A stretch of DNA of 64,000 nucleotides from Candidatus Limnocylindria bacterium (lineage in GTDB: Bacteria > Chloroflexota > Limnocylindria > QHBO01): positions 277-64,276 of the forward strand of contig DASWIE010000003.1 in NCBI GenBank assembly GCA_036397815.1, read 5' to 3'. The position numbers and the translations under genes were made by a program. The notes beneath the pieces were generated by a model. It ran no database searches. It had not been told where the DNA came from and saw only the letters and a program-made list of their open reading frames with translations. This document shows, piece after piece, positions 1 to 64,000 of the stretch. How positions within the stretch are numbered: the first letter of the stretch is position 1; every line of letters starts with the position of its first letter.

Positions 1-497
1 TCGACTGGGCATTCACCGTGGCGCGTCGCTACCTGTACGAGCACGCCGACGCGGCACGCCTGGAGTCGCTCGCCCGCTCGACGTACGCGCCGGTCGCCGA
101 GCTGGCGGCCAAGATGCGGCGCGAGGAGACCTATCACCTGCTGCACTTCGACCTCTGGCTGCGCCGCCTCGCGGACGCCGGTGGCGAGGCCCGCGAGCGG
201 CTGGTCAGCTCTCTCGAGCGGCTCTGGCCTGACGCGCAGGCCGTCTTCGCGCCGCTGGCGGGCGAGGTCATCCTGGTGAGCACGGGGATCCTGCCCGACG
301 ACCTCGAGTCCCTCCGCCGCCGATGGCTCGAGCGGGTGGTGCCGGTCCTGGAGAGCCTCGACCTCCCGGTACCGGCCCAGGCCGAGCGCGCCGCGCCGCC
401 GGCGGGCGACGGCAGGACGCGGCGCAGCGACGACTTCGCCTGGCTGCACAGCGAGTTCACGATGGTCGCCCGCTCGGACCAGGGGGCGACGTGGTAG
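1..497 (+). CDS. paaC: phenylacetate-CoA oxygenase subunit PaaC (PaaI), C-terminal part; 5' end lies outside the window
   Basis: ORF 18..497 is open to the window edge. It has ferritin-like helices (EETYHLLHFDLWLRRL) and its stop overlaps the next gene's start (GTGGTAG). Confidence 0.7.
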   Translation, partial: DWAFTVARRYLYEHADAARLESLARSTYAPVAELAAKMRREETYHLLHFDLWLRRLADAGGEARERLVSSLERLWPDAQAVFAPLAGEVILVSTGILPDDLESLRRRWLERVVPVLESLDLPVPAQAERAAPPAGDGRTRRSDDFAWLHSEFTMVARSDQGATW

Positions 498-1024
498 CCC
501 GCGCCCCGGCACGCGACACGCGCGAGGCGGCCGTCTGGTCGGCGCTCGCCGAGATCGCCGATCCGGAGATCCCCGCCATCAGCGTCGTGGAGCTGGGCGT
601 GATCGGCAAGGTGGCCTTCGCGCCAACGCAGGGCGGCGGCGAGCGACTGAGCGTCGAGCTGCTGCCGACCTTCATCGGCTGCCCGGCCATCGACATCATG
701 CGCGAGCAGATAGGGGAGCGGCTGCGGGCCCTGGAGATCGCCGACGAGGTGGCGGTCGAGGTCAGCTTCGGCGAACCCTGGACGTCGGAACGGATCACGC
801 CGGCTGGGCGCGAGAAGCTGCGGGGCAGTGGATTCGCGCCACCGGTCCGCATCGGTCCATCCTTCGGCGAGGACCAGCTGTTGACCATGCTGCCCGTTGC
901 GGAGTGCCCCTACTGCGGCTCGCGCAACACGACGCTGGAGAACCCATTCGGCCCGACCCTGTGCCGCGCCATCTACCACTGCGCCGACTGCCGTCAGCCG
1001 TTCGAGCACTTCAAGTCCGTCTGA
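491..1024 (+). CDS. paaD: phenylacetate-CoA oxygenase subunit PaaD (PaaJ), DUF59-like domain plus C-terminal Cys4 ribbon
   Basis: C-terminal part of ORF 323..1024: EIADPEIPAISVVELGVI ... CPYCGS ... CADCRQPFEHFK. In-frame GTG at 491 overlaps the paaC stop; the upstream extension overlaps paaC and is rejected. Confidence 0.75.
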   Translation: MVARAPARDTREAAVWSALAEIADPEIPAISVVELGVIGKVAFAPTQGGGERLSVELLPTFIGCPAIDIMREQIGERLRALEIADEVAVEVSFGEPWTSERITPAGREKLRGSGFAPPVRIGPSFGEDQLLTMLPVAECPYCGSRNTTLENPFGPTLCRAIYHCADCRQPFEHFKSV

Positions 1025-1051
1025 CGCCGGCCGTGCGCTACTCTTCGCCGC

Positions 1052-2887
1052 ATGGCGATTGACTCAGACGAGGTCCGTACTGAAGCATCCGAGCTCCTCG
1101 ATGCGGGTGCGCACGACCCGCTCGACACGATGCGTCACTCCGCGGCCCACGTCATGGCAGCCGCCGTGCTCTCGCTCTTTCCGGGGGCCAAGCTGGGCAT
1201 CGGTCCCGCCATCCGGGACGGCTTCTACTACGACTTCGACCTCCCTCGGGCGCTGACTCCTGCCGACCTCGAGGCGATCGAGGAGGGCATGCGCGCGCAG
1301 GTGGCCGCCGACCTGCCGTTCGAGCGGACCGAGCTCGACCGCCCCGCCGCGCTCGAGCAGCTGGCGAGCGACGGCCAGGACTACAAGGTCGAGATCGTAC
1401 GCGACCTCCCTGAGGAGGACGCGCGGGTCGTCAGCTTCTACCGGCACGACGGCTTCAGCGACCTGTGCCGGGGACCGCACGTGGCGTCAACCGGCAGGCT
1501 GGGACCCTTCAAGCTGCTCAACTCGGCAGGCGCCTACTGGCGCGGCGACGAGAAGCGACCGATGCTGCAGCGAATCTACGGCACGGTCTGGGAATCCCAG
1601 GAGGACCTGGATCGATACCTGTGGCGCCTGGAAGCGGCGAAGAAGCGCGACCACCGCAAGCTGGGGCGCGACCTGGACCTGTTCAGCTTCCATCCCGAGT
1701 CACCGGCTGCGCCGTTCTGGCATCCGCGTGGCATGGCGCTGTGGCGGGCGCTCGAGGACTGGTCGCGCGAGGTCCGCCGCGACGGCGGGTTCTCTGAGGT
1801 GCGTACTCCGATCGTGGTGCGCAAGGAGCTGTGGGAGACATCGGGCCATTGGGAGCTGTACCAGGACAACATGTTCGTTCTGGACGACTACGATCACGTC
1901 TCGGGCCTGAAGCCGATGAACTGCCCGGAGGAGATGGTCATCTATAAGACCACCTCCCGCTCCTATCGCGACCTGCCCATGCGCTTCTCCGACTACTCGA
2001 ACCTGATGCGTCGCGAGCGAACCGGGGCGCTGGCCGGCATGTTCCGCGTCCGGCAGCTGACCCAAGACGACAGCCACGTCTTCTGCCGCGAGGACCAGGT
2101 GGTCGACGAGGTGAACCTGGCCCTGTCGCTCGTTCAGAAGCAGTACGCCCCGTTCGGGCTGAAGCCGACCTTCAAGCTGGCCACGCGGCCGGAGAAGCGG
2201 CTCGGCTCCGACGAGTTCTGGGAGATGGCCGAAGGGAAGCTGCGGGAGTCGCTCGAGGCGGGCGAGATTCCCTACACGGTGGATCCTGGCGGCGCGACCT
2301 TCTACGCACCCAAGATTGACGTCTACGTCGAGGACGCGCTGGGCCGCGAGTGGCAGATGCCGACGATTCAGCTCGACTACCAGCTCCCGCAGCGCTTCGA
2401 CCTGGAGTACCGCGCGGCCGATGGTGGCTTCGAGCGGCCGGTGGTGATCCACTACGCCATCTACGGCAGCTTCGAGCGCTTCATCGGGGTCATCACCGAG
2501 CACTACGCGGGAGCGTTTCCCGCCTGGCTGGCGCCGGTGCAGGCGATGGTGATCCCGATCGCCGACCGGCACGTCGAGTACGCCGCGCGGGTGCGCGACG
2601 AGCTGATCGCGGCCGACCTGCGCGCCGAGGTAGACGACCGCTCGGAGCGGATGCAGGCCAAGCTGCGGGACGCCCAGGAGCAGAAGATCCCCGTCATGCT
2701 GGTGGTGGGGGATCGGGACGTCGAGGCTGATGCTGTCAGCCCGCGGCTGCGGACCGGCGAGTCGATGCAGGGCGTGCCGCTGGGCGAGTTCGTGGCCGAC
2801 CTGCGACGCCGGGTCGCGGCGCGCGAGCTCTGGCCCTACGCCGAGGATGGGGACAGCGGCGATAGCGCCGGCGTTGCCGCCACCTAG
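1052..2887 (+). CDS. thrS: threonine--tRNA ligase, lacking an N-terminal TGS domain
   Basis: 611 aa. Editing-domain HxxxH (RHSAAHVMA) sits near residue 28, followed by class II core motifs and an anticodon-binding tail. The stop TAG lies inside repeat copy c1. Confidence 0.95.
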   Translation: MAIDSDEVRTEASELLDAGAHDPLDTMRHSAAHVMAAAVLSLFPGAKLGIGPAIRDGFYYDFDLPRALTPADLEAIEEGMRAQVAADLPFERTELDRPAALEQLASDGQDYKVEIVRDLPEEDARVVSFYRHDGFSDLCRGPHVASTGRLGPFKLLNSAGAYWRGDEKRPMLQRIYGTVWESQEDLDRYLWRLEAAKKRDHRKLGRDLDLFSFHPESPAAPFWHPRGMALWRALEDWSREVRRDGGFSEVRTPIVVRKELWETSGHWELYQDNMFVLDDYDHVSGLKPMNCPEEMVIYKTTSRSYRDLPMRFSDYSNLMRRERTGALAGMFRVRQLTQDDSHVFCREDQVVDEVNLALSLVQKQYAPFGLKPTFKLATRPEKRLGSDEFWEMAEGKLRESLEAGEIPYTVDPGGATFYAPKIDVYVEDALGREWQMPTIQLDYQLPQRFDLEYRAADGGFERPVVIHYAIYGSFERFIGVITEHYAGAFPAWLAPVQAMVIPIADRHVEYAARVRDELIAADLRAEVDDRSERMQAKLRDAQEQKIPVMLVVGDRDVEADAVSPRLRTGESMQGVPLGEFVADLRRRVAARELWPYAEDGDSGDSAGVAAT

Positions 2888-3028
2888 CAATGTGGTTACT
2901 GCTAAGCGGCTATTTCGGGCGGGTAGTCACACTTCTACGGCCTACTCACGCTCAACAAATACTCATGCGAGACGCCGCGCGCCCGGTTGTGTCGCTTACA
3001 ACCAACGTGGTTACTGAGAGACGGGAAC
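2873..3028 (+). repeat. palindromic MITE-like repeat, canonical copy c1
   Basis: Left arm GTTGCCGCCACCTAGCAATGTGGTTACTGCTAAGCG. Right arm CGCTTACAACCAACGTGGTTACTGAGAGACGGGAAC. Same architecture as c2-c4. Confidence 0.85.
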
Positions 3029-3053
3029 TGGGCCGAAAACGGGGCTGGCGCAC

Positions 3054-3419
3054 GTGAGAAAGATGCGTGGCGTTGGGCAGCTGGCCCTGGCGTCGACCGA
3101 TCCGGGTCGCGTCGCCGAATTTTACGAGGCGGCATTCGGATTCCGCCGCCGCGCCGGCGACGAGACCGGCGTCGACCTGGAGCTGGGCGGCTTCGAGCTC
3201 AGCTTCCGCCGCGGCGAGCGTGCCACGCGCGAGGGCATGCAGATTGGCTTCCGGGTCGACACCGCCTCCGAGGTCGACGCCTGGGCCCAGGAGCTGGGCC
3301 AGCGCGGGTTCGCGCTGGTCGGGCCACCATCGGGCGACCGATGGGAGGGAACCCGCTCCTTCCGGGTGGCGGACCCCGATGGACGCCAGGTGGCGGTCTT
3401 CTACGACTATCCGAATTGA
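3054..3419 (+). CDS. VOC (glyoxalase/bleomycin-resistance/dioxygenase) family protein
   Basis: 121 aa with VOC-like beta-alpha-beta pattern (LALASTDPGRVAEFYEAAFGF ... FRVADPDGRQVAVF). Start is GTG 3054 or ATG 3063. Confidence 0.7.
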   Translation: MRKMRGVGQLALASTDPGRVAEFYEAAFGFRRRAGDETGVDLELGGFELSFRRGERATREGMQIGFRVDTASEVDAWAQELGQRGFALVGPPSGDRWEGTRSFRVADPDGRQVAVFYDYPN

Positions 3420-3431
3420 CGATGTAGACCG

Positions 3432-6400
3432 ATGACCGTCGCCGAGCGCGCCTGTCCCAGCTGCGGATCCGGCAACCCCGAGCGGTCTCGGTTCTGCTGG
3501 TCTTGTGGCACGGGGTTGGCGGTCGAAGGCACCGCTCCAGCCGAGACGCGGAAGACGGTGACCATCTTGTTCTGCGATGCCACCTCGTCCACCGCATTGG
3601 GGGAGAAGCTCGACCCCGAATCGCTGCGGAACCTGATGACGCGCTACTTCGATGTGATGCGCGCGGTGATCCAATTCCACGGCGGCGTGATCGAGAAGTT
3701 CATCGGCGACGCGGTCATGGCCGTATTCGGAGTTCCAACCCTTCACGAGGACGACGCACTGCGCGCCTGCCGGGCAGCGGTCGAGATCCGCGAGCGGCTG
3801 GCCAGTCTCGACGCCGAGATCCGCGCCGACCAGGGCGCCACCATCGAGTGGCGGATGGGGGTCAACACCGGCGAGGTCGTGGCCGGAGACGCCAGCGTCG
3901 GCCAGCGGATCGTGACCGGCGACGCGGTCAACGTCGCGGCGCGCCTGGAGGCAGCGGCGACGCCTGGCGAGATCCTGCTCGGCCCGGACACGCATGCGCT
4001 GGTCCGCGCGGCAGTCACCGCCGAGGCGCTCGAGCCGCTGCCGCTCAAGGGCAAGGCCGAGCCAGTGCCCGCCTGGCGGCTGATGGAGGTGCTCGACACC
4101 ACCTATCGACACGTCCGTCCGCTGGAGGCGCCGCTGGTCGGACGGCGCCGGCCGCTGCGCCTGCTCGACGAGGCCTTCCGCGAGTCTGTCGAGGAGCGGA
4201 TCTGCCACCTGTTCACCATCCTCGGCGTGGCGGGGGTGGGGAAGTCGCGGCTGGTCGACGAGTTCACCGCGTCGCTGGGGGATCAGGCCCGGCTGGCCAC
4301 CGGTCGCTGCCTGGCCTATGGCCACGGCATCACCTACTGGCCGGTGGCCGAGGCCATCCGCCATGGAGCCGGCATCGCCGAGGGTGACCCGCCGGAGACG
4401 GCGATCGCCCGGCTGCGCGAGGTGCTTGGCGCGGAGCCGGAGGCCGAACGGATCGCGGCAATTGTGGGCGGTCTGCTGGGCATCGAGGACAGCCCGCCGG
4501 CGCCGGACGAGATCTTCTGGGCCATCCGCAAGACGTTCGAGGCGCTGGCCCGCAGCCAACCGCTGGTCCTGGTCTTCGATGACGTGCACTGGGGCGAGCC
4601 CACCTTCCTGGACCTGGTCGAGCACATCGCCGACTGGACGCGCGACGCGCCGATCCTGCTGATCGTGATGGCCCGCGCCGAGCTCCTGGAGAAGCGGCCG
4701 GCGTGGGGCGGCGGCAAGCGGTGGGCAACCACCATGTCGCTCGAGCCCCTGTCGGAGGTGGAGAGTGAGGAGCTGGTCGCCAGCCTGCTGGGACGCACCG
4801 AGCTGCCGCCCGAGATGCGAGGCCAGATCAGTCGGGCAGCGGAGGGAAATCCGCTGTTCGTCGAGGAGCTGCTCGGCAAGCTGATCGACGACGGCTTCCT
4901 GGTGACGGCCGGTGACGGATGGTCCGCCCTGGGTGACATGCATCAGCTGGTCATCCCGCCCACGATCCAGGCCCTCCTGGCGGCCCGCCTGGATGGGCTC
5001 AACGGCGAGGAGCGGTCGGTCATCGAGCGCGCCGCCGTGGAGGGCAAGGTCTTCCATCGCGGGGCCGTGACGGAGCTGGCGCCGGAGCCGATGCGCGGGC
5101 AGGTTCGCGAGCGGCTGGCGAGCCTGATGCGCATGGAGCTCGTCCGTCCCGACCAGGCGTCGTTCGCAGGCGAGGAGGCGTATCGGTTCCGGCATCTGTT
5201 GATCCGTGATGCCGCGTATCAAGCCCTCGCCAAGCAGACTCGCTCAGAGCTGCATGAGCGGTTCGCCGCCTGGCTCGAGCGCGTCGCCGCCGATCGCCTG
5301 TCCGAGTACGAGGAGATCGTGGCCTACCACCTGGAACAGGCCTATCGCTACCGGATCGAACTCGGCCCGGCCGACGCCCGCGCGCAGGAGCTGGCGCGTC
5401 GAGCCGGGAGCCTGCTGGCCGACGCCGGTGAGCGGGCCGACGCGCGCGCGGATGTTGCCGCAACCATCGACCTGCTGGGCCGAGCCGTCGAGCTGTTGCC
5501 GGAGGACGTGCCACGACGACGCCGGCTGCTCGTCACGCTCGGCTTCCGGTATTACGACGGCGGCGATGCGCCGCGCGCTGAGGAGATCCTGACCAGTGCG
5601 ATCGCGGAGGCAGACCGCGCCGGTGACGAAGGCGCGAGCGCGCTGGCCGCGCTTGTCCTGGCCGCGGTGCGGATGTCGACACGTTCTCCCGAGATGTCGG
5701 AATCGTTGCGAGAGGTGGAACGACTTACCGCGACCCTGGAACGCGTGGGCGATGAGGCCGGGGCACGCCTGGGACAGGCCTGGGCCGCGTTCGTGCTGTT
5801 CGGAATGGGTCGTGCGGGCGAAGCGAGGTCACGGGCCGAGGCCCTCGTCGAGCTGGGCGAAGGGGACGAGTTCTGGCGCTCGGAGGCTCGGATGGCCAGG
5901 GGCGCGGCAATGGTCTTCGGTCCCACGCCGATCGACGAGGCCATTCGCGAAATTCAGGCAGCCTTGGACCGCGCCGCAGCGCGCGGGCCGTCACTCGGAG
6001 CCTATATGGGCCTCGCGCGGCTGCAGGCTCTCCAGGGTCGCCTCGCTGAGGCGCGCGAGCTGCTCGCGCGCGCGCAGGCGGCATCCGAGGAGCTCGGCAA
6101 CCGACAAATGCTGGCGTCGATCGCCGAGGTCGCGGGACGACTCGAACACCAGGCGGGCGACCTTACCGAGGGCGCCAGACTCCTGCGTGAGTCATATGAA
6201 GCGATGACCGCGCTCGGGGACCGGTCGTTCGCGTCGACGATTGCTGTGGGGCTGGGTGAGGTTCTCCTCGACCTCGGCGACGATGCCGAGGCGATGCGGT
6301 TTGGGACCATCGCGCGGGACACCTCTTCGACCGACGACGTGGCCTCCCAGGCCGGCGGGCGATCGGTGCAGGCGCGGGTCCTGTCTCGGCGTGGTGGGCA

Positions 6401-6638
6401 CGACGCCGCGGAGGCGTTGGCCCAGGAGGCGGTCGCGATCAGGGCCAAGACGGACTATCTCGATCAGCACGGCGGAGCCCTGGTCCACCTTGCGCATGTG
6501 CTCCGCGATTCCGGCAAGGCGGACGAAGCGTTGGCTGCAGCTCGCCAGGCACTGGCCCTTTACGAGCAGAAGGGAGCGACCTACTACGTCGACAAAACCC
6601 AGGGCCTGATCGACGACTGGACGGCCGATGCTCGTTGA
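3432..6638 (+). CDS. zinc-ribbon / class III adenylate-guanylate cyclase / AAA(STAND) NTPase / TPR multidomain signalling protein
   Basis: 1068 aa. CPSCGSGNPERSRFCWSCG ribbon; cyclase core (TILFCD...FIGDAVMAVFG...GVNTGEVV...GDAVNVAARLE); Walker A GVAGVGKSRL; long helical repeat C-terminus. Confidence 0.85.
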   Translation: MTVAERACPSCGSGNPERSRFCWSCGTGLAVEGTAPAETRKTVTILFCDATSSTALGEKLDPESLRNLMTRYFDVMRAVIQFHGGVIEKFIGDAVMAVFGVPTLHEDDALRACRAAVEIRERLASLDAEIRADQGATIEWRMGVNTGEVVAGDASVGQRIVTGDAVNVAARLEAAATPGEILLGPDTHALVRAAVTAEALEPLPLKGKAEPVPAWRLMEVLDTTYRHVRPLEAPLVGRRRPLRLLDEAFRESVEERICHLFTILGVAGVGKSRLVDEFTASLGDQARLATGRCLAYGHGITYWPVAEAIRHGAGIAEGDPPETAIARLREVLGAEPEAERIAAIVGGLLGIEDSPPAPDEIFWAIRKTFEALARSQPLVLVFDDVHWGEPTFLDLVEHIADWTRDAPILLIVMARAELLEKRPAWGGGKRWATTMSLEPLSEVESEELVASLLGRTELPPEMRGQISRAAEGNPLFVEELLGKLIDDGFLVTAGDGWSALGDMHQLVIPPTIQALLAARLDGLNGEERSVIERAAVEGKVFHRGAVTELAPEPMRGQVRERLASLMRMELVRPDQASFAGEEAYRFRHLLIRDAAYQALAKQTRSELHERFAAWLERVAADRLSEYEEIVAYHLEQAYRYRIELGPADARAQELARRAGSLLADAGERADARADVAATIDLLGRAVELLPEDVPRRRRLLVTLGFRYYDGGDAPRAEEILTSAIAEADRAGDEGASALAALVLAAVRMSTRSPEMSESLREVERLTATLERVGDEAGARLGQAWAAFVLFGMGRAGEARSRAEALVELGEGDEFWRSEARMARGAAMVFGPTPIDEAIREIQAALDRAAARGPSLGAYMGLARLQALQGRLAEARELLARAQAASEELGNRQMLASIAEVAGRLEHQAGDLTEGARLLRESYEAMTALGDRSFASTIAVGLGEVLLDLGDDAEAMRFGTIARDTSSTDDVASQAGGRSVQARVLSRRGGHDAAEALAQEAVAIRAKTDYLDQHGGALVHLAHVLRDSGKADEALAAARQALALYEQKGATYYVDKTQGLIDDWTADAR

Positions 6639-6688
6639 CCGGATGTTCGAAATCGGTGTAAGATCCGCGGGCGTTTTCGCGTGATGTG

Positions 6689-6716
6689 GGCCACCTGCCC
6701 GACTCGGCCGGTGGCC
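6689..6716 (+). terminator. GC-rich hairpin between the cyclase gene and infC (terminator or infC-leader structure)
   Basis: GGCCACC-N14-GGTGGCC followed by TGTCTGTTG. No clean U-tract. Confidence 0.35.
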
Positions 6717-6741
6717 TGTCTGTTGAAGGAGCGACGACACC

Positions 6742-7428
6742 ATAAGTAGGGACCTGAGAATCAACGAGATGATCCGCGTTCGTGAAGTGCGGGTCATCGA
6801 CGATGAGGGGCAGCAGCTGGGCGTCTTGCCGACGTCTGAGGCGCTCGCCCTGGCCCAGGAGAAGGGGCTCGACCTCGTGGAGGTCGCGCCGACGGCGGTC
6901 CCACCGGTGTGTCGAATCCTCGACTTCGGCCAGTACAAATACGAGCTGCAGAAGCGCGAGCGCGAGGCAAAGCGAAAGCAGAAGTCGCAGACCTTCAAGG
7001 AGATTCGGCTCCGGGTCAAGATCGACGTCAACGACCTGCGGACGAAGCTGCGACGGGCCGGGGAGTTCCTGGACGAGGGTGACCGGGTCAAGGTCACGGT
7101 CCAGTTCCGAGGCCGGGAGATGAGCCACGCCAACCTTGGCCGCGACCTCCTCGACCGGGCGGCCGGGCTGCTGACCGAGCACGGCATCGTGGAGCGACAG
7201 CCGCTCCTCGAGGGCCGGAACATGTACATCGTCATGGCGCCGCTCGAGAAGCGGATCGAGAAGAAGACCGGCAACGGCGAGGTGGCCGCGGCCGGGCCGC
7301 AGGGGACCGGCGAGGCGCCGGCCGGCGGACAGACAATCGGCGACGCGCTCACCGCCAAGGGGATGGCTCCGACAGCGACGGTCGAGCCCGAAGCGGCGGA
7401 TGAGACGAAGTCGGCGGAGCAGGGATAA
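6742..7428 (+). CDS. infC: translation initiation factor IF-3, probable non-canonical ATA start
   Basis: ORF 6769..7428 is clearly IF-3 (VRVIDDEGQQLGV...PPVCRILDFGQYKYE...). The in-frame extension ISRDLRINE restores the conserved RINE motif. SD GAAGGAG lies at 6725-6731, 10 nt before ATA 6742. Confidence 0.9.
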   Translation: MSRDLRINEMIRVREVRVIDDEGQQLGVLPTSEALALAQEKGLDLVEVAPTAVPPVCRILDFGQYKYELQKREREAKRKQKSQTFKEIRLRVKIDVNDLRTKLRRAGEFLDEGDRVKVTVQFRGREMSHANLGRDLLDRAAGLLTEHGIVERQPLLEGRNMYIVMAPLEKRIEKKTGNGEVAAAGPQGTGEAPAGGQTIGDALTAKGMAPTATVEPEAADETKSAEQG

Positions 7429-7433
7429 GACCA

Positions 7434-7631
7434 GTGCCGAAGATCAAGACACACAAGGGAACCGCCAAGCGGTTCAAGAAGACCGGATCCGGGAAGTGGG
7501 TCCGGCCGAAGGCGTGGCGCGGCCACCACCTGGAGATCAAGTCGAGCCGCCGCACGCGCCGCTACGCCGGCAAGGCGGTCGTCTCGCCCACCCACGCGAA
7601 GCAGCTCGAGCGGCTGCTGCCGCACGCCTAG
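7434..7631 (+). CDS. rpmI: 50S ribosomal protein L35
   Basis: 65 aa, MPKIKTHKGTAKRFKKTGSGK...; sits between infC and rplT. Confidence 0.95.
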   Translation: MPKIKTHKGTAKRFKKTGSGKWVRPKAWRGHHLEIKSSRRTRRYAGKAVVSPTHAKQLERLLPHA

Positions 7632-7640
7632 GCTGGACCG

Positions 7641-8000
7641 ATGCCTCGAGTCAAGCGCGGCGTCGCCGCGCACAAGCGTCACAAGCGGCTGCTCGCCCAG
7701 GCCCACGGCCGGCGCGGCACGCGCTCAACGCTGATCCGTCCGGCGCGAGAGGCGCTCTTCCACGCGCTGGTCTACGCCTACCGCGACCGCAAGGCCCGCA
7801 AGCGCGACATGCGCCGCCTCTGGATCGAGCGCATCAACGCCGCCTCGCGACAGCACGGCCTGCCATATGGCCGCTTCATCGCCGGCCTGAAGTCCGCCGG
7901 CGTGGAGGTCGACCGCAAGGTGCTGGCCGACCTGGCCGTGCGTGAGCCGGCAGCCTTCGGCAAGATGGTCGAGACCGCCAAGGCCTCCTTTACCACCTAG
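7641..8000 (+). CDS. rplT: 50S ribosomal protein L20
   Basis: 119 aa, [18 protein letters not shown]...[18 protein letters not shown]. Confidence 0.95.
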
Positions 8001-8022
8001 CCGGCGTCCTCGAGACGCCGGC
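8000..8022 (+). terminator. hairpin directly after the rplT stop
   Basis: GCCGGCGTC-CTCGA-GACGCCGGC, a perfect 9-bp stem. No U-tract. Confidence 0.4.
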
Positions 8023-8202
8023 GCCCATCGGCCCTGCTCCAAATCGGAGCGGGGTCGTTTGTTTTCCCCGATCATCTGAGGGACCGATGCGATCAAGACC
8101 GCGTACCAGCGCCAACGCCACCGCAGCCAGGGGTCTCTGTGCTGCTGTGCGAGTGTGCGGCCGTGCCGCACAACCGGCCTCTGGTAATGCGAGGGCCGCG
8201 TC

Positions 8203-9276
8203 GTGAGCGACCTCTCGGGGCGGCTGGAGCATCTGCGCGAGGAGGCGCAGGCCGCGCTGGCCAAGGCCAGCGACGCCGAAGCCGTCGAGGCGCTGCGCAT
8301 CGGTCTACTCGGACGATCGGGCGAGCTGACAACGCTGCTGCGAAGCCTGAAGGAGGTCGAGCCGGCGGATCGCGCTGCGGTGGGCAAGCTGGCGAACGCC
8401 GTCCGCGACGAGGTCGAGGGGGCGATCCGCGATCGCCTGCAGGCGCTGCAGGGAGGCGCACTGGAGGCGCGGCTGGCGGTCGAGACGATCGACATGAGCG
8501 CCCCGGGACGGCCCGTGCGCCTGGGCCACCTGCACCCGACAATGACCGTCGAGCGCGACCTGCGTGAGATCTTCCACGCCTTCGGCTTCGAGGTATTCGA
8601 GGGGCCCGAGATCGAGACTGAGGCGATGAACTTCGAGGCGCTCAACATCCCGCCCGACCACCCGGCGCGCGACCTGTGGGACACGCTCTACGTGGCCGAG
8701 CCCGGCAGCGATCCGCCGCGGGCCAGCGAGGACGGCACCATCCTGCGCACGCACACCAGCCCGGTGCAGATCCGCGCCATGCTCGCGCTGCCGCTCCCGA
8801 TTCGGGTCATCACCCCCGGTCGCTGCTTCCGCTACGAGGCGGTGGACGCAAGCCACAACTTCGAGTTCTTCCAGGTCGAAGGCCTGGTCGTCGACCGCGA
8901 AACCTCGCTCGCCGACCTGAAGGGGATGCTGGAGGAGTTCGCCCGCGCCCTCTACGGCCGGGAGACGCGCACCCGCTTCCGGCCGGGCTACTACCCATTC
9001 ACGGAGCCATCGGTCGCCTTCGACATCGGTTGCCTGGTCTGCGGGGGAGATGGGTGCCCCGCCTGCGGCCGGACCGGCTGGATGACGATCCTGGGCGCCG
9101 GCATGGTACATCCACTTGTCCTGCGGGCCGGCGGGATCGACCCGGACGAGTTCCAGGGCTACGCCTTCGGAATGGGGCTCGACCGCATCACGCTCCTGCG
9201 TCACGGCATTCCCGACCTGCGGCTGCTGATGAGCGCCGACCTGCGCTTCCACGAGCAGTTCCCGGGAGGCCGGTAG
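8203..9276 (+). CDS. pheS: phenylalanine--tRNA ligase alpha subunit
   Basis: 357 aa with HPARDLWDTLY, RTHTSPVQIR and class II motifs. GTG start. Confidence 0.95.
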   Translation: MSDLSGRLEHLREEAQAALAKASDAEAVEALRIGLLGRSGELTTLLRSLKEVEPADRAAVGKLANAVRDEVEGAIRDRLQALQGGALEARLAVETIDMSAPGRPVRLGHLHPTMTVERDLREIFHAFGFEVFEGPEIETEAMNFEALNIPPDHPARDLWDTLYVAEPGSDPPRASEDGTILRTHTSPVQIRAMLALPLPIRVITPGRCFRYEAVDASHNFEFFQVEGLVVDRETSLADLKGMLEEFARALYGRETRTRFRPGYYPFTEPSVAFDIGCLVCGGDGCPACGRTGWMTILGAGMVHPLVLRAGGIDPDEFQGYAFGMGLDRITLLRHGIPDLRLLMSADLRFHEQFPGGR

Positions 9277-9280
9277 ACCG

Positions 9281-11725
9281 ATGCGGGTGCCGCTCTCCTG
9301 GCTGCGCGAGTACGTTCCGGTCGAGCTCGCCCCCGAGGCGCTCGCCGAGCAGCTGACCCTGCGCGGGATGGAGGTGAGCGGCATCGAAGTTTCGGGCGCG
9401 GACTGGACCGATGTCGTGGTCGGGCGGCTGCTCAGCGTGGATCGGCACCCGAACGCCGACAAGCTGTGGCTCACCACGGTGGACGCCGGCGGTCCTGAGC
9501 CGCTGCGCATCGTGTGCGGGGCTGACAACGTGCGACCCGGGCAGCTCGTGCCGGTGGCGCGGGTGGGGGCGATGCTGCCCGGCGGCCGGCGCATCGAGCG
9601 CAGCAAGATCCGCGGGGTCGAGTCGGAGGGGATGCTCTGCTCGCCGATCGAGCTGGGGCTCGGCGACGACGCGGAGGGGATCCTGATCCTGGGCACCGAC
9701 GACGAGCATCCGATCGGGGCGGACCTGGCGCCGCTCGTCGGCGAAGTGGTGCTCGACGTGGACGTCAAGCCGAACCGCGGCGACGCGCTCTCCATGGTCG
9801 GGCTCGCGCGCGAGGTTGCGGCCTTCACCGGCGGACAGCTGCGCGTGCCGGAGGCATCGGTCAGTGAGGATCCGGCGCTGGATGCCTCCGACAGGGTGAG
9901 CGTCACGATCGAGGACGCGGTCGGCTGTCCGCGCTTCGCCGCCCGCTGGTTCGAGCGCGTCGCCAACGGGCCGTCGCCGGCCTGGATGCAGCAGCGACTG
10001 CTTGCGGCCGGAATGCGGCCGATCTCCGCGGTAGTGGACGTCACGAACTACGTCATGCACGAGCTGGGACAACCGATGCACGTGTACGATGCCGGTTCGG
10101 TGCCCGATGGCCGGATCGTGGTGCGGCGGGCACGCCCTGGCGAAGAGCTCGAGACCATCGACCACGAGAACCGCGTCCTGGACGACCGGATGCTGGTGAT
10201 CGCCGACCGCGAGCGGGCGATCGGCCTGGCGGGGATCATGGGCGGCGCCTCGACCGAGGTCACCGCCGCCACGACGCGCGTGATCCTCGAGTCGGCGATC
10301 TTCCACGGGCCGACCATTCGCAACGCCGCGCGGCGGCTCGGCCTCCGATCGGAGGCGAGCCTCCGCCACGAGAAGGGGATCAGCCACTCGCTGCCGCGAT
10401 ACGCGGCGGACCGCGCCGCACGCCTGATCGCCGAGATCACCGGCGCGGCGGTGGCCACAGGTATTGTCGACAACGATCCCGCTCCGAAGCCGGCGGACGT
10501 GGTCGAGCTCGAGCTGGCACGGACAACGCGGCTGCTGGGGATCCCGCTCGAAGCCGGGCAGGTCGGAGAGCTGATCACGCCGTTGGGGTTCGAGGTCAAT
10601 CCGCGCGGCGCGGACGGCGTCAGCGTCACCGTCCCGAGCCACCGGCTGGACGTGGTGGCGCCCGAGGACGTGGCCGAGGAGATCGCGCGAGCCTACGGCT
10701 ACGATCGGATTCCCGGCCGCCTGCCCGAGCCGCAGCTGCCGCCATTCCGCGCCGATCCCTCCGAGCCGCGACACCGGGTGCGGCGGATCCTGGCCGGGCT
10801 GGGGCTGGACGAGGTGGTGACCCACGCGCTGATCGGGCCAGCGGACCTCGAGCGCAGCGGCTACGACCCGAACGACGAGGGCAACGTGCGGGTGGCGAAT
10901 CCGCTGGCCGAGCAGCACAGCATCCTGCGGCCGGCCCTCTACCCGTCGCTGCTGGCGGCGCTGGCGGAGAACGTCCACCAGCGGCGGACCGATCCGTGGA
11001 TCTTCGAGGTCGGCAAGACGTACTGGATGAGCGGCGCCAACGGCCCGCCCTGGGCGGAGACAGCGGGAACCGGTCGGTACGAGGCCTGGCACGTGGGTAT
11101 CGCGCTGCTCGGCCCAAGGCTGCCGCGCTCGCTCGAGGTGCGCGGTGAGGCGCGGGACGCGGACGTGGCCGAGCTGAAGGGAATCGTGGAGGCGCTGCAC
11201 GCGGCGCTCGGCGCGCCGCCGCCCGGATTCCGCGCCGAATCGGCCGAGGAGCGCCACCCGCACCTGCACCCCGGCCGCGCGGCACGCCTGGTGAACGCCG
11301 CGGGTCGAGCCTACGGCAGCGTTGGCGAGCTGGACCCGCGCATCGCCTCCGCCTGGGACCTGCCGGGCCGGCCGGTGATTGCCGCTGTCAACCTGCCGCA
11401 GCTCTTCGAGCTGATCCGCCCCGAGGTGCGCCTCTCCGCCCTACCCGCCGCCCAGCCGATCGACCGCGACCTGGCGGTCGTTCTGGACGAAGCGACACCG
11501 CTCGGTGAGCTGCTGCGCATCGTGCGGGCCAGCGCCGGACCGATGCTGGTGAGCGCTCACGCCTTCGACGCCTACCGAGGGCCGCAGGTCGGGGCGGGAT
11601 CGGTGTCCTACGCGATCGCCCTGCGCTTCCAGCCCGATGAGCCCGCGGACGAGAAGGGAGTCGAGCGCGCCATGAACCGCATCCGCGGCTCGGTCCAGCA
11701 CCACCTGGACGCCACCATCCGCTGA
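9281..11725 (+). CDS. pheT: phenylalanine--tRNA ligase beta subunit
   Basis: 814 aa; MRVPLSWLREYV..., tRNA-binding domain (HPNADKLW), B3/4, B5 and FDX-ACB domains. Confidence 0.95.
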   Translation: MRVPLSWLREYVPVELAPEALAEQLTLRGMEVSGIEVSGADWTDVVVGRLLSVDRHPNADKLWLTTVDAGGPEPLRIVCGADNVRPGQLVPVARVGAMLPGGRRIERSKIRGVESEGMLCSPIELGLGDDAEGILILGTDDEHPIGADLAPLVGEVVLDVDVKPNRGDALSMVGLAREVAAFTGGQLRVPEASVSEDPALDASDRVSVTIEDAVGCPRFAARWFERVANGPSPAWMQQRLLAAGMRPISAVVDVTNYVMHELGQPMHVYDAGSVPDGRIVVRRARPGEELETIDHENRVLDDRMLVIADRERAIGLAGIMGGASTEVTAATTRVILESAIFHGPTIRNAARRLGLRSEASLRHEKGISHSLPRYAADRAARLIAEITGAAVATGIVDNDPAPKPADVVELELARTTRLLGIPLEAGQVGELITPLGFEVNPRGADGVSVTVPSHRLDVVAPEDVAEEIARAYGYDRIPGRLPEPQLPPFRADPSEPRHRVRRILAGLGLDEVVTHALIGPADLERSGYDPNDEGNVRVANPLAEQHSILRPALYPSLLAALAENVHQRRTDPWIFEVGKTYWMSGANGPPWAETAGTGRYEAWHVGIALLGPRLPRSLEVRGEARDADVAELKGIVEALHAALGAPPPGFRAESAEERHPHLHPGRAARLVNAAGRAYGSVGELDPRIASAWDLPGRPVIAAVNLPQLFELIRPEVRLSALPAAQPIDRDLAVVLDEATPLGELLRIVRASAGPMLVSAHAFDAYRGPQVGAGSVSYAIALRFQPDEPADEKGVERAMNRIRGSVQHHLDATIR

Positions 11726-11827
11726 ACGGCTTGCGGCTTTCCCGCTGCGACCGGGACTGCTACGCTTCCGCCGCCCGAGCCGCCGGTGCCCCCGGCCTCG
11801 GATCAGCGTTAACCAGGAGGGTGGGGC

Positions 11828-12397
11828 ATGGAGTTCTTCGCGAAGCTGAGCCCGATCGACCTCTTCATCGTCGCGAGCCTGGCTGCAGGCGTCTTTGCCG
11901 GATTCACACAGGGCATCGTCCGATACGCGCTGAACGCGGTGGTGGTGGTGGTCGCCTTCGTGGTCGCCAGTCAGCTGAAGGGACCACTCTTCGAGCTTCT
12001 GAGCGCATGGCAGGCCTTCACGCCGGAGCTGCGGGAGCAGATCATCTTCCTGGTGCTCTTCGTCGGGCTCGTGATCGGCGGCTGGTTCCTGGTGCGCGCC
12101 TTCTACAAGCGTTCCCGGCTCCCGATCGCGAAGCAGCTCGACGAGCTTGGCGGCGCGGTGCTTGGCCTGCTCTTCGCGGCCCTTACGATCGTCTTCCTGC
12201 TGTTGGTGATGGACGACTTCTTCCTGCGGGTCTCGGAAGGCGGAGCCGTCAGCGCCGGCCCGCTCAAGGGCTTCTACGACGCCATGGACAGCTCGGTCCT
12301 CGTCGCGTTCTTCCGCGAGACCCTGATCCCGACGGCCGGCTTGCTGGCGCGCCCGTTCGTCCCGAGCGAGATCGCCGAACTCCTGGATCGGCAATGA
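11828..12397 (+). CDS. cvpA: CvpA family membrane protein
   Basis: 189 aa, four predicted TM helices. Position upstream of mutS2 matches Firmicutes-type synteny. Confidence 0.7.
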   Translation: MEFFAKLSPIDLFIVASLAAGVFAGFTQGIVRYALNAVVVVVAFVVASQLKGPLFELLSAWQAFTPELREQIIFLVLFVGLVIGGWFLVRAFYKRSRLPIAKQLDELGGAVLGLLFAALTIVFLLLVMDDFFLRVSEGGAVSAGPLKGFYDAMDSSVLVAFFRETLIPTAGLLARPFVPSEIAELLDRQ

Positions 12398-13023
12398 CCG
12401 CGGCGGCCGCCGAGGCGCCGGACGAGGCGCCCTCCGGCGGCGAGCGGATCACGGACCGCGCATGGTTCGACCGACCAGCGGCCGAGGTCGCGCCCGACCT
12501 GCTGGGCGCCCTGTTGATCCACGACTCACCTGACGGCCGGGTGGCCGGGCGGATCGTCGAGGTCGAGGCGTACCAGGGTCCCGAGGATCGCGCGGCGCAC
12601 TCGTCGCGCGGTCGGACGCCGCGCAACAGCGTGATGTTCGGCGCACCGGGCCATCTCTACGTCTACCTGATCTACGGCCTGCATCACTGCGCCAACATCG
12701 TGTGCGGGCCTGGCACCAAGCCCGAGGCGGTGCTGCTGCGCGCCGCCGCCGTCACCGAAGGCGAGGACCTGGCGCGCAGCCGGCGCGGCACGGTCCCGAC
12801 GACTCGGCTGGCGTCCGGGCCTGGGAATCTGGGTGTCGCGTTCGGCATCGATCGCCGCCTGAACGGCGCCGACTTGATCCGCGGTCCGGTTGGGGTCGCG
12901 CTCGGGGCGCCGGCGCGACGGTTCGCCCGAACGCCGCGCATCGGAGTCGCCTATGCCGGCGCCTGGGCGTCGCGACGGCTGCGCTACCTGATCCCCGATG
13001 ACCCCCACCGCTCAGGACGCTGA
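12394..13023 (+). CDS. mpg: DNA-3-methyladenine glycosylase (Mpg/AAG family)
   Basis: C-terminal 210 aa of ORF 11731..13023: RIVEVEAYQGPEDRAAHSSRGRTPRNSVMFGAPGHLYVYLIYGLHHCANIV. ATG at 12394 overlaps the cvpA stop (ATGA). Confidence 0.85.
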   Translation: MTAAAAEAPDEAPSGGERITDRAWFDRPAAEVAPDLLGALLIHDSPDGRVAGRIVEVEAYQGPEDRAAHSSRGRTPRNSVMFGAPGHLYVYLIYGLHHCANIVCGPGTKPEAVLLRAAAVTEGEDLARSRRGTVPTTRLASGPGNLGVAFGIDRRLNGADLIRGPVGVALGAPARRFARTPRIGVAYAGAWASRRLRYLIPDDPHRSGR

Positions 13024-15439
13024 GCCGGCGCCAGGCGCGGCCGCCGACGCGAGCACCCTGCGCGCCCTCGAGTTCGCGGCGATCGTCGACGAGCTCGCGG
13101 CGCTGACAGCCTTCGCCCCCTCGCGCGAGATGGCGGAGGCGACGCTGCCGATGGCCGATCCGGTCCACGTCGGACTGCTGCAGGACCAGACCGGCGAGGC
13201 CGCCCGCCTGCTCGACGAGCAGGCGCAGGCCACCATCGGTAGTGCACGAGACGTGCGCGGTGCGATGGAGCGCGCCCGTCGCGGCGGTCGGCTCACCGCG
13301 GCCGAGCTGCTCGACATCGCCGAGACGCTGCGCGCCACGGGACTCTTCGCCGCCCGACTCCAGAGCTGGCGTGGGCGCCACCTGTCCGGGGTGCGCGATG
13401 AGCTCGACGCGGCCCCGGCCCTGCGCGAACGGATCGAGCGCAGCGTCGACGAGGCGGGCCAGATCCTGGACTCGGCCTCGTCGGAGCTGGCCGCCATCCG
13501 GAAGCGGCTGCGCACGGCGCAGGACCGCGTTCGGGAGCGCCTGAACGCGATGCTACGTTCAGCCGATCTGGCGGGCGTCATCGGCGAGGCGATCGTCACC
13601 GTGCGCGCGGGACGCTACGTGATCCCGATCCGGGCCGAGGCCAAGGGACGGGTCAAGGGGATCGTCCACGACCAGAGCGCGTCAGGGGCGACGCTCTTCG
13701 TCGAGCCACTGACGGTGGTGGAGCTGAACAACACGTGGACCCAGGCGACCCTCGACGCCGAGCGCGAGGAGGAGCGCATCCTCGACGAGCTCTCGCGCGA
13801 GGTGGAGGCTCGCGCCGAGCCGCTGCTTGCATCGCTCCGGGCCCTCGCGCGCGCCGACCTGTGGATGGCCCGCGCACGGCTCGGCTCGCAGCTGGACGCG
13901 GTGCGACCGCAGGTGACCGATGACGCCGCCGAGCTCCTATCCGCGCGCCATCCGCTTCTCGGTCCCGGCGCGGTGCCGATCGACCTGCGTATCGGTGAAC
14001 GGTTCGGCTATCGGGCCCTGATCGTGACCGGCCCCAACACCGGCGGCAAGACGGTCTCGCTCAAGACGCTGGGCCTGCTGACGCTGATGCACCAGGCCGG
14101 CCTGCGGGTGCCGGCCGCCGATGGCGCGCGACTGCCGGTATTCACCCGAGTGATGGCCGACATCGGGGATGAGCAGAGCATCGCGCAGTCCCTCTCCACT
14201 TTCTCCAGCCACCTTCGCAACGTGGTGCGCTTCGTGGCTGCCGCCAGACCCGGCACGCTGGTGCTGCTGGACGAGGTTGGGGCGGGCACCGATCCGACCG
14301 AGGGCTCGGCCCTGGCGATGGCGATCGTCGAGCGGCTGCTGGCCGCCGGCGCCACGGTGGCGGCGACGACCCACTACGCCGAGCTGAAGGCCTTCGCGCA
14401 GGAGCACCCGCTGGTGAGCAATGCCAGCGTTGCCTTCGACGTCGCCACCCTGCGCCCCACCTACCGGCTCGAGATCGGGCTGCCCGGCAAATCGCAGGCC
14501 TTCGCCATCGCCGAGCGGCTGGGCCTCGCGCGCGAGATCCTGGATGACGCGCGGTCGCGGCTGGCCGCCGAGCACGTATCGATGGAAGAGGCGCTGTCCG
14601 CGATCGCCAGGACCGAGGAGGCCCGCAGCGCCGAGCTGGACCTGGCCCGCGTCGAGCGGGAGGCCGCGCTGGCCGAGCGCGAGCTGGCGCGGACCGGCGT
14701 CAGCCGCGCCCGGCGCGAGGCGGCAACAGTGCTGACCGACGCCCGGCGGGCGGCGGACGAGCTGCTGGCCCGCGCCGAACGCGAGGTGGCCGAGCTGCGG
14801 CGCGAGCTGACCCGGCAGCGGAATCTGGCCGGCAGCCGGGAGCGGAGCGCGCCGACGGCCACTGCCGCCGCCTTCGACGAGCTGACCGCGCGGGCGGCGC
14901 GCGCGAGGTCCGAGGCGGCTGGCGCGGACGCCGAGGAGCGGTCCCCCGACGACGACGGCCCAGCGCCGGCGGGAGATGCCCCGCAGCCGCGCGTCGGGCT
15001 GTGGGGCCGCAGCCGGACGCTCGGCAGCGTTGGCCGCATCGTCGAGATCAGCGGGCGGACCGGCCGCGTCACGCTGGAGACCGACGACGCACGCCTGGTG
15101 GTACCGGCCGACGACATCGAGGTCGTGGCCGAGCCGATCCGCGGTCCGGCACCGCGCGACGCCGCCGACGACGAGCTGCGGCGGCGCGCCGCCGGCAGCA
15201 TCGCCCCGCGCCTGGACCTGCGTGGCGAGCGGGTCGAGGCCGCGATCGAGCAGCTCACCGCCTACCTCGACCAGGCCCTGCTGGCCGGGCTCGAGGAGGC
15301 AGTCATCGTCCACGGCGCGGGGACCGGCGCGCTGCGCCGCGCGATCCGAGAGTTCCTGGCCGAGCATCCCCGCGTGCGCGGCACGCGACCGGGCCGCCGC
15401 GAGGAGGGAGGCGACGGCACGACCGTCGCCCAGCTCTAG
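12998..15439 (+). CDS. mutS2: endonuclease MutS2 (MutS domain V ATPase plus C-terminal Smr)
   Basis: 813 aa; Walker A GPNTGGKTVSLK, coiled-coil middle, Smr-like C-terminus (LDLRGERVEAAIEQL...VIVHGAGTGALRRAI). Confidence 0.92.
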   Translation: MTPTAQDAEPAPGAAADASTLRALEFAAIVDELAALTAFAPSREMAEATLPMADPVHVGLLQDQTGEAARLLDEQAQATIGSARDVRGAMERARRGGRLTAAELLDIAETLRATGLFAARLQSWRGRHLSGVRDELDAAPALRERIERSVDEAGQILDSASSELAAIRKRLRTAQDRVRERLNAMLRSADLAGVIGEAIVTVRAGRYVIPIRAEAKGRVKGIVHDQSASGATLFVEPLTVVELNNTWTQATLDAEREEERILDELSREVEARAEPLLASLRALARADLWMARARLGSQLDAVRPQVTDDAAELLSARHPLLGPGAVPIDLRIGERFGYRALIVTGPNTGGKTVSLKTLGLLTLMHQAGLRVPAADGARLPVFTRVMADIGDEQSIAQSLSTFSSHLRNVVRFVAAARPGTLVLLDEVGAGTDPTEGSALAMAIVERLLAAGATVAATTHYAELKAFAQEHPLVSNASVAFDVATLRPTYRLEIGLPGKSQAFAIAERLGLAREILDDARSRLAAEHVSMEEALSAIARTEEARSAELDLARVEREAALAERELARTGVSRARREAATVLTDARRAADELLARAEREVAELRRELTRQRNLAGSRERSAPTATAAAFDELTARAARARSEAAGADAEERSPDDDGPAPAGDAPQPRVGLWGRSRTLGSVGRIVEISGRTGRVTLETDDARLVVPADDIEVVAEPIRGPAPRDAADDELRRRAAGSIAPRLDLRGERVEAAIEQLTAYLDQALLAGLEEAVIVHGAGTGALRRAIREFLAEHPRVRGTRPGRREEGGDGTTVAQL

Positions 15440-18217
15440 CTAGGGTGGGCCCTCCTGTGGATCGGACGCATCCGTACACCCCGGGTCGAGAAGGTCGACC
15501 AGCAGGTCACCGTCATTGTCGATCCCATCGGCGCACTGTGTGACCGGCGGCGGGGTGGGGGTCGGCCCGGGTGTGGGGGTCTCCTCCGGCGTGGGGCTGG
15601 GCGTCGGTGAGGGCGTGGGCGATGGGGTGGAGGTCGGTACCTCGCCCGGCGTGCACTCCTCGGTGGGCGCCAGCGGAGCGTCGAGCGGTGGCGCCGGCGC
15701 GCGGCGCAGTGACGACTCGTTTCCGCCTGCATAGCGCTCGATCCAGGCGCGGTTGGCGGCTTGCCAGGTCGGGAAGTTCTCCTCGAGGTCGTTCAGGTCG
15801 ATGAGGACCTTCTCGTCCGCCTCCGGCGGCGCCGGTGCGGCGCTGGGATCGGGGCTTCCCGACGGCACGACCGTCGCGAAGTCGCCACAGCCCTCCTGCC
15901 AGATCTTGCCCGTCTCGACCTCGATCCGCAGCTCGCGGTGGACGTTGTCCTCCTGCGACGGCTGGTTCGATTCGGCGAACACCTCGGTAAACGTGGAGAT
16001 GGTGTGCTCGCCGGGTCGCATGCCGCTGATCGTGTCGACCTGGGCCTCGACGATCCCGGCGGGGCGCGGGAAGTCACGGATCTTGATGCCAAGGTTCCCG
16101 ATCACTTCGGCCATGTAGTCGTGCCAGATGAAAGTGGGACCGTCGGCGGCGAAGACGTCCGCGATTTCGGTGAAATCGCTGTTGCCGACCCATACGCCGG
16201 TGACGATCGCCCCCTCGTCGATCGCCGGATCGACGTCGGGTGCCAGGTAGCCGACGGCCTGCAGGTCGCGGAAGTCGTTGGTGGTGCCGGTCTTGAGCGT
16301 TGCCGGGCGGCGACGGTCATCGGTCACCAGCTGGAAGCGCCGGCCCCAGATCGAGTTTTGGGCCGGGTCCGTGTTGTCGGCCAGGACATCGGTCACCAGG
16401 TAGGCCGCCTGCTCCGAGATGACGCGCTCCGGCTCCGGTGCATCCTCGGCGCGGTCGTAGATGACGTTCCCGTCGCGGTCGGTGATGGTCTGGATCAGGT
16501 ACGGCTCGGCCAGCAGGCCACCGTTCGCCATCGCCCCGTATGCCCCAGTCAGGTCGAGCATGTGAACGCCGATGGTGCCGAGCGTCAGCGATGGGACCCC
16601 CGCCTCCTCGGCCTGTACCGGATCCCATTCGAGCCCGAATCGTTCGGCCGAGGCGACCAGGTTCTCCGTCCCGATCAGCTGCTGCGCCTTGGCGGCCGGA
16701 ATGTTCATCGAGTACTTGAGCGCGTCGCGCATCCGAACCGGCCCGCGCTCGCCGCCGTCGGCGTTCGGGACCTCGTAGCCGTCGACGATCTCGCCCTTGA
16801 CGTCCATGAACAGCGAGGCAGGGGTGAGGACCCCGCGGTCGAAGCCGGTGGCGTAGGTGATCGGCTTGAAGGCCGAGCCCGACTGGCGGAAGGCCTGCCC
16901 GATGACGTCGAAGTTCGGCTGGTGCGCGGGCGTCGCCTCACCGTAGAAGTTGGCCGAGCCAACGTAGGCCAGCACAGCGCCGGTGCGGTAGTTGAGACTC
17001 ACCAGCGCGTCGTTGTTGATGTTGCGACCCTGGAGCTGCTTGATCCAGGCCAGCGCCGGCTCGCCGTACTTGGCGATCAGCTGCTCGTCGTCGAGCCGGT
17101 CCAGGTCATACGCCACGCCCGCCCACTTCTCGGCGAAGACCTGGTAGTTGTTGTAGTCGAGGGTGGTGACGATCTCCAGCCCGCCGCGGTCGAGCAGGTC
17201 CTCGCTGCCGAGCAGCTCACCGGCCGCGCGCCGCACGGCATAGACGAAATGCGGGGCCTTGTACTGAAGTGCACGTGGGGGAGCGAGGACGATCTCCTCA
17301 TTGGCGGCCGCCTCCGCCTCCGCCTCGGTGATGTAGCCCGAATCGACCATGTTGGCGAGGACGAAGCCCTGGACCCGCTTGGCCCCGGCAGTCTCGGGCA
17401 CGACCAGGACGGTGTTGCCGTCGGCGTCGGTCTGCTCGACCGCCTCCGCGGTCGGGTCGAGCGTCGAGGGCGCCCGGACGAGGCCCACCAGCAGGGCCGC
17501 CTCGCCCACCGTGACCTGCTGCTCGGGGTCGGTGGAGCGGATGTCCTTGCCGTAGTACGCGTTGGCCGCGGCCCAGATCCCGTACGCCAGGTTGCCGTAG
17601 TAGACCTGGTTCATGTACATCTCCAGGATCTTCTCCCGGCCCTCCTCCCCCCCGTACGCGTCGCCGACGCGCAGGGCGAGGATCGCCTCCTTGATCTTCC
17701 GCTCGAACCGCCGATCCGCAGACATCAGGTCAGAGTCGAAGAGGCGGATCCGGACCAGCTGCTGGCAGATGGTTGAGCCGCCGGAGACCTCCTCGCCGGC
17801 GGTCAGGTTCTGGATGGCGGCGCGCACGATACCGCGGAAGTCGATGCACGGGTTGGTCCAGAAGGTCTGGTCCTCGGCGGCGACCTGCGCCTCGATCAGC
17901 AGCTGCGGTATCTCATCGAACGTGAGCGCGCGTCGGTCCTCGGCCGCAAACGTGGCCAGCTCGACGCCATCCGCCGAGGAGACGGACGACCCTTCGCTCA
18001 GCGGGAAGTCCTCGAGGTCCGCCGGGCTGGGAAGCCCGGTGGTGAATGCGGCATACACGCCCATCAGGCCGATGAACAGTGCAGCGGCGAGGGCGACGGA
18101 GGCGCCAAGGATGACGGCGGGCAGCGAAACGAACCCACCGGCTGGCCGTCGGGGTGCCGCCCGGCGGGCACCGGGCGGGGGAAGGGTGCCGCGTGGCGGC
18201 AGCGGACGTCGCGACAT
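15440..18217 (-). CDS. class A penicillin-binding protein (PBP1A-type glycosyltransferase/transpeptidase) with Pro/Thr linker and Cys-flanked DxDxDG C-terminal module
   Basis: 925 aa. GT51 motifs (EDQTFWTNPCIDFRGI, GGSTICQQLVR) and transpeptidase SGSAFKP. Tail is TPSPTPSPTPSPTPEETPTPGPTPTPPPVTQCADGIDNDGDLLVDLLDPGC. Confidence 0.9.
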   Translation of the reverse strand: MSRRPLPPRGTLPPPGARRAAPRRPAGGFVSLPAVILGASVALAAALFIGLMGVYAAFTTGLPSPADLEDFPLSEGSSVSSADGVELATFAAEDRRALTFDEIPQLLIEAQVAAEDQTFWTNPCIDFRGIVRAAIQNLTAGEEVSGGSTICQQLVRIRLFDSDLMSADRRFERKIKEAILALRVGDAYGGEEGREKILEMYMNQVYYGNLAYGIWAAANAYYGKDIRSTDPEQQVTVGEAALLVGLVRAPSTLDPTAEAVEQTDADGNTVLVVPETAGAKRVQGFVLANMVDSGYITEAEAEAAANEEIVLAPPRALQYKAPHFVYAVRRAAGELLGSEDLLDRGGLEIVTTLDYNNYQVFAEKWAGVAYDLDRLDDEQLIAKYGEPALAWIKQLQGRNINNDALVSLNYRTGAVLAYVGSANFYGEATPAHQPNFDVIGQAFRQSGSAFKPITYATGFDRGVLTPASLFMDVKGEIVDGYEVPNADGGERGPVRMRDALKYSMNIPAAKAQQLIGTENLVASAERFGLEWDPVQAEEAGVPSLTLGTIGVHMLDLTGAYGAMANGGLLAEPYLIQTITDRDGNVIYDRAEDAPEPERVISEQAAYLVTDVLADNTDPAQNSIWGRRFQLVTDDRRRPATLKTGTTNDFRDLQAVGYLAPDVDPAIDEGAIVTGVWVGNSDFTEIADVFAADGPTFIWHDYMAEVIGNLGIKIRDFPRPAGIVEAQVDTISGMRPGEHTISTFTEVFAESNQPSQEDNVHRELRIEVETGKIWQEGCGDFATVVPSGSPDPSAAPAPPEADEKVLIDLNDLEENFPTWQAANRAWIERYAGGNESSLRRAPAPPLDAPLAPTEECTPGEVPTSTPSPTPSPTPSPTPEETPTPGPTPTPPPVTQCADGIDNDGDLLVDLLDPGCTDASDPQEGPP

Positions 18218-18292
18218 CGGTCATCCGACTGTAGCACGCGACGTGCCGGAGCTCCGGGAGGCCGGCGTCCGGCGACGTGTACTCTGCGACGC

Positions 18293-19561
18293 ATGAGCGC
18301 GGAGATCATCGATGACCTGGATTGGCGAGGCCTGATCGCCGACAGCACCGATCTGGACGCTTTGCGCGCCACCCTCGCCGCCGGCCCGATCACCTTCTAC
18401 TGCGGCTTCGACCCGACCGCGCCGAGCCTGCACTTCGGCAACCTCGTCCAGCTGGTGACGATGCGACGCTTTCAGCAGGCCGGGCACCGTCCCATCGCGG
18501 TAGTGGGCGGGGCGACCGGCCTGGTGGGCGACCCGAGCGGCAAGTCGGCGGAGCGAGCACTGAACGAGGTCGCCGTGGTCGAGGCCTGGGTCGAGCGCAT
18601 CCGGCCCCAGATCGAGCATTTCCTGGCGTTCGACGGCGACAACGCGGCAAGGATGGTCAACAACCTGGAATGGACCGGGCCGATGACCGTGATCGAGTTC
18701 CTGCGCGATATCGGCAAGCACTTCAGCATCGCCCGCATGCTCGCCAAGGAGTCGGTCAGCGCGCGGGTGAGCGATGAGGGGATCAGCTTCACCGAGTTCA
18801 GCTACCAGATCCTGCAGGCGATGGACTACCTGGAGCTGTTCCGACGCTATGGCTGCGTGCTGCAGAGCGGGGGATCGGACCAGTGGGGCAACCTCACGGC
18901 AGGCGTCGACCTCATCCGACGCGTCGAGGGCGCCACCGTTCACGCGCTGGCGACGCCCCTCGTGACGCGCTCCGATGGCCAGAAGTACGGCAAGACCGAG
19001 GCGGGCGCCATCTGGCTCGACCCGGACAGCACCTCACCCTTCGCCTTCTACCAGTACTTCCTCAACCAGGCCGATGCCGACGCCGTCCCGCTGTTGAAGG
19101 TCTTCAGCTTCCGCTCACGTGACGAGATCGAGGAGCTGGCGCGGGCGACCGCCGAGCTCCCGGAGGCGCGGGCGGCGCAGCGGGCGCTGGCCCAGGAGCT
19201 GACCGAGCTGGTGCACGGCGCCGACGAGGCGTCCCGAGCGATCGCCGCCAGCGCCGCCCTGTTCGGCGACGGGGAGCTGGCGAACCTGGACGAGGAGACG
19301 GTGCGAGCCTCGCTGCGCGAGGTGCCCCGGGCCGAGATCCGTGGCGACCTGCCGCCGCTGCTCGACCTGCTGGTCGCCACCGGGCTCGCTCGCAGCCTGT
19401 CCGATGCGCGCCGCACCGTCTCCGATGGCGGGATCTACCTGAACAATCGCCGCGTCACCGATGCGGCAACGGTGCCCGCTGCAGAGGACCTGATCCATGG
19501 CCGCTGGCTGGTGCTGCGCCGTGGCAAGCGACAGCTGGCCGCGGTCGAACGCGTCGACTGA
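18293..19561 (+). CDS. tyrS: tyrosine--tRNA ligase
   Basis: 422 aa; class I HIGH-type motif (PSLHFGN), KMSKS-like KYGKTE, C-terminal S4-like domain. Confidence 0.95.
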   Translation: MSAEIIDDLDWRGLIADSTDLDALRATLAAGPITFYCGFDPTAPSLHFGNLVQLVTMRRFQQAGHRPIAVVGGATGLVGDPSGKSAERALNEVAVVEAWVERIRPQIEHFLAFDGDNAARMVNNLEWTGPMTVIEFLRDIGKHFSIARMLAKESVSARVSDEGISFTEFSYQILQAMDYLELFRRYGCVLQSGGSDQWGNLTAGVDLIRRVEGATVHALATPLVTRSDGQKYGKTEAGAIWLDPDSTSPFAFYQYFLNQADADAVPLLKVFSFRSRDEIEELARATAELPEARAAQRALAQELTELVHGADEASRAIAASAALFGDGELANLDEETVRASLREVPRAEIRGDLPPLLDLLVATGLARSLSDARRTVSDGGIYLNNRRVTDAATVPAAEDLIHGRWLVLRRGKRQLAAVERVD

Positions 19562-19587
19562 AGGCCGCGGCGGTACCCATTGGGCCT

Positions 19588-19610
19588 GGGAGGGAACGCG
19601 CCGCCCTCCC
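19588..19610 (+). terminator. hairpin downstream of tyrS
   Basis: GGGAGGG-N9-CCCTCCC, 27 nt after the tyrS stop. Overlaps the start of a decayed repeat copy. Confidence 0.35.
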
Positions 19611-19774
19611 CAGTACTCACAGGCCTATAACGGGCGGAGTTCGCGCGATCCGGGTCGTAGGTAGGCACGACGCGTACTGCCACAGACACGATTGCGCGAA
19701 GTTCCGCGCCTTACAGCACTCACAGTGCTGGGACCTCGAGTCGGAGCGCGTAAGGTCACGACTCGGACGGGACC
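19600..19774 (+). repeat. possible decayed copy of the palindromic repeat family
   Basis: By-eye matches to c1: GCCGCCCTCCCCAGTA (c1 GCCGCCACCTAGCAA), GGCCTATAACGGGCGG (c1 GGCTATTTCGGGCGG), CGCCTTACAGCACTCACAGTGCTG (c3/c4 CGCTTACCAGTAACCAGGTTGCTG), terminal GGACGGGACC. Confidence 0.35.
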
Positions 19775-19799
19775 ACGCCCGAGCGGTTGGGCCAGCGAG

Positions 19800-20207
19800 C
19801 TACGAGCCGGGCATCCCTGCTTCGCGCGACGGCACCCAGGCGGCAGCCAGCGCCACGACGCCAACGACCAGGTGCAGCAGGTTGTCGGACGGGTTCTCCA
19901 GGTTGGCGACGCCGAACGTGTTCGGCTCGGCAGCGCCGGCCTGCAGGAAGCCGTAGACGGCGAAGAAGAGCGCGATCAGGCCGACCAGGATGACGATCCA
20001 GCGGTAGTAGGGCGCCAGGGCGGTGTTGAGCCCCGGGACGAATACCGCGGCCAGCGCGACGATTCCCAGGACCGTGTGCGCCAGGTTCTCGCCACCGTCG
20101 AGCCAGAACCATGGAGTCGACGACTCCGTGAAGACGTTGAGGTAGCCGACGATGCCTAAGAGCAGGAGGACGGCACCCCCGACCGTCAGGAACAGCTTGG
20201 GATACAA
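19800..20207 (-). CDS. small integral membrane protein (DUF4383-like, four TM)
   Basis: 135 aa, four hydrophobic helices. No antisense alternative has a better pattern. Confidence 0.6.
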   Translation of the reverse strand: MYPKLFLTVGGAVLLLLGIVGYLNVFTESSTPWFWLDGGENLAHTVLGIVALAAVFVPGLNTALAPYYRWIVILVGLIALFFAVYGFLQAGAAEPNTFGVANLENPSDNLLHLVVGVVALAAAWVPSREAGMPGS

Positions 20208-20312
20208 ATGGTCACCTCCCTCGGAATGGGCTCAGACGTGGTCCCGCTGCGGACCATACGCCGGGCGTCAAGGGTTGCATCACCCGTTAGCCGAGGGTCT
20301 TTGGCGGGAGGT

Positions 20313-22388
20313 CTAGTGCTTGTCGCCGGCGCCGACCTTTGCCTGATGCTCGGCGATCACCTTGTCCGCGACGTTGTGCGGCACCTCGGCGTAGTGATCG
20401 AGCTTCCAGCTGAACCGGCCGCGGCCCTGTGTGATCGAGCGCAGCTCGGTGGCGTAGTGGAACATCTCCGACTGCGGGACCTGCGCCCGCAGGTGCTGGG
20501 TGCCATCGGCCGAGTCCATGCCCAGCACGTGGCCGCGCTTGGCGGTGATCTGACCCATCACGTCGCCCATGTACTCGTCCGGAACGATGACCTCCACCTC
20601 CAGGATCGGCTCCAGGAGGGTGGGATCCGCCTCCGGGAAGGCGCGCTTGAGGGCCTGGGAGGCCGCCACCTTGAAGGCCATCTCGGAGCTGTCGACCGTG
20701 TGGTAGCTGCCATCGACCAGGATCGCCTTGAGGTCGACCACCGGATAGCCGGCCAGCACCCCCTCGGCGAGCGCCTCGCGCAGGCCCTTCTCGACGGCCG
20801 GGATGTACTGCTTCGGTACCGAGCCGCCCACGATCTTGTCGCCGAACTCGAAGCCGGACCCGGTGGTGAGCGGCTCGAACTCGATCACCACGTGGCCGAA
20901 CTGGCCGTGCCCGCCGGTCTGGCGCTTGAAGCGGTTGTCGATCTTGGCTGGCTTGCGGATCGTCTCGCGGTAGGGCACGTGCGGCGTCCCGGTCTTGACC
21001 GATGCGCCGAACTTGCGCTTCAGGCGCTCGACCAGCACGTCCACGTGCGCGTCGCCCATGGCGGTCAGGATCGTCTCGCCGGTTCCATCCTCGCGATGGA
21101 CGCGCGCGGTCGGCTCCTCCTCGAGCAAGCGCTGAAGCGCCTGGCCGAGCTTGTCGAGGTCCGCCTTGCTGACCGGCTCGATGCTCACCTGCAGGGTCGG
21201 CTCCAGGAAGCCGAAGCGCGGCAGCTCGACCGAGTGCGCGCGGTCGCCGACCAGGGTGTCGCCGATCTGGGTGCTGGTCAGCTTGGCGACCGCCACGATG
21301 TCGCCGGGTCCGGCCTGGGCCACGTTCGACTGCTCCTTGCCCATCAGGGCCAGGATGTTGCCGATCCGCTCCTCCTCCTTGCGCGTCGCGTTCCACAGGT
21401 GCCCCTGCGCGCGCAGGGTGCCGGCAACGACCCGGAAGTAGGTAAGGCGGCCCACGAACGGGTCGGCGGTGGTCTTGAAGACCTGCGCCACGAACGGGGC
21501 GTTCGGGTCGGGCTCGAGTCGCTTGCCGTCCACCGTCGTTCGCGCCCCAACCTCGGCAGCCGATGGCACGTGCTTGGCGATCATGGCCGTCAGCTCACGG
21601 ACGCCGATGTTCTTCAGGGCCGAGCCGACGAAGACCGGCACCACGCTGCCCTCGCGCGTGCCCTTGTGCAGGGCGGCCTCGATCTCCGCATCGGTGAGCG
21701 GCTCGCCGTCGAGGTACTTGGTCATCAGCTCGTCCGACGCCTCGGCCGCGGCCTCGACCAGCGCCTCGCGACGCGCCTCTTCGCCGCCGCGCATCTCGTC
21801 AGGGATCGGCACCTCCTTGGGCTTGCCGGCCTCGTACACGTTGGCGTGCTGCTCGATCACGTCGACATAGCCTCGGAAGCTCTCGGCCGTGCCGATTGGC
21901 AGGTAGACCGGCGCGATCTTCGGTCCGAAGCGGGCCTTCAGCTGGTCGAGGACGGCGTCGTAGTTGGCGTTCTCGCGGTCCATCTTGTTGATGAAGATGA
22001 AGCGGGGGAGCTTTCGCTCCTCCGCCATGCGCCAGACCTCCTCCGTCCCGACCTCGACCCCGGCCGAGGCGTCGATCACCACGATCGCGGCATCGACCGC
22101 GGCCAGCGCCTCCACCACATCGGCCTGGAAGTCGGCGTAGCCCGGCGTGTCGACGATGGTGATCCGCGCGTCATCCGCCTCGAGCGTGCCGATCGCCAGG
22201 TTGATGCTCTGCTTCCGCTTCTGCTCGTCGGGGTCGTGGTCCAGGGTCGCCGTCCCGGCGTCCACGCTGCCCAGCCGCTGGATCGCGCCGGCGTCGAAGA
22301 GCATCGCCTCGGCGAGACTCGTCTTGCCGGCGCCGCCGTGGGAGATGAGGGCGACGTTCCGGATGTTGTCGGGGCTGGTCGGCTTCAT
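20313..22388 (-). CDS. elongation factor G paralog (EF-G2-like translational GTPase)
   Basis: 691 aa from ATG 22388, preceded by AAGGAGCACCG. G-domain is RNVALISHGGAGKTSLAEAML / DTPGYADF / NKMD, followed by domains II-V. The upstream 40 codons of ORF 20313..22508 are rejected. Confidence 0.9.
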   Translation of the reverse strand: MKPTSPDNIRNVALISHGGAGKTSLAEAMLFDAGAIQRLGSVDAGTATLDHDPDEQKRKQSINLAIGTLEADDARITIVDTPGYADFQADVVEALAAVDAAIVVIDASAGVEVGTEEVWRMAEERKLPRFIFINKMDRENANYDAVLDQLKARFGPKIAPVYLPIGTAESFRGYVDVIEQHANVYEAGKPKEVPIPDEMRGGEEARREALVEAAAEASDELMTKYLDGEPLTDAEIEAALHKGTREGSVVPVFVGSALKNIGVRELTAMIAKHVPSAAEVGARTTVDGKRLEPDPNAPFVAQVFKTTADPFVGRLTYFRVVAGTLRAQGHLWNATRKEEERIGNILALMGKEQSNVAQAGPGDIVAVAKLTSTQIGDTLVGDRAHSVELPRFGFLEPTLQVSIEPVSKADLDKLGQALQRLLEEEPTARVHREDGTGETILTAMGDAHVDVLVERLKRKFGASVKTGTPHVPYRETIRKPAKIDNRFKRQTGGHGQFGHVVIEFEPLTTGSGFEFGDKIVGGSVPKQYIPAVEKGLREALAEGVLAGYPVVDLKAILVDGSYHTVDSSEMAFKVAASQALKRAFPEADPTLLEPILEVEVIVPDEYMGDVMGQITAKRGHVLGMDSADGTQHLRAQVPQSEMFHYATELRSITQGRGRFSWKLDHYAEVPHNVADKVIAEHQAKVGAGDKH

Positions 22389-22529
22389 CGGTGCTCCTTG
22401 AGGCGCGAATGGAAGGGCGCCGAGAGCGCGCTCAGCGCGTCGTTGGCCGGAGTGAACCCTAATTATAGGAACTGGCAGCGATTCGGCGGCCAATCGGCTG
22501 GCCATCACGTCTCCCGGCGAGGCGTAGAT

Positions 22530-22662
22530 GTCGCCGTGGTGTGCACTAACTGGCCTGCGGTGTCGTGTGAGCTGCCTACGCAGGCGGCGTGTGCGCTACG
22601 GCCTTCCTGACCGAGCGGACGCGAATAGTGCCTCCACGGTGTGCGTAAGGGAGGGCGCGGAA
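22530..22662 (-). repeat. possible decayed repeat copy at the 3' end of the truncated HTH-nuclease paralog
   Basis: Minus-strand read: TTCCGCGCCCTCCCTTACGCA...GGCACTATTCGCG...CGTAGC...CTCACACGAC...CCAGTTAGTGCACACCACGGCGAC. This is collinear by eye with c3 (TTCCTGTCTCCTAGCAAT...GTTACTGCTAAGCG...CGTAGC...TTCACGCTCAG...CCAGTAACCAGGTTGCTGATAGACGGC). Confidence 0.3.
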
Positions 22663-22929
22663 GGTCATCGGCCCACTAGGCGCGTCGCCGTAGTCTCGCG
22701 GACGTCGGAGCCACGCAAGCGCCGCACCTCGATCGGACGCGAAGCGTGCAAAGAGGTCCGGGTGCGTGCGCACGTGACGCCGCGACGTCGATGAATCCGC
22801 CAGCACTAGGAGTGGCACCACTGTCCTTCGGCGCCAACCTTGCTCGCGTGCAACGCGACCCGCCACTCGCACCTTCACATCCAGCCGGCCCAGCAGATCC
22901 TGCATCTTCGGCCCGACTCGACCGGCCAT
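22576..22929 (-). pseudogene. truncated paralog (C-terminal half only) of the HTH/PD-(D/E)xK-like protein encoded at 43840..44664
   Basis: The 117-aa ORF aligns with residues ~135-240 of the 274-aa protein: MQDLLGRLDVKVRVAGRVAREQGWRRRTVVPLLVLADSSTSRRHVRTHPDLFARFASDRGAALAWLRRP versus VQDLHSAMARKRRIVPSLLTKELGWRPMTVGQLLVVGEASAQRRLVDRHSEIFAATFAQRGREARAWLAHP. Only 58 nt separate it from the upstream gene, leaving no room for the HTH or nuclease core. Confidence 0.6.
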
Positions 22930-22987
22930 GGGCCGATCGTAACAACGACTCCTTATCGGTCACGTAATCGGTCATTACGCGCGCAAC

Positions 22988-23632
22988 TCACGTGCGGCGG
23001 CGGAGCTCCAGGCCGAGCCAGAGGTAGAAAGCCGGGCTCAGGAGCAGCCCCGTCGCCGCGGCAGGGACGGCGAGCAGCGGGTTCGTGGGCGTGAGGACGA
23101 TCAGGCGCCCGAGATAGACCACGATCAGCAGCACGCCGACCAGGGCGCCCAGGCCGGCCAGGTTCGCGGGCAGCACCGCGCTGCGCCGCGCCTGGAGCAT
23201 GAGGACCAGCAGGCCCAGTCCGGTGATGCCGAAGGTGAGTAGCCCGCGCGGGTCAATCGGATGCGGCAGCTCGGCCTCGGCGAGCACGTCGGTCACGGGT
23301 GGGTTGATGGCGTTCGCCAGGTCGTAGCCGCCATGGACCATCGCGCCCATGGCACCCACCGCCACCAGCATCAGGCCCAGCAGGCCGACCGCCGCCGCCG
23401 TGTCCAGCAGGCGCCGGTAGATGGCCACCAGCACTGCAACGCTCAGGATGCCGCCGACCATCAGCGCGACCGATGCCACCACGATCCCGAGCTGCGGCGC
23501 CGCGCCGGCCACCACGCCGCCGAGAAACGCGACCGAATAGACGACCCCGCCGATGCCGGCCGCGATGGCAGCCGCGCCGGCCATGCGCTCATAGGCGAGG
23601 GCGGGGTCGCCGGGCGCCGCACGGCTCGTCAT
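22988..23632 (-). CDS. integral membrane protein (DUF4386-like, about six TM)
   Basis: 214 aa, Ala/Gly/Leu-rich TM helices. Confidence 0.6.
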   Translation of the reverse strand: MTSRAAPGDPALAYERMAGAAAIAAGIGGVVYSVAFLGGVVAGAAPQLGIVVASVALMVGGILSVAVLVAIYRRLLDTAAAVGLLGLMLVAVGAMGAMVHGGYDLANAINPPVTDVLAEAELPHPIDPRGLLTFGITGLGLLVLMLQARRSAVLPANLAGLGALVGVLLIVVYLGRLIVLTPTNPLLAVPAAATGLLLSPAFYLWLGLELRRRT

Positions 23633-23675
23633 TGCGACCGGAGAATGACAGGGACGGCGCCGCCGGACAAGACCA

Positions 23676-24134
23676 TCACGCCAGGCTCAGCCAGGCGGCC
23701 GCCAGCCACGCGGGCTCTCGATCGTCGAAGCGGCCGAAGACCCAGTCCGGACCGAAGGCGACGGACAGGTCAAGCGTCCCGCCACTGGTCCGGAAGGTGT
23801 GCACCACCTCGGCGCCGGCCTCGATGGCCGAGGCCCGGTCGCCCGGCAGCAGGCGCACCGCGTACTCCGTCCCGATCCCCACCGCCAGGACGACCCCGCT
23901 GGCGGGTTGGACGAGCGCCGGCCCACCGTAGATGAGGCAACTGCCGCGCTCGGGCAGGGCAGCGTCCAGGACGTCCCAGAGACGCTCGACGACGTCGGGA
24001 TGCGTGCCCAGGTGCCATCGGTCGGCCGCGTCCGGTGCCTGGCCGACCGGCAGGTGCGCGAGCCCGCGCCCCGGACCCAGGTAGGCGAGCACGCCGGCGT
24101 TCTCCGGCCGATCCAGGGCGACGTGCAGCACCAT
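23676..24134 (-). CDS. hypothetical protein
   Basis: 152-aa ORF with coding-like composition. No family recognised. Confidence 0.5.
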   Translation of the reverse strand: MVLHVALDRPENAGVLAYLGPGRGLAHLPVGQAPDAADRWHLGTHPDVVERLWDVLDAALPERGSCLIYGGPALVQPASGVVLAVGIGTEYAVRLLPGDRASAIEAGAEVVHTFRTSGGTLDLSVAFGPDWVFGRFDDREPAWLAAAWLSLA

Positions 24135-24157
24135 CGGTCTGATCCTACAATCGGCCG

Positions 24158-24916
24158 GTGTCCGGGCACAGCAAGTGGTCTCAGATCAAGCGGCAGAAGG
24201 GCGCCAACGACGCCAAGCGTGGGGCGCTGTTCACGAAGCTGACCCGCGAGATCATCACCGCCGCCCGCCAGGGCGGGGGAGACGTGGACGGCAACTACCG
24301 CCTGCGCATGGCTGTCGACAAGGCACGCGCCAACTCGATGCCGGCCGAGAACATCAAGCGCGCCGTCGAGCGCGCATCGGGGACCGGCGCCGACGCCGAG
24401 CAGTACGAGGAGATCACCTACGAGGGCCTGGGGCCCAACAACGTGGCGGTGATCGTGGCGGCCATGACCGACAACCGGAACCGCACGGCGTCGGAGATCC
24501 GCAGCATCTTCAGCAAGTCCGGCGGCTCGCTGGCGCCGGTCGCATGGCAGTTCGAGCAGCGGGGCGTGATCTCCCTGCCGCTTCGGGGCCGTGACCCGGA
24601 CGAGGTGACGCTGGCGGCGATCGATGCCGGCGCGTTGGACGTTGGGTCGCCGGAGGGCGGCGCGATCCTGGTCGTGACTGAGCCGGCCGAGCTGGAACGG
24701 GTGCGCGCGGCGCTGAGTTCGGCCGGTTACGAGGCGGAGTCCGCGGAGCTTTCCATGGAGCCGACGACGCGCGTCGAGATCGGCGACGAGAAGGGGGCCA
24801 AGGCGGTGCTGACCTTCGTCGAGCGGCTGGAGGACCTGGACGACGTCCAGAGCGTCTACGCCAATTTCGACATTCCCGACGCGTTGATGGAGCGCCTCGA
24901 AGCATCGCTCGTCTGA
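24158..24916 (+). CDS. yebC: YebC/PmpR family DNA-binding transcriptional regulator
   Basis: 252 aa; (M)SGHSKWSQIKRQKGANDAKRGALFTKLTREI. GTG start. Upstream of ruvC, as in many bacteria. Confidence 0.93.
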   Translation: MSGHSKWSQIKRQKGANDAKRGALFTKLTREIITAARQGGGDVDGNYRLRMAVDKARANSMPAENIKRAVERASGTGADAEQYEEITYEGLGPNNVAVIVAAMTDNRNRTASEIRSIFSKSGGSLAPVAWQFEQRGVISLPLRGRDPDEVTLAAIDAGALDVGSPEGGAILVVTEPAELERVRAALSSAGYEAESAELSMEPTTRVEIGDEKGAKAVLTFVERLEDLDDVQSVYANFDIPDALMERLEASLV

Positions 24917-24927
24917 TTGCGGTAGCC

Positions 24928-25464
24928 ATGACCCTCGGCCTCCTGCTGGTCGGCTGCTCAACGGGACGGATCGTGCCGCACGACACGCCGCCACCCCCTT
25001 CTGAGGCCGGGCCGCAGGAAACGCCGACGATCGACGTTGCGACGCTCGATCCGTGCTCCCTGCTCGTCGCGACGACGGCCGCCGAAGTGCTCGGACCCGA
25101 GGTCGGGCCGGGCGTGCCGGATCCAGAGTCCGCCGCTGGGACCGCGGGCTGCACGTATCAGTTGGACGCCGACGGCACCTCCCTCTTCGTAATCGTCATG
25201 CGCGAATCCGCCTCCGGTCTGGTAGGCGAGGAATTGTTGGAGAGCCTGCCGCCCGACTCCGGGGCCGAGGAGTTGCACGGCGTTGGCGACGTCTCATGGT
25301 TCGGCCACTGTCCGGTCTGTCCGCGGCAGTCGACCACTACCCTCACGGTGATCGCGGCTCCGCTTCAGTTCAGCCTTGCCTTTGCGGATGCCGTGCCGTC
25401 ACCTGCCAGGCGAATCCAGGCCGAAGCAATGGCGCGCCGGGTCATCGAGGAGTTCGGCCTCTAG
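24928..25464 (+). CDS. lipoprotein (DUF3558-like)
   Basis: 178 aa with lipobox LLLVGCS, a Pro-rich linker and conserved Cys pairs. Confidence 0.6.
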   Translation: MTLGLLLVGCSTGRIVPHDTPPPPSEAGPQETPTIDVATLDPCSLLVATTAAEVLGPEVGPGVPDPESAAGTAGCTYQLDADGTSLFVIVMRESASGLVGEELLESLPPDSGAEELHGVGDVSWFGHCPVCPRQSTTTLTVIAAPLQFSLAFADAVPSPARRIQAEAMARRVIEEFGL

Positions 25465-25492
25465 CAACTGCGCCCGCGGCTACGATAGCCGC

Positions 25493-25990
25493 GTGATCGC
25501 CATTGGCATCGACCCAGGCACCGCCGTCTGCGGCTTCGGAGTGGTCGCCCTGGAAGACGGCCGGCTCCGGCTGGTGGACGCCGGCGTGGTGAGGACCGCC
25601 CAGGGCGAGACCGATGCCGAACGGCTCCGCCTGCTCCATGCCGCCCTGACCGCGCTCGTGGCGGAACACCGACCCGTTCGAGTGGGGGTCGAGCGGCTCT
25701 TCTTCCAGCGCAACGTGCAGACCGCCATGGTGGTCGGACAGGCACGCGGCATCGCGCTGCTGGTCGCCGCCGAGGCCGGGCTGGTCGTCGACGAGCCGAC
25801 GCCGAACGAGGTGAAGCAGGCGGTCTGCGGCAACGGCGCGGCCGACAAGGCGCAGGTGGCCGCCATGGTCGCCCGTCTGCTGGGCGCGTCGCTCGACGGC
25901 GTGGCGGACGATGCGACCGATGCGCTGGCGGTGGCCATCGGCTGCGCCTACCGCGCGATGGCCATGCCGCGCGTGGCCGCGACGCGATGA
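25493..25990 (+). CDS. ruvC: crossover junction endodeoxyribonuclease RuvC
   Basis: GTG 25493 gives VIAIGIDPGTAVCGFGVV..., the RuvC catalytic N-terminus. The longer ORF 25376.. overlaps the lipoprotein gene. Confidence 0.9.
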   Translation: MIAIGIDPGTAVCGFGVVALEDGRLRLVDAGVVRTAQGETDAERLRLLHAALTALVAEHRPVRVGVERLFFQRNVQTAMVVGQARGIALLVAAEAGLVVDEPTPNEVKQAVCGNGAADKAQVAAMVARLLGASLDGVADDATDALAVAIGCAYRAMAMPRVAATR

Positions 25991-26565
25991 TCGGCTCGCT
26001 CCGCGGGCCGGTCACCCACGCTGGCCCCGAGTTCGTCGTGATCGAGTTGGGCGGGGTCGGGTATCGGGTCATGGTCGCACCCGCCCTGCTCGCGAAGCTG
26101 CGGCCGGACCGCGAGGCGCATCTCTTCATCCACCACCTGGTGCGCGAGGACCAGCAGGCCTTGTTCGGCTTCGGCACCCCGGAGGAGCTGGCCTTCTTCG
26201 AGCTGCTGATGACGGTGACCGGCGTGGGGCCGCGGCTGGCGCTGGCGATCACCAGCGCGTACCCGGTCACCAGGCTTCAGCTCGCGATCGTGACCGACGA
26301 CCTGGACCTCCTCACCTCGGTCAGCGGCGTGGGGCGCAAGACCGCACAGCGAATCGGCCTCGAGCTCAAGGAGAAGATCCACGCCGCCGGGATCGCCGCG
26401 AGCGGCGGAGACTCGACCGATTCGGACGTGGTGGCCGCGCTGGAGTCGCTCGGCTATACCGCTTCGGAGGCACGACGCGCGGCCGGATCCGTGGCGGCCA
26501 GTACCAACGGCGAGCTGGACGCTCGCATTAAGGCCGCCCTGCAGGAGCTCGCTCGCTCGCGATGA
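25987..26565 (+). CDS. ruvA: Holliday junction branch migration complex subunit RuvA
   Basis: 192 aa; MIGSLRGPV...GVGYRV..., HhH motifs (VSGVGRKTAQRI). 4-nt overlap with ruvC. Confidence 0.93.
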   Translation: MIGSLRGPVTHAGPEFVVIELGGVGYRVMVAPALLAKLRPDREAHLFIHHLVREDQQALFGFGTPEELAFFELLMTVTGVGPRLALAITSAYPVTRLQLAIVTDDLDLLTSVSGVGRKTAQRIGLELKEKIHAAGIAASGGDSTDSDVVAALESLGYTASEARRAAGSVAASTNGELDARIKAALQELARSR

Positions 26566-27026
26566 CCAGCGACCGACCTCGAGGGCTCGTGCGCGCCATC
26601 GCGATCGGCGTGATTCGCGATCGCGACCGCGTCTTCGTGGCGGAGGGGCATGACCTGGTGACCGGCGAGACCTTCTACCGGCCGCTTGGCGGCTCGATCG
26701 AGTTCGGCGAGACTGGCGCGGAGACGGTCCAGCGCGAGTTCACGGAGGAATCGGAGCTGACCGTGACGCGACCCACCTACCTCGGCGCCCTCGAGAACCT
26801 GTTCACCAACGACGGGCGGCCGGGCCATGAGATCGTGCTCGTCTACGAGACCGCGTTCGAGGACGATGGCTCGTTGGGGATCGAAGCGGTCGCCTGCCGC
26901 GAGGAGAATGGAATGCCGTTCACCGCACGCTGGATGCCGCTCGCGACCTTTCGGAGCGGTGACGCCCCTCTCTATCCGGACGGTCTGCTCGAGATGATCG
27001 AGCGCACCACGGCGCCGATCGCATGA
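26562..27026 (+). CDS. NUDIX hydrolase
   Basis: 154 aa; Nudix box GGSIEFGETGAETVQREFTEESEL. ATGA overlap with the ruvA stop. Confidence 0.85.
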   Translation: MTSDRPRGLVRAIAIGVIRDRDRVFVAEGHDLVTGETFYRPLGGSIEFGETGAETVQREFTEESELTVTRPTYLGALENLFTNDGRPGHEIVLVYETAFEDDGSLGIEAVACREENGMPFTARWMPLATFRSGDAPLYPDGLLEMIERTTAPIA

Positions 27027-27466
27027 TCGATCCCGCTCGCTGGACCGATCCCGAGGTTGCGCGTCGGATCCTGACCGAGTTCCACGTCTGGGCGGTGGTT
27101 GGCGCCTCCCCCGACCCGACACGCCCGAGTCACAGCGTTTCACGCTCACTCATGCGCTTCGGGTACGAGGTGATCCCGATCTATCCGCGCGAGACGACGA
27201 TCCACGGCCTGGCAACCGTGCCGGACCTTCGGACCGCCGCCGCCCAACGGCCGCCCGACAGCCCGATCGAAGTGGTCGACATCTTCCGCGCCTCGCACCG
27301 CGCGGGCGAGCACATGGACGAGGCGATCGAGATCGGCGCCAAGGCGGTCTGGGTGCAGCTCGGGGTCTGGGACGAGGCCGCTGCCGAGCGGGTGGCTGCT
27401 GCGGGCCTGCTGGTGGTCATGGACAGATGCCCGGCGATCGACTACCCGGCGCTGCTCCGCCGCTGA
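27023..27466 (+). CDS. CoA-binding domain protein (YccU/CoA_binding_2-like)
   Basis: 147 aa; WAVVGASPDPTRPSHSV...GYEVIPIYP...VDIFR. Overlaps both neighbours. Confidence 0.75.
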   Translation: MIDPARWTDPEVARRILTEFHVWAVVGASPDPTRPSHSVSRSLMRFGYEVIPIYPRETTIHGLATVPDLRTAAAQRPPDSPIEVVDIFRASHRAGEHMDEAIEIGAKAVWVQLGVWDEAAAERVAAAGLLVVMDRCPAIDYPALLRR

Positions 27467-27942
27467 TGACCGTCGACCTGCGAGGTGGACGACAGCTTTA
27501 CCTCATTGGTGCAGGCGCCGTTGTCGTGGATCCGGAGGAGCGAGTCCTCATGCTTGAGCAGGAGCGTGAGGGCAGGATCGAATGGGAGGGACCCGGAGGC
27601 GCGCTGGAGGGCAACGAGTCACCGGCCGACTGCGCCGTTCGTGAGACCGCCGAGGAGTGCGGTCTCAGGGTTCGAGTCGAGCGTCTCCTTCGCGTCAGCG
27701 AGTACTGGGAACGTGGCCAGTTCGTGGGCATCGGCTTCCTCTTCCTCACACGGCCCGACCCTTGGCCCCAGGAGGTCCGCCTCCTCGCCAAGGATGGCAG
27801 CACCCGCTTCCTTTCCTACCGTTGGTGCACCCGGGCTGAGATCGAGAGGCTGGAGCATCGCTGGGCGTATGACATCACTCGCTCGGCATGGCCACCCGAG
27901 ATCACCACACCAATCTTCGACCGCCTCGACCTCCCGGCATGA
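27466..27942 (+). CDS. NUDIX hydrolase
   Basis: Nudix box GPGGALEGNESPADCAVRETAEECGL. ATG 27466 overlaps the upstream stop (TGATG). Confidence 0.85.
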   Translation: MTVDLRGGRQLYLIGAGAVVVDPEERVLMLEQEREGRIEWEGPGGALEGNESPADCAVRETAEECGLRVRVERLLRVSEYWERGQFVGIGFLFLTRPDPWPQEVRLLAKDGSTRFLSYRWCTRAEIERLEHRWAYDITRSAWPPEITTPIFDRLDLPA

Positions 27943-28397
27943 CGGTCGTCATCCGCCGCGCCAGACCGGAGGAGGCGCCGGCCCTGCGCGAGCTGGCGCA
28001 TCGGTCCAAGGCGTATTGGCCGTACGACGCCGAATTCCTGAGGGCCGTCGCGCCGATGTTGATCCTGGAGCCGCGCCATGTCCGAGCGCATGAGGTCCAC
28101 GTGCTGGAGCTGGACGGAGGCGTGGCCGGCTGGCATCGGGTCACCTTCCACGGCGAGCGGGCCGAGCTGGAGGACCTCTGGCTGGAGCCCGAATGGATCG
28201 GCGGTGGGCATGGCCGCGCCCTGTTCGAGCATGCCGTTCGGGTTGCGCGCGAGGGTGGGGCCACTCGCCTGGAGTGGGACGCCGAGCCGTACGCGGAGGG
28301 GTTCTACCGCGCGGTCGGCGGGGAGGAGATCGGACGCACTCCATCGGCGGCCGAGCCCGGACGAACGCTGCCTCGCATGCGACTCGCGCTCAGCTGA
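27939..28397 (+). CDS. GNAT family N-acetyltransferase
   Basis: 152 aa from ATG 27939 (ATGA overlap). Acetyl-CoA motif LWLEPEWIGGGHGRALFEHAV. Confidence 0.85.
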   Translation: MTVVIRRARPEEAPALRELAHRSKAYWPYDAEFLRAVAPMLILEPRHVRAHEVHVLELDGGVAGWHRVTFHGERAELEDLWLEPEWIGGGHGRALFEHAVRVAREGGATRLEWDAEPYAEGFYRAVGGEEIGRTPSAAEPGRTLPRMRLALS

Positions 28398-28423
28398 TCA
28401 TGCCCCCGAACGACAAGCCGTCA

Positions 28424-28568
28424 GTTCCCGTCAGCCAGTACCAGGGTTACTGGTAAGCGACTGCTCAAGCCGTCATCGGGCGGGTCGGAGCGTGAGATTG
28501 GACCCGGCGACGGTGCGTAGGCGCCATTTTTCTGCTTAGCAGTAACCCGGTTACTGAGCGACGGGAAG
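28424..28568 (-). repeat. palindromic MITE-like repeat, canonical copy c2 (inverted relative to c1/c3/c4)
   Basis: GTTCCCGTCAGCCAGTACCAGGGTTACTGGTAAGCG ... GCTTAGCAGTAACCCGGTTACTGAGCGACGGGAAG. Its inner arms are the exact reverse complements of the c3/c4 inner arms. Lies between the convergent GNAT and uricase genes. Confidence 0.85.
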
Positions 28569-28578
28569 CCGCTGCTTC

Positions 28579-29505
28579 TTAGCGCCGCATGACGAGGCCG
28601 ATGCGTCCGAAGGGCGGGCGCGGGTCGGCGTAGGTCTTCACCCGGTCATCGGTCTCGCTCGCGGCGCCAGCATCCCACAGCCGGTTCGTCGCCTGGAAGC
28701 TGACCTCGGCGAGCTGCGGCCAGCGTTCCAGCATGCGGCTGCCGATCTCGTTCACCAGGTGCTGGATCGAGAGGCTGACGAACTGGTGGAAGACCGATGC
28801 CGCCAGGTCAGCCACCTGCTCGCCGGCCACGTACCGGACAGGATCGGTGCCGAGGGCGTCACCAGGATCGGCATAGCGCCAGCCGATAACGGTCCAGATG
28901 TAGAGCGGCCGATCACGACGCTCGGGGAGGGTGGTGTGCTCGTCGCGCGCGAAGTCGGCAAAAGCGCTGCCGGTGATCTTGATCAGCTGCAGCTCCTCGC
29001 GGCCGCACCCATGGCCGGTGATCCGGACGCCAGCGTCCTCGTCTCGTTCCAGGTCGAGCGAGGCGGTAGAGCGGTCGTTGCGATCGCGACCGAACACGAC
29101 GTCGGATGCCGCGAAGCCGTCGCCGTCGGCGGCCGGGACGATCGCGGCCGGAAAGGGCAGCTCGCGCCCCACCATCGTCAGCCGCTCCATGTGCGGGTAC
29201 GTGGCGAGGAACGAGCTCCCGACGTGGTGCAGCCAGCCCTCGAGCGTCGCCGCCGGGCATTGGAGCGAGGCGGCGTGGATGAAGTTCTTCATCGTGTCCG
29301 TCGCGACGACCAGGCGGTTGTCGCCCAGGGTGTAGGCATCCAGGAAGGCGGTGCCGCGCACGACGACCTCGATCTCGGCCGCCATCAGCGTGTTCTCGCG
29401 CCCCGCGAACGGCGACTCGGGGATGGGGGTGACGCCCCGGAGCGGCGTGCCGTGGGTGCGGTAGACCTTGACGTCGGCCTTGCCGTAGCTGATCTCGTAG
29501 GTCAT
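28579..29505 (-). CDS. uox: urate oxidase (cofactor-independent uricase)
   Basis: 308 aa; MTYEISYGKADVKVYRTH..., VVATDTMKNFIH, tandem T-fold pattern. Confidence 0.9.
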   Translation of the reverse strand: MTYEISYGKADVKVYRTHGTPLRGVTPIPESPFAGRENTLMAAEIEVVVRGTAFLDAYTLGDNRLVVATDTMKNFIHAASLQCPAATLEGWLHHVGSSFLATYPHMERLTMVGRELPFPAAIVPAADGDGFAASDVVFGRDRNDRSTASLDLERDEDAGVRITGHGCGREELQLIKITGSAFADFARDEHTTLPERRDRPLYIWTVIGWRYADPGDALGTDPVRYVAGEQVADLAASVFHQFVSLSIQHLVNEIGSRMLERWPQLAEVSFQATNRLWDAGAASETDDRVKTYADPRPPFGRIGLVMRR

Positions 29506-30092
29506 GGGCCGGCCTCGTCCGGGACCGATACCGCCGGATCGGATACCTCAGGACCGGCTGCCTCCTCGCGCAGGCGGGCGAGCCGATCGGCGGCGATGTC
29601 GAGCGTCTCGTCCAGCGCGCGTCGCAGCTCGGCCTCGCGATCGTTGCGCAGCGCATGCTCCAGCAGCGGGACGATCTCCGCCTTCGATCGGCCGGCCACG
29701 AACACCACGTAGCGGAAGCCGAACTGGCGCTCGTAGATCTCGTTCAGCATCGCCAGCTCCTCGTAGGCGCGGGCGGTCTCGGCGTCCTCGTCGCTCTCCT
29801 CGTCGTAGCCTTGCTCGTCACGCGACAGGTCCGAGACGGTGTCGACGTCCGCCCCGATGCGGGGATGCGCCTCGACCAGCTCCACCCGCTCGTCCTCCGG
29901 CATCGAGATCGCGACCTCGTGCGCCGCGGCAAGGAGCTCGGCGTCGGACTCGAAGGGGCGTTCCTCGGCCACGCGGCGCAGGAAGCGGGTAGCGCCCTCG
30001 AACAAGGGAGCGAGCGCTGCCACGAACGCGTCCGCGGAGAGCGCGTTCAGCTCCGCGACCTCGGGGATCGGCGGTGCGTCAGCGCTGGGCAT
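29502..30092 (-). CDS. uraD: 2-oxo-4-hydroxy-4-carboxy-5-ureidoimidazoline (OHCU) decarboxylase
   Basis: ATG 30092 gives MPSADAPPIPEVAELNALSADAFVAALAPLFEG...AHPRIG. 4-nt overlap with the uricase gene. Confidence 0.85.
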   Translation of the reverse strand: MPSADAPPIPEVAELNALSADAFVAALAPLFEGATRFLRRVAEERPFESDAELLAAAHEVAISMPEDERVELVEAHPRIGADVDTVSDLSRDEQGYDEESDEDAETARAYEELAMLNEIYERQFGFRYVVFVAGRSKAEIVPLLEHALRNDREAELRRALDETLDIAADRLARLREEAAGPEVSDPAVSVPDEAGP

Positions 30093-30519
30093 AGCGAAAC
30101 TCGTCGTCCGGAGTGTGTGGCGATGCCTCGGACTCGAAATAAGCCACCAGCTCATTCGTCGCCGGCTCGCGACGGTAGACCATCCAGCGTGGGTCGCCGC
30201 GCATCATGAAGACGGCCTCTCCTTTGCCGAGCCGCACGAGGTCGAGCGTCACCGCCGCGTCCTTCTCCTCCCAACCGATCAGCCCCGGCTTGAAGTGCTT
30301 GATGCGCCAGACCAGGCCGTCGTCCTGCGGCTCCACCGTCAGCAGCTCGTAGAAGCGCACTGCGTCGCCCCGCAGCCAGCGGAACATGCCGACCATCGTG
30401 CCGCCCGCCGGCTCGGCCCACCACTCCTCGAACCGGTCATCGCCACGCCCACCCGCCCAGCGCCCCACGATCCAGTCGAGCGTCTCGATGGGTGCCGCGA
30501 TCGGCTGAGTGGGGTGCAT
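30079..30519 (-). CDS. uncharacterised protein (DUF6265-like by recollection) embedded in the urate operon
   Basis: 146 aa from ATG 30519; LDWIVGRWAGG...EEWWAEPAGGTMVGMFRW. Its 3' end overlaps the uraD start by 14 nt. Confidence 0.65.
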   Translation of the reverse strand: MHPTQPIAAPIETLDWIVGRWAGGRGDDRFEEWWAEPAGGTMVGMFRWLRGDAVRFYELLTVEPQDDGLVWRIKHFKPGLIGWEEKDAAVTLDLVRLGKGEAVFMMRGDPRWMVYRREPATNELVAYFESEASPHTPDDEFRYAQR

Positions 30520-30532
30520 CGGTCCGGGTGGA

Positions 30533-30886
30533 TCAGCTGCCACGGTAGGTCGACAGGCCGAAGGGCGAGAGCAGCAGCGGCACGTGGTACGAGCGCTCCG
30601 CATCATCGATCCGGAAGCCCACCGCCATGTTCTGGAAGAACGCGGTCTCGGCGTCGGCCGACCAGGCGTAGGCCGCCACGTCGAAGACGAGCTGGTACTC
30701 GCCGGGAGTCAGCTTGCCGCTCATCAGGGCGCGCACGCGCCCGTCCCCATCGGTCTCCGCCTCGGCCAGCAGGGTCGGGGTGCCGTCCTCGCCCAGCCGG
30801 AAGAGCGCCACCGGGAAGCCAACCGCGGGCTGGCCGGTCGCCAGATCCAGGACGTGCGTGCTGATGGTTGGGCCGGAGCTGGCCAC
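30533..30886 (-). CDS. hiuH: 5-hydroxyisourate hydrolase (transthyretin-like)
   Basis: 117 aa from GTG 30886 (SD GGAGGA, 5-nt spacer). STHVLDLATGQPA...DGRV...YHVPLLLSPFGLSTYRGS C-terminal signature. Confidence 0.9.
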   Translation of the reverse strand: MASSGPTISTHVLDLATGQPAVGFPVALFRLGEDGTPTLLAEAETDGDGRVRALMSGKLTPGEYQLVFDVAAYAWSADAETAFFQNMAVGFRIDDAERSYHVPLLLSPFGLSTYRGS

Positions 30887-30901
30887 TGCTATCCTCCGCG
30901 C

Positions 30902-31321
30902 ATGGGCGACCTGCGGATCCGCGTCGGCGACCTCCACTTTAGCGCCCGATGGGAGGAGGCGGCCCCGCTCACGCGCGAGGCGCTGCGCGGCTGGCTGCCG
31001 ATCGACTCGCAGCTCATCCACTGCCGATGGAGCGGCGAGGGAACGTGGATCCCGTTCGGGGACCGACGGCCGGCGGTCGGCTACGAGAACCACACCGCTC
31101 ATCCAGCCCCCGGCGAGCTGCTGATCTACACCGGCGAGTTGTCGGAGTGCGAGATCCTGGTCCCGTACGGGGCCTGCGCCTTCTCATCCAAGGTCGGGCC
31201 GCTGGCCGGCAATCACTTCGCCACGATCACGCCCGATGAGGGCTGGCGCGAGCGGCTCCGCGAGCTCGGGCATCGCGTCCTGTGGGAGGGCGCCCAGGAG
31301 ATCGTGCTCACGGAGGAATAA
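30902..31321 (+). CDS. DUF3830 (cyclophilin-like fold) family protein
   Basis: 139 aa from ATG 30902; MGDLRIRVGDLHFSARWEEAAPLT...CRWSGEG...GELLIYTG. The longer ORF 30509.. is antisense to hiuH and rejected. Confidence 0.7.
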   Translation: MGDLRIRVGDLHFSARWEEAAPLTREALRGWLPIDSQLIHCRWSGEGTWIPFGDRRPAVGYENHTAHPAPGELLIYTGELSECEILVPYGACAFSSKVGPLAGNHFATITPDEGWRERLRELGHRVLWEGAQEIVLTEE

Positions 31322-31324
31322 CGC

Positions 31325-31487
31325 GTTGGTAGAGAGAGGCCGCCAGTGGCAGGCGCATCGCTGCAAAGGGCTGAGCACTGAGCGTGCTGCTACCGACCTG
31401 GAAACGGTCGAATGGTGCACTGGCAGTACTGTCACTGCCTACGCGCGACATAGCCACGCTGAATCCAGTCAGTTGTAGCACTCGACG
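31325..31487 (+). repeat. possible decayed copy of the palindromic repeat family
   Basis: Starts 4 nt after the DUF3830 stop: GTTGGTAGAGAGAGG (cf. GTTGCTGAGAGACGG); GCCTACGCGCGACATAGCCACGCTGAA (c1 GCCTACTCACGCTCAA); CCAGTCAGTTGTAGCACTCGACG (cf. CCAGTAACCAGGTTGCTGAGAGACG). Confidence 0.3.
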
Positions 31488-31504
31488 TTCTGAGGACGTC
31501 CCCG

Positions 31505-32890
31505 GTGGCTGATCTCGTCGTCAGCGGTGGCACGGTGGTGACCGCCGAGCGGTCCTTCAGCGCCGACGTGGTCGTGGCCGACGGCCGGATCGAGGCGGTG
31601 GGTGCCGGCCTCGCCAGGCGCCATCCGGATGCACGGGTGCTCGACGCCACCGACCTGCTGGTGCTGCCCGGGTGCGTCGACGTGCACACCCACACCCGCC
31701 TGCCGACCGACGACGAGCCCGATCGCTTCCACCAGGATTCGGTGGCGGCGGCGCACGGTGGAACGACCACCTTCCTGGCGTTCAACAACCCTGGCACCGG
31801 GATCAGCGAGGCTGGAGCGCAATCCCTGCTTGCCGGGCTGAGCGAGTTCCGGCAGCGGACTGACGGCGAGTCGGCGGTCGACTATGCGCTCTCGGCGGTG
31901 ATCACCGGCCAGCAGGACGACCCGATCGCCGAGCTCCCCGAACTGATCGAAGCCGGCGTGCCGACCGCGAAGGCGTTCATGGTCTACGACTTCCGCCTGC
32001 CCGATGAGCGCCTCTTCGCGGCGCTCCAGGTGATGGGCCGGCACCGCGGCATGCTGCAGGTCCACTGCGAGAACGCCACGATCATCGACGCGCTGACTCG
32101 CGGCGCCCTCGACGCCGGGCACACCGGCTGCCGTCATCACGCCGAGTGCCGCCCCACCTTCGCGGAGGCCGAGGCGACGCACCGGGCGATCGCGCTGGCC
32201 CGCGCCGCGGACGCATCGGTCTATGTCGTCCACCTGTCCTGCGCCGATGCGCTGGCCGAGGTCGTCGCCGCCAAGGCGAGGGGTTGGCCGGTCTACGCCG
32301 AGACCTGCCCGCACTACCTGGCCTGGACCGATGCGCGCTACGAGGGCGACGACGAGGCGGAGATGATCAAGTCGGTCATCTCGCCGCCGCTGCGCTCGGA
32401 CGCCGATCGCCAGGCGCTGTGGCTGGGACTGGCGCGCGGCGGCCTGGACCTGGTCGCCACCGATCACGTCCCGGACCGGCTGGCGGTGGAGAAAGCGGTG
32501 CCGGCGCCACCGTTTCCCCAGATCAGCAACGGCGCGCCGGGGATCGAGACCATGCTGAGCGTGGTGTACAGCGTCGGTGTCGCTGCGGGGCGGATGCCGC
32601 TCGAGCGAATGGTGGATGTGCTCGCCACGACTCCGGCGCGGCTGTTCGGGCTGTCGACCAAGGGTGCAGTGGAGGCGGGACGCGACGCGGACCTGGTGCT
32701 CTTCGACCCGAACGCCTCCCGGATCATGGGCCAGGAGGAGCTGCACCACACCAGCGACTTCACGCCGTACGAAGGGCTCCACGTCCGCGGGCAGGTCCGG
32801 ACCGTGCTCCTCCGTGGTGAGCCGGTTGTCCGCGAGGGCCTCTTCGTCGGGCGGCGCGGGCGCGGCCAGTTCCTGGAGCGCGGCCTGTGA
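31505..32890 (+). CDS. dihydropyrimidinase/D-hydantoinase-family cyclic amidohydrolase (possible allantoinase role in this context)
   Basis: 461 aa, GTG start; VDVHTH metal motif, VHCEN, VVHLS, ISPPLR, ATDH, SNGAPGIE. Confidence 0.85.
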   Translation: MADLVVSGGTVVTAERSFSADVVVADGRIEAVGAGLARRHPDARVLDATDLLVLPGCVDVHTHTRLPTDDEPDRFHQDSVAAAHGGTTTFLAFNNPGTGISEAGAQSLLAGLSEFRQRTDGESAVDYALSAVITGQQDDPIAELPELIEAGVPTAKAFMVYDFRLPDERLFAALQVMGRHRGMLQVHCENATIIDALTRGALDAGHTGCRHHAECRPTFAEAEATHRAIALARAADASVYVVHLSCADALAEVVAAKARGWPVYAETCPHYLAWTDARYEGDDEAEMIKSVISPPLRSDADRQALWLGLARGGLDLVATDHVPDRLAVEKAVPAPPFPQISNGAPGIETMLSVVYSVGVAAGRMPLERMVDVLATTPARLFGLSTKGAVEAGRDADLVLFDPNASRIMGQEELHHTSDFTPYEGLHVRGQVRTVLLRGEPVVREGLFVGRRGRGQFLERGL

Positions 32891-32923
32891 GGATAGGCAC
32901 TGGCGTGCTTCTCATCGCGCCGC

Positions 32924-34510
<1,587 letters not shown>

Positions 34511-34544
34511 GCCGAGGATTGTCGCAAACCTCGGGTCGGCTCGG

Positions 34545-34916
34545 CTAGTTCGCGTCGCGACGCCGATCACGCTCCTCGAACGTGCGCAGCCCGGCCGCGT
34601 GCATCCGGCCGGCGGCTTTCAGCTCCGCCACCTTGGCGATGTTGGGCGCGCTCCAGTTGCTGCCCTTGCGGCGCGGTGTGAAGCGGGTGGCGTACACCTC
34701 GTCATCGATGCGGCGGGTGATGCCGTCGATCCAGCCGAAGCAGAGCGCCTCCTCGACCGATTCCGCATAGCTCACCGACTGCTTCGGCACGCCCTTCTTG
34801 TAGTACCCGACCCAGAGGTGAGTCGCGCTGGCGTGGTTATTCTCCAGCCAATCGCGGAAATCGGCCGGGCCGGGAAAGATCCGTACGTCACCAGCTCTCG
34901 GAGGCTGAACCGGCAT
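34545..34916 (-). CDS. YdeI/OmpD-associated family protein
   Basis: 123 aa; [23 protein letters not shown]...[11 protein letters not shown]. Confidence 0.7.
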
Positions 34917-34939
34917 GCGCCGATGATCTCAGATCAGCG

Positions 34940-35398
34940 TCATTCGAGGATTTCGAAGGCGCCCGTGCGGAAGTCGTAGCGCGTCCGACGCGGAAGCTCG
35001 TTCTCCCTACCGGGGGCTGGATTGCGCTCGAGCATGGCAATATCGACGACGGTGGTGGGAAACACGGCGTTCAGCTCAAGTGGCCCGCTGCCGACATTCG
35101 TCGTTCCGTGCGGCGTACCGGCCGGAACGAAGACCGCCGTACCAGCAGTCACGCGCCGGCTTCCTTCACCGAGGCGGACCTGCCCCTCTCCATCGGTGAA
35201 CACGATGAGCTCGTCAGTCGGATGCGTGTGGAGCGGAATTCGATCGCCGACCGCAATCTGCTCGACCAAAAGGGCGAGGCCGTCAACCCGGCCGGCCTCA
35301 TCGCCCGGATCCACCACCAGACGCCATCGGGAGTTGGGGCGATGATCGTCCGGATCGCCGACCATCGGCTCCAGGGGTCCCGGGTCCACGAAGCTCAT
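34940..35398 (-). CDS. cupin domain protein
   Basis: 153 aa from ATG 35398; cupin motifs HTHPTDELIVFTDGEG and VPAGTPHG. Its start lies 1 nt after the upstream gene's stop. Confidence 0.75.
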   Translation of the reverse strand: MSFVDPGPLEPMVGDPDDHRPNSRWRLVVDPGDEAGRVDGLALLVEQIAVGDRIPLHTHPTDELIVFTDGEGQVRLGEGSRRVTAGTAVFVPAGTPHGTTNVGSGPLELNAVFPTTVVDIAMLERNPAPGRENELPRRTRYDFRTGAFEILE

Positions 35399-35399
35399 C

Positions 35400-36254
35400 T
35401 CACCAGCCGCCTTCTTCCCGAACCAGGCGATGGAGCACGCGTGCCGCCACGGCCCGTCGGTAGTCAGCCGTAGAGCGCACATCGTCGATCGGGCTGAGCT
35501 CCTCGGCCAGCACCGCCGCGGCGGCATCGGCCGTCTCGGCGGTCGGCTTTGCGCCCTCCAGCGCGGCCTCGGTCCGCCCGACCCGGATCGGCGTCGCCGC
35601 AACGGACCCAAGGGCCAGGCGCACATCGGTCCATGCCTCGTCGCGGTCGCCGCGCCATGCGAGCGCCATCACGACCTTGCTGATGGCCTGCGCCCGCCGG
35701 GTGCCCACCTTCCGGAAGCGCACCTGCCGGTCCGGCACGAGCGGGAAGCGGATGCGCAGGAGCAGCTCGTCGTCGGCCCGGGCGGTGCGGCGGTAGGCCG
35801 GCCAGAAGGCGCCGGCGACTACTCCACGCTCGCCGCGCGCACTGCCCAGCACCAGCTGCGCGTCGGTCGCGAGCAGGATCGGCAGCGTGTCTCCCGCCGG
35901 CGAGGCATTCACCGCGTTGCCACCAAGTGTCCCGCGGTTCTGGATCTGCGCGGCCCCGATCGTCGCGGCCGCCTCCGCCAGCGCCGGCAGGAACTCGGTG
36001 ACCAGCGGCGAACGGCGAATCTCGGTGTACGTCGTCAGGGCGCCGATGACCAGCGCGTCCGCCTCGACGGTGATGCCGCGCAGCTCGTCGAGCTGCCAGA
36101 TGTCGAGCACCCTCTCCGGCGGCTCGCCCAGCTCGCCGGTGATCTGGACCAGCAGGTCCGTGCCGCCGGCGACGGGCTGGTGGACCGACTCTGCCAGCAG
36201 GGCGTAGGCATCGGCCAGGCTCCGCGGCGAGGTGACGGGCGGCTCGGCCGGCAT
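35400..36254 (-). CDS. xanthine dehydrogenase family FAD-binding subunit (CoxM/XdhB-like)
   Basis: ATG 36254 with SD GGAGAC; AGGTDLLVQ..., GNAVNASPAGDT, CO-dehydrogenase flavoprotein C-terminal domain. Confidence 0.88.
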   Translation of the reverse strand: MPAEPPVTSPRSLADAYALLAESVHQPVAGGTDLLVQITGELGEPPERVLDIWQLDELRGITVEADALVIGALTTYTEIRRSPLVTEFLPALAEAAATIGAAQIQNRGTLGGNAVNASPAGDTLPILLATDAQLVLGSARGERGVVAGAFWPAYRRTARADDELLLRIRFPLVPDRQVRFRKVGTRRAQAISKVVMALAWRGDRDEAWTDVRLALGSVAATPIRVGRTEAALEGAKPTAETADAAAAVLAEELSPIDDVRSTADYRRAVAARVLHRLVREEGGW

Positions 36255-36267
36255 CGGAGTCTCCGCC

Positions 36268-36744
36268 TCAGTGCGGGTCGGCGGCGCGTCGCCGCTCGGC
36301 GGCGAGCGCGATGGCATCGATGATCTTGGTATAGCCGGTGCAGCGGCACAGGTTGCCGGCGATCGCCTCGCGGATCGCGTCCTCGTCCCTCGAGCCGCCG
36401 GCGACCAGGTAGGCCTCCGCCGCCATCAGCATGCCGGGCGTGCAGATGCCGCATTGCGCACCGCCGGCCTCCAGGAAGGCGGCCTGCAGGTCGTTCAGGC
36501 GCTCACCCTCGGACATACCCTCGACGGTGCGGACGCTGGTCCCGCTCGCCTGGCAGACCGGCACCAGGCAGCTGTCGACCACGGCCCCATCGAGCAATAC
36601 GGAGCACGCTCCGCACTCGCCCTCGCCGCAGCCCTCCTTGGTGCCCGTCAGGCCGAGGTCCTCACGCAGGACGTCGAGCAGCCGACGCATGCCGGGCACC
36701 TCGACCTCGACCTGCTCGCCATTCACGAAGAACCGATAGCCCAC
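36268..36744 (-). CDS. (2Fe-2S)-binding small subunit of the xanthine dehydrogenase family enzyme
   Basis: 158 aa; CGEGECGACSV and CGICTPG...NLCRCTGY cluster motifs. Confidence 0.92.
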   Translation of the reverse strand: MGYRFFVNGEQVEVEVPGMRRLLDVLREDLGLTGTKEGCGEGECGACSVLLDGAVVDSCLVPVCQASGTSVRTVEGMSEGERLNDLQAAFLEAGGAQCGICTPGMLMAAEAYLVAGGSRDEDAIREAIAGNLCRCTGYTKIIDAIALAAERRRAADPH

Positions 36745-36745
36745 C

Positions 36746-39121
36746 TCAGCGCTCGCGGTCTTCGTGCGGGTCGGTCGGCGCGCGAAATGGCATCGGATCG
36801 CCGCCCGCGGGCAGGTCCTCGATGGCCGGCTGCCTCGGGTCGGGCGCTTCCAGCGAGACGCCGGGCGCGGGTGGCATCGGTCCGCCGGTCATCGCAGCCA
36901 CGATTCGCTCCGGCGTGGCCGGCAGGTCGTGGACCCAGACGCCGGTGGCGTCGTGGATCGCCGCCACCACGGCCGGCGCGCCGACGTCCATGGGCAGCTC
37001 ACCGACGCCCTTCGCGCCGTGTGGGGCGCCCGAGAAAGGCTTCTCGACCAGGATCGAGCGCATGCGCGGCGCATCGAGCGAGGTGGGGATGAGGTACGTC
37101 GCCAGCCTGTCGTTCAGGTAGCGGCCGTCGACGAGCTTCATCTCCTCGATCGTCGCGTAGCCCACCGCCTGCAGCGTCCCGCCCTCGACCTGCCCCTCGG
37201 CCAGGATTGGATGGATGACGTGGCCGATGTCGTCGGCGGACACGACCTCGCGCACGGCCACCTCGCCGGTATCCAGGTCGACGTCGACGCGGGCCACGGC
37301 GCAGGCCCAGCCGAAGGCCGGGTAGGCGTCACCGGTGTAGGTGGCATCGTCGAACTGGACTCCCGGATAGGGGACGAACTGCTCGTCGATGCGCCGTGGG
37401 CGTGCCTCCCGGTAGCCCGCGGCAAATGAGCGGCCGGTCTCCGCCTCGACCTCCACGCGCAGGCGTTCCGCGGCACGGATCAGGAGTCCGCCCACCACCA
37501 TCGCGGTGCGAGAGGCGACGGTTGGGCCGCTGTCGGGCACGATCGATGTGTCCTGCGGCGCGATCTCGACCTCGTCGTAGTCGACTCCCAGCCGCTCTGC
37601 CACGAGCTGCGGGAAGATCGTCTTGGTGCCCTGGCCCATCTCGGTCGACGCGGTGAGGATCCGGATCCGGTGCTCGGTGGTCAGCTCCACCGACGCGACC
37701 GACGCCAGCTTGACCTCGCCGCTGCCGGTGAAGCCGGCGCCATGCCAGGCCAGCGCCAGGCCGATGCCGGAGGCGAGGCGGGCGCCATCGGTCCTGGACT
37801 CGCGCGCGTTGGCGGTCTGGCGCCGCACCCGTTCGAAGCCCGATGCCTCGGCGGCAGCCTCGATCACCTCGATGCCGCCGACGCTCTCGCGCAGCACCTG
37901 GCCGGTGGGCGTGATGTCGCCCTCGCGGTAGACCCAGCGCCTCCGCAGCTCGAGTGGTGACGTGTCCAGCGCGGCGGCGATGCGGTTGACCTGCATCTCG
38001 GCCGCGAACTCGGTCTGCGGCGCACCAAAACCGCGGAAGGCGCCGTTCGGTGGCGTGTTGGTGGCCATTGCCCGCCCGACGACCCGCACGTTCTCGCAGC
38101 GGTACGGCCCGCCGGCATGCAGCGTCCCGCGGCTGAGGACGACGGGCGTGAGGGTGCAGTACGCGCCGCCGTCCATGATCACCTCGATCTCCTGCGCGAC
38201 GAGCTCACCCTCTCGCGAGACGCCGCTCCGGTAGCGGACGACGGCAGGATGACGCTTGGTCGTGGCGCTGATGTCCTCGTGGCGGTCGTAGATCATGCGC
38301 ACCGGCTTGTGGCATTTCAGCGCCAGCAGCGCGGCATGCAGCGCGAGGATTGACGGGTACTCCTCCTTGCCGCCGAAGCCGCCTCCGGTCTCGGCCTGCA
38401 CCACGACCGCCAGCTCGCCGGTGAGCGCCAGGGCGCGCTTCATGGCCTTGTGGATGTAGTACGGGCATTGGCAGGAACCGTGCACCGTCACCCCGCCGTC
38501 CTCGCGAGGCACGGCGATCATCGCCTGGTTCTCGATGTACAGCTGCTCCTGGTGGCCGACCCGATACGTCCCCTCGATCACGAGCTCGGCGGCCTTCATT
38601 CCCGCCGCTGCATCCCCGCGCTCCACCACGTAGTGCGCGAACTCCTGCTTGGACAGGAGAGGGTCGAAGATGGGAGCGAGGCGCTCCGTTCGCGCGGTGA
38701 CGTGACGCCGCGCCTCGCGCAGGGTTCCGCGGTCCGCCGCCGCGATGAGCGCCACCGGCTCGGCCTGGTGCCGGATCTCGCCGCCGACCGGCACGAGCAC
38801 GGGTTGGTCGTCGTCGATCAGGCTGACCACGTTCTCGCCGGGGATGTCCTCGGCGGTGACGATCACCACGCGGCTCCAGTCGAAGGCCTCGTCGAGGTCA
38901 ATCGCCAGCAGACGGGCATGCGGCTCGGTCGAGCGGACCGTGGCGCCATACCAGGCGCCCGGGAAGACGAGGTCATCGGCGTACTTGGCGAGGCCGGTCA
39001 GCTTCTCCGGCCCTTCGCGGCGGAGCGGCGGCCGGTCGGTCGCTCGGCCGGACGTCGGCGTTCCGGGCGGGACGATGACGGGAGCCTCGACCGTGCCCGG
39101 GGGCAGCGTCCGCGTCGTCAT
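36746..39121 (-). CDS. xanthine dehydrogenase family molybdopterin-binding large subunit
   Basis: 791 aa from ATG 39121 (SD GGAGGG); GGGFGGKE, aldehyde oxidase/XDH a/b-hammerhead and Mo-binding domains. Confidence 0.92.
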   Translation of the reverse strand: MTTRTLPPGTVEAPVIVPPGTPTSGRATDRPPLRREGPEKLTGLAKYADDLVFPGAWYGATVRSTEPHARLLAIDLDEAFDWSRVVIVTAEDIPGENVVSLIDDDQPVLVPVGGEIRHQAEPVALIAAADRGTLREARRHVTARTERLAPIFDPLLSKQEFAHYVVERGDAAAGMKAAELVIEGTYRVGHQEQLYIENQAMIAVPREDGGVTVHGSCQCPYYIHKAMKRALALTGELAVVVQAETGGGFGGKEEYPSILALHAALLALKCHKPVRMIYDRHEDISATTKRHPAVVRYRSGVSREGELVAQEIEVIMDGGAYCTLTPVVLSRGTLHAGGPYRCENVRVVGRAMATNTPPNGAFRGFGAPQTEFAAEMQVNRIAAALDTSPLELRRRWVYREGDITPTGQVLRESVGGIEVIEAAAEASGFERVRRQTANARESRTDGARLASGIGLALAWHGAGFTGSGEVKLASVASVELTTEHRIRILTASTEMGQGTKTIFPQLVAERLGVDYDEVEIAPQDTSIVPDSGPTVASRTAMVVGGLLIRAAERLRVEVEAETGRSFAAGYREARPRRIDEQFVPYPGVQFDDATYTGDAYPAFGWACAVARVDVDLDTGEVAVREVVSADDIGHVIHPILAEGQVEGGTLQAVGYATIEEMKLVDGRYLNDRLATYLIPTSLDAPRMRSILVEKPFSGAPHGAKGVGELPMDVGAPAVVAAIHDATGVWVHDLPATPERIVAAMTGGPMPPAPGVSLEAPDPRQPAIEDLPAGGDPMPFRAPTDPHEDRER

Positions 39122-39181
39122 CGGTGACCCTCCATCCGGGCGCAATCCTACAACCGGCCGGGAGGGACGCGGAACGGTCTG

Positions 39182-39571
39182 TCAGCCGAGCTCGATACAG
39201 GCGGTGTAGAGGCCCATCTCCTCGTTGGAGTCATGGATGTTGAGCGCCACCCCGCCCTGGAGCAGCTCGTCCAGCGGGGCGGGCACCTCGGTGACCGAGG
39301 CTCCGTCGACCACGTTCTGGAGCGGGTACTTCGGCTGCGGGACGAGCTCGTCGCAGGTGCCCGGATGGATGTGGGCCGGCATGCTCGGATGGCCGGCCGG
39401 CTCGACCTCGATGTCGACCTGCGTTCGCTGGTCCCCCAGGTCGGTCAGGGTCACGGTGCCGGTCACGCCGGAGCCATTCAGCGTTCGCAGCTGCAACTGC
39501 TCGCTGCGTGGCGGGGACGACGCGCACCCCGCCAGGAGCGCGGCGCAGAGGAGGACGGCAGATGCTCGCAT
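39182..39571 (-). CDS. lipoprotein with AHIHPG motif (CHRD-like resemblance, weak)
   Basis: 129 aa from ATG 39571; signal peptide and lipobox LLAGCAS. Confidence 0.55.
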   Translation of the reverse strand: MRASAVLLCAALLAGCASSPPRSEQLQLRTLNGSGVTGTVTLTDLGDQRTQVDIEVEPAGHPSMPAHIHPGTCDELVPQPKYPLQNVVDGASVTEVPAPLDELLQGGVALNIHDSNEEMGLYTACIELG

Positions 39572-39686
39572 GGCCGGCTGATCCTGCACCCCTGGCGCGC
39601 GGGGCGGCATCCGGACCTTCGTACCGGGTCAGTCGGGGCAGTACCACCGGCGGCTGGTGCATCCTCGCACGCCGCGTAGGCTGGGC

Positions 39687-42167
39687 ATGAAGGAGTATCC
39701 GCCCCTGGTGTCCGGCCGCTCGATTCTCGCTCGCGTCGCGTCCCCCGCGCGCATCGCGTCCCGCGCGCGCGGGGTCATGCGCTGGCGTCCGAGCCTGCGT
39801 GTGGCCGTGCTCGCCACCAGCGCCGTGCTGGTGGTCGGCCTGGCGGTGGCCATCGCGGTGAGCGCGGCCGATCACCTGCGCCTGACGGCGATCGACTCCC
39901 AGGTCGGCAATGCCGAGGCCATCGTGCGAGGCTACTTCGACCCGATCCTGAGCGAGGAGAGCCTGGGGCTGACCGCCGATCCGAACCGCGAGGTCGAGGA
40001 CCAGCTCAACCGGCTGGTGGTCTCGGGCGACATGCGGCGGATCAACGTCTGGACCAGGGACGGACGTGTCATCTACTCGACCGAGGAGACGCTCCAGGGC
40101 CAACGCCTCGACATCAACCACGAGCTGGCGGAGGCCTTCGGCGGCGAGAGCATCGGCGAGTTCGGGGATACGTCCGAGCACGCCAGCGAGCTCCTGCCGG
40201 AAGCCTTCCTCGAGATCTACGTGCCGATCCGCGGCCCGTCCGACGCGAACCCGATCGGCGTCTTCGAGGTCTACGTCGACGCCCGTCCGATCGAGCAGCG
40301 CGTGGACGACACGCGGCGCGACGTATTCCTCATCACCCTCGGCGCCGGCGCCACCCTGCTCGGACTGCTGTGGCTCGCCTTCGGCGGCGCCTCGCGACGG
40401 CTGAGCGCCCAGAACCGAAGCCTGACGCAGCTCAACGATCAGCTCAACCTGATGGCCGGAGACCTGCGACAGAGCGAGGCCCGCTTCCGCTCCCTGGTGC
40501 AGAACTCATCGGACGTGGTCGCCGTCCTCGACGCCGGCGGCCGAATCGTCTACGAGAGCGACGCGCTGCGGCGGGTGCTCGGCCACGAACCGGCCACCCG
40601 GCTGGGGCGCGCCTTCGGCGACGACGTCCATCCCGACGACGTGGAGTGGTTCACCACCCTGTCCGCCGGCCTGGCCGAGGCCGCAGGCGAGCAGGCGGCC
40701 GAGTTCCGGCTGCGGCATGCCGACGGATCGTGGCGATGGGTGGACACCATCGGTCTCAACCTGCTGGCCGACCCGGCGGTCGGCGGGATCGTGCTCAACT
40801 TCCGCGACGTGACCGAGCGTAAGCGGCTGGAGGACCAGCTTCAGCACGAGGCCTTCCACGATCCGCTGACCGGGCTCGCCAATCGCGCCCTCTTCGCCGA
40901 TCGCGTCACCCACGCGCTGGCGCGCAGCGCGCGGCACCCGCAGGACCAGCTGGCAGTCCTCTTCCTCGACCTCGACGACTTCAAGGTCGTCAACGACAGC
41001 CTCGGCCACGCGGCGGGGGACGAGCTGCTGACCGCCGTCGCCGAGCGCATCCGAGCCTGCCTGCGGCGGCAGGACACCCCCGCCCGGCTGGGCGGCGACG
41101 AGTTCGGCATCCTGGTGGAGGAGACCGATCCGGACGCCGCCGGCCAGGTCGCCGAGCGGATCCTCGCCGCCCTCCGGCAGCCGTTCGCGCTTGACTCGAG
41201 GCAGCTCTTCGCGCAGGCGAGCATCGGGATCGCGCTCGGCAGCGGTCACCGCAAGACCGGGGAGGGCGCCACCGCCGAGGAGCTGCTCCGCAACGCCGAC
41301 GCCGCCATGTACACGGCCAAGTCGCGCGGCAAGGGTCGCTTCGAGTTCTACGAGGTCCGGATGCACGCCTCCGCCCTCAAGCGACTGGAGCTGCGCGGCC
41401 GGATGGAGGCCTCGCTGGCGGCCGGCGAGTTCGTGGTCTTCTACCAGCCGATCGTGGAGCTCGGCACGGGCGACATCGCCGGGGTCGAGGCCCTCGTCCG
41501 TTGGCGGCAGGCCGATGGACGCCTCGCTCTGCCCGAGGAGTTCATCCCGCTGGCGGAGGAAACGGGCCTGATCGTGCCGCTCGGCAGCTGGGTGCTGGAG
41601 GAGAGCTGCCACCAAGCCGCGGACTGGCGCCGCGCAACGAGGGACCGGTCGTTCAGCATGGCCGTCAACGTCTCGTCGCGACAGCTCCAGGATCCCGAGT
41701 TCGTCACCATCGTCGCGGGCACGCTGGCGAAGAGCGGGCTCCCTGCGGCGGACCTGGTACTGGAGCTGACGGAGAGCGCCCTGCTCGACGAGGGCGAGTC
41801 GACGAGCACAGCGATCGCCAACCTCAAGGCGCTGGGCGTGCACATTAGCCTGGACGACTTCGGCACCGGCTACTCGTCGCTCAGCCACCTCCGCCGCTTC
41901 CCGATCGACGTGCTGAAGATCGACCGCTCGTTCGTGGAGGGGATCGACGGCGGCGAGGAGGGCGAGCGGGCGCTGGTTCGCTCGATCATCCGGCTGGCGC
42001 ACTCGCTCAAGCTGGAGACGGTGGCCGAGGGGATCGAGCGGCGGGAGCAGCTCGCACCGCTGCTGGCCCTCGGGGTGCGCTACGGCCAGGGCTACCTGTT
42101 CGCGAGACCGATGGAGGCTCCGGCCGTCGACCGCCTGCTGCGTGAGCACGCGCGGCTGGTCGGCTAA
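39687..42167 (+). CDS. membrane-anchored PAS/GGDEF/EAL c-di-GMP turnover protein
   Basis: TM helix; PAS (SEARFRSLVQNSSDVVAVLD); RLGGDEFGILV; EALVRW...DDFGTGYSSL. Start is uncertain (ATG 39687, or later at 39777). Confidence 0.88.
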   Translation: MKEYPPLVSGRSILARVASPARIASRARGVMRWRPSLRVAVLATSAVLVVGLAVAIAVSAADHLRLTAIDSQVGNAEAIVRGYFDPILSEESLGLTADPNREVEDQLNRLVVSGDMRRINVWTRDGRVIYSTEETLQGQRLDINHELAEAFGGESIGEFGDTSEHASELLPEAFLEIYVPIRGPSDANPIGVFEVYVDARPIEQRVDDTRRDVFLITLGAGATLLGLLWLAFGGASRRLSAQNRSLTQLNDQLNLMAGDLRQSEARFRSLVQNSSDVVAVLDAGGRIVYESDALRRVLGHEPATRLGRAFGDDVHPDDVEWFTTLSAGLAEAAGEQAAEFRLRHADGSWRWVDTIGLNLLADPAVGGIVLNFRDVTERKRLEDQLQHEAFHDPLTGLANRALFADRVTHALARSARHPQDQLAVLFLDLDDFKVVNDSLGHAAGDELLTAVAERIRACLRRQDTPARLGGDEFGILVEETDPDAAGQVAERILAALRQPFALDSRQLFAQASIGIALGSGHRKTGEGATAEELLRNADAAMYTAKSRGKGRFEFYEVRMHASALKRLELRGRMEASLAAGEFVVFYQPIVELGTGDIAGVEALVRWRQADGRLALPEEFIPLAEETGLIVPLGSWVLEESCHQAADWRRATRDRSFSMAVNVSSRQLQDPEFVTIVAGTLAKSGLPAADLVLELTESALLDEGESTSTAIANLKALGVHISLDDFGTGYSSLSHLRRFPIDVLKIDRSFVEGIDGGEEGERALVRSIIRLAHSLKLETVAEGIERREQLAPLLALGVRYGQGYLFARPMEAPAVDRLLREHARLVG

Positions 42168-42182
42168 GGAGTCCGGCGGAGG

Positions 42183-43781
42183 CTAGCGACCAGAGCGAAG
42201 CGCGCGACCGGGCAGGGCGCCGGTATGACGCCCGCCGTCGACCACCAGCTCGCCGTTGACCACCACGTATTCGATCCCGTCCGGGTAGCGCCTTGGCTCG
42301 TCGTAGGTCGCGTTGGATCGGACGCGCTCCGGGTCGAAGAGGACCAGGTCGGCGGCGTAGCCGTCCCGCAGCAGGCCGCGGTCGTTGAGTCCCAGCCGTG
42401 TGGCCGGCGCACCGGTCATCTTGCGCACCGCCTCCTCGAGGCTGAGCTGCTGCTCGTCGCGCACGAACTGTCCGAGGATGCGCGGGAACGAGCCATAGGT
42501 GCGCGGAGAGGGCTTGTCGCCGAGGAACGTGGAATCGGTGCCGACCATCCCGACCGGATGCCGCACGAAATGGGAGAGCGTCTCGCTCCACGGGCCGCTG
42601 GTCACCTGCGCCACCCCCAGGTTCTCGGCCAGCAGCAGGTCGCAGATGGCGTCGACGGGATCGCTGCCCGTCTCGGCCACGTAGTCCGCCAGCGTCTGCG
42701 ACTCCCACCGCACGAGGTCGGGGAGCGCGAACGCGCCAAGGCGGATGTCCGCCCAGCCGGCCGGGCTCGTGAAGGTCGCGCTGCGCGATCGCAGCTCGGC
42801 GCGGATGCGCTCGCGCACGGCGCGGTCCGCCAGGCGCTCCTTGAGCGCCATCGGTCCACCCGCCTGCACCCACTGCGGCAGCTGGATGAGCAGCCGGGTC
42901 GAGGCCCATTCGTATGGGTACGAGTCGAAGGTGACGTCCATCCCCGCCTGCCGCGCGTCATCGACGAGGCTGAGCATCTCCTCCGGGCCGCCGGGGTACG
43001 TGCGGCGGTGGTAGAAGTGGGTGATGTGAACCGGCCCGTCGCCGCGGCGCCCGATCTCGATTGCCTCCCGGAAGGGGTCCAGGAAGCGATCGCCGAGCGG
43101 GTAGCGCACGTGGGTGTGGTAGAAGCCGCCGTGCGCGGCGGCTTCGTGCGTCAGCGCGGCCAGCTCATCGGTCGAGGCGAAGGAGCCGGGCGGATAGTCG
43201 AGCCCGCTCGAGATGCCGAAGGCGCCCTCCGCCATTCCCTCGCGCAGCATGGCGCGCATGTTGGCGAGCGTCCGCTCATCGGGGGGCTGATCATCCCAGC
43301 CGATGGCGCCGATCCGGAGCGCGCTGTTCCCGATCAGCACGGCGATGTTGATCGCCTGGCGGTCGTAGCGGCCGATGTAGCTCGCGACGGTGTCCCAGTC
43401 GTAGGCGATCGGCGGGCGGCCGTCGAGGCCGGCGTTGAGCTCGACGAAGGCGGCCAGGTCGTCGCGGTGGGCGAAGGGTGCGTAGCCGTTCCCGTCGACC
43501 CCGATGACCTCGGTCGTCACGCCCTGTCGCACCTTCGGCTCGTGGCGTGGGTCGGCCAGGATCACCAGGCCGCCGTGGGAGTGGAGGTCGATGAAGCCGG
43601 GTGCCACCACCATTCCCTTGGCGTCGATCGTCCGCCCCGCGGCGGGCCGCCAGCCGGAGTCGCCCAAATGGAGCCGGTTGTCGAGCACCCCCACCGTCCC
43701 CTCCCTCGCGAGTGCCCCCGTTCCGTCGACGAGCGATCCGCCGGTGATCAGCAGCTCGACGGTGTCGGGGGGCGGATTCAT
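42183..43781 (-). CDS. N-acyl-D-amino-acid deacylase (D-aminoacylase) family amidohydrolase
   Basis: 532 aa; GFIDLHSHG metal motif and overall D-aminoacylase pattern. Confidence 0.85.
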   Translation of the reverse strand: MNPPPDTVELLITGGSLVDGTGALAREGTVGVLDNRLHLGDSGWRPAAGRTIDAKGMVVAPGFIDLHSHGGLVILADPRHEPKVRQGVTTEVIGVDGNGYAPFAHRDDLAAFVELNAGLDGRPPIAYDWDTVASYIGRYDRQAINIAVLIGNSALRIGAIGWDDQPPDERTLANMRAMLREGMAEGAFGISSGLDYPPGSFASTDELAALTHEAAAHGGFYHTHVRYPLGDRFLDPFREAIEIGRRGDGPVHITHFYHRRTYPGGPEEMLSLVDDARQAGMDVTFDSYPYEWASTRLLIQLPQWVQAGGPMALKERLADRAVRERIRAELRSRSATFTSPAGWADIRLGAFALPDLVRWESQTLADYVAETGSDPVDAICDLLLAENLGVAQVTSGPWSETLSHFVRHPVGMVGTDSTFLGDKPSPRTYGSFPRILGQFVRDEQQLSLEEAVRKMTGAPATRLGLNDRGLLRDGYAADLVLFDPERVRSNATYDEPRRYPDGIEYVVVNGELVVDGGRHTGALPGRALRSGR

Positions 43782-43788
43782 TTGCCGA

Positions 43789-43819
43789 TGCTAAGCCGCA
43801 GGAAAGGCGCTGGTAAGGC
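43789..43819 (+). promoter_or_regulatory. pair of direct half-sites resembling the repeat inner arm, upstream of the HTH-nuclease gene
   Basis: TGCTAAGCC (43789-43797) and CTGGTAAGGC (43810-43819), compared with repeat inner arms CTGCTAAGCG / CTGGTAAGCG. Short motifs, so chance is not excluded. Confidence 0.25.
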
Positions 43820-43839
43820 TCGCGGCGCACGATGCCTCG

Positions 43840-44664
43840 ATGGACGATCTCAGGGTCGGGCTGGTGCTTCGTGCCCTTCGCCGCCGACTCGGCTGGCGGC
43901 AGCTGGATGTCGCAGCGCGTGCCGGCGTGAGCCAAAGGCTGGTGTCGCTGGCGGAGGCCGGCCAGCTTGAACGGCTCACGCTTCGCAGCCTGCGCGCGAT
44001 CGGCCGCGCTCTCGAGGTTCGCGTCCCTGTCGAACCGCTCTGGCGCGGCGGTCAGCTTCCTCGGCTTCTCGACGGGGAGCATGCAGCGCTCGTGAACGCT
44101 GTGGCCGCGATCATGCGCCGCCGTGGCTGGCAGATCCTCGTGGAGTACACGTTCAACCACTTCGGCGATCGAGGATCCGTAGACCTGGTGGGGTGGCATC
44201 CGCAACATCGGGCATTGGTCTTGGTGGAGGTCAAGAGCCGGATCACCGACGTTCAGGACCTGCATTCCGCAATGGCGCGGAAGCGCCGGATCGTGCCCAG
44301 TCTTCTGACCAAGGAACTTGGCTGGCGGCCCATGACCGTTGGCCAGCTGCTGGTCGTAGGTGAAGCGAGCGCACAGCGGAGGCTTGTCGACCGCCACAGC
44401 GAAATTTTCGCAGCGACCTTCGCGCAGCGAGGACGGGAGGCGCGCGCCTGGCTGGCTCACCCGGCCGGAACGCTATCGGCCCTCTGGTTCCTGTCTCCTA
44501 GCAATGGCGTTACTGCTAAGCGACGGGAACGGCTGCCGCAGCGGATTCGTAGCCAGAATTCACGCTCAGCAAGCCCCGCGCGACGGCCTCAAGCACCGCC
44601 CAAGTCGCTTACCAGTAACCAGGTTGCTGATAGACGGCAAGCGGACGCTCCGGCGTCAGAATAG
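43840..44664 (+). CDS. XRE-type HTH + PD-(D/E)xK-like (restriction-endonuclease-fold) protein; the C-terminal ~60 codons are encoded by repeat copy c3
   Basis: 274 aa. HTH is LRRRLGWRQLDVAARAGVSQRLVSLAEAG. Putative nuclease core is GDRGSVDLVGW-x10-LVLVEVKS. The ORF enters c3 at codon ~216 (WFLSPSNGVTAKRR...) and stops 23 nt past it. Confidence 0.75.
   Translation: MDDLRVGLVLRALRRRLGWRQLDVAARAGVSQRLVSLAEAGQLERLTLRSLRAIGRALEVRVPVEPLWRGGQLPRLLDGEHAALVNAVAAIMRRRGWQILVEYTFNHFGDRGSVDLVGWHPQHRALVLVEVKSRITDVQDLHSAMARKRRIVPSLLTKELGWRPMTVGQLLVVGEASAQRRLVDRHSEIFAATFAQRGREARAWLAHPAGTLSALWFLSPSNGVTAKRRERLPQRIRSQNSRSASPARRPQAPPKSLTSNQVADRRQADAPASE
44487..44641 (+). repeat. palindromic MITE-like repeat, canonical copy c3
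   Basis: GTTCCTGTCTCCTAGCAATGGCGTTACTGCTAAGCG ... CGCTTACCAGTAACCAGGTTGCTGATAGACGGCAAG. Confidence 0.85.
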
Positions 44665-44670
44665 GGACCG

Positions 44671-45243
44671 ATGGAGGCGGATCGGCGGGTCGCGGCGGTG
44701 ATCCTTGCGGCCGGGGAGTCTCGGCGCTTCGGCTCGCCAAAGCAACTGGCCCTGGTGGAGGGGCGAACCATCCTCGAGCACGTCCTCGATCTCGCGAGCG
44801 CGGCCGGGCTGGCGCCGATCGTCGCCATCGTTCCGGTCTGGCTCAGCCGCCCGAGGACCCTTGTCGACCCGGTGCTGCGCTGGATCCGCAACCCGTATCC
44901 CGAGCGCGGCATGAGCTACTCGCTGCGCCTCGGACTGGCGGCGTTGCCCGACGAGATGACCGCGGCGGTCATCCTGCTCGGCGACCAGCCGCGAGTCGCT
45001 GTGGAGACGATCGCCGCGCTCGTCGCAGCTCGCGGTGAACGACCCTTCGTGGCAACCGAGGCGGGTGGTGTCCTCGCGCCGCCGGTGCTCATCGAGCGCA
45101 GCCATTTCGGAATCGCGGCGCGGCTCACTGGCGACGCCGGACTCCGTGACGTGCTTCGCGGGCAGCCCGATCTGGTGCGCGCCGTGGCAGTGCCCGCGCA
45201 CCCGACCGATGTGGACACGCCGCGCGATCTCGACCGCGCCTAG
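44671..45243 (+). CDS. mocA: MobA-like NTP transferase (molybdenum cofactor cytidylyltransferase MocA-like)
   Basis: 190 aa; AAVILAAGESRRFGSPKQL and LLGDQP motifs. Fits the XDH-family enzyme nearby. Confidence 0.8.
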   Translation: MEADRRVAAVILAAGESRRFGSPKQLALVEGRTILEHVLDLASAAGLAPIVAIVPVWLSRPRTLVDPVLRWIRNPYPERGMSYSLRLGLAALPDEMTAAVILLGDQPRVAVETIAALVAARGERPFVATEAGGVLAPPVLIERSHFGIAARLTGDAGLRDVLRGQPDLVRAVAVPAHPTDVDTPRDLDRA

Positions 45244-45296
45244 GCCGCTAGAATCGGTCACATGTTCGATTCGCGCCCACCCGGCGGGTTCTACAC

Positions 45297-46346
45297 ATGA
45301 CGATCGAGCGGATCGCCAGCCCGCAGGTCGCCGAGGACGAGCTTGCACTCGAGGCGACCGTTCGCCCGCGTCGGCTGGACGAGTTCGCCGGCCAGGATCG
45401 GATCAAGGAGAACCTGGCGATTCTCATCGACGCCGCCCGACATCGGGAGGAGCCGGTCGACCACGTCCTCCTGTACGGCCCGCCGGGGCTCGGCAAGACG
45501 ACGCTCGCGAACATCGTGGCGGCCGAGATGGGGGCGCAGATCCGCACCACCAGCGGCCCGGCGATCGAGCGCGCCGGGGACCTCGCCGCCATCCTGACCA
45601 GCCTCAGCAAGGGCGATGTGCTGTTCATCGACGAGATCCATCGGCTGAGCCACGTGGTGGAGGAGATCCTCTACCCGGCGATGGAGGACTTCGCGCTGGA
45701 CGTGGTGCTTGGCAAGGGGCCGGGGGCCCGCACGGTGCGGCTCCAGATCGAGCACGTGACGGTGATCGGCGCCACGACCCGGGTGGGGAGCATCACCGGG
45801 CCGTTGCGCGACCGGTTCGGCGTGACCTACCGCCTCGATTACTACTCCCAGCCGGACCTGGAGCAGATCCTGCGCCGCAGCTCGCACATCCTGGACATCT
45901 CGCTCGACGACGATGCCGCGGCCATCATCGCCCGTCGCAGCCGCGGCACACCCCGCATCGCGAATCGACTCCTGAAGCGGGCACGCGACTTCGCGCAGGT
46001 ACGCGGCGCCGGCGATGGCCGTGTCAGCGCCGAGCTCGCGACCGCGGCGCTCGACCTGCTCGAGATCGATGAGAAGGGCCTCGACGCGCTCGACCGGCAA
46101 CTTCTGCGCGCCATCGCCGAGCATCACGCCGGCGGGCCGGTCGGCCTCCAGACAATGGCGGCCACGATCTCGGAGCCGGTCGAGACCCTGGAGGACGTGA
46201 TCGAGCCGTACCTGATGCAGATCGGGCTGCTGGCCCGCACCTCGCGCGGACGCCAGCTCACGACCGGGGCCTGGGAGCACCTCGGCCTGACCCCACCGGC
46301 GGCTGCATCGGTCCAGGCCAGCCCACAGCCGGGGCTATTCGACTAG
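45297..46346 (+). CDS. ruvB: Holliday junction branch migration DNA helicase RuvB
   Basis: 349 aa; [19 protein letters not shown] and a winged-helix C-terminus. Confidence 0.95.
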
Positions 46347-46350
46347 ACCG

Positions 46351-46566
46351 ATGTCGCCGGAGCTCGGCCGACTCCTGCTGGTGATCGGCCTGGTGCTGGT
46401 GGTGGTGGGTGGCCTGGCGGCGCTGGGCGTGCGCCTGCCCTTCGGCCGGCTGCCGGGCGACATCTCGATCCAGGGCGAGCGCGGCGGGATCTTCATCCCA
46501 CTCGGAACGATGCTCGTCGTCTCGCTGGTGTTGACCGTCCTCGTCAACCTCTTCCTGCGCCGCTGA
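46351..46566 (+). CDS. DUF2905 family small membrane protein
   Basis: 71 aa; two TM helices and the GRLPGDI motif. Confidence 0.75.
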   Translation: MSPELGRLLLVIGLVLVVVGGLAALGVRLPFGRLPGDISIQGERGGIFIPLGTMLVVSLVLTVLVNLFLRR

Positions 46567-46706
46567 CACGCGGGGCCTTGCTCCCCGGGAGTACGCTGCG
46601 CTGCGGCGCCGCCCGAGATCGGTGTCGGGTGGGCCTGCATCGGAGCGGAGGGTTTGGAGTGGAGGCTACCGACGTACCGAGGAGGGAGGAACCCGCGCGG
46701 CCGCCC

Positions 46707-48059
46707 ATGGCCAGCGGCGGGCTCGACTCCTTCTTCAAGCTCACGGAACGGGGGACGACCGCCGGCACGGAAATCAAGGCCGGCGTAACCACGTTCATGG
46801 TCATGGTCTATATCGTGGCCGTGAACCCCTTGATCCTGAGCAATGCCGGGATCGACATTGGCGCCGCCGCTGCGGCAACTGCCCTGGTTGCCGCCGTCAT
46901 GACGATCCTCATGGGGCTGGTGGCCAACTATCCGATCGCCATCGCGGCAGGCTTGGGGATCAACGGAATCGTCGCCTTCGGCCTGGTCCTCGGCGCCGGG
47001 CTGACGCCCGCTGGGGCGATGGGCGTGATCGTCATGGAAGGCCTCGTCGTCACGGTGCTCGTGCTGGTCGGACTTCGAGAGGCCGTCATGAATGCGGTGC
47101 CGCTCAGCCTGAAACGGGCGATCGCGGTCGGTATCGGCCTGTTCATCCTGTTCATCGGCTTCACGGATGGCGGTCTCATCCGCCAGCCGCTGGGCGACGG
47201 GCCAGTCCCGGTGGAGTTCGTGTTCCCCAACACGACCAGCGCCTGGATCATGCTCCTCGGCCTGGCGATCACGATCATCCTGTTCGTGCGAAAGGTACCG
47301 GCGGCGCTGCTGATCAGCATCGTCGTGACCAGCGTGATCGCGTTCATTGCGGGCATCACCGCAGTCCCAGAGCAGTTCTCGGTCGCGCCGGACTTCTCGA
47401 CCATCGGCCAGTTCGATCTCGGCAATTCGTTCGAGCATCTTGGCCTGCTGGCGGCGGTGCTGACCATCTTCACCATCATGCTCGCCGACTTCTTCGACAC
47501 GATGGGCACGGCCACGGCCATCACAGAGCAGGCCGGCCTGACTACGCCCGATGGCCAGGTGCCTGGCATCGGCCGAGTCCTGCTCGTCGACTCAGTGGCC
47601 GCCGTCGCCGGCGGCGCTGCGGGGATCAGCTCCAACACGAGCTACATCGAGAGTGCGGCAGGGGTGGCCGAAGGAGGGCGAACTGGCCTGACCTCGGTCG
47701 TCGTCGGTCTGCTCTTCGTGGTCGCGCTCTTCCTGTCGCCACTCGTCGAGCTGGTGCCATTCGTCGCGACGGCACCGGTGCTGATCGTCGTCGGCTACCT
47801 GATGGCGACGCTCATCAGGGATATTGACTTCCGCGATTTCGAGGAAGGTCTGCCTGCCCTCTTCGGCGTGATCCTCATGCCGCTCACTTTCAGCATCACG
47901 GTGGGAATCGGCGCTGCTTTCGTGAGCTATGTCCTGATCAAGGTCGTGAAGGGCAAGCTGGACAGCATCCACCCGCTGATGTGGGTGGTGGCCATCGCGT
48001 TCGTCGTCTACTTCGCCCAGGCGTGGCTGAACGGCATCATCAATCCGCCGCCCGTCTGA
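46707..48059 (+). CDS. NCS2 family purine permease (AzgA-like guanine/hypoxanthine/xanthine transporter)
   Basis: ATG 46707 gives MASGGLDSFFKLTERGTTAGTEIKAGVTTFMVMVYIVAVNP.... Multi-TM. Confidence 0.88.
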   Translation: MASGGLDSFFKLTERGTTAGTEIKAGVTTFMVMVYIVAVNPLILSNAGIDIGAAAAATALVAAVMTILMGLVANYPIAIAAGLGINGIVAFGLVLGAGLTPAGAMGVIVMEGLVVTVLVLVGLREAVMNAVPLSLKRAIAVGIGLFILFIGFTDGGLIRQPLGDGPVPVEFVFPNTTSAWIMLLGLAITIILFVRKVPAALLISIVVTSVIAFIAGITAVPEQFSVAPDFSTIGQFDLGNSFEHLGLLAAVLTIFTIMLADFFDTMGTATAITEQAGLTTPDGQVPGIGRVLLVDSVAAVAGGAAGISSNTSYIESAAGVAEGGRTGLTSVVVGLLFVVALFLSPLVELVPFVATAPVLIVVGYLMATLIRDIDFRDFEEGLPALFGVILMPLTFSITVGIGAAFVSYVLIKVVKGKLDSIHPLMWVVAIAFVVYFAQAWLNGIINPPPV

Positions 48060-48119
48060 GGACTCGTACCACTGGCGCCCGGTCGGTCGATCCGGCCGGG
48101 CGCTAGGCTTCCCGGACCG

Positions 48120-49202
48120 ATGACGAGCCAGCCCGCGCCGACCCGGCTGCGCGTCGACGACTTCGACTATCCGTTGCCGGCGGCGGCGATCGCCCAGGTC
48201 CCCGCCGAGCCTCGGGATGCTTCCCGGCTCCTGGTGCTGGATCGTTCTGCCTCGTCTGCGGGACGGCCGGCGCTCGCGCACCGAACGTTCCGGGATCTCG
48301 GGGAGGAGCTGCGATCCGGCGACCTGCTGGTCGTCAACGACTCGCGCGTGCTTCCGGCGCGGCTGCCGGCGCGACGGACGACCGGCGGGGAGGCGGAGGT
48401 GCTCGTCCTGCGTGCGCTCCCCGACGGTTCGGGCCGCTGGGAGGGGTTGGTGCGACCATCGCGTCGGATTGCCGTGGGTGATCTGTTGACCCTTGCCTCC
48501 GGTGACCGCCTCGAGGTGGGGGATCGTCTGGGCGATGGCACTCGCGCGATCCGCTTCTTCCGGGACCCGATGTCGGTGATGGCCGCCGCCGGCGAGATGC
48601 CGCTGCCGCCCTATATCCACGCTCGTGGTTCACCGCCGGAGCGTTACCAGACCGTGTACGCCAGGCCGCCCGGATCCGCCGCGGCGCCGACAGCCGGCCT
48701 GCACTTCACGCCCGAGCTGCTGGCCGCGCTCGAGGTGCGCGGCGTGCGCCGCGCAAGCGTCACGCTGCACGTGGGCCTGGACACCTTCCGCCCGCTCGAG
48801 GGGGCCTACGTCGACGAGCATCGGATCCATCGCGAGTGGTACGCGGTCCCGGTGGCGACCCGACGAGCGATGGCGGGCGCGCGACGCGAGGGCGGTCGCG
48901 TCGTTGCGGTCGGGACGACCACGCTCCGGGTGCTCGAGACCGCCGCGAAGCGGCGGAGCGCTTCCGGATGGAGCGACCTGTACATCACGCCGCCGTCCAC
49001 GTTCAGCGCGGTCGACGCGCTGATCACCAACTTCCACCTGCCGCGCAGCTCGTTGTTGCTGCTGGTCACCGCCTTCGTCCAGGCAGGGATGCGCGACGCC
49101 GACCCGTACCAGGCCCGAGACACGCTACTGGCCGCGTATCGCGACGCCCTGGCCGCCGGCTACCGATTCTTCAGCTTCGGCGACGCGATGCTGATCCGCT
49201 GA
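48120..49202 (+). CDS. queA: tRNA preQ1(34) S-adenosylmethionine ribosyltransferase-isomerase
   Basis: 360 aa; FDYPLP...RDASRLLVL...LPPYI...GTTTLRVLE...FFSFGDAMLI. Confidence 0.93.
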   Translation: MTSQPAPTRLRVDDFDYPLPAAAIAQVPAEPRDASRLLVLDRSASSAGRPALAHRTFRDLGEELRSGDLLVVNDSRVLPARLPARRTTGGEAEVLVLRALPDGSGRWEGLVRPSRRIAVGDLLTLASGDRLEVGDRLGDGTRAIRFFRDPMSVMAAAGEMPLPPYIHARGSPPERYQTVYARPPGSAAAPTAGLHFTPELLAALEVRGVRRASVTLHVGLDTFRPLEGAYVDEHRIHREWYAVPVATRRAMAGARREGGRVVAVGTTTLRVLETAAKRRSASGWSDLYITPPSTFSAVDALITNFHLPRSSLLLLVTAFVQAGMRDADPYQARDTLLAAYRDALAAGYRFFSFGDAMLIR

Positions 49203-49802
49203 TCACACTTCGTCGCGGAGCACGGGCCGGTCGGAAGTGACCGGCTCGGGCAGCGACGGTTCCGACGGGCTGGGCTCAATGGCAAGCGCCTCGGCCGTGG
49301 AGCGGAAGATGCGCCCCACCCGCGGGGGCGGCGGCATGGCCTCAGCTTCCTCGGCGCCTGCAGCCGTCGGCTCGCGTTGGCCGGCGCTCGCTTCCGCCAT
49401 GACCGCGCACGCCGTCGCCAGATCCGCCAGGGCACAGCCCAGGTCAGGGTCCTCGGTCTGGACGTCGAGGCTCGGGGTCGCCACGCGCAGCCGCCACCAG
49501 GTCCGGTGCTCGTACGCCCATAGGCGATACGTCTCGGCCAGCAGGTCGACGCTTCGGACCGCCGGCCATGGATAGAGCCGGACCTGGAGCGAGTAGTGCG
49601 CCGACGAGCCGCGTGGGGCGTAGGAGCCGTCTAGCAGCCCGATCTCGGTGGCGACCAGGACGCGGCGGCCCTCGTCGTCACGGCCCTGCGGGATGGCATA
49701 GACCGCCACGTCGTCGACGTGCAGCGCGTTGAGGTGCAACGCGAGCCACTCGCGCAGCTCATCGTTCAGATACGGGTGCCGGGGCCAGTCCGCCAGTCGC
49801 AC
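49203..49802 (-). CDS. hypothetical protein (structured N-terminal ~130 aa plus Pro/Glu/Ala-rich tail)
   Basis: 199-aa ORF; GTG start with SD GGGAGGG at 5-nt spacing. No family recognised. Confidence 0.55.
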   Translation of the reverse strand: MRLADWPRHPYLNDELREWLALHLNALHVDDVAVYAIPQGRDDEGRRVLVATEIGLLDGSYAPRGSSAHYSLQVRLYPWPAVRSVDLLAETYRLWAYEHRTWWRLRVATPSLDVQTEDPDLGCALADLATACAVMAEASAGQREPTAAGAEEAEAMPPPPRVGRIFRSTAEALAIEPSPSEPSLPEPVTSDRPVLRDEV

Positions 49803-49876
49803 AGGAACCCTCCCTCGCAGCCCGTAGCCTATCCTCTCGCGGTGCGATCGGCCATCGTCAATCCCATCGATTTCGC

Positions 49877-51007
49877 GTGATGGCGCCCATCTCGTTTACC
49901 TTCCGCACCACAGCCGTAGGCCGGGCGCGGCTGGGGACGCTCATCACCCGCCACGGGTCGGTCGACACACCGCAGTTCATGCCGGTCGGCACCCAGGCGA
50001 CGGTCAAGAGCCTCACCCCCGCCGACCTGCGCACGGCGGGCACGCAGATCATCCTGGCCAACACGTACCACCTCTCGCTGCGGCCCGGGCACGAGCGCAT
50101 CGCTCGGCTTGGTGGGCTGCATCGGTTCATGGCCTGGGATGAACCGATCCTGACCGATTCGGGTGGATTCCAGGTCTTCAGCCTGGCCCACCTCGGCCTG
50201 GTGGACGACGACGGGGTCACCTTCGCCAGCCACCTTGACGGGTCGTCACAGCGCCTCACCCCCGAACGGGCCGTCCAGATCCAGGAGGCGCTGGGCAGCG
50301 ACATCGCGATGGCCTTTGACCAGCTCGTCGACTCGACGCTCTCGGCGGCCGAGGTCGCGATCGCGATGGAGCGAACCCACCGCTGGGCTGAGCGCTGCCT
50401 CGCCGCCCGCACGCGCTCGGACCAGGCGCTGTTCGGGATCGTGCAGGGCGGTGTCGACGCGGAGCTGCGGCGTCAGAGCATCGGCGCGATCGCCGCGCTG
50501 CCCTTCGACGGCATCGCCATCGGCGGCCTCTCGGTGGGGGAGGGCAAAGCCGAGATGGAGGCGACGCTCGACGTGGTGGCCGATGCGCTCGGCCACGATC
50601 CGCGGGTCCGGTACCTGATGGGCGTCGGTTCGCCCCTCGATTTCTTCACCGCGGTCGAGCGTGGCATCGACCTCTTCGACTGCGTCCTGCCGACGCGCGT
50701 CGCGCGCAACGGGCAGGCCTGGACCAGCGAGGGGAGGATCAACCTGCGGAACGCGCGTTTCCTGGACGACCCGGCGCCGCTCGACCCCACCTGCGACTGC
50801 GAGGCCTGCCGCAACCACTCCCGCGCCTACCTGGCGCACCTGTTCCGGGCCGAGGAGCTGCTCGCGTATCGCCTCGCCTCGGTCCACAACGTCACCTATA
50901 CTCTCGACCTGATGCGGCGCATCCGTGGCGCCCTTGCCGACGGGTCGTTCGCATCGCTGCAGGACACCGTTTCGGCGCGCTGGAAGCGTCGTGACGAGGT
51001 CCGGTAA
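49877..51007 (+). CDS. tgt: queuine tRNA-ribosyltransferase
   Basis: 376 aa; TPQFMPVGT, LTDSGGFQV and the zinc site CDCEAC...H. Confidence 0.95.
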   Translation: MMAPISFTFRTTAVGRARLGTLITRHGSVDTPQFMPVGTQATVKSLTPADLRTAGTQIILANTYHLSLRPGHERIARLGGLHRFMAWDEPILTDSGGFQVFSLAHLGLVDDDGVTFASHLDGSSQRLTPERAVQIQEALGSDIAMAFDQLVDSTLSAAEVAIAMERTHRWAERCLAARTRSDQALFGIVQGGVDAELRRQSIGAIAALPFDGIAIGGLSVGEGKAEMEATLDVVADALGHDPRVRYLMGVGSPLDFFTAVERGIDLFDCVLPTRVARNGQAWTSEGRINLRNARFLDDPAPLDPTCDCEACRNHSRAYLAHLFRAEELLAYRLASVHNVTYTLDLMRRIRGALADGSFASLQDTVSARWKRRDEVR

Positions 51008-51017
51008 GCCGTCGCTA

Positions 51018-51036
51018 ATGGGCCGGTAAGGCCCAT
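51018..51036 (+). terminator. hairpin after tgt
   Basis: ATGGGCC-GGTAA-GGCCCAT, 11 nt after the stop. No U-tract. Confidence 0.3.
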
Positions 51037-51084
51037 CTGCGAGGCTGACGGGCACTCGACCGGGTCCGATCGGAGGTATCGGGA

Positions 51085-51252
51085 ATGGCCAAGGGTCGAG
51101 ATCGACCACGTCACCAGGAGAAGCGAAAGCCGAAGGCCAAGGCGCCCAAGGTCCCGCCGCCCACATCGGGCTCGACCTATGAGCCGCCGGCGTCGGTCGA
51201 GTTGATCAAGCCAAAGCGCAAGCCGCGCTGGGAACCCGGCGAGGAGGAGTGA
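51085..51252 (+). CDS. possible small basic protein (55 aa), below the ORF-track length cutoff
   Basis: ATG 51085 preceded by GGAGG with an 8-nt spacer. Encodes [55 protein letters not shown]. Third-codon positions are strongly G/C. Confidence 0.4.
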
Positions 51253-51296
51253 CCGATCCGCCGCCGGGACAGATGAGAGAAGGAGCCCGCCAGACC

Positions 51297-52367
51297 ATGG
51301 ATGCCCCGGTGGCCCCGGCCCAGGCCCAGACCCCGCCACAGCGGAACGGTGAGCGCAGCCGCGCCGTCGACGCCGCCATCCTGCAGATCGAGAAGCAGTT
51401 CGGCCGCGGCTCGATCATGCGCCTCGGCGACAAGGGCGCCCACCAGAACGTGGACGTGGTGCCCACCGGATCGATCGCGCTCGACCTCGCGCTCGGCGTC
51501 GGCGGCATCCCGCGCGGCCGGATCACCGAGATCTTCGGCCCCGAGTCGAGCGGCAAGACCACGCTCTGCTACCACGTCGCCGCCAACGCGCAGCGCGCGG
51601 GTGGGATCGTGGCCTTCATCGATGCGGAGCACGCGCTTGACCCGAAGTACGCCGGCAACATCGGCATAAACGTGGATGAGCTGCTCGTCAGCCAGCCGGA
51701 CACCGGCGAGCAGGCGCTCGAGATCGCCGAGACCCTGATCCGCAGCAACGGCGTCGACGTGGTGATCGTCGACTCGGTCGCTGCGCTCGTTCCGCGCGCC
51801 GAGATTGAGGGCGAGATGGGGGACAGCTTCGTCGGCCTCCAGGCGCGCCTCATGAGCCAGGCCCTGCGCAAGCTTACGGGCGCCATCAACCGCTCGAACA
51901 CGGCCCTCATCTTCACCAACCAGCTGCGCGAGAAGATCGGCGTCATGTTCGGCAACCCGGAGACGACGCCCGGCGGCCGCGCCCTCAAGTTCTACTGCTC
52001 GGTGCGCCTCGATATCCGGCGCATCGAGACGCTGAAGACCGGGACCGATGCGATCGGCTCACGGACCAGGGTCAAGGTGGTGAAGAACAAGGTTGCCTCG
52101 CCGTTCCGGCTCGCCGAGTTCGACATCATGTACAACGAGGGCATCAGCCGCGAGGGCGGGCTGCTGGACGTGGGGATCGCGGCAGGCGTCCTGTCCAAGA
52201 CCGGCGCCTGGTTCAACTACGGCGAGACGCGGCTGGGCCAGGGGCGCGAGAACTCGCGCGATTTCCTCAAGGCCAATCCGGAGCTGGCCAGCCGGATCGA
52301 GCAGGAGATCCGCGGCAAGGTCAACTCGATCGAGGTCGGCGTCGAGGGAATCAGCGAGGCCGAGTAG
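51297..52367 (+). CDS. recA: recombinase RecA
   Basis: [25 protein letters not shown] and the rest of the RecA core. Start is uncertain: ATG 51297, ATG 51273 or GTG 51249. Confidence 0.95.
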
Positions 52368-52373
52368 GCGTCG

Positions 52374-52922
52374 GTGGCGGAGCAGCTGCCGCGCCGGCCG
52401 CGCCGCGGTCCCGTCCGCCGCGAGCCTCCCGACGCGGAAGGCGCGATGGAGGTCGCCGCCCGGTTCCTCGGAACTCGGCCGCGCACCCGCTGGGAGCTCA
52501 CACGGCGGCTTCGCCGGGCAGGAGCCGCCCCGGAGGTGATCGAGGCCACGCTCGAGCGCCTCGCCGAGCTGGGCTACGTCGACGATGTCGCCTTCGCGCG
52601 CTGGTGGCTGGAGCAACGCGACCGTCATGCGCCGCGCGGGCGACGGATGGTGGAGGCTGAGCTCCGGCAGCACGGTGTCCCCCGCGAGGTGGTGGAAACC
52701 CTGCGAGAGGCTGAGGCCGAGCTGCCGCCGGAGACCGAGGAAGCGCGCGCACGGATCGCGCTGGAGCGGCACCTGCGCGGGCGGCCGATGCCTGAGGACC
52801 GCCCGGCACTCCAGCGACTCGGCACGTTCCTGGTGCGCCGTGGCTTCGACCCCCAGACGGTGCGCCGCACCCTGCGTCGGCAGGCCGCGGAGGGCGAGGA
52901 TCTGGCAGACGAGAGCAGTTGA
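52374..52922 (+). CDS. recX: recombination regulator RecX
   Basis: 182 aa, GTG start; three-helix repeats (RTRWELTRRLRRAG...LGYVDDVAFARWW). Directly downstream of recA. Confidence 0.88.
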   Translation: MAEQLPRRPRRGPVRREPPDAEGAMEVAARFLGTRPRTRWELTRRLRRAGAAPEVIEATLERLAELGYVDDVAFARWWLEQRDRHAPRGRRMVEAELRQHGVPREVVETLREAEAELPPETEEARARIALERHLRGRPMPEDRPALQRLGTFLVRRGFDPQTVRRTLRRQAAEGEDLADESS

Positions 52923-52927
52923 GCATC

Positions 52928-53100
52928 CTGCCGTGCCAGCGTTTCGCAGATGCGCACCCACAGATCGTTAGCGACTGTCGCGGGGCACCATGGGCGATCC
53001 GCACCGCCAGGCTGAGCACGAATTAGGCACCGTCGGGGCAAGCGAGCCCCGGTGGCAGGCGCTTACGTTCCGTACGCGCGCATTTGCGAAAATCGCCGCC
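52928..53100 (-). repeat. possible decayed copy of the palindromic repeat family
   Basis: Starts 6 nt after the recX stop. CTGCCGTGCCAGC (cf. TTGCCGTCTATCAGC); GTTAGCGACT; GCTGAGCACGAATTAGGC versus the reverse complement of the c3 core, GCTGAGCGTGAATTCTGGC; CGCTTACGTTCCGTACGCGCGCATTTGC versus CGCTTAGCAGTAACGCCATTGC. Confidence 0.35.
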
Positions 53101-53189
53101 GCACGACCCGATCGCCGATGCCAGCCGCGGTATCGTGGACGGGTAGCATCGGTCCATCAACCGCATCCGACACGGCTTGGGTGAGCTGA

Positions 53190-54152
53190 ATGCGCTTCGC
53201 ACTGATGACGGAGCCCCAGCAGGGGCTCAGCTACGACGAGATCCTGGCCCTGGCCCGCGCGGCCGAAGACGCGGGCCTCGAGACGTTCTTCCGCTCCGAT
53301 CACTACACCAGCTTTCCGGGCGAGGCGGGACTGCCGACCACCGACGCCTGGGCGACGCTGGCCGGGCTGGCGCGCGACACGACGCGCATCGGCCTCGGCA
53401 CGCTCGTCTCGCCGGTCACCTTCCGCATCCCCGGCCCCTTCGCGAAGATGGTCGCCACCGTCGACGAGATGAGCGGCGGACGGATCGAGCTGGGCATGGG
53501 CGCCGGCTGGAATGACGAGGAGCACGCAGAGCTGGGCATTCCGTTTCCACCCCTCGGCGAGCGGTACGACATGCTGCAGGAGGCGGTCGCCATCGTCCAC
53601 GGCCTGTGGACGGAGCCGGACGGCTGGGGCTTGGAGGGCAAGCACTGGCGCGTGGCCGGATCGCGCTTCCATGCCAAGCCGGCGCGGAATGGACGTCGCC
53701 ATCCGCCGATCATCCTGGGCGGCGACGGCGGCCCGCGCCTGGCTCGCCTGGCGGCCCGCTACGCGGACGAGTTCAACCTCTCCTCCGCCACGCCGCAGAA
53801 GGCCCGCGAGGCATTCGGCCGCATGCGCGACACGTGCGTGGCAATCGACCGCGATCCGGGCAGCCTGCGCCTCTCGGCCATGACCGGCGTGCTTCTCGCC
53901 GACTCCCCAGGAGAGCTGCGCGACCGGATCCGCGAGCAGCTGGCCTTCACCGGCGCCGGCGACGACGCCGAGGCCTGGCTGGCCGATCGTCGGGATCGTT
54001 GGATCCTCGGCACCCTGGACGAGGCCAGCTCACGGGTGCAGGCGCTCGCCGACGCCGGGGCCGAGCGCATCATGCTCCAGGACTTCCTGCCCCGCGACGT
54101 GGCGATGGTGGGGCTGATGGGCCACCTGGCAGCCGCGATGGCCGGCGGATGA
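53190..54152 (+). CDS. LLM-class (luciferase-like) F420-dependent oxidoreductase
   Basis: 320 aa; MRFALMTEPQQG...RSDHY...GTLVSPVTFR...GMGAGWNDEEH. Confidence 0.85.
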   Translation: MRFALMTEPQQGLSYDEILALARAAEDAGLETFFRSDHYTSFPGEAGLPTTDAWATLAGLARDTTRIGLGTLVSPVTFRIPGPFAKMVATVDEMSGGRIELGMGAGWNDEEHAELGIPFPPLGERYDMLQEAVAIVHGLWTEPDGWGLEGKHWRVAGSRFHAKPARNGRRHPPIILGGDGGPRLARLAARYADEFNLSSATPQKAREAFGRMRDTCVAIDRDPGSLRLSAMTGVLLADSPGELRDRIREQLAFTGAGDDAEAWLADRRDRWILGTLDEASSRVQALADAGAERIMLQDFLPRDVAMVGLMGHLAAAMAGG

Positions 54153-54340
54153 CCGATGCACCCGGCTGCCGCCGGGGTGGGTCGCGCCGAGTTGCGGTAC
54201 ACTCGCCGGGCGGCTTGATCCTGGCTTCATCAATCGTCGACCGGCCGCCGAGAATCGCCTGAACTCGATGCAGTTGACCTGCGCCCGACCGTTGCGGGCG
54301 CCACATCGCCCATAACCGGGCTCCAACCACGGAGGAGCCG

Positions 54341-55873
54341 ATGCCTGACATCACGTTCGCCCTCCCGGCGGCGCTCGTCGCCCTCATCCTCGGTGTGGCG
54401 ATCGGATACGTCGCTCGCCGATACCTGGCCGCCAGCGCGGTCAAGCATGCCGAGCATTACGCGGAGCGCCTGGTCGCCGAGGCGCGCGCCAAGCAGAAGG
54501 AGATCGTCCTCGAGGGCAAGGACGACGCGCTGCAGGCGCAGCGCGCTGCCGAGGAGGAGGCGCGCGAGAAGCGAGCCGAGCTGCTGCGCCAGGAGCGCCT
54601 CCTGCTCGATCGGTCCGAGAGCCTGGATCGCAAGGTCGAGGCGCAGGAGCGACGGGAGGGCGCACTCGAGGAACGACAACAGGAGCTCGAGGGGGAGCGA
54701 GCGGCTCTCGCCGAGCTCGAGCAGCGGCAGCTGGTTGAGCTGGAGCGCGTCAGCGGCCTGTCCGTGGCCGAGGCTCGGCAGTCGCTGATCGGCCACATCG
54801 TCGACGAGGCTCGCGCTGAAGCGCAGCAGCAGGTGCGCGAGATCGAGAGGCGGGCGAACGACGAGGGCGACGAGCGCGCGCGGCGGATCCTGACCACCGT
54901 CATGCAGCGCATCGCCGCCGACCACACCTCGGAAGCGACCGTCACGGTGGTCCCCTTGCCCAGCGAGGAGATGAAGGGCCGCATCATCGGCCGCGAGGGT
55001 CGCAACATCCGGGCGCTGGAGCAGGCCACCGGCGTCGACCTAATCATCGACGACACGCCCGAGGCGGTGGTGCTCTCGGGATTCGATCCCGTGCGCCGCG
55101 AGGTGGCGCGGATGGCCCTCACCAAGCTGATCAGCGACGGGCGGATCCACCCCGGGCGGATCGAGGAGATGGTGGCCAAGTGCCGCGCCGAGATCGAGGT
55201 CGTGATGCGCCAGGCCGGCGAGCAGGCGGCGTACGACGCCGGCGTGCCGGGCCTGCATCCCGAGCTCATCAAGCTCCTCGGCCGGCTGAAGTACCGCACC
55301 AGCTATGGGCAGAACGTGCTCAACCACTGCATCGAGACGGCGCGCCTGGCCGGGTTGCTGGCCGCCGAGATCGGCGCCAACGTGGCCGAGTCGAAGAAGG
55401 GCGGCCTGCTGCATGACATCGGCAAGGCGATCGACCACGAGGTGGAGGGGCCCCACGCGCTGATCGGCGGCGACGTCGCGCAGCGCTATGGGGTCAATGC
55501 CACGGTCTGCAACGCCATCGCCGCGCACCACCAGGAAGTCGAGCAGGCCTCGACCGAGGCGACCGTGGTGCAGATCGCCGACGCGATCAGCGCCTCGCGC
55601 CCCGGCGCGCGCGGCGAGTCGCTCGACAACTACGTGAAGCGCCTGGACGACCTGCAGCAGATCGCGCTCAGCTTCCCCGGTGTCGAGCGCTGCTTCGCCA
55701 TCCAGGCCGGCCGCGAGATCCGGATCCTAGTCCGCCCGGAGGATATCGACGACCTCGCCTCGTCGCGCCTGGCGCGCGACGTGGTGAAGAAGATCGAGGA
55801 GCAGCTCCAGTACCCCGGGCAGATCAAGGTGACGGTGATCCGCGAGACGCGCGCCATCGACTACGCCCGATGA
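54341..55873 (+). CDS. rny: ribonuclease Y
   Basis: 510 aa; N-terminal TM, coiled coil, KH (GRIIGREGRNIRALE) and HD (LLHDIGKA). Confidence 0.95.
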   Translation: MPDITFALPAALVALILGVAIGYVARRYLAASAVKHAEHYAERLVAEARAKQKEIVLEGKDDALQAQRAAEEEAREKRAELLRQERLLLDRSESLDRKVEAQERREGALEERQQELEGERAALAELEQRQLVELERVSGLSVAEARQSLIGHIVDEARAEAQQQVREIERRANDEGDERARRILTTVMQRIAADHTSEATVTVVPLPSEEMKGRIIGREGRNIRALEQATGVDLIIDDTPEAVVLSGFDPVRREVARMALTKLISDGRIHPGRIEEMVAKCRAEIEVVMRQAGEQAAYDAGVPGLHPELIKLLGRLKYRTSYGQNVLNHCIETARLAGLLAAEIGANVAESKKGGLLHDIGKAIDHEVEGPHALIGGDVAQRYGVNATVCNAIAAHHQEVEQASTEATVVQIADAISASRPGARGESLDNYVKRLDDLQQIALSFPGVERCFAIQAGREIRILVRPEDIDDLASSRLARDVVKKIEEQLQYPGQIKVTVIRETRAIDYAR

Positions 55874-56679
55874 CGGACCGCGCCGCGCTGCTGCGGTGCA
55901 TGGTCATCGGCGACATCATCGGCAAGCCTGGCCGCCTGGCGGTGGTGCAGACCCTGACCGACATGCGCGGCGAGCTGGACCTGGACCTGGTGGTGGCCAA
56001 CGGTGAGAACGTGGCCGCCGGCGCGGGCCTGACGCCGAGCCTGGCGGAGGAGCTCCTTTCGCACGGCGTGGACGTCATCACCAGTGGCAACCACGTCTGG
56101 GACAAGCGCGAGGTGTACGAGTACCTCGACTCGGGGCGGCCGGTACTGCGACCGATGAACTACCCCGATGACGCGCCCGGTCGGGGCTGGCTCGTCCACC
56201 CGCTGCCCGATGGGGGGCAGGTGGCCGTGGTCAACGTCATGGGACGCGTCTTCATGAATCAGCTCGACTCGCCGTTCAGCGCGATGGACGCGCTGCTCGA
56301 CGGCGCCGCCGAACCCCTGCCCCCGGTCCGGATCGTCGACTTCCACTGCGAGATCACGTCCGAGAAGAACGCGATGGGCTGGTTCCTCGACGGTCGCGTG
56401 AGCGCGGTGGTGGGGACCCACACCCACGTGCCCACCGCCGACGCGCGCGTGCTGCCGAAGGGGACCGCCTACATCAGCGACGTGGGCATGACCGGGCCGC
56501 GCGACTCGATCATCGGGTTCAGCCTGGAGACCGTGCTGCCGCGGTTCCTGACGCACCTGCCGACCCGCTTCCACGTCGCGGACGGGCCGGTCTCCCTCAA
56601 CGCGGTGGTGATCACCGCAGAGCGCGCCACCGGACGAGCTCGCTCGATCGACCAGGTGCAACGCCTTATCGAGGTCTGA
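55870..56679 (+). CDS. ymdB: TIGR00282/YmdB family metallophosphoesterase
   Basis: 269 aa; GDIIGKPGR...ANGENVAAG...DFHCE. ATGA overlap with rny. Confidence 0.9.
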   Translation: MTDRAALLRCMVIGDIIGKPGRLAVVQTLTDMRGELDLDLVVANGENVAAGAGLTPSLAEELLSHGVDVITSGNHVWDKREVYEYLDSGRPVLRPMNYPDDAPGRGWLVHPLPDGGQVAVVNVMGRVFMNQLDSPFSAMDALLDGAAEPLPPVRIVDFHCEITSEKNAMGWFLDGRVSAVVGTHTHVPTADARVLPKGTAYISDVGMTGPRDSIIGFSLETVLPRFLTHLPTRFHVADGPVSLNAVVITAERATGRARSIDQVQRLIEV

Positions 56680-56691
56680 TCCGCGCGACCG

Positions 56692-57654
56692 ATGGCGCCG
56701 CCGACTCCGCGCCGACCCGCCCCCTCACCGCCGATAGCCGCCATCGTCGGCCCGACCGCGTCGGGCAAGACCGACCTGGCGCTGGCCGTCGCCCGTCGCC
56801 TGCCAGTGGAGATCCTGGTGGCGGACTCCCGGCAGGTGTACCGCGGCATGGACATCGGCACCGCCAAGCCCGACGCCGCGGCGCGCGCGGCGGTCCCACA
56901 TCACCTCCTCGATCTGGCCGATCCGGATGAGCCCTTCTCGGTCGTCGACTGGCTGGCGGGTGCCCGCTCGCTGGTCCCCGAGGTGGCGGCCCGCGGACGG
57001 CTGCCCCTGATCGTCGGCGGCACCGGCCTGTACGTCTCGGCCCTGCTGGACGGCTACGAGCTGCCGGGCCAGGCGCCGCCGCCCGAGCTGCGCCGCCGCC
57101 TGGTCGCCGAGCTCGAGACGAGCGGGCTGCCGCCCCTCGCCGCGCGCCTGTCGCGCGTGGACCCGGCCGCGGCGGCGCGCACCGACCTGCGCAATCCCCG
57201 GCGCGTCCTGCGCGCGCTGGAACGGGTCGAGGCGGCCGGTGGGGGAGCGGCCCCCGCCGCCGGCGCGGCTCCCTATCCCGGGCGGATGGCCATCCTCGGC
57301 CTCAGCCGGCCGCCGGACGTCCTGCGCGCGCGGGTGGATGCGCGCGTGGCCTGGATGTTCGGCAACGGGCTGCTCGACGAGGTTCGAGGCCTGCTCGACG
57401 CCGGTTACGACGCGGACCAGTCACCGATGACCGGCCACGGCTACCGCGAGGCGGCGCGGGTGCTGGCGGGGGAGTGGAACGTGGCGCGGGCGATCGAGGT
57501 CACCGCTCGCCACACAAGGCAGTACGCAAAGCGCCAGGTCACCTGGCTGCGGCGCGACGCGCGGATCGTGTGGCTACCGGCTGGTGCGCTGCCGGCGGAA
57601 GACCCGGCGCTGGTCGAGCAGGCGGTCGACTTGCTGCGGGCCCTGCTGGCCTGA
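56692..57654 (+). CDS. miaA: tRNA dimethylallyltransferase
   Basis: 320 aa; GPTASGKTDLAL, DSRQVYRGMDIGTAKP. Confidence 0.93.
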   Translation: MAPPTPRRPAPSPPIAAIVGPTASGKTDLALAVARRLPVEILVADSRQVYRGMDIGTAKPDAAARAAVPHHLLDLADPDEPFSVVDWLAGARSLVPEVAARGRLPLIVGGTGLYVSALLDGYELPGQAPPPELRRRLVAELETSGLPPLAARLSRVDPAAAARTDLRNPRRVLRALERVEAAGGGAAPAAGAAPYPGRMAILGLSRPPDVLRARVDARVAWMFGNGLLDEVRGLLDAGYDADQSPMTGHGYREAARVLAGEWNVARAIEVTARHTRQYAKRQVTWLRRDARIVWLPAGALPAEDPALVEQAVDLLRALLA

Positions 57655-57657
57655 CCG

Positions 57658-59301
57658 TCAGGCCGCCGGCAGGCCGATCGACTGCCGCCAGGCGGCGAGC
57701 TCGGCGGATGTGGACGGGACGCCGGCGGCCTCCACGCGACGTAGCGGTTCGAAGACCGGCGCGGCGGCGGATGGCACCAGGTCGCTCTCGGGCAGCGCGC
57801 CAGGCCGCCCGAGCAGGTAGCCCTGCCCGGCGGGCACGCCCAGGGCGAGCAGCTGTGCGACCTGCTCCGGGCGCTCGACGCCCTCGCCCACGACCAGCGC
57901 GCCGGTGCGCGACGCGAACGAGACGACGGACTCGACGACCGCGCTGGAGGAGGCGTTCGAGGCGCTGCGCTGCACCAGGCTCAGATCCACCTTGACGACG
58001 TCGAAGCGCATCTCGCTGAGCAGGCGCAGGCCGGCGTTGCCGGCACCGACGTCGTCGGCGGCCAGGCGGATACCGGCGCCCCGGCAGGTCTCGAGCTTCT
58101 GGCGCACGCGCTCCAGATCGGTGATCGGCTGCTGCTCGGTGAGCTCCAGGATCAGCCGCTCGGGCGGGAAGTGATGGCGGACCAGGATGCTGAGCAGGGC
58201 GGCGGCGCTGAACTCCGGCGCCTCGACGGTGGCCGGCGATATGTTGACCGACAGGTGATACTCCGGCGCCAGGTCCTCCGCCCCGGCCACGATCGTCTCG
58301 ATGCAGGTCAGGTCGAGTGGCAGCAGGTGGCCGCTGGCGGCGGCCGCGGCGAAGAGGCTGTCGGGATCCACGAACGGCGCGGGAGGGATCGGCCGAATCA
58401 GCCCCTCGAAGCCAAGGACCCGGCCGCTCTCCAGCTCGACGATCGGTTGATAGACCGGGCGCAGCTGCGAGCGGGCGATCACCTCGGCCACGGCCGCGGA
58501 CGAGCTGGCGTCGACCGCCATCGGCTCGGTGGCGACGTCGAAGATCACCACGTCGGTCCGCCCGGCTCGCTTGGCGCTGTACAGGGCCGCATCGGCCTGG
58601 GTGTAGAGCTGGGCGCGGGTCGTGGCCGGTTCCGGCAGGGCGCTGATGCCGGCCGAGAAGGAGAGCGACGCGTCGCCGTCGTCGCGCAGCGGTGGCTGCA
58701 GCGCGTTCGCCAGCAGCCGGCGCGTCACGATCTTGGCCGCCTCCGCGTCGGTGTGCGGCAGCAGGATCGCGAACTCATCGCCGCCGATGCGGAATGGCCG
58801 GTCGACGCGGCGCACGGAGTGCGCCACGAGGTTGCCGAAGCGTGCCAGCGCGCGATCGCCGCCGGCGTGGCCCTTGCTGTCGTTGATCGCCTTGAACTCG
58901 TCCAGGTCGAGGATAACCAGCGACACCGGCACGTCGTAGCGCTGCGCGGCCTCGACCTGCCGGTCGAGCTCCTCCTGGAAGGCTCGATGGTTGCCGAGCC
59001 CGGTGAGCGGGTCGCGCAGGGCATCGGCGAGCGCCTCCTGGTAGCGGTCCTGGAGTTCGGCGCGCGAGCGCGCCAGCGGGGTGATGACATACCGATGCAG
59101 ACCGATCCCGACCAGCAGCGCGGCACCGAGGCCGCTGGCAACGCCGCGCAGCGCGGCGTTGTCGACGTAATCGACGATGACCCGGTCGATGATGATCGCG
59201 GCGGCGATGCTCGCGGCCAGCGCGACGGACAGCCGCAACCAGAGGCCGAACCGCGACTCGCGGCCCCGACCCCCGGCCTGCGCCTGTGCAGCGACGTTCA
59301 T
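57658..59301 (-). CDS. membrane-anchored GGDEF/EAL-domain c-di-GMP protein
   Basis: 547 aa from ATG 59301 (SD GGAGAGG); RIGGDEFAILL, then EGLIRP...DDVGAGNAGL. The upstream 67 codons of ORF ..59502 run into repeat c4 and are rejected. Confidence 0.88.
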   Translation of the reverse strand: MNVAAQAQAGGRGRESRFGLWLRLSVALAASIAAAIIIDRVIVDYVDNAALRGVASGLGAALLVGIGLHRYVITPLARSRAELQDRYQEALADALRDPLTGLGNHRAFQEELDRQVEAAQRYDVPVSLVILDLDEFKAINDSKGHAGGDRALARFGNLVAHSVRRVDRPFRIGGDEFAILLPHTDAEAAKIVTRRLLANALQPPLRDDGDASLSFSAGISALPEPATTRAQLYTQADAALYSAKRAGRTDVVIFDVATEPMAVDASSSAAVAEVIARSQLRPVYQPIVELESGRVLGFEGLIRPIPPAPFVDPDSLFAAAAASGHLLPLDLTCIETIVAGAEDLAPEYHLSVNISPATVEAPEFSAAALLSILVRHHFPPERLILELTEQQPITDLERVRQKLETCRGAGIRLAADDVGAGNAGLRLLSEMRFDVVKVDLSLVQRSASNASSSAVVESVVSFASRTGALVVGEGVERPEQVAQLLALGVPAGQGYLLGRPGALPESDLVPSAAAPVFEPLRRVEAAGVPSTSAELAAWRQSIGLPAA

Positions 59302-59426
59302 GGGCCTCTCCAACGCCCCCCGGGATGATGCGGATAGGTATGGCACACCATGGTGGGGGATGGCGAGTGACCGATAAGTACCAGTCGCCGTTCCGAGGGG
59401 CGCCCGGCGATCGCCTCGAGGGCCCG

Positions 59427-59580
59427 CTTTCTGTCTCTTAGCAATACCGTTACTGCTAAGCGAGCAAACGAGTGCCGCAGGCAAGATGGCTCCCTCGTCC
59501 ACGCTCAGCGGGGACGGTCCGATAGGCCAATCGGGACTCGCGATTCGCTTACCAGTAACCAGGTTGCTGAGAGACGGGAC
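59427..59580 (+). repeat. palindromic MITE-like repeat, canonical copy c4
   Basis: CTTTCTGTCTCTTAGCAATACCGTTACTGCTAAGCG ... CGCTTACCAGTAACCAGGTTGCTGAGAGACGGGAC. Confidence 0.85.
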
Positions 59581-59642
59581 GGGGCTCCATCCTCTGCGCC
59601 GAGGCGTGCTCGAAGCCGCCTTCGGCTACGATTGACGGACAG

Positions 59643-60953
59643 ATGCCTGACCGCGCTCGCATGATCGACCTCACCGCCCCCACCGAGCGCGCCTTCCTCA
59701 TCGGCCTGGACGACCCTCACGATGGCCGGTGGCCGATCGCGCGCAGCCTCGCTGAGCTCGCCGCCCTGGCGGAGACGGCGGGTGCAACGGTGGTGGGCAG
59801 CGCGTCGCAGCGTCGTGCCGCGCCGGATCCGGTGTGGTACTTCGGCAAGGGGCGAGCGAACGAGCTGGTCGACGAGAAGGCGGCCAGCGGGTTCAACCTG
59901 CTGATCGTCGACGATGAGCTGCGCCCGAACCAGCAGCGCAGCCTCGAGACGTTGCTGGACTGCAAGGTCCTGGACCGATCCGCCCTGATCATCGACATCT
60001 TTGCGCGGCACGCCCGGACGAAGGAGGGGCGGCTCCAGGTCGAGCTGGCCGCGCTCGAGTACCACCTGCCCCGCCTGACGCGGCTGTGGACCCACCTCTC
60101 GCGGACCGCGGGTGGGATCGGGACCCGGGGACCTGGCGAGAGCCAGTTGGAAACGGACCGGCGCATCATCCGCGAGAAGATCAAGAAGGTCCGCTCCGAG
60201 CTCGACGAGGTGAAGAGGCACCGCGCCACCGCCGCCCGGCAGCGCGACCGGAGCGAGGTCGCGACCGTCGCCCTGGTCGGTTACACCAACGCCGGCAAGA
60301 GCACGCTGCTCAACGCCCTGGCCGATGCCGACGTGTACGCCGCCGACATGCTGTTCGCCACGCTCGATCCCACCAGCCGCCAGGTGACCCTGCCGACCGG
60401 CCAGCGGGTGGTGGTGACCGATACGGTCGGCTTCATCAACAAGCTGCCGCACGACCTGGTTGAGGCATTCCGCGCCACGCTGGAGGAGGTGGTGCGTGCG
60501 GACCTGCTGCTGGAGGTGGTCGACGCGGCCGATCCCGACTTCATCGGGCAGCAGACGGCGGTGCAGACCGTGCTGAACGAGATCGGCGCCGGCGACAAGC
60601 CGCGGGTGACCGCCTTCAACAAGATCGACCTGCTCGACGCCGACCTTCGGCGCGACCCCGGGCCGCCGGGGCAAGGGGCCGCCTTCGTGAGCGCCGTCAC
60701 CGGCGAGGGGTTGGATGGACTGCTGACGCAGGTCGCCGATGCACTGCGAAGCGGGATGGTGGCGATCGACGAGGTCGTGCCCTGGGCGCGCGGCGAGCTG
60801 GTGGCCCGCGCCAAGGCGGCCGGCGACGTCGACGAGCGCTTCACCGATGTCGGCGTGCGCCTCTCCGGCCACCTTCCGGCGGCGATGGCCGCGGAAGTGC
60901 GCAACGCGGCGCCGAGCCGTCGCCGTCCCGCGTCGCGCGGCTCCAGCCTCTGA
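59643..60953 (+). CDS. hflX: GTPase HflX
   Basis: 436 aa; HflX N-domain, G motifs GYTNAGKSTL / DTVGF / NKID. Confidence 0.93.
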   Translation: MPDRARMIDLTAPTERAFLIGLDDPHDGRWPIARSLAELAALAETAGATVVGSASQRRAAPDPVWYFGKGRANELVDEKAASGFNLLIVDDELRPNQQRSLETLLDCKVLDRSALIIDIFARHARTKEGRLQVELAALEYHLPRLTRLWTHLSRTAGGIGTRGPGESQLETDRRIIREKIKKVRSELDEVKRHRATAARQRDRSEVATVALVGYTNAGKSTLLNALADADVYAADMLFATLDPTSRQVTLPTGQRVVVTDTVGFINKLPHDLVEAFRATLEEVVRADLLLEVVDAADPDFIGQQTAVQTVLNEIGAGDKPRVTAFNKIDLLDADLRRDPGPPGQGAAFVSAVTGEGLDGLLTQVADALRSGMVAIDEVVPWARGELVARAKAAGDVDERFTDVGVRLSGHLPAAMAAEVRNAAPSRRRPASRGSSL

Positions 60954-60967
60954 CCCGTCGCGCGCCG

Positions 60968-61945
60968 ATGGTCGCGGTCACGGCCGAGGCGATCCACGCC
61001 GCGTACGCACGCATCCCGGCCGCCTTCCGCGACACGCCGCAGTACGTGGCCGAGCCGCTCAGCGAGCGGCTCGGCGTGCCGGTGATGGTGAAGGTCGAGA
61101 CCGCCAACCCGATCGGGTGCTTCAAGGGACGCGGCACGTGGTTGGCGGTCAATGAGCTGGCCGCCGCCGGCGAGGTGGGGGAGAGCCGTGGCCTGGTCGT
61201 CGCGTCTGCCGGCAACTTCGGGCAGGGCGTCGCCTACGCCGCCCGCGAGCTCGGCATCCCGCTGGTCGTGTTCGCGGCCGCTACCGCCAGCCCCGTCAAG
61301 GTGGCCGCCATGCGCCGGCTCGGGGCCGAGGTGCGACTTGTGGGGGAGGACTTCGATGCTGCGGGCGCGGCCGCGGCGACCCACGTCGCCGAATCGGGAT
61401 GGCGGCTGCTGGTCGATGGCCAGGACCCGTGGACCACGATCGGGGCCGGCACCATGGCCTTGGAGCTGACCGATGCGGTGGAAGCCGGCGACCTGCCGGC
61501 GCTCGAGGCCCTGTACGTGCCAGTCGGCGACGGCGCGCTGATCGGCGGCATCGGCACCTGGCTGCGGCATGCCGCACCGGAGACCCGGGTGATCGGCATC
61601 CAGGCCAGCGAGGCCCCTGCGGTCACGCTGTCATGGCGGGCGGGGCATCCGATCGAGACGGAGCGCGCCGAGACGGTAGCCGACGGGCTCGCCGCGCGCG
61701 TCCCGCTACCGGAGGCGTTGGAGGTGATGCGGTCCTCGGTCGACGAGATGATGCTGGTCGAGGAGGACGCGATCCTGAACGCCCAGGCGGAGCTGAGCAC
61801 GGCGCTGCCGCTGGCGGTTGAAGCGTCGGCCGCGGTCGGATGGGCGGCGATGCGCGCCGCGGCGGCTCACACTGGAGCGGTGGGCCTGATCCTCACCGGT
61901 GGCAACGTCCCTCCCCCCGGAGGTCCGGACGTCAGCGCTGGGTGA
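60968..61945 (+). CDS. PLP-dependent threonine/serine dehydratase family enzyme (Trp-synthase-beta fold)
   Basis: 325 aa; KVETANPIGCFKGRG (PLP Lys), ASAGNFGQGVAYAA. Confidence 0.8.
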   Translation: MVAVTAEAIHAAYARIPAAFRDTPQYVAEPLSERLGVPVMVKVETANPIGCFKGRGTWLAVNELAAAGEVGESRGLVVASAGNFGQGVAYAARELGIPLVVFAAATASPVKVAAMRRLGAEVRLVGEDFDAAGAAAATHVAESGWRLLVDGQDPWTTIGAGTMALELTDAVEAGDLPALEALYVPVGDGALIGGIGTWLRHAAPETRVIGIQASEAPAVTLSWRAGHPIETERAETVADGLAARVPLPEALEVMRSSVDEMMLVEEDAILNAQAELSTALPLAVEASAAVGWAAMRAAAAHTGAVGLILTGGNVPPPGGPDVSAG

Positions 61946-62186
61946 GGGTCTGCGAGACGGTGTGGCGTGCGGCGGGGATGCGAGCCGGACGCGTCCGGCG
62001 GGCCAGGGTCTCGCGCAGCTTGAGCCCGGCGAGGAGGTAGAGCGCGCTGCCGGCCATCATCACGCCGTATCCGCCGGCTAGATTCAGGACGTCGTTACCG
62101 CCCACGATCCCCATCGCGGCCAATGCCACGCCTACGGCCAGGCCGGCCCAGCCGGCGGCCCAGAGCATCGGGTGGTGTTGCTTCAT
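61932..62186 (-). CDS. possible small membrane protein
   Basis: Two hydrophobic helices. No clear SD, and the 3' end overlaps the dehydratase gene by 14 nt. Confidence 0.35.
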   Translation of the reverse strand: MKQHHPMLWAAGWAGLAVGVALAAMGIVGGNDVLNLAGGYGVMMAGSALYLLAGLKLRETLARRTRPARIPAARHTVSQTLTQR

Positions 62187-62620
62187 GCCCACAGGCTAGA
62201 CCCGCGCCAGGGCCCTGCCATCCGCCCATCGGTCCCGTCCCAGCCCCGCCATTGGTCCGGTCCGGACAGTCCGTTGTTCGCCACACGAGCATTGGGCTAT
62301 CGAATCGCGCTCAGCGACCATCGTGGTGCGTCTTGTTGGTTAGCTCGTCCAGGATCAGCACGATGGCCGCCGCAACCCCCTCGGCCGCTTACGCCGTCGG
62401 TCGATCGTTGTATCGCTCCACGAACAATGGGTGCTTGGCCGATATGGCCGTTGAGCACTTCCCCAAAGATATGTTATGTGACGTAGACTCCGCCGGCCCA
62501 TGCCGTTCAAGTGCATCAATTTGACGTGACTCCGCTTGAACCGCGGCGCGAAGCGCCGGACACTCAGCGAATGGATGGCGGAAAGACCGGGCTTCGGCGC
62601 CGGGCAACCAAGGAGGACCG

Positions 62621-62950
62621 ATGCAGACGATCGGGATCGTTCTGAACGTTGGCAAGGACCAGGCCGATGAGTTCGAGCGCGGGTTTCGCGAGATGGAGGC
62701 GCCGATCTGGGCGGACCTGCACGCGCGCGGCGCGTTGACCATGGCGACGCTGACCCGGGTCGACATCAGCACGAAGAAGGTGGGTGGCGCCGCGCAGTAT
62801 CTCGTCGTCGCCATCTTCGCCACCGACGAGGGACATCATCTCCACGACCAGGATCCGCGCTTCGAGGCCTGGAACAAACGCGCGGACGCCTATCAGATCG
62901 AGGAGCCGTTCGTGTTCGGTGGCGACACCATCATCAGCGAGGGCCCATAG
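62621..62950 (+). CDS. hypothetical protein (109 aa)
   Basis: Strong SD AAGGAGGACCG before the ATG. No family recognised with confidence. Confidence 0.6.
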   Translation: MQTIGIVLNVGKDQADEFERGFREMEAPIWADLHARGALTMATLTRVDISTKKVGGAAQYLVVAIFATDEGHHLHDQDPRFEAWNKRADAYQIEEPFVFGGDTIISEGP

Positions 62951-63642
62951 TGCCGCCCGTCACCCAGCTCGATCTCGGCGATCACCGGGCAGTGATCGCT
63001 GCGTGACGAGGCGCAGGCGACAGTCAGCGAATTCACACCGATCGACGGTGATACGAACACGCGATCCAGCCGTAACACCGCAGGGAGCCACGGTACACCG
63101 ATGGGTCGCCAGGTCGCATCGGCACTCCCGACTGCCTCTGCCGCATCGAGCAGGCCATCGAGGCGCCAGCTGACTGCGTTGAAGTCCCCCGCCACGACCA
63201 TTTGTTGACCGGGTGCGCTCTGCTCCGCCAGCCAGACGGTGAGATCCGCCAGCTGTCGATTTCGGGGACCGGCGTGCAGGAACGGCACGGGCATTGGTGC
63301 CTTGGCGTGGACGCAGACGGCCAGCAGCTCGCCACGCGCGTGCGCCACGCTCGCCACCAGGATGCGCGGCCGATCCCAGATGTCGGGGGCGAGCCGCAAG
63401 GTCGATGCGCGACGCAGCGGCAGGCGGCTGAGGATCGCCATCCCGGGCCAGCTGCCGGCCGCCCCATCGGTGTAGGAGTGCGCGAGCCAGTCTGCGTTGG
63501 ACGGCTCAGCCGCCAGGGCGGAGGCATCGGCCTCCTGCAGGAAGACGAGATCCGGCTGATGGCGAGCCAAGACAGCGGAGAGGCCGACCTGCTCGGCCGC
63601 CTGCCCCTGCAGGTTCCACGTCAGGACCGTGAGGGGCGCCAC
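62893..63642 (-). CDS. endonuclease/exonuclease/phosphatase (EEP) family protein
   Basis: 249 aa; TWNLQG, DLVFLQE, GDFN, SDHCPV. The GTG start is coupled to the upstream stop (TGAGGAGGTG). Confidence 0.85.
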   Translation of the reverse strand: MAPLTVLTWNLQGQAAEQVGLSAVLARHQPDLVFLQEADASALAAEPSNADWLAHSYTDGAAGSWPGMAILSRLPLRRASTLRLAPDIWDRPRILVASVAHARGELLAVCVHAKAPMPVPFLHAGPRNRQLADLTVWLAEQSAPGQQMVVAGDFNAVSWRLDGLLDAAEAVGSADATWRPIGVPWLPAVLRLDRVFVSPSIGVNSLTVACASSRSDHCPVIAEIELGDGRHYGPSLMMVSPPNTNGSSI

Positions 63643-63646
63643 CTCC

Positions 63647-64000
63647 TCAGCGCTCGGCCTGGACTCCCAGCGTCACGGCAGCCGCGATCACCGCGACCGC
63701 CAGCGCCACCGCGTCCGCGGCCGTGAGTGCCGCGTCGCCGCCGAAGTACTGCGTCGCGCCACTCGGGATGACGCCCAGGATTGGCGGCACCACGATCCAG
63801 CCCAGCACCAGCACGGTCGGCGCCATGGCGCCCGGCAGCCGCATCGAGCGGGTGACCACCGCGGTCAGCAGCCCCAGGAAGGCCGCCAGCAGCAGGATCA
63901 GCACCACGGCCGGCTGATCCTTGGCGCCGGAGGCCTCCACCAGCCGCACCAGCCCCTGACCCACGATGGCCACCCCCAGCGCCAGGACAGTGGCCACGAT
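63647..64000 (-). CDS. membrane protein, probably continuing beyond the window edge
   Basis: ORF 63647..63997, hydrophobic throughout. The frame is still open at the window end. Confidence 0.5.
   Translation of the reverse strand: MVATVLALGVAIVGQGLVRLVEASGAKDQPAVVLILLLAAFLGLLTAVVTRSMRLPGAMAPTVLVLGWIVVPPILGVIPSGATQYFGGDAALTAADAVALAVAVIAAAVTLGVQAER

Follow-up and report, generated by a model that had tools for sequence, protein, structure and literature searches.

Four segments scattered along a 64-kb stretch of DNA from an uncultured soil lineage of Chloroflexota (Limnocylindria), referred to here as the window, were singled out by a sequence-only reading as copies of one undescribed palindromic repeat, and they raise the question of whether such a family is real and, if so, what kind of element it is. 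Alignment places all four (c1–c4, Table 1) where that reading had put them and with the architecture that it described. The inner arm GTTACTGCTAAGCG is letter-perfect in c1, c3 and c4, and the inverted inner arm CGCTTACCAGTAACC in c3, c4 and reverse-complemented c2, both as claimed. A search with GTTACTGCTAAGCG at up to three mismatches gives 8 matches in the window, where 1.5 would be expected and 0/100 shuffles reach that number, and recovers 8/8 arm positions; CGCTTACCAGTAACC has 9 window matches against 0.5 expected, and the outer arm GGTTRCTGAGAGACGGGAA is present four times, with 0.03 occurrences expected. Whole-element and single-arm profile searches found neither a fifth copy nor a solo arm in the 64 kb. 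The proposed inversion of c2 relative to the other three is borne out by the C/G marker and by the central motif, which reads TTCACGCTCAGC in c3 and TCTCACGCTCCG on the minus strand in c2, and the nested palindrome CAGTAACC-C-GGTTACTG is indeed found in c2.

Table 1. Repeat copies, their parts and associated features in the window.
Feature	Position	Strand	Description
Copy c1	2873..3028	+	Left arm provides the thrS stop codon; right inner arm partly decayed (CGCTTACAACCAAC)
thrS stop TAG	2885..2887	+	Within the c1 left arm (CCACCTAGCAAT)
c1 central-motif equivalent	2945-2956		
Ancestral junction of thrS and glyoxalase gene	3055..3065	+	TGA / Shine-Dalgarno / ATG
Copy c2	28424..28568	-	Inverted relative to the other three; spacer 69 nt; between convergent GNAT and uricase genes
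c2 central-motif equivalent	~28486-28497	-	
HTH_3 ORF	43840..44664	+	Also a weak YraN / PD-(D/E)xK-like region
Copy c3	44487..44641	+	Canonical copy; 3′ tail of the HTH_3 ORF
c3 left REP-like unit	44487..44524	+	GTTCCTGTCTCC (TGTC variant), TAGCAAT, loop GGC, GTTACTG, tail CTAAGCGAC
c3 central motif	44559..44570	+	TTCACGCTCAGC; exact spacer midpoint (34 + 12 + 34 nt)
c3 right REP-like unit	44604..44641	+	Inverted copy; GTCGCTTAC, CAGTAAC, CAG, GTTGCTG, ATAGACGGCAAG
Copy c4	59427..59580	+	Between the GGDEF-EAL gene and hflX, in their divergent promoter region
c4 central-motif equivalent	59498-59509		

Every copy consists of a pair of inverted 37–40-nt units that form a doublet, with the CGTC/TGTC-bearing flanks outermost. 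A unit runs from a 5′ flank, (T)TCC-CGTC-TC, through an imperfect 7-3-7 palindrome, CAGCAAY-NNN-GTTACTG, into a tail, STAAGCGAC; a tag census finds CGTC or TGTC at one fixed column in 25/38 arms, and pair counts show the C·A mismatch of the palindrome fixed in 18/19 left arms. When the 38 arms are aligned, left and right arms emerge as two slightly different types, and the right arm holds a near-perfect 8-1-8 dyad (CAGTAACC-A-GGTTGCTG). The centre had been described as poorly conserved, and its sequence does drift, but the spacer proves to be constrained in length and carries a conserved 12-mer at its exact midpoint. It usually measures 79–81 nt, and its length classes (79–81, 69 and 59 nt), which are based on three independent events only, differ by roughly one and two turns of the helix. 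As to the short islands reported in the centre, CACGCTCA belongs to the conserved 12-mer, but TGCCGCAG is not family-wide. The single-arm profile search found no solo arms (REP singlets) among the family arms.

All of the placements given for the four copies hold: c1 at the thrS stop, c2 10 nt from the uricase stop, c3 at the 3′ end of an ORF and c4 between divergent genes. The HTH_3 ORF reads through c3, which encodes its final ~59 codons and is located 30 nt upstream of a MobA-like NTP-transferase gene; across the family, every copy either is intergenic or cuts into the 3′ end of a gene. Many members occur elsewhere on contigs of the lineage, with ~16 further distinct copies of the same architecture on metagenome/MAG contigs of Ca. 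Limnocylindria (Chloroflexota), the lineage having been recognized from a ThrS hit at 100%. Copy number is nonetheless modest: there are four copies in the 64 kb of the window, no additional non-orthologous copy in ~200 kb of relatives' DNA, and one exact-arm locus only in the related MAG GCA_046725855.1. The element has no match in Rfam or among plasmids, phages, complete E. coli genomes (blastn) and viral contigs, and the searchable literature holds no description matching it, in keeping with the suggestion that it is not a described family.

All four sites are polymorphic among close relatives: each window site is empty in relatives whose flanking proteins are 90–92% identical, and copies have therefore been gained or lost. 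Orthologous copies of c1 are present in L026, L027 and L028, while the site is empty in L029 and L030. The thrS stop lies inside the element in L026 and L027 as well, the element-free L030 ends thrS at TGA, and the thrS–glyoxalase junction kept downstream of c1 (TGAGAAAGATG) can be set beside the L030 empty site (TGAGGAAGATG). L031 and L032 have no element at the c2 site, and their GNAT and uricase genes abut or overlap. For c3, an orthologous copy occurs in L021, and both c3 and the HTH_3 ORF are missing in L031 and L032, the two together (about 43845–44648) forming a single ~0.8-kb presence/absence block. For c4, L034 has an orthologous copy, L035 an empty site and L036 a possible remnant. 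The earlier reader had been unable to make out a target-site duplication, and none of at least 3 bp is present at any offset in 15 independent copies (best case 3/15). With more members elsewhere, polymorphic sites and no database match, the original description of an undescribed dispersed repeat of the MITE, REP, BIME or Correia kind stands. The dispersed family is strictly extragenic or gene-end-clipping, with gain and loss that leave no target-site duplication, and we are highly confident that this is a real family of palindromic repeats, of the REP/MITE kind, whose copies are gained and lost.

The ~0.8-kb block formed by the ORF and c3 is also what would be expected of an integron-type, attC-like site, in which the HTH ORF with c3 would count as one gene cassette, the remaining copies being empty cassettes or secondary-site insertions. 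The imperfect palindrome of 140–160 bp, its conserved, polarity-giving mismatch, its variable centre and the GTT/AAC triplets within box-like 7-mers all recall such sites. However, the 7-mers (CAGCAAY / GTTRCTG) do not fit RYYYAAC / GTTRRRY, and conservation reaches 10–11 nt past the would-be R boxes, a feature that attC sites are not known to have. Since, in addition, there is no cassette array and no integrase in the window or the compared loci, and three of the four copies have no cassette ORF, with copies scattered among housekeeping genes, we regard this origin as exceedingly improbable.

A classical MITE would be a deletion derivative of a DDE-transposase IS, with the 37-nt arms as terminal inverted repeats and the parent IS acting in trans. 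Such an element would have long terminal inverted repeats, a length below 300 bp, an interior that is AT-poor and unconserved, sites that are filled in some genomes and empty in others, and no solo arms, all of which are seen here. Against it stand the missing target-site duplication and the lack of any visible parent IS: in the ~20 loci that a single-arm pattern brought up, the distance between arms never exceeds ~165 nt, and there is no transposase among the window's annotated genes or the compared genes of relatives. Each arm is, moreover, internally palindromic with a fixed mismatch, which is typical of ends recognized as single-stranded DNA and not of DDE terminal inverted repeats, and old orthologous copies remain conserved, as those of a decaying MITE would not. 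Given the missing target-site duplication and the REP-like imperfect palindrome in each arm, a REP doublet is a better fit than a classical MITE; we consider the MITE account unlikely. More broadly, no autonomous partner of the element was found, and ~0.5 Mb of lineage DNA contains no ORF with a Y..NP motif and yielded no RAYT or other transposase.

The predicted RNA hairpins of the copies are very stable (about −47 to −78 kcal/mol), and whole-element folding far exceeds that of shuffles (z = −5.8 for c4 as DNA; z = −3.4 for c3 as RNA). It might therefore be supposed that the long hairpin is itself the selected feature, as in a cis-acting mRNA stabilizer, processing site, attenuator or sRNA gene; copies lie within operons and beside gene ends, where transcription would reach them, and their orientation matches a neighbour gene in nearly all cases, including 4/5 informative tandem-gene cases. 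Covariation between the arms, however, is absent: paired cells amount to 81.2% against 81.0% in column shuffles, compensatory pairs do not exceed those in column shuffles, and 14/19 copies have a systematic C·C mismatch. Arm–arm pairing is explained by conserved primary sequence and not by compensatory change. The 'loop' of such an RNA would be the 80-nt spacer, which has no excess structure (mean z ~0 over 19 copies). Nor do the copies share a promoter- or terminator-like signal, and, besides the lack of an Rfam match, one copy (L008) is antisense to both of its neighbours and c4 lies between divergent genes. A structured RNA thus strikes us as improbable, slightly more so than a MITE.

What is conserved is the primary sequence of the arms. 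At orthologous sites, arm stems and tails are 93–96% identical against about 70–73% at four-fold synonymous sites. For sites located via flanking proteins, without reference to the element, the identities are 43/46 for stems and tails, 0.72–0.735 for four-fold sites (P = 3e-4 and 6e-4) and 0.53–0.57 for the spacer; between c4 and its L034 orthologue the central motif is identical at 12/12 positions and the remaining spacer at 53%. Stems, tails and the central 12-mer thus change much less than synonymous sites do, and the spacer drifts; this pattern points to sequence-specific recognition. It would also suit a domesticated double-stranded site for a host nucleoid, supercoiling or regulatory protein that binds arms and 12-mer together, mobility being historical; BIMEs, by analogy, bind gyrase or IHF. 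The motif exactly midway, the spacer classes about helical turns apart, the dyad in the right arm and the lack of solo arms agree with such a site. Yet the length classes come from no more than three independent events, the C·A asymmetry fixed in each arm speaks against a dimer simply binding duplex DNA, and no candidate protein is known. Individual sites are, furthermore, dispensable, because close relatives have gained or lost them and c1 is decaying in the window. As the primary explanation, a host-protein site seems to us rather unlikely; it is compatible with a REP doublet as a secondary, co-opted role.

The explanation that we favour, and to which we give somewhat better than an even chance when all of its parts are taken together, is a lineage-specific, non-autonomous REP-doublet repeat of the REPIN/BIME type, comprising this anatomy, recognition and mobilization in trans, and side effects on neighbouring genes. 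The arms would be recognition sites for a sequence-specific, trans-acting protein, and the likeliest candidate would be an unlinked HUH/Y1 (RAYT- or TIRYT-like) transposase that, as in the case of REPINs, works on the folded single strand; mobilization by a Y1/RAYT-like enzyme is a tentative part of the proposal, plausible but on balance doubtful. Cut-or-copy-and-paste may have carried the element into intergenic spacers, which are very short in this compact genome. Judging from the anatomy, its insertion would have given thrS a new stop codon and the HTH ORF a new C-terminal tail, moved apart genes that formerly abutted or were coupled, and placed a very stable hairpin in any transcript crossing a copy. 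The missing RAYT, the absence of solo arms (which are many in classical REP families), the non-folding spacer and the modest copy number count against a REPIN, and the conservation of the arms could alternatively stem from gene conversion between copies or from a host function unrelated to transposition.

Among known systems, this undescribed family most closely resembles the proteobacterial REP/REPIN/BIME repeats. The resemblance to ERIC/IRU and Correia-type MITEs lies in their being imperfect palindromes of ~127–155 bp in transcribed intergenic regions that are polymorphic between strains, and ERIC is unusually conserved across species; those elements, however, enter at TA sites with a duplication, and their interiors are conserved, whereas here there is no target-site duplication, a drifting interior and no sequence similarity. 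Closer in plan is E. coli BIME-1 (RIB/RIP), in which an inverted pair of REP types Y and Z1 surrounds an IHF site, in ~100–150 bp in total, at gene 3′ ends and within operons. In both, the inverted pair combines REP types that differ slightly, and a motif, protein-binding in BIME-1, lies in the middle; the conserved spacer 12-mer recalls the IHF site. The two nevertheless lack sequence similarity (blastn, all complete E. coli genomes), and the 12-mer, a putative protein site, does not fit the IHF consensus.

The CGTC-tagged REP super-family forms tags-outside 'HH' dimers with 20–100-bp spacers (Di Nocera, De Gregorio & Rocco 2013; PMC3733652). It shares with our family CGTC, with a TGTC variant, on the outer side of the unit; a preponderance of HH dimers, with spacers alike in length but different in sequence; locations between unidirectional and convergent genes and inside gene ends; and the lack of a known associated transposase. 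The units differ in detail: theirs have 8–9-bp stems starting with A-T, 4–5-nt loops, a 3-nt CCA-like tail and a tag abutting the stem, whereas ours have a 7-bp stem starting with C-G and containing an internal mismatch, a 3-nt loop, a 9-nt tail (STAAGCGAC) and a tag 2–3 nt from the stem. The tag match may be coincidental; for Chloroflexi, only GTAG-23 has been reported and CGTC repeats have not (PMC3733652).

REPINs are hairpin-forming REP doublets of Pseudomonas and Enterobacteria, mobilized by RAYTs (Bertels & Rainey 2011; PMC3337134, PMC3116915), in which palindromes with 5′ and 3′ flanks form an inverted REP pair around a less conserved spacer of characteristic length (PMC3337134). Our family differs in that no RAYT was found in ~0.5 Mb of lineage DNA, its spacer does not itself fold as the REPIN spacer is reported to, it has a conserved mid-spacer 12-mer that is not a described REPIN feature, and it has no singlet REPs and an apparently modest copy number; its units are longer (37–40 nt) and without the GTAG tag, and its host belongs to the Chloroflexota class Limnocylindria. 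In both, however, two inverted REP units, short imperfect palindromes with conserved 5′ and 3′ flanks, are held at characteristic distances (71 or 110 bp in SBW25, ~80 bp here) by spacers of which no two are alike, and both form a long whole-element hairpin, are extragenic, lack a target-site duplication, and persist and are conserved at orthologous sites.

Limnocylindria (formerly Ellin6529) are abundant uncultured Chloroflexota of soil and freshwater that are known only from MAGs, and we know of no repeat family described for them. Here we describe a real, well-delimited and undescribed repeat family in this uncultured Chloroflexota lineage. The four segments of the window for which a sequence-only reading had claimed one shared palindromic architecture (c1–c4) are all present, and they align over ~160 nt with a mean column identity of 71%, the identity being concentrated in the two inverted arms that enclose a spacer. 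Motifs taken from the arms far exceed their expectation from shuffles, with 8 matches in the window against 1.5 for GTTACTGCTAAGCG (up to three mismatches), 9 against 0.5 for CGCTTACCAGTAACC and 4 against 0.03 for GGTTRCTGAGAGACGGGAA; for none of the three motifs did any shuffle attain the observed number. Neither a fifth copy nor a solo arm was picked up in the window by profile searches, whether run with the whole element or with one arm, and an arm-only profile scan with filters off likewise returned no solo arms or degenerate copies. The window is tightly packed (70% G+C, the majority of intergenic gaps <100 nt), and c1–c4 occupy four of its roughly twelve gaps >140 nt. The window carries 4 copies in its 64 kb, and one sample contains at least 10 distinct loci.

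Coordinates of the repeat copies and of neighbouring features, in the window unless a compared metagenome or MAG locus (L-number) is named
Feature	Location	Coordinates	Strand	Remark
c1	window	2873-3028	+	
c2	window	28424-28568	-	inverted
c3	window	44487-44641	+	canonical
c4	window	59427-59580	+	
Subtype copy	L017	2490-2629	-	same orthologous site as L019, L025
Subtype copy	L019	247-386	-	same orthologous site as L017, L025
Subtype copy	L025	4554-4693	+	same orthologous site as L017, L019
Site orthologous to that of c4	L036 (MAG GCA_046725855.1)	~8813-9012		interior missing
Terminator-like site in c2 spacer	window	28512-28535	+	antisense to element
HTH ORF	window	43840-44664	+	3′ end encoded by c3
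Truncated paralogue of HTH ORF	window	22576-22929	-	
Block GGCGAGTGACCGATAAGTACCAGTCGC	window	~59362-59386	+	non-coding, upstream of c4
12-mer GTGACCGATAAG, recurrence	window	22952-22963	-	upstream of truncated paralogue
TAGAATCGGTCACATGTTCGATTC	window	45249-45272	+	between NTP-transferase gene and ruvB

When 19 copies are turned to one orientation, their 38 arms align as units of 37–40 nt in four parts: a 5′ flank (T)TCC-CGTC-TC (also given as TCCCGTCTC), an imperfect palindrome CAGCAAY-NNN-GTTACTG with 86.5% of cells paired, a C·A mismatch fixed in the middle of its 7-bp stem (18 of 19 left arms), and a 9-nt tail STAAGCGAC, where S is C or G. The CGTC of the flank occupies one fixed column, 2–3 nt from the stem, in 19/38 arms and is replaced there by TGTC in another 6/38. 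Left and right units differ slightly and form two types, with a stem 7-mer in AAT on the left and AAC on the right, a loop that is variable on the left and CTG on the right, and C versus G at the S position of the tail. This last difference produces a C·C mismatch between the arms, and the systematic C/G asymmetry already noticed by eye is borne out by a count of 14 in 19 copies; the mismatch is not obligatory, as two compared loci (L006, L014) have C/C-type or G/G-type arms on both sides. The tails face inward and the CGTC flanks outward, so oriented that the tags lie outside in all complete copies.

Across the 19-copy, 38-arm alignment the arms are conserved and the spacer drifts, except for one conserved spacer motif, the 12-mer TTCACGCTCAGC, which stands at the exact midpoint (34 + 12 + 34 nt) and sets the polarity of the element; its orientation confirms the earlier proposal that c2 is inverted with respect to c1, c3 and c4. 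The spacer measures 79–81 nt in 15 of the 19 aligned copies and ranges from 59 to 81 nt across complete copies, with 69 nt in c2 and 59 nt both in L018 and in the group L017/L019/L025. The class lengths lie roughly one and two helical turns apart, a pattern that comes from only three independent events. In L018 the shortening is symmetrical about the central motif (24 + 12 + 23 nt), and in the 140-nt subtype of L017/L019/L025 the motif is weak or absent. No sigma-70-like promoter or intrinsic terminator common to the copies was found. The spacer of c2 contains, antisense to the element, a small G+C hairpin followed by ATTTTTCT, a terminator-like site downstream of the GNAT gene that the other copies do not share.

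All copies are intergenic or clip the end of a gene. The first, c1, lies between thrS and a glyoxalase gene, its left arm containing the thrS stop TAG, and an ancestral TGA/Shine–Dalgarno/ATG junction (TGAGAAAGATG) is kept to its right. Genes for a GNAT protein and uricase, which abut or overlap in relatives, are separated by c2, and each encodes a protein that is shorter in the window by a few residues. The last 59 codons of an HTH_3 ORF are encoded by c3; the orthologous ORF at L021 likewise enters the left arm, but its stop lies in the spacer. The fourth, c4, occupies a divergent promoter region ~130 nt from a GGDEF-EAL gene and 62 nt from hflX. L017, L019 and L025 share a site that has a RecA-fold (ImuA-like) gene on one side and a ~355-aa gene without a Pfam match on the other (downstream proteins 81–95% identical). 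There the GTG start of the downstream gene comes ~10 nt after the right outer arm GGCGGGAG, which, changed to ATCYGGCGGGAG, may serve as the ribosome-binding site of this gene. In Limnocylindria MAGs a dispersed 155-bp palindrome of this type probably leads to broken contigs and gene-call artefacts; here the annotated thrS stop and the 59 HTH codons come from the repeat.

A strict two-arm pattern gave no match in 185,579 species genomes, a collection that does not include the source genome and its canonical copies. The one-arm pattern AGYAAYNNNGTTACTGSTAAGCG recovered 17 metagenome loci and, on genome contigs, only three loci, of which two are real (in a Chloroflexota MAG and in a MAG labelled Ca. 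Dormiibacterota); the Desulfovibrionaceae locus of the one-arm genome search (L024) was rejected as a chance match, as was L020, and L016 is a copy cut off by a contig end. Once duplicates of the window's own loci are removed, ~16 further distinct copies remain, all of them complete doublets of 140–165 nt. The ThrS sequence of the window also occurs, 100% identical, on soil and sediment metagenome contigs. Searches of Rfam, of the plasmids in PLSDB, of GenBank phages and of complete E. coli genomes returned nothing similar. IMG/VR viral contigs also contained nothing similar, the whole window had no Rfam match at gathering thresholds (c3 and c4 give only noise of E ~1–7 at permissive ones), and the searchable literature returned nothing for the arm strings or for Limnocylindria repeats. 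Taxonomy labels conflict among near-identical proteins and contigs of the lineage, both in protein match lists and for L025, and include Ca. Limnocylindria, Limnocylindrales, Chloroflexota, Ca. Dormiibacterota, Ca. Binatia, Zixibacteria and Ca. Angelobacter; the MAG taxonomy of the group is therefore not to be trusted at face value.

Orthologous loci, found through flanking proteins, independently of the element, were scored as filled or empty. The c1 element is present in L026 and L027/L028 (ThrS 94%) and absent from L030 (90%), where the thrS stop is 5 nt from the next start, and from L029 (91%), where a cupin gene takes its place. No relative compared carries c2, which is absent from L031 and L032 (XDH 91% and 90%); these two loci also lack c3 and the HTH ORF as one block (~804 nt) that is present in L021, the three being at similar distance from the window by their NTP-transferase at this site (L021 62%, L031 65%, L032 68% identity). 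The c4 element is present in L034 (HflX 96%) and absent from L035 (91%). A third c4 site, in L036 (HflX 92%), keeps only TTTCGCC...CAGACGGGA, with a right flank as in the element-bearing relatives and ~135 nt of interior missing, and may be a deletion or excision footprint. Such filled and empty sites offer a lineage-specific marker for strain and species typing in metagenomes.

These comparisons bear on whether the repeat is a classical MITE derived from a DDE transposase, with which the inverted terminal arms of 37 nt and the small size (140–165 bp) would agree. Variable flanking tails prevent the junctions of the element from being placed to the exact nucleotide; comparison of filled with empty sites shows direct repeats of 2 nt at most, which are trivial. 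Nor could a target-site duplication be read from the copies themselves, as the sequence-only reading had already reported: repeats of k ≥ 3 are common to at most 3 of 15 independent copies at any offset pair. No full-length IS with the same termini was found among ~20 loci seeded with a single arm or in the other DNA compared, and with both duplication and parent IS missing a MITE is disfavoured. The empty sites of c1 and c2 might be read as insertion 5′ of TGAG, a reading not adopted because there are only two cases with ambiguous junctions and 12–30 nt of unexplained sequence adjoins the right arm. An integron attC site was rejected on its box sequences and genomic context: the 7-mers CAGCAAY/GTTRCTG do not correspond to the boxes RYYYAAC/GTTRRRY, conservation runs 10 nt beyond them, and neither a cassette array nor an IntI integrase was found in the window or the compared loci.

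Two orthologous pairs ascertained independently of the element, L026–L027 and c4–L034, reveal how it changes after insertion. Stems and tails are identical at 43/46 positions in each pair, compared with 0.72 (P = 3e-4) and 0.735 (P = 6e-4), respectively, at four-fold synonymous sites of the flanking gene, and the central 12-mer at 11/12 and 12/12, compared with 0.57 and 0.53 for the rest of the spacer. In a gapped alignment the whole spacer, 12-mer included, is 0.69–0.70 identical, which is roughly neutral, and the linkers change freely but hold their length. The pairs c3–L021 and L017–L025 give 44/46, figures that are biased because these pairs were found through one arm. An exception is c1, in which the right inner arm has decayed (0.80–0.83 identical) and the spacer cannot be aligned with that of L026 or L027. 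The conservation of stems, tails and 12-mer suggests that arms and motif are either recognized by something sequence-specific or homogenized by gene conversion.

Could the constraint instead be that of a structured RNA element? The whole element folds much better than shuffles (z = -5.8 for c4 as DNA, z = -3.4 for c3 as RNA), with RNA minimum free energies of -47 to -78 kcal/mol across copies. Arm–arm pairing amounts to 81.2% of cells in the 19 copies versus 81.0% after shuffling of the 3′ letters inside each column, and compensatory changes do not exceed column shuffles in the 19-copy alignment, for the long hairpin or for the local hairpins of the arms. Two conserved inverted sequences thus account for the pairing, and nothing indicates selection on pairing itself. 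Folded by itself, the spacer does no better than its shuffles (mean z ~0 on either strand, 19 copies), and an RNA element is disfavoured by this unstructured 80-nt ‘loop’ and the absence of covariation. A BIME-like binding site co-opted by a host protein would agree with the pattern of constraint, as would the spacer classes of 80, 69 and 59 nt, although these comprise only three independent events. Constraint on arms and mid-spacer 12-mer without RNA covariation is a concrete, testable hint of a sequence-specific protein partner.

The ORF that c3 completes combines an XRE-type HTH_3 domain with a weak YraN/UPF0102 (PD-(D/E)xK nuclease-like) region (D...EVK). A search for other genomic contexts of the exact protein, as a test of cassette mobility, found none, 7/7 contigs being the same locus, and tblastn against the compared loci matched nothing beyond the L021 orthologue and, in the window, a single truncated paralogue; neither of these adjoins another repeat copy. 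The paralogue corresponds to the C-terminal part of the ORF (39% identity over 71 aa) and lies within a gap of 479 nt bounded by an EF-G-like gene and an ORF for a membrane protein. A 12-mer found upstream of it, GTGACCGATAAG, has two exact matches, the other being within the block GGCGAGTGACCGATAAGTACCAGTCGC, which is kept in L034, L035 and L036 whether the element is present or not, has no Rfam match and is a possible operator or leader of the GGDEF-EAL gene. Separately, TAGAATCGGTCACATGTTCGATTC is 100% conserved between the window and L021, where the flanking genes are only ~62% identical (protein); it has partial dyad symmetry (GAATCG...CGATTC) and could serve ruvB as a promoter or as a repressor site (SOS-type?).

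What stands out is that arms and central motif are constrained while no partner gene has been found so far in the DNA read; a six-frame regex search of the window and compared loci yielded no ORF with a RAYT-like Y..NP motif. In REP–RAYT systems, which run to tens or hundreds of copies, a cognate single-copy RAYT (Y1/HUH) gene has the same REPs on its flanks. The most economical guess for the putative mobilizing enzyme is a Y1 transposase of RAYT/TIRYT type. We consider it improbable that the repeat is not just a decaying selfish one but a selectively maintained three-part module, with two 37-nt arms and the central 12-mer at fixed spacing in approximately helical-turn steps, serviced by a non-RAYT protein. 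Such a partner could be a new class of enzyme recognizing single-stranded DNA or cruciforms, with the HTH plus PD-(D/E)xK-like ORF, which is fused to c3 and polymorphic together with it, as a possible candidate, or it could be a lineage-specific nucleoid or regulatory protein. If true, this would be the first REPIN-like partnership of host and element outside Proteobacteria-type RAYT systems, in an uncultured class of soil Chloroflexota.

Set beside known systems, the family most resembles REP dimers or REPINs, in which two inverted REPs, each a palindrome with 5′ and 3′ flanks, enclose a less conserved spacer of characteristic length in an extragenic, hairpin-forming whole (PMC3337134, PMC3733652). 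The present repeat similarly has two inverted REP-like units with flanked imperfect palindromes, a drifting spacer and a whole-element hairpin, and is extragenic without a target-site duplication; its spacer, however, does not fold, whereas that of REPINs is itself organized as a hairpin (PMC3337134). CGTC-tagged REPs occur predominantly as HH dimers (tags outside) with spacers of 20–100 bp (PMC3733652), an arrangement shared by the present family with its spacers of 59–81 nt. In the CGTC super-family one end of the stem-loop bears an unpaired tetranucleotide, CGTC (or TGTC/CCTC) (PMC3733652); here CGTC (19/38 arms) or TGTC (6/38) stands in one column, but 2–3 nt off the stem. Units of the super-family have an 8–9-bp stem starting A-T, a loop of 4–5 nt and a 3-nt CCA-like tail (PMC3733652), in contrast to the 7-bp stem starting C-G, 3-nt loop and 9-nt STAAGCGAC tail seen here. 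The repeat belongs to no described family, the CGTC families being compared by their descriptions: the GTAG tag is absent, the CGTC/TGTC motif is present but stem, loop and tail are unlike those of the four CGTC families, the spacer does not fold and bears an unusual mid-spacer motif, and no singlets were seen. It may serve as a test case for whether vertically persistent, sequence-constrained REPIN-like elements exist outside proteobacterial RAYT systems. As the published features of REP dimers and REPINs match and there is no target-site duplication, we place it as a new family of the REP-doublet (REP/REPIN/BIME-like) kind, ordinary in kind.

Follow-up and report, generated by a model that had tools for sequence, protein, structure and literature searches.

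To our knowledge, bacterial repeat populations that persist, are inherited vertically and are tied to a single-copy enzyme of their own are well described only for the REP/REPIN-RAYT system. Several other families of short repeats, e.g. Correia/NEMIS, ERIC, RUP and the Rickettsia palindromic elements, measure about 150 nt and end in inverted repeats; they occupy intergenic sites close to gene ends, in some cases are translated in frame within a protein, and are insertion-polymorphic. MITE families of the Correia type lack a linked gene of their own or depend on a DDE-type IS transposase that mobilises them in trans. REP, ERIC and Correia elements form hairpins that stabilise, terminate or process transcripts, and the Rickettsia palindromic elements are a precedent for repeats read in frame. 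In IS200/IS605 elements with the TnpB omega-RNA, and in PATE, a structured element overlaps the 3' end of a gene and short hairpin-ended derivatives are dispersed. For the REPIN-RAYT system, published accounts describe a single-copy, vertically inherited gene that is linked to or flanked by repeats, a lineage-specific and co-evolving repeat, and REP units composed of a conserved short box and a variable palindrome (PMC3337134, PMC5581495, bioRxiv 10.1101/2022.05.22.493013).

The DNA analyzed here, a stretch of 64 kb from Candidatus Limnocylindria referred to as the window in its whole length, contains four copies (c1-c4) of a repeat element, one of which, c3, is built into the 3' end of a gene encoding a helix-turn-helix (HTH) protein with a nuclease domain. 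A repeat built into a gene's 3' end, with further copies scattered in the genome, points to a protein-repeat partnership like that of REP and RAYT. We tentatively propose, as possible rather than probable, that a REPIN-like repeat family has as its cognate partner an autoregulated HTH-nuclease, which would bind and cleave it. The gene and the parts of its product are:

43840 to 44664, + strand: HTH-nuclease gene, an ORF of 274 aa with an XRE-type HTH, a PD-(D/E)xK nuclease domain and a basic tail
43855 to 44025, + strand: XRE-type helix-turn-helix domain (aa 6-62; Pfam HTH_3, PDB profile matches, pLDDT 95-99)
44062 to 44499, + strand: PD-(D/E)xK nuclease domain (aa 75-220; AlphaFold2, Foldseek and conserved residues)
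44143 (E102), 44182 (D115), 44227 (E130) and 44233 (K132), + strand: predicted catalytic residues (conservation in 109 homologs)
44500 to 44661, + strand: basic C-terminal tail, disordered, with its codons in the repeat element (aa 221-274; pLDDT 50-57)

The ORF is a real gene, vertically inherited in Candidatus Limnocylindria (Chloroflexota). A protein (P0001) 100% identical to its product was found in independent assemblies, and tblastn revealed one full gene copy and one truncated paralog within the window. The gene order amidohydrolase / HTH-nuclease gene / NTP_transf_3 / ruvB ... tgt, recA, recX is conserved in relatives at 80%, 76% and 59% protein identity. Scans for sigma-70 promoters and intrinsic terminators around the gene found none. 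The protein family comprises 291 cluster representatives at E<1e-30, and its nuclease part has no curated family. The N-terminal domain belongs to the XRE family, as shown by a match to Pfam HTH_3 over aa 10-61 (27.1 bits, cutoff 23), and its recognition helix VSQxLVS is almost invariant among homologs. A PDB sequence-profile search of the protein gave HTH matches only, including HigA2, HipB and C-proteins (C.BclI), while DdrO was among the HTH sequence matches; PADLOC and PHROGs returned only generic HTH matches for the protein.

The nuclease domain was modelled by AlphaFold2 with a pLDDT of 94.6 as an alpha-beta-beta-beta-alpha-beta core (H2-20, E24-33, E36-46, E51-58, H64-86 and E92-100 of the domain model). 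In Foldseek, the top matches of this model with E <0.03 were almost all PD-(D/E)xK nucleases, and the best structural matches in the PDB were the R2 RLE domain (E 3.4e-5), AF1548, Card1/Can2, McrC and XisH. E102, D115 and K132 are invariant among 109 homologs and E130 is present in at least 90% of them; the catalytic residues of the domain appear to be intact. Both profiles of the UPF0102/YraN family scored below their cutoffs and the domain is not assigned to it (Pfam PF02021, 20.9 bits vs. 23.6; NCBIfam YraN, 22.6 vs. 109). A preliminary description of this DNA had recognized in the 274-aa ORF an XRE-type HTH followed by a D...ExK pattern typical of the restriction-endonuclease fold. The ORF call, Pfam HTH_3 and AlphaFold2 all agree with it, the nuclease fold being modelled at high confidence and the D...ExK residues being conserved. 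It also mentioned similar proteins from Actinobacteria, but the family was seen here in Chloroflexota (Candidatus Limnocylindria), with none so far in Actinobacteria.

The repeat element is about 157 nt long and consists of two inverted 38-nt arms and a spacer of 80-84 nt. Its copies in the window are:

2874 to 3031, + strand: solo copy c1, which gives thrS its final four codons and stop
28425 to 28571, - strand: solo copy c2, inverted, 8 nt past the stop of the uricase gene (- strand), convergent with a GNAT gene
44488 to 44644, + strand: gene-linked copy c3 (L arm 44488-44525, centre CACGCTCAGC 44561-44570, R arm 44603-44640)
59428 to 59584, + strand: solo copy c4, between the divergent genes GGDEF-EAL (- strand) and hflX (+ strand)

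The orientation of c2, opposite to that of c1, c3 and c4, corrects an earlier note. Each arm is composed of an outer TTCCYGTC, a 17-bp palindrome (YAGYAAY-N3-GTTRCTG) and an inner TG[C/G]TAAGCG box. The palindrome is confined to the arms (16 strand matches at 8 sites vs. 0.6 expected), the arm core GTTACTGNTAAGCG was matched 7 times where 0.19 matches are expected, and 7 of the 10 occurrences of TAAGCG in the window lie inside arms. The arms are inverted with a spacer of 80-82 nt in 11 of 15 copies. Internal sequence is variable, with the length and the centre motif fixed (CACGCTCAG is kept in most copies). With its two palindromic units in inverted orientation on either side of a spacer, the repeat has the layout of a REPIN, and its terminal inverted repeats and presence/absence polymorphism (c4, c1) are like those of a MITE.

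The solo copies are dispersed in intergenic DNA and have been gained or lost between close relatives. Copy c1 is missing in L030, where the stop of thrS (ThrS 91% identical) adjoins the next gene. Copy c4 is found in the window and in L023 (HflX 96% identical) and is missing in L024 (92%) and L025 (83%); between the window and L023 its arms are 74-87% identical and its flanks 43%. Of nine solo copies, five follow a stop codon at a distance of 0-25 nt in sense orientation. No target-site duplication was visible in the flanks of the nine solo copies, whose empty sites are too diverged for exact junctions. A scan with a strict right-arm pattern gave six true sites in JGI metagenomes and three in GTDB representatives, all three in the MAG JBOGTC01, the other species representatives being without a match to this pattern.

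The left and right arms covary. Across 20 copies, 81.5% of cells are paired between the arms, with changes on both sides in 18 of 34 pairs, and the covariation score of 0.308 compares with 0.206 +/- 0.015 for shuffles (0 of 500 as high) and at most 0.124 for slid controls. On the gene-sense strand, non-Watson-Crick cells are G.T in 54 cases and A.C in 26. Local arm hairpins, although 83-87% paired, were rejected as the sole structure. Their central pair in the L arm is a mismatch in 12-13 copies, and this position pairs perfectly across the arms. The long-range arm-arm model shows far more covariation than the local hairpins. Folding z-scores of the long stem were -5 to -6 in c2, c4 and solo copy 1 of L028; a conserved fold in the spacer alone is unsupported (mean z -0.17). 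Rfam 15 gave no match in the whole window at the gathering threshold and none around c4 at E<=1, and a tRNA/tmRNA scan found none.

Within the HTH-nuclease gene, c3 begins at codon 217 (F of WFLSPSNGVTAKR) and finishes about 18-21 nt 5' of the stop. This places it almost exactly where the preliminary description had put the start of the repeat-encoded part (about codon 216), and the TAG that ends thrS at 2885-2887 in c1 indeed corresponds to 44499-44501 in c3, where it is out of frame. The last ~58 codons of the gene, the stop codon of the orthologs and the bases that follow constitute a built-in copy of the element. The orthologs' stop codon falls in GCTTA[C/G] of the R arm and their proteins end at GTCGCTTACCAGTAA (VAYQ*), which the tail of the window protein exceeds by 15 aa because the spacer of c3 is 80 nt and not 81 nt long.

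Every homolog examined with at least 51% identity (range 51-86%) has the element at the gene's 3' end, in three synteny contexts (the window with L001, L002 and L029; L006 with L027; and L028) and on the short gene-bearing contigs L013 and L021, and the arrangement is therefore not an accidental fusion. The more distant homologs L005 and L007 (46-49% identity) have no recognisable arms. The preliminary description's picture of a gene fused with a repeat has to be inverted, since the linked copy is an old, integral part of the family and no recent insertion. On sequence evidence, the element seems to be under selection at the nucleotide level. GC3 is 0.42 in the L-arm codons of c3 vs. 0.75 in the gene body, and 0.25-0.58 vs. 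0.73-0.83 across the linked copies; the R arm, largely non-coding, is 89% identical between c3 and the orthologs, while the gene body is 74-80% identical. The arms covary between lineages and solo copies bear the arm variant of their own genome. The variant TACGCG of MAG JBOGTC01 is shared by L006, L008 and L009, and the L028 genome has a very different arm sequence in the same architecture. Arm copies lie on both sides of the gene in L006 and L027; in the latter, tandem arrays of L-type and R-type arms, inverted, flank a 2.7-kb segment with the gene. No left arm was found 5' of the gene in the window, and the window and orthologs show a relic of the element there or nothing of it.

The inner box of the arms recurs outside the element, as the unit of a phased triple box found at two places in the window:

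43789 to 43822, + strand: triple TAAGC box, candidate operator (TGCTAAGCCGC AGGAAAGGCGC TGGTAAGGCTCG, 11-nt phasing), in the 58-nt spacer upstream of the HTH-nuclease gene
51002 to 51035, + strand: second triple box of TAAGC units (GGTAAGCCGTCG CTAATGGGCCG GTAAGGCCC), in the interval from tgt to the small ORF-recA-recX operon

The box shared by arm (TG[C/G]TAAGCG) and promoter is short (8-9 nt), and the 17-bp palindrome of the arms was not found in the promoter of the window gene. The triple box upstream of the gene is kept at -37 to -54 in L001, L002, L029, L006, L027 and L028, i.e. across three different genomic contexts, and the one upstream of recA in L001, L002, L023 and L029. When about 600 kb were scanned with a PWM of the operator, matches were confined to the upstream regions of this gene family and of the recA operon. 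A GGTAAG[CG] pair after tgt, formerly taken for a terminator-like hairpin, is part of the conserved triple box. As regards the upstream spacer, the two half-sites given in the preliminary description, TGCTAAGCC (43789) and CTGGTAAGGC (43810), are present and conserved in orthologs, whereas the likeness of its first bases, TTGCCGA, to the repeat termini is probably due to chance; the equivalent bases in orthologs are GGGGCGA, CGGTCGA and TGGCGGA. It is possible that the triple box is bound by another regulator or is a motif of a 5'-leader RNA.

In the partnership that we tentatively propose, the HTH would read the TAAGCG box. Since three such boxes in 11-nt phase stand in the promoter of the gene itself and also ahead of the recA operon, the protein would be autoregulated and connected with the DNA-damage response. 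The arms, paired into a stem or hairpin, would be the substrate of the nuclease domain, and their processing would maintain or spread the repeats as RAYT does for REPINs, by means of an enzyme with a restriction-endonuclease fold. Indirect support comes from the linkage in every lineage examined together with the co-evolution of the arms with the gene-linked copy, and from the box shared by inner arm and promoter together with an intact nuclease fold and catalytic residues. The second reading offered in the preliminary description, a regulator or nuclease acting on the repeat arms, is thus supported indirectly. Against it, the covariation of the arms is equally expected from an RNA hairpin unrelated to the protein. 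An element acting as RNA, i.e. as a 3'- or 5'-UTR hairpin for stability, termination or processing that was spread by some transposase, with a merely historical gene link because the family was born at the gene's 3' end, would also agree with the strongly folding long stems, the twofold excess of G.T over A.C and the five sense copies just past stop codons. We nevertheless consider it quite unlikely. There is no Rfam match and no terminator-like T run, the spacer alone is unstructured, translating ribosomes traverse the stem in gene-linked copies, L009 and c4 lie upstream and not downstream of genes, and the shared promoter box is left unexplained.

That box has a ready explanation if the protein is a transcription factor only, autoregulated and governing a DNA-damage regulon that includes recA, with the nuclease fold as a sensor or repair module and a repeat that is independent, has its oldest copy at the gene's 3' end by chance and carries TAAGCG in its arms coincidentally or as a decoy. 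Within the 600 kb or so that were scanned, the triple phased box stands solely upstream of the gene and of the small ORF-recA-recX operon; one synteny group has the gene in the neighbourhood of ruvB, tgt, recA and recX, and recognition helix and box are conserved family-wide, also in homologs without arms. However, the retention of the element at the gene's 3' end in three genomic contexts, the arm copies flanking the gene in L006 and L027, and the persistence of the box in arms whose remaining sequence changed completely are all left without a reason, and we regard this explanation as possible but doubtful. The other reading of the preliminary description took 43783-44641 for an autonomous IS-like transposon, with the HTH-PD-(D/E)xK protein as its transposase and the short copies as its MITEs. 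It could draw on the inverted arm arrays around the 2.7-kb gene segment of L027 and on the box motifs in the upstream spacer that resemble the inner arm, but it is highly improbable and we reject it because the gene is syntenic and vertically inherited: its position is stable across relatives at 59-80% identity (80%, 76% and 59%), the window has no left arm 5' of the gene and a full L arm inside it, and instead of multiple full-length copies there is, besides the gene, one truncated paralog. That a MITE landed by chance in the 3' end of an unrelated gene is scarcely credible. Other copies do overlap gene ends (c1 provides the thrS stop), but this explanation is refuted by the recurrence of the arrangement, with co-varying arms, in three synteny groups and in every homolog studied with 51% identity or more.

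If the proposed partnership is true, it would be a second case, on an unrelated nuclease fold, and the repeat-partner lifestyle would have arisen at least twice; an uncharacterised protein family would thereby gain a function, and repeat dynamics could be addressed in the class Limnocylindria, which is poorly studied. In its most far-reaching form, which we think rather unlikely, the locus would represent a second, independent class of host-repeat partnership, where a domesticated HTH-PD-(D/E)xK protein processes a hairpin repeat whose master copy lies in its own 3' end and is wired through the TAAGC box to its own promoter and the recA operon, so that the hairpins could be sensors or decoys in a LexA-independent damage response. 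The sharp drop in GC3 where the structured DNA element overlaps a coding 3' end illustrates dual constraint cleanly, and the shared box before recA makes the protein a concrete candidate for a DNA-damage regulator of Limnocylindria.

Among the known systems, REPIN-RAYT resembles this locus in that the gene looks single-copy, vertically inherited and repeat-linked, the repeats are lineage-specific and co-evolving, and the arms, like REP units, combine a short conserved box with a variable palindrome. Tandem arm arrays in some lineages resemble BIMEs, and arm copies flank the gene in L006 and L027 as repeats flank RAYT genes. In contrast to RAYT, an IS200-like Y1/HUH transposase, the linked protein is an XRE-type HTH with a PD-(D/E)xK nuclease, and no Y1_Tnp was found among the called genes of the loci compared, in which the linked gene has HTH and PD-(D/E)xK only. 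Differences from REPINs are that the full element is embedded in the coding 3' end, that the arms are longer (38 nt) and that there is no GTAG box. Size, inverted arms, sites at gene ends, in-frame reading and insertion polymorphism are shared with MITE-type repeats, from which the family differs by its linked gene, by showing no target-site duplication and by a variable internal sequence with fixed length and centre. As in IS200/IS605-TnpB, a structured element overlaps the 3' end of a protein gene, but there is no TnpA or RuvC-like TnpB and no Rfam match of the omega-RNA type, and the gene is not mobile. The best structural matches of the nuclease domain, R2 RLE, YraN/UPF0102 and AF1548, are Holliday-junction-resolvase-like or RLE nucleases whose catalytic D...ExK is conserved here; with 9-17% identity, no reverse transcriptase and no zinc knuckle, the likeness is one of fold and not of family. 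Finally, like DdrO of Deinococcus and LexA, the HTH protein has a candidate operator common to its own promoter and recA, but this operator consists of three direct 11-nt-phased units instead of a palindrome, and the C-terminal domain has a nuclease fold in place of a protease-cleavable dimerisation domain.

The window carries four copies of a ~157-nt repeat element, one of them (c3) linked to the HTH-nuclease gene (43840-44664, + strand) and the other three solo:

2874-3031, copy c1
28425-28571, copy c2, in opposite orientation to c1, c3 and c4
44488-44644, copy c3
59428-59584, copy c4

Each copy has two inverted 38-nt arms, L and R, made up of an outer TTCCYGTC, a 17-bp palindrome (YAGYAAY-N3-GTTRCTG) and an inner TG[C/G]TAAGCG box. 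The palindrome is confined to the arms in the window (16 strand matches at 8 sites vs. 0.6 expected). The spacer measures 80-82 nt in 11 of 15 copies, and the central motif CACGCTC lies 36 nt past the L arm in 13 of 17; in L019 it lies 26 nt past, and in L008, L009 and L021 it is unmatched. As the preliminary description had it, c3 supplies the tail of the HTH-nuclease protein from codon 217, and the TAG serving as thrS stop in c1 does not fall in the gene's reading frame in c3. The last four thrS codons (VAAT) and the stop come from c1 (2874-2887); ends of ThrS orthologs are patchy, either element-type (xAT-stop or xAS-stop) or unrelated.

The fusion of gene and repeat noted earlier is real and is not accidental, judging from the conserved tail and the 3' element in orthologs. 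Homologs keep the tail motif WFLSxxNGVTxKR...PQRIR...RSA, and the close ones terminate in VAYQ-stop inside the R arm, which is GTCGCTTACCAGTAA in another reading frame. A complete element is attached to the 3' end of the gene in the DNA of all orthologous loci looked at, from 86% down to 51% identity (L001, L002, L029, the short contigs L013 and L021, the second synteny group L006/L027, and L028), and at each of them the stop codon falls within R-arm GCTTA[C/G]. The window protein is 15 aa longer than its orthologs because the c3 spacer is 80 nt, not 81 nt. GC3 is 0.25-0.58 in L-arm codons vs. 0.73-0.83 in the gene body, third-position identity with orthologs is 67-92% vs. 50-59%, and the mostly non-coding R arm is 89% identical to orthologs, against 74-80% for the gene body. 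These sequence comparisons show selection on nucleotides at the element-bearing gene end.

The 274-aa ORF is real, and the identical protein is present in independent assemblies. Searches turned up more than 490 homologs, mostly of 245-260 aa; the few with an organism name are from Candidatus Limnocylindria or Chloroflexota, and the window ThrS matches a protein from a Limnocylindria MAG at 100% identity. In Pfam, HTH_3 scores above cutoff and the sole match outside the HTH is UPF0102/YraN, sub-threshold; NCBIfam, PADLOC and PHROGs gave nothing further than the HTH. An AlphaFold2 model built with 109 homologs has pLDDT >95 over aa 1-220 and a disordered aa 221-274, and the nuclease domain modelled by itself reaches 94.6. 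The PDB neighbours of this domain are PD-(D/E)xK nucleases (R2 RLE domain, E 3.4e-5; AF1548, Card1/Can2, McrC and XisH). Among homologs, E102, D115 and K132 never vary and E130 hardly does, and the HTH recognition helix is near-invariant family-wide. Neighbours and catalytic residues together thus confirm the nuclease fold and catalytic motif first read from the sequence. The homolog on the short metagenome contig L013 (40-721) aligns with aa 21-113 in one frame and aa 101-247 in another, which reflects either a frameshifted pseudogene or a mistake in assembly.

The gene is stable in its context, amidohydrolase, gene, NTP_transf_3, ruvB ... queA, tgt, recA, recX being shared with relatives at 80%, 76% and 59% identity, and L006 and L027 share a second conserved context. 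By tblastn the window holds one full copy and one truncated paralog. The latter is a 117-aa ORF (22576-22929, - strand) aligning to aa 138-208 (E 4e-6), devoid of HTH and catalytic core, and lying directly 5' of an EF-G-like gene on the same strand. Solo copies turn over: c4 is present in the window and L023 (HflX 96% identical), whereas the corresponding intergenic position lacks it in L024 (92%) and L025 (83%), and c1 is missing in L030 (ThrS 91% identical), where the next gene abuts the thrS stop. Comparing c4 between the window and L023 gives identities of 74-87% for the arms, 64% for the spacer and 43% for the flanks; with arms more alike than flanks, constraint must be acting on this solo copy. 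A conserved block, GGTATGGCACA...GATAAGTACCAG, at 59335-59385 in the divergent GGDEF-EAL/hflX intergenic region, is also found in L023, L024 and L025, kept with or without c4, and is probably a promoter or operator. The solo copy in L012 (2241-2258) lies 14 nt past the stop of a long unannotated ORF (622-2241); left of its L arm, ~17 nt of gene-like sequence are retained (12/17 identical to L002), a remnant which suggests that solo copies derive from the gene-linked copy.

The two half-sites seen earlier upstream of the gene are present, as members of three 11-nt-phased TAAGC units (43789-43822), the unit being that of the inner-arm box. In all lineages and contexts looked at, this triple box stands 37-54 nt 5' of the gene, and L005 and L007, though distant, have weaker versions of it. 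A 29-nt direct repeat that includes a TAAGCG unit, CGGGATAAGCGGCGCGCAAGCGTCCGATG, precedes a distant homolog (46% identity) in L005 (9890-10000), with copies at -110 and -28. A PWM built from triple-box sites and scanned over ~600 kb found one other place, between tgt and the small ORF-recA-recX operon, although training included both site types, so that only the L023 match and the absence of other matches are independent:

window 51002-51035, triple box upstream of recA
L001 17110, L002 17208, L023 1356 and L029 11362, the same box in related loci

An untrained regex had already picked out the L029 site, and the recA-upstream box is near-identical in unit and phasing to that upstream of the HTH-nuclease gene. 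Most simply, the HTH-nuclease protein would regulate its own gene through the triple box and also control recA; we infer this, since another factor could bind the box. As a candidate operator common to the gene and recA, the recA-upstream box may tie the protein to the DNA-damage response. Directly before recA, and overlapping it, is a conserved lysine- and proline-rich 55-aa ORF (51085-51252, + strand), present in all syntenic relatives and with no family on record in Pfam.

The arm variant seen in solo copies is that of the genome in which they reside. In MAG JBOGTC01, TACGCG/CGCGTA occurs in the gene-linked and two solo copies, and in L028 a very different arm sequence is common to the gene copy and two solo copies, the architecture being unchanged (84 nt from TAAGCG to CGCTTA, same centre). 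In a gapless alignment of 20 copies, L and R arms pair in 81.5% of cells, with changes on both sides in 18 of 34 pairs and a covariation score of 0.308, vs. 0.206 +/- 0.015 for shuffled alignments (0/500 reaching 0.308) and <=0.124 for slid controls. The local palindromes also pair, with less covariation, and the L-arm palindrome has a conserved central mismatch that is perfectly paired across arms; no structure was found in the spacer by itself. On the gene-sense strand, G.T outnumbers A.C 2 to 1 among non-Watson-Crick cells, no more than weakly suggesting that it is this strand that folds. Group B lineages have tandem arm units with a 50-nt period, and arm copies both 5' and 3' of the gene.

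The account we tentatively prefer, while rating it somewhat short of probable, is that protein and element are cognate partners: the HTH would read the TAAGCG box and the nuclease domain would act on the arm stem or hairpin, making a pair like REPIN-RAYT but built on another class of enzyme. That the protein is purely a damage-response regulator and the repeat unrelated is possible, if rather doubtful. An element acting as an RNA-level hairpin, its link to the gene merely historical, is less likely still. The IS-like unit once envisaged at 43783-44641 is practically ruled out, because the gene's neighbours are conserved and the window holds a single full copy. Chance insertion of a repeat into the gene's 3' end is the least credible explanation, given an element in that position across such divergent orthologs.

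A search of the accessible literature returned no description of such a gene-repeat pairing, nor of repeats in Limnocylindria. In L027, three tandem L-type and two tandem R-type units (7917-8066 and 10746-10830; mutually inverted, 50-nt period) bracket a 2.7-kb segment with xdhC, an alpha/beta hydrolase gene and the HTH-nuclease gene, and look like BIME arrays or a transposon end with several sites. The Y1/HUH transposase that defines REPIN-RAYT systems is absent among the called genes of the loci examined, and the pair is therefore not a member of them. Nevertheless, the window repeat has the architecture by which REPINs are defined, and the HTH-nuclease gene is similar to a RAYT in being both syntenic and repeat-linked (PMC3337134, PMC5581495, bioRxiv 10.1101/2022.05.22.493013).
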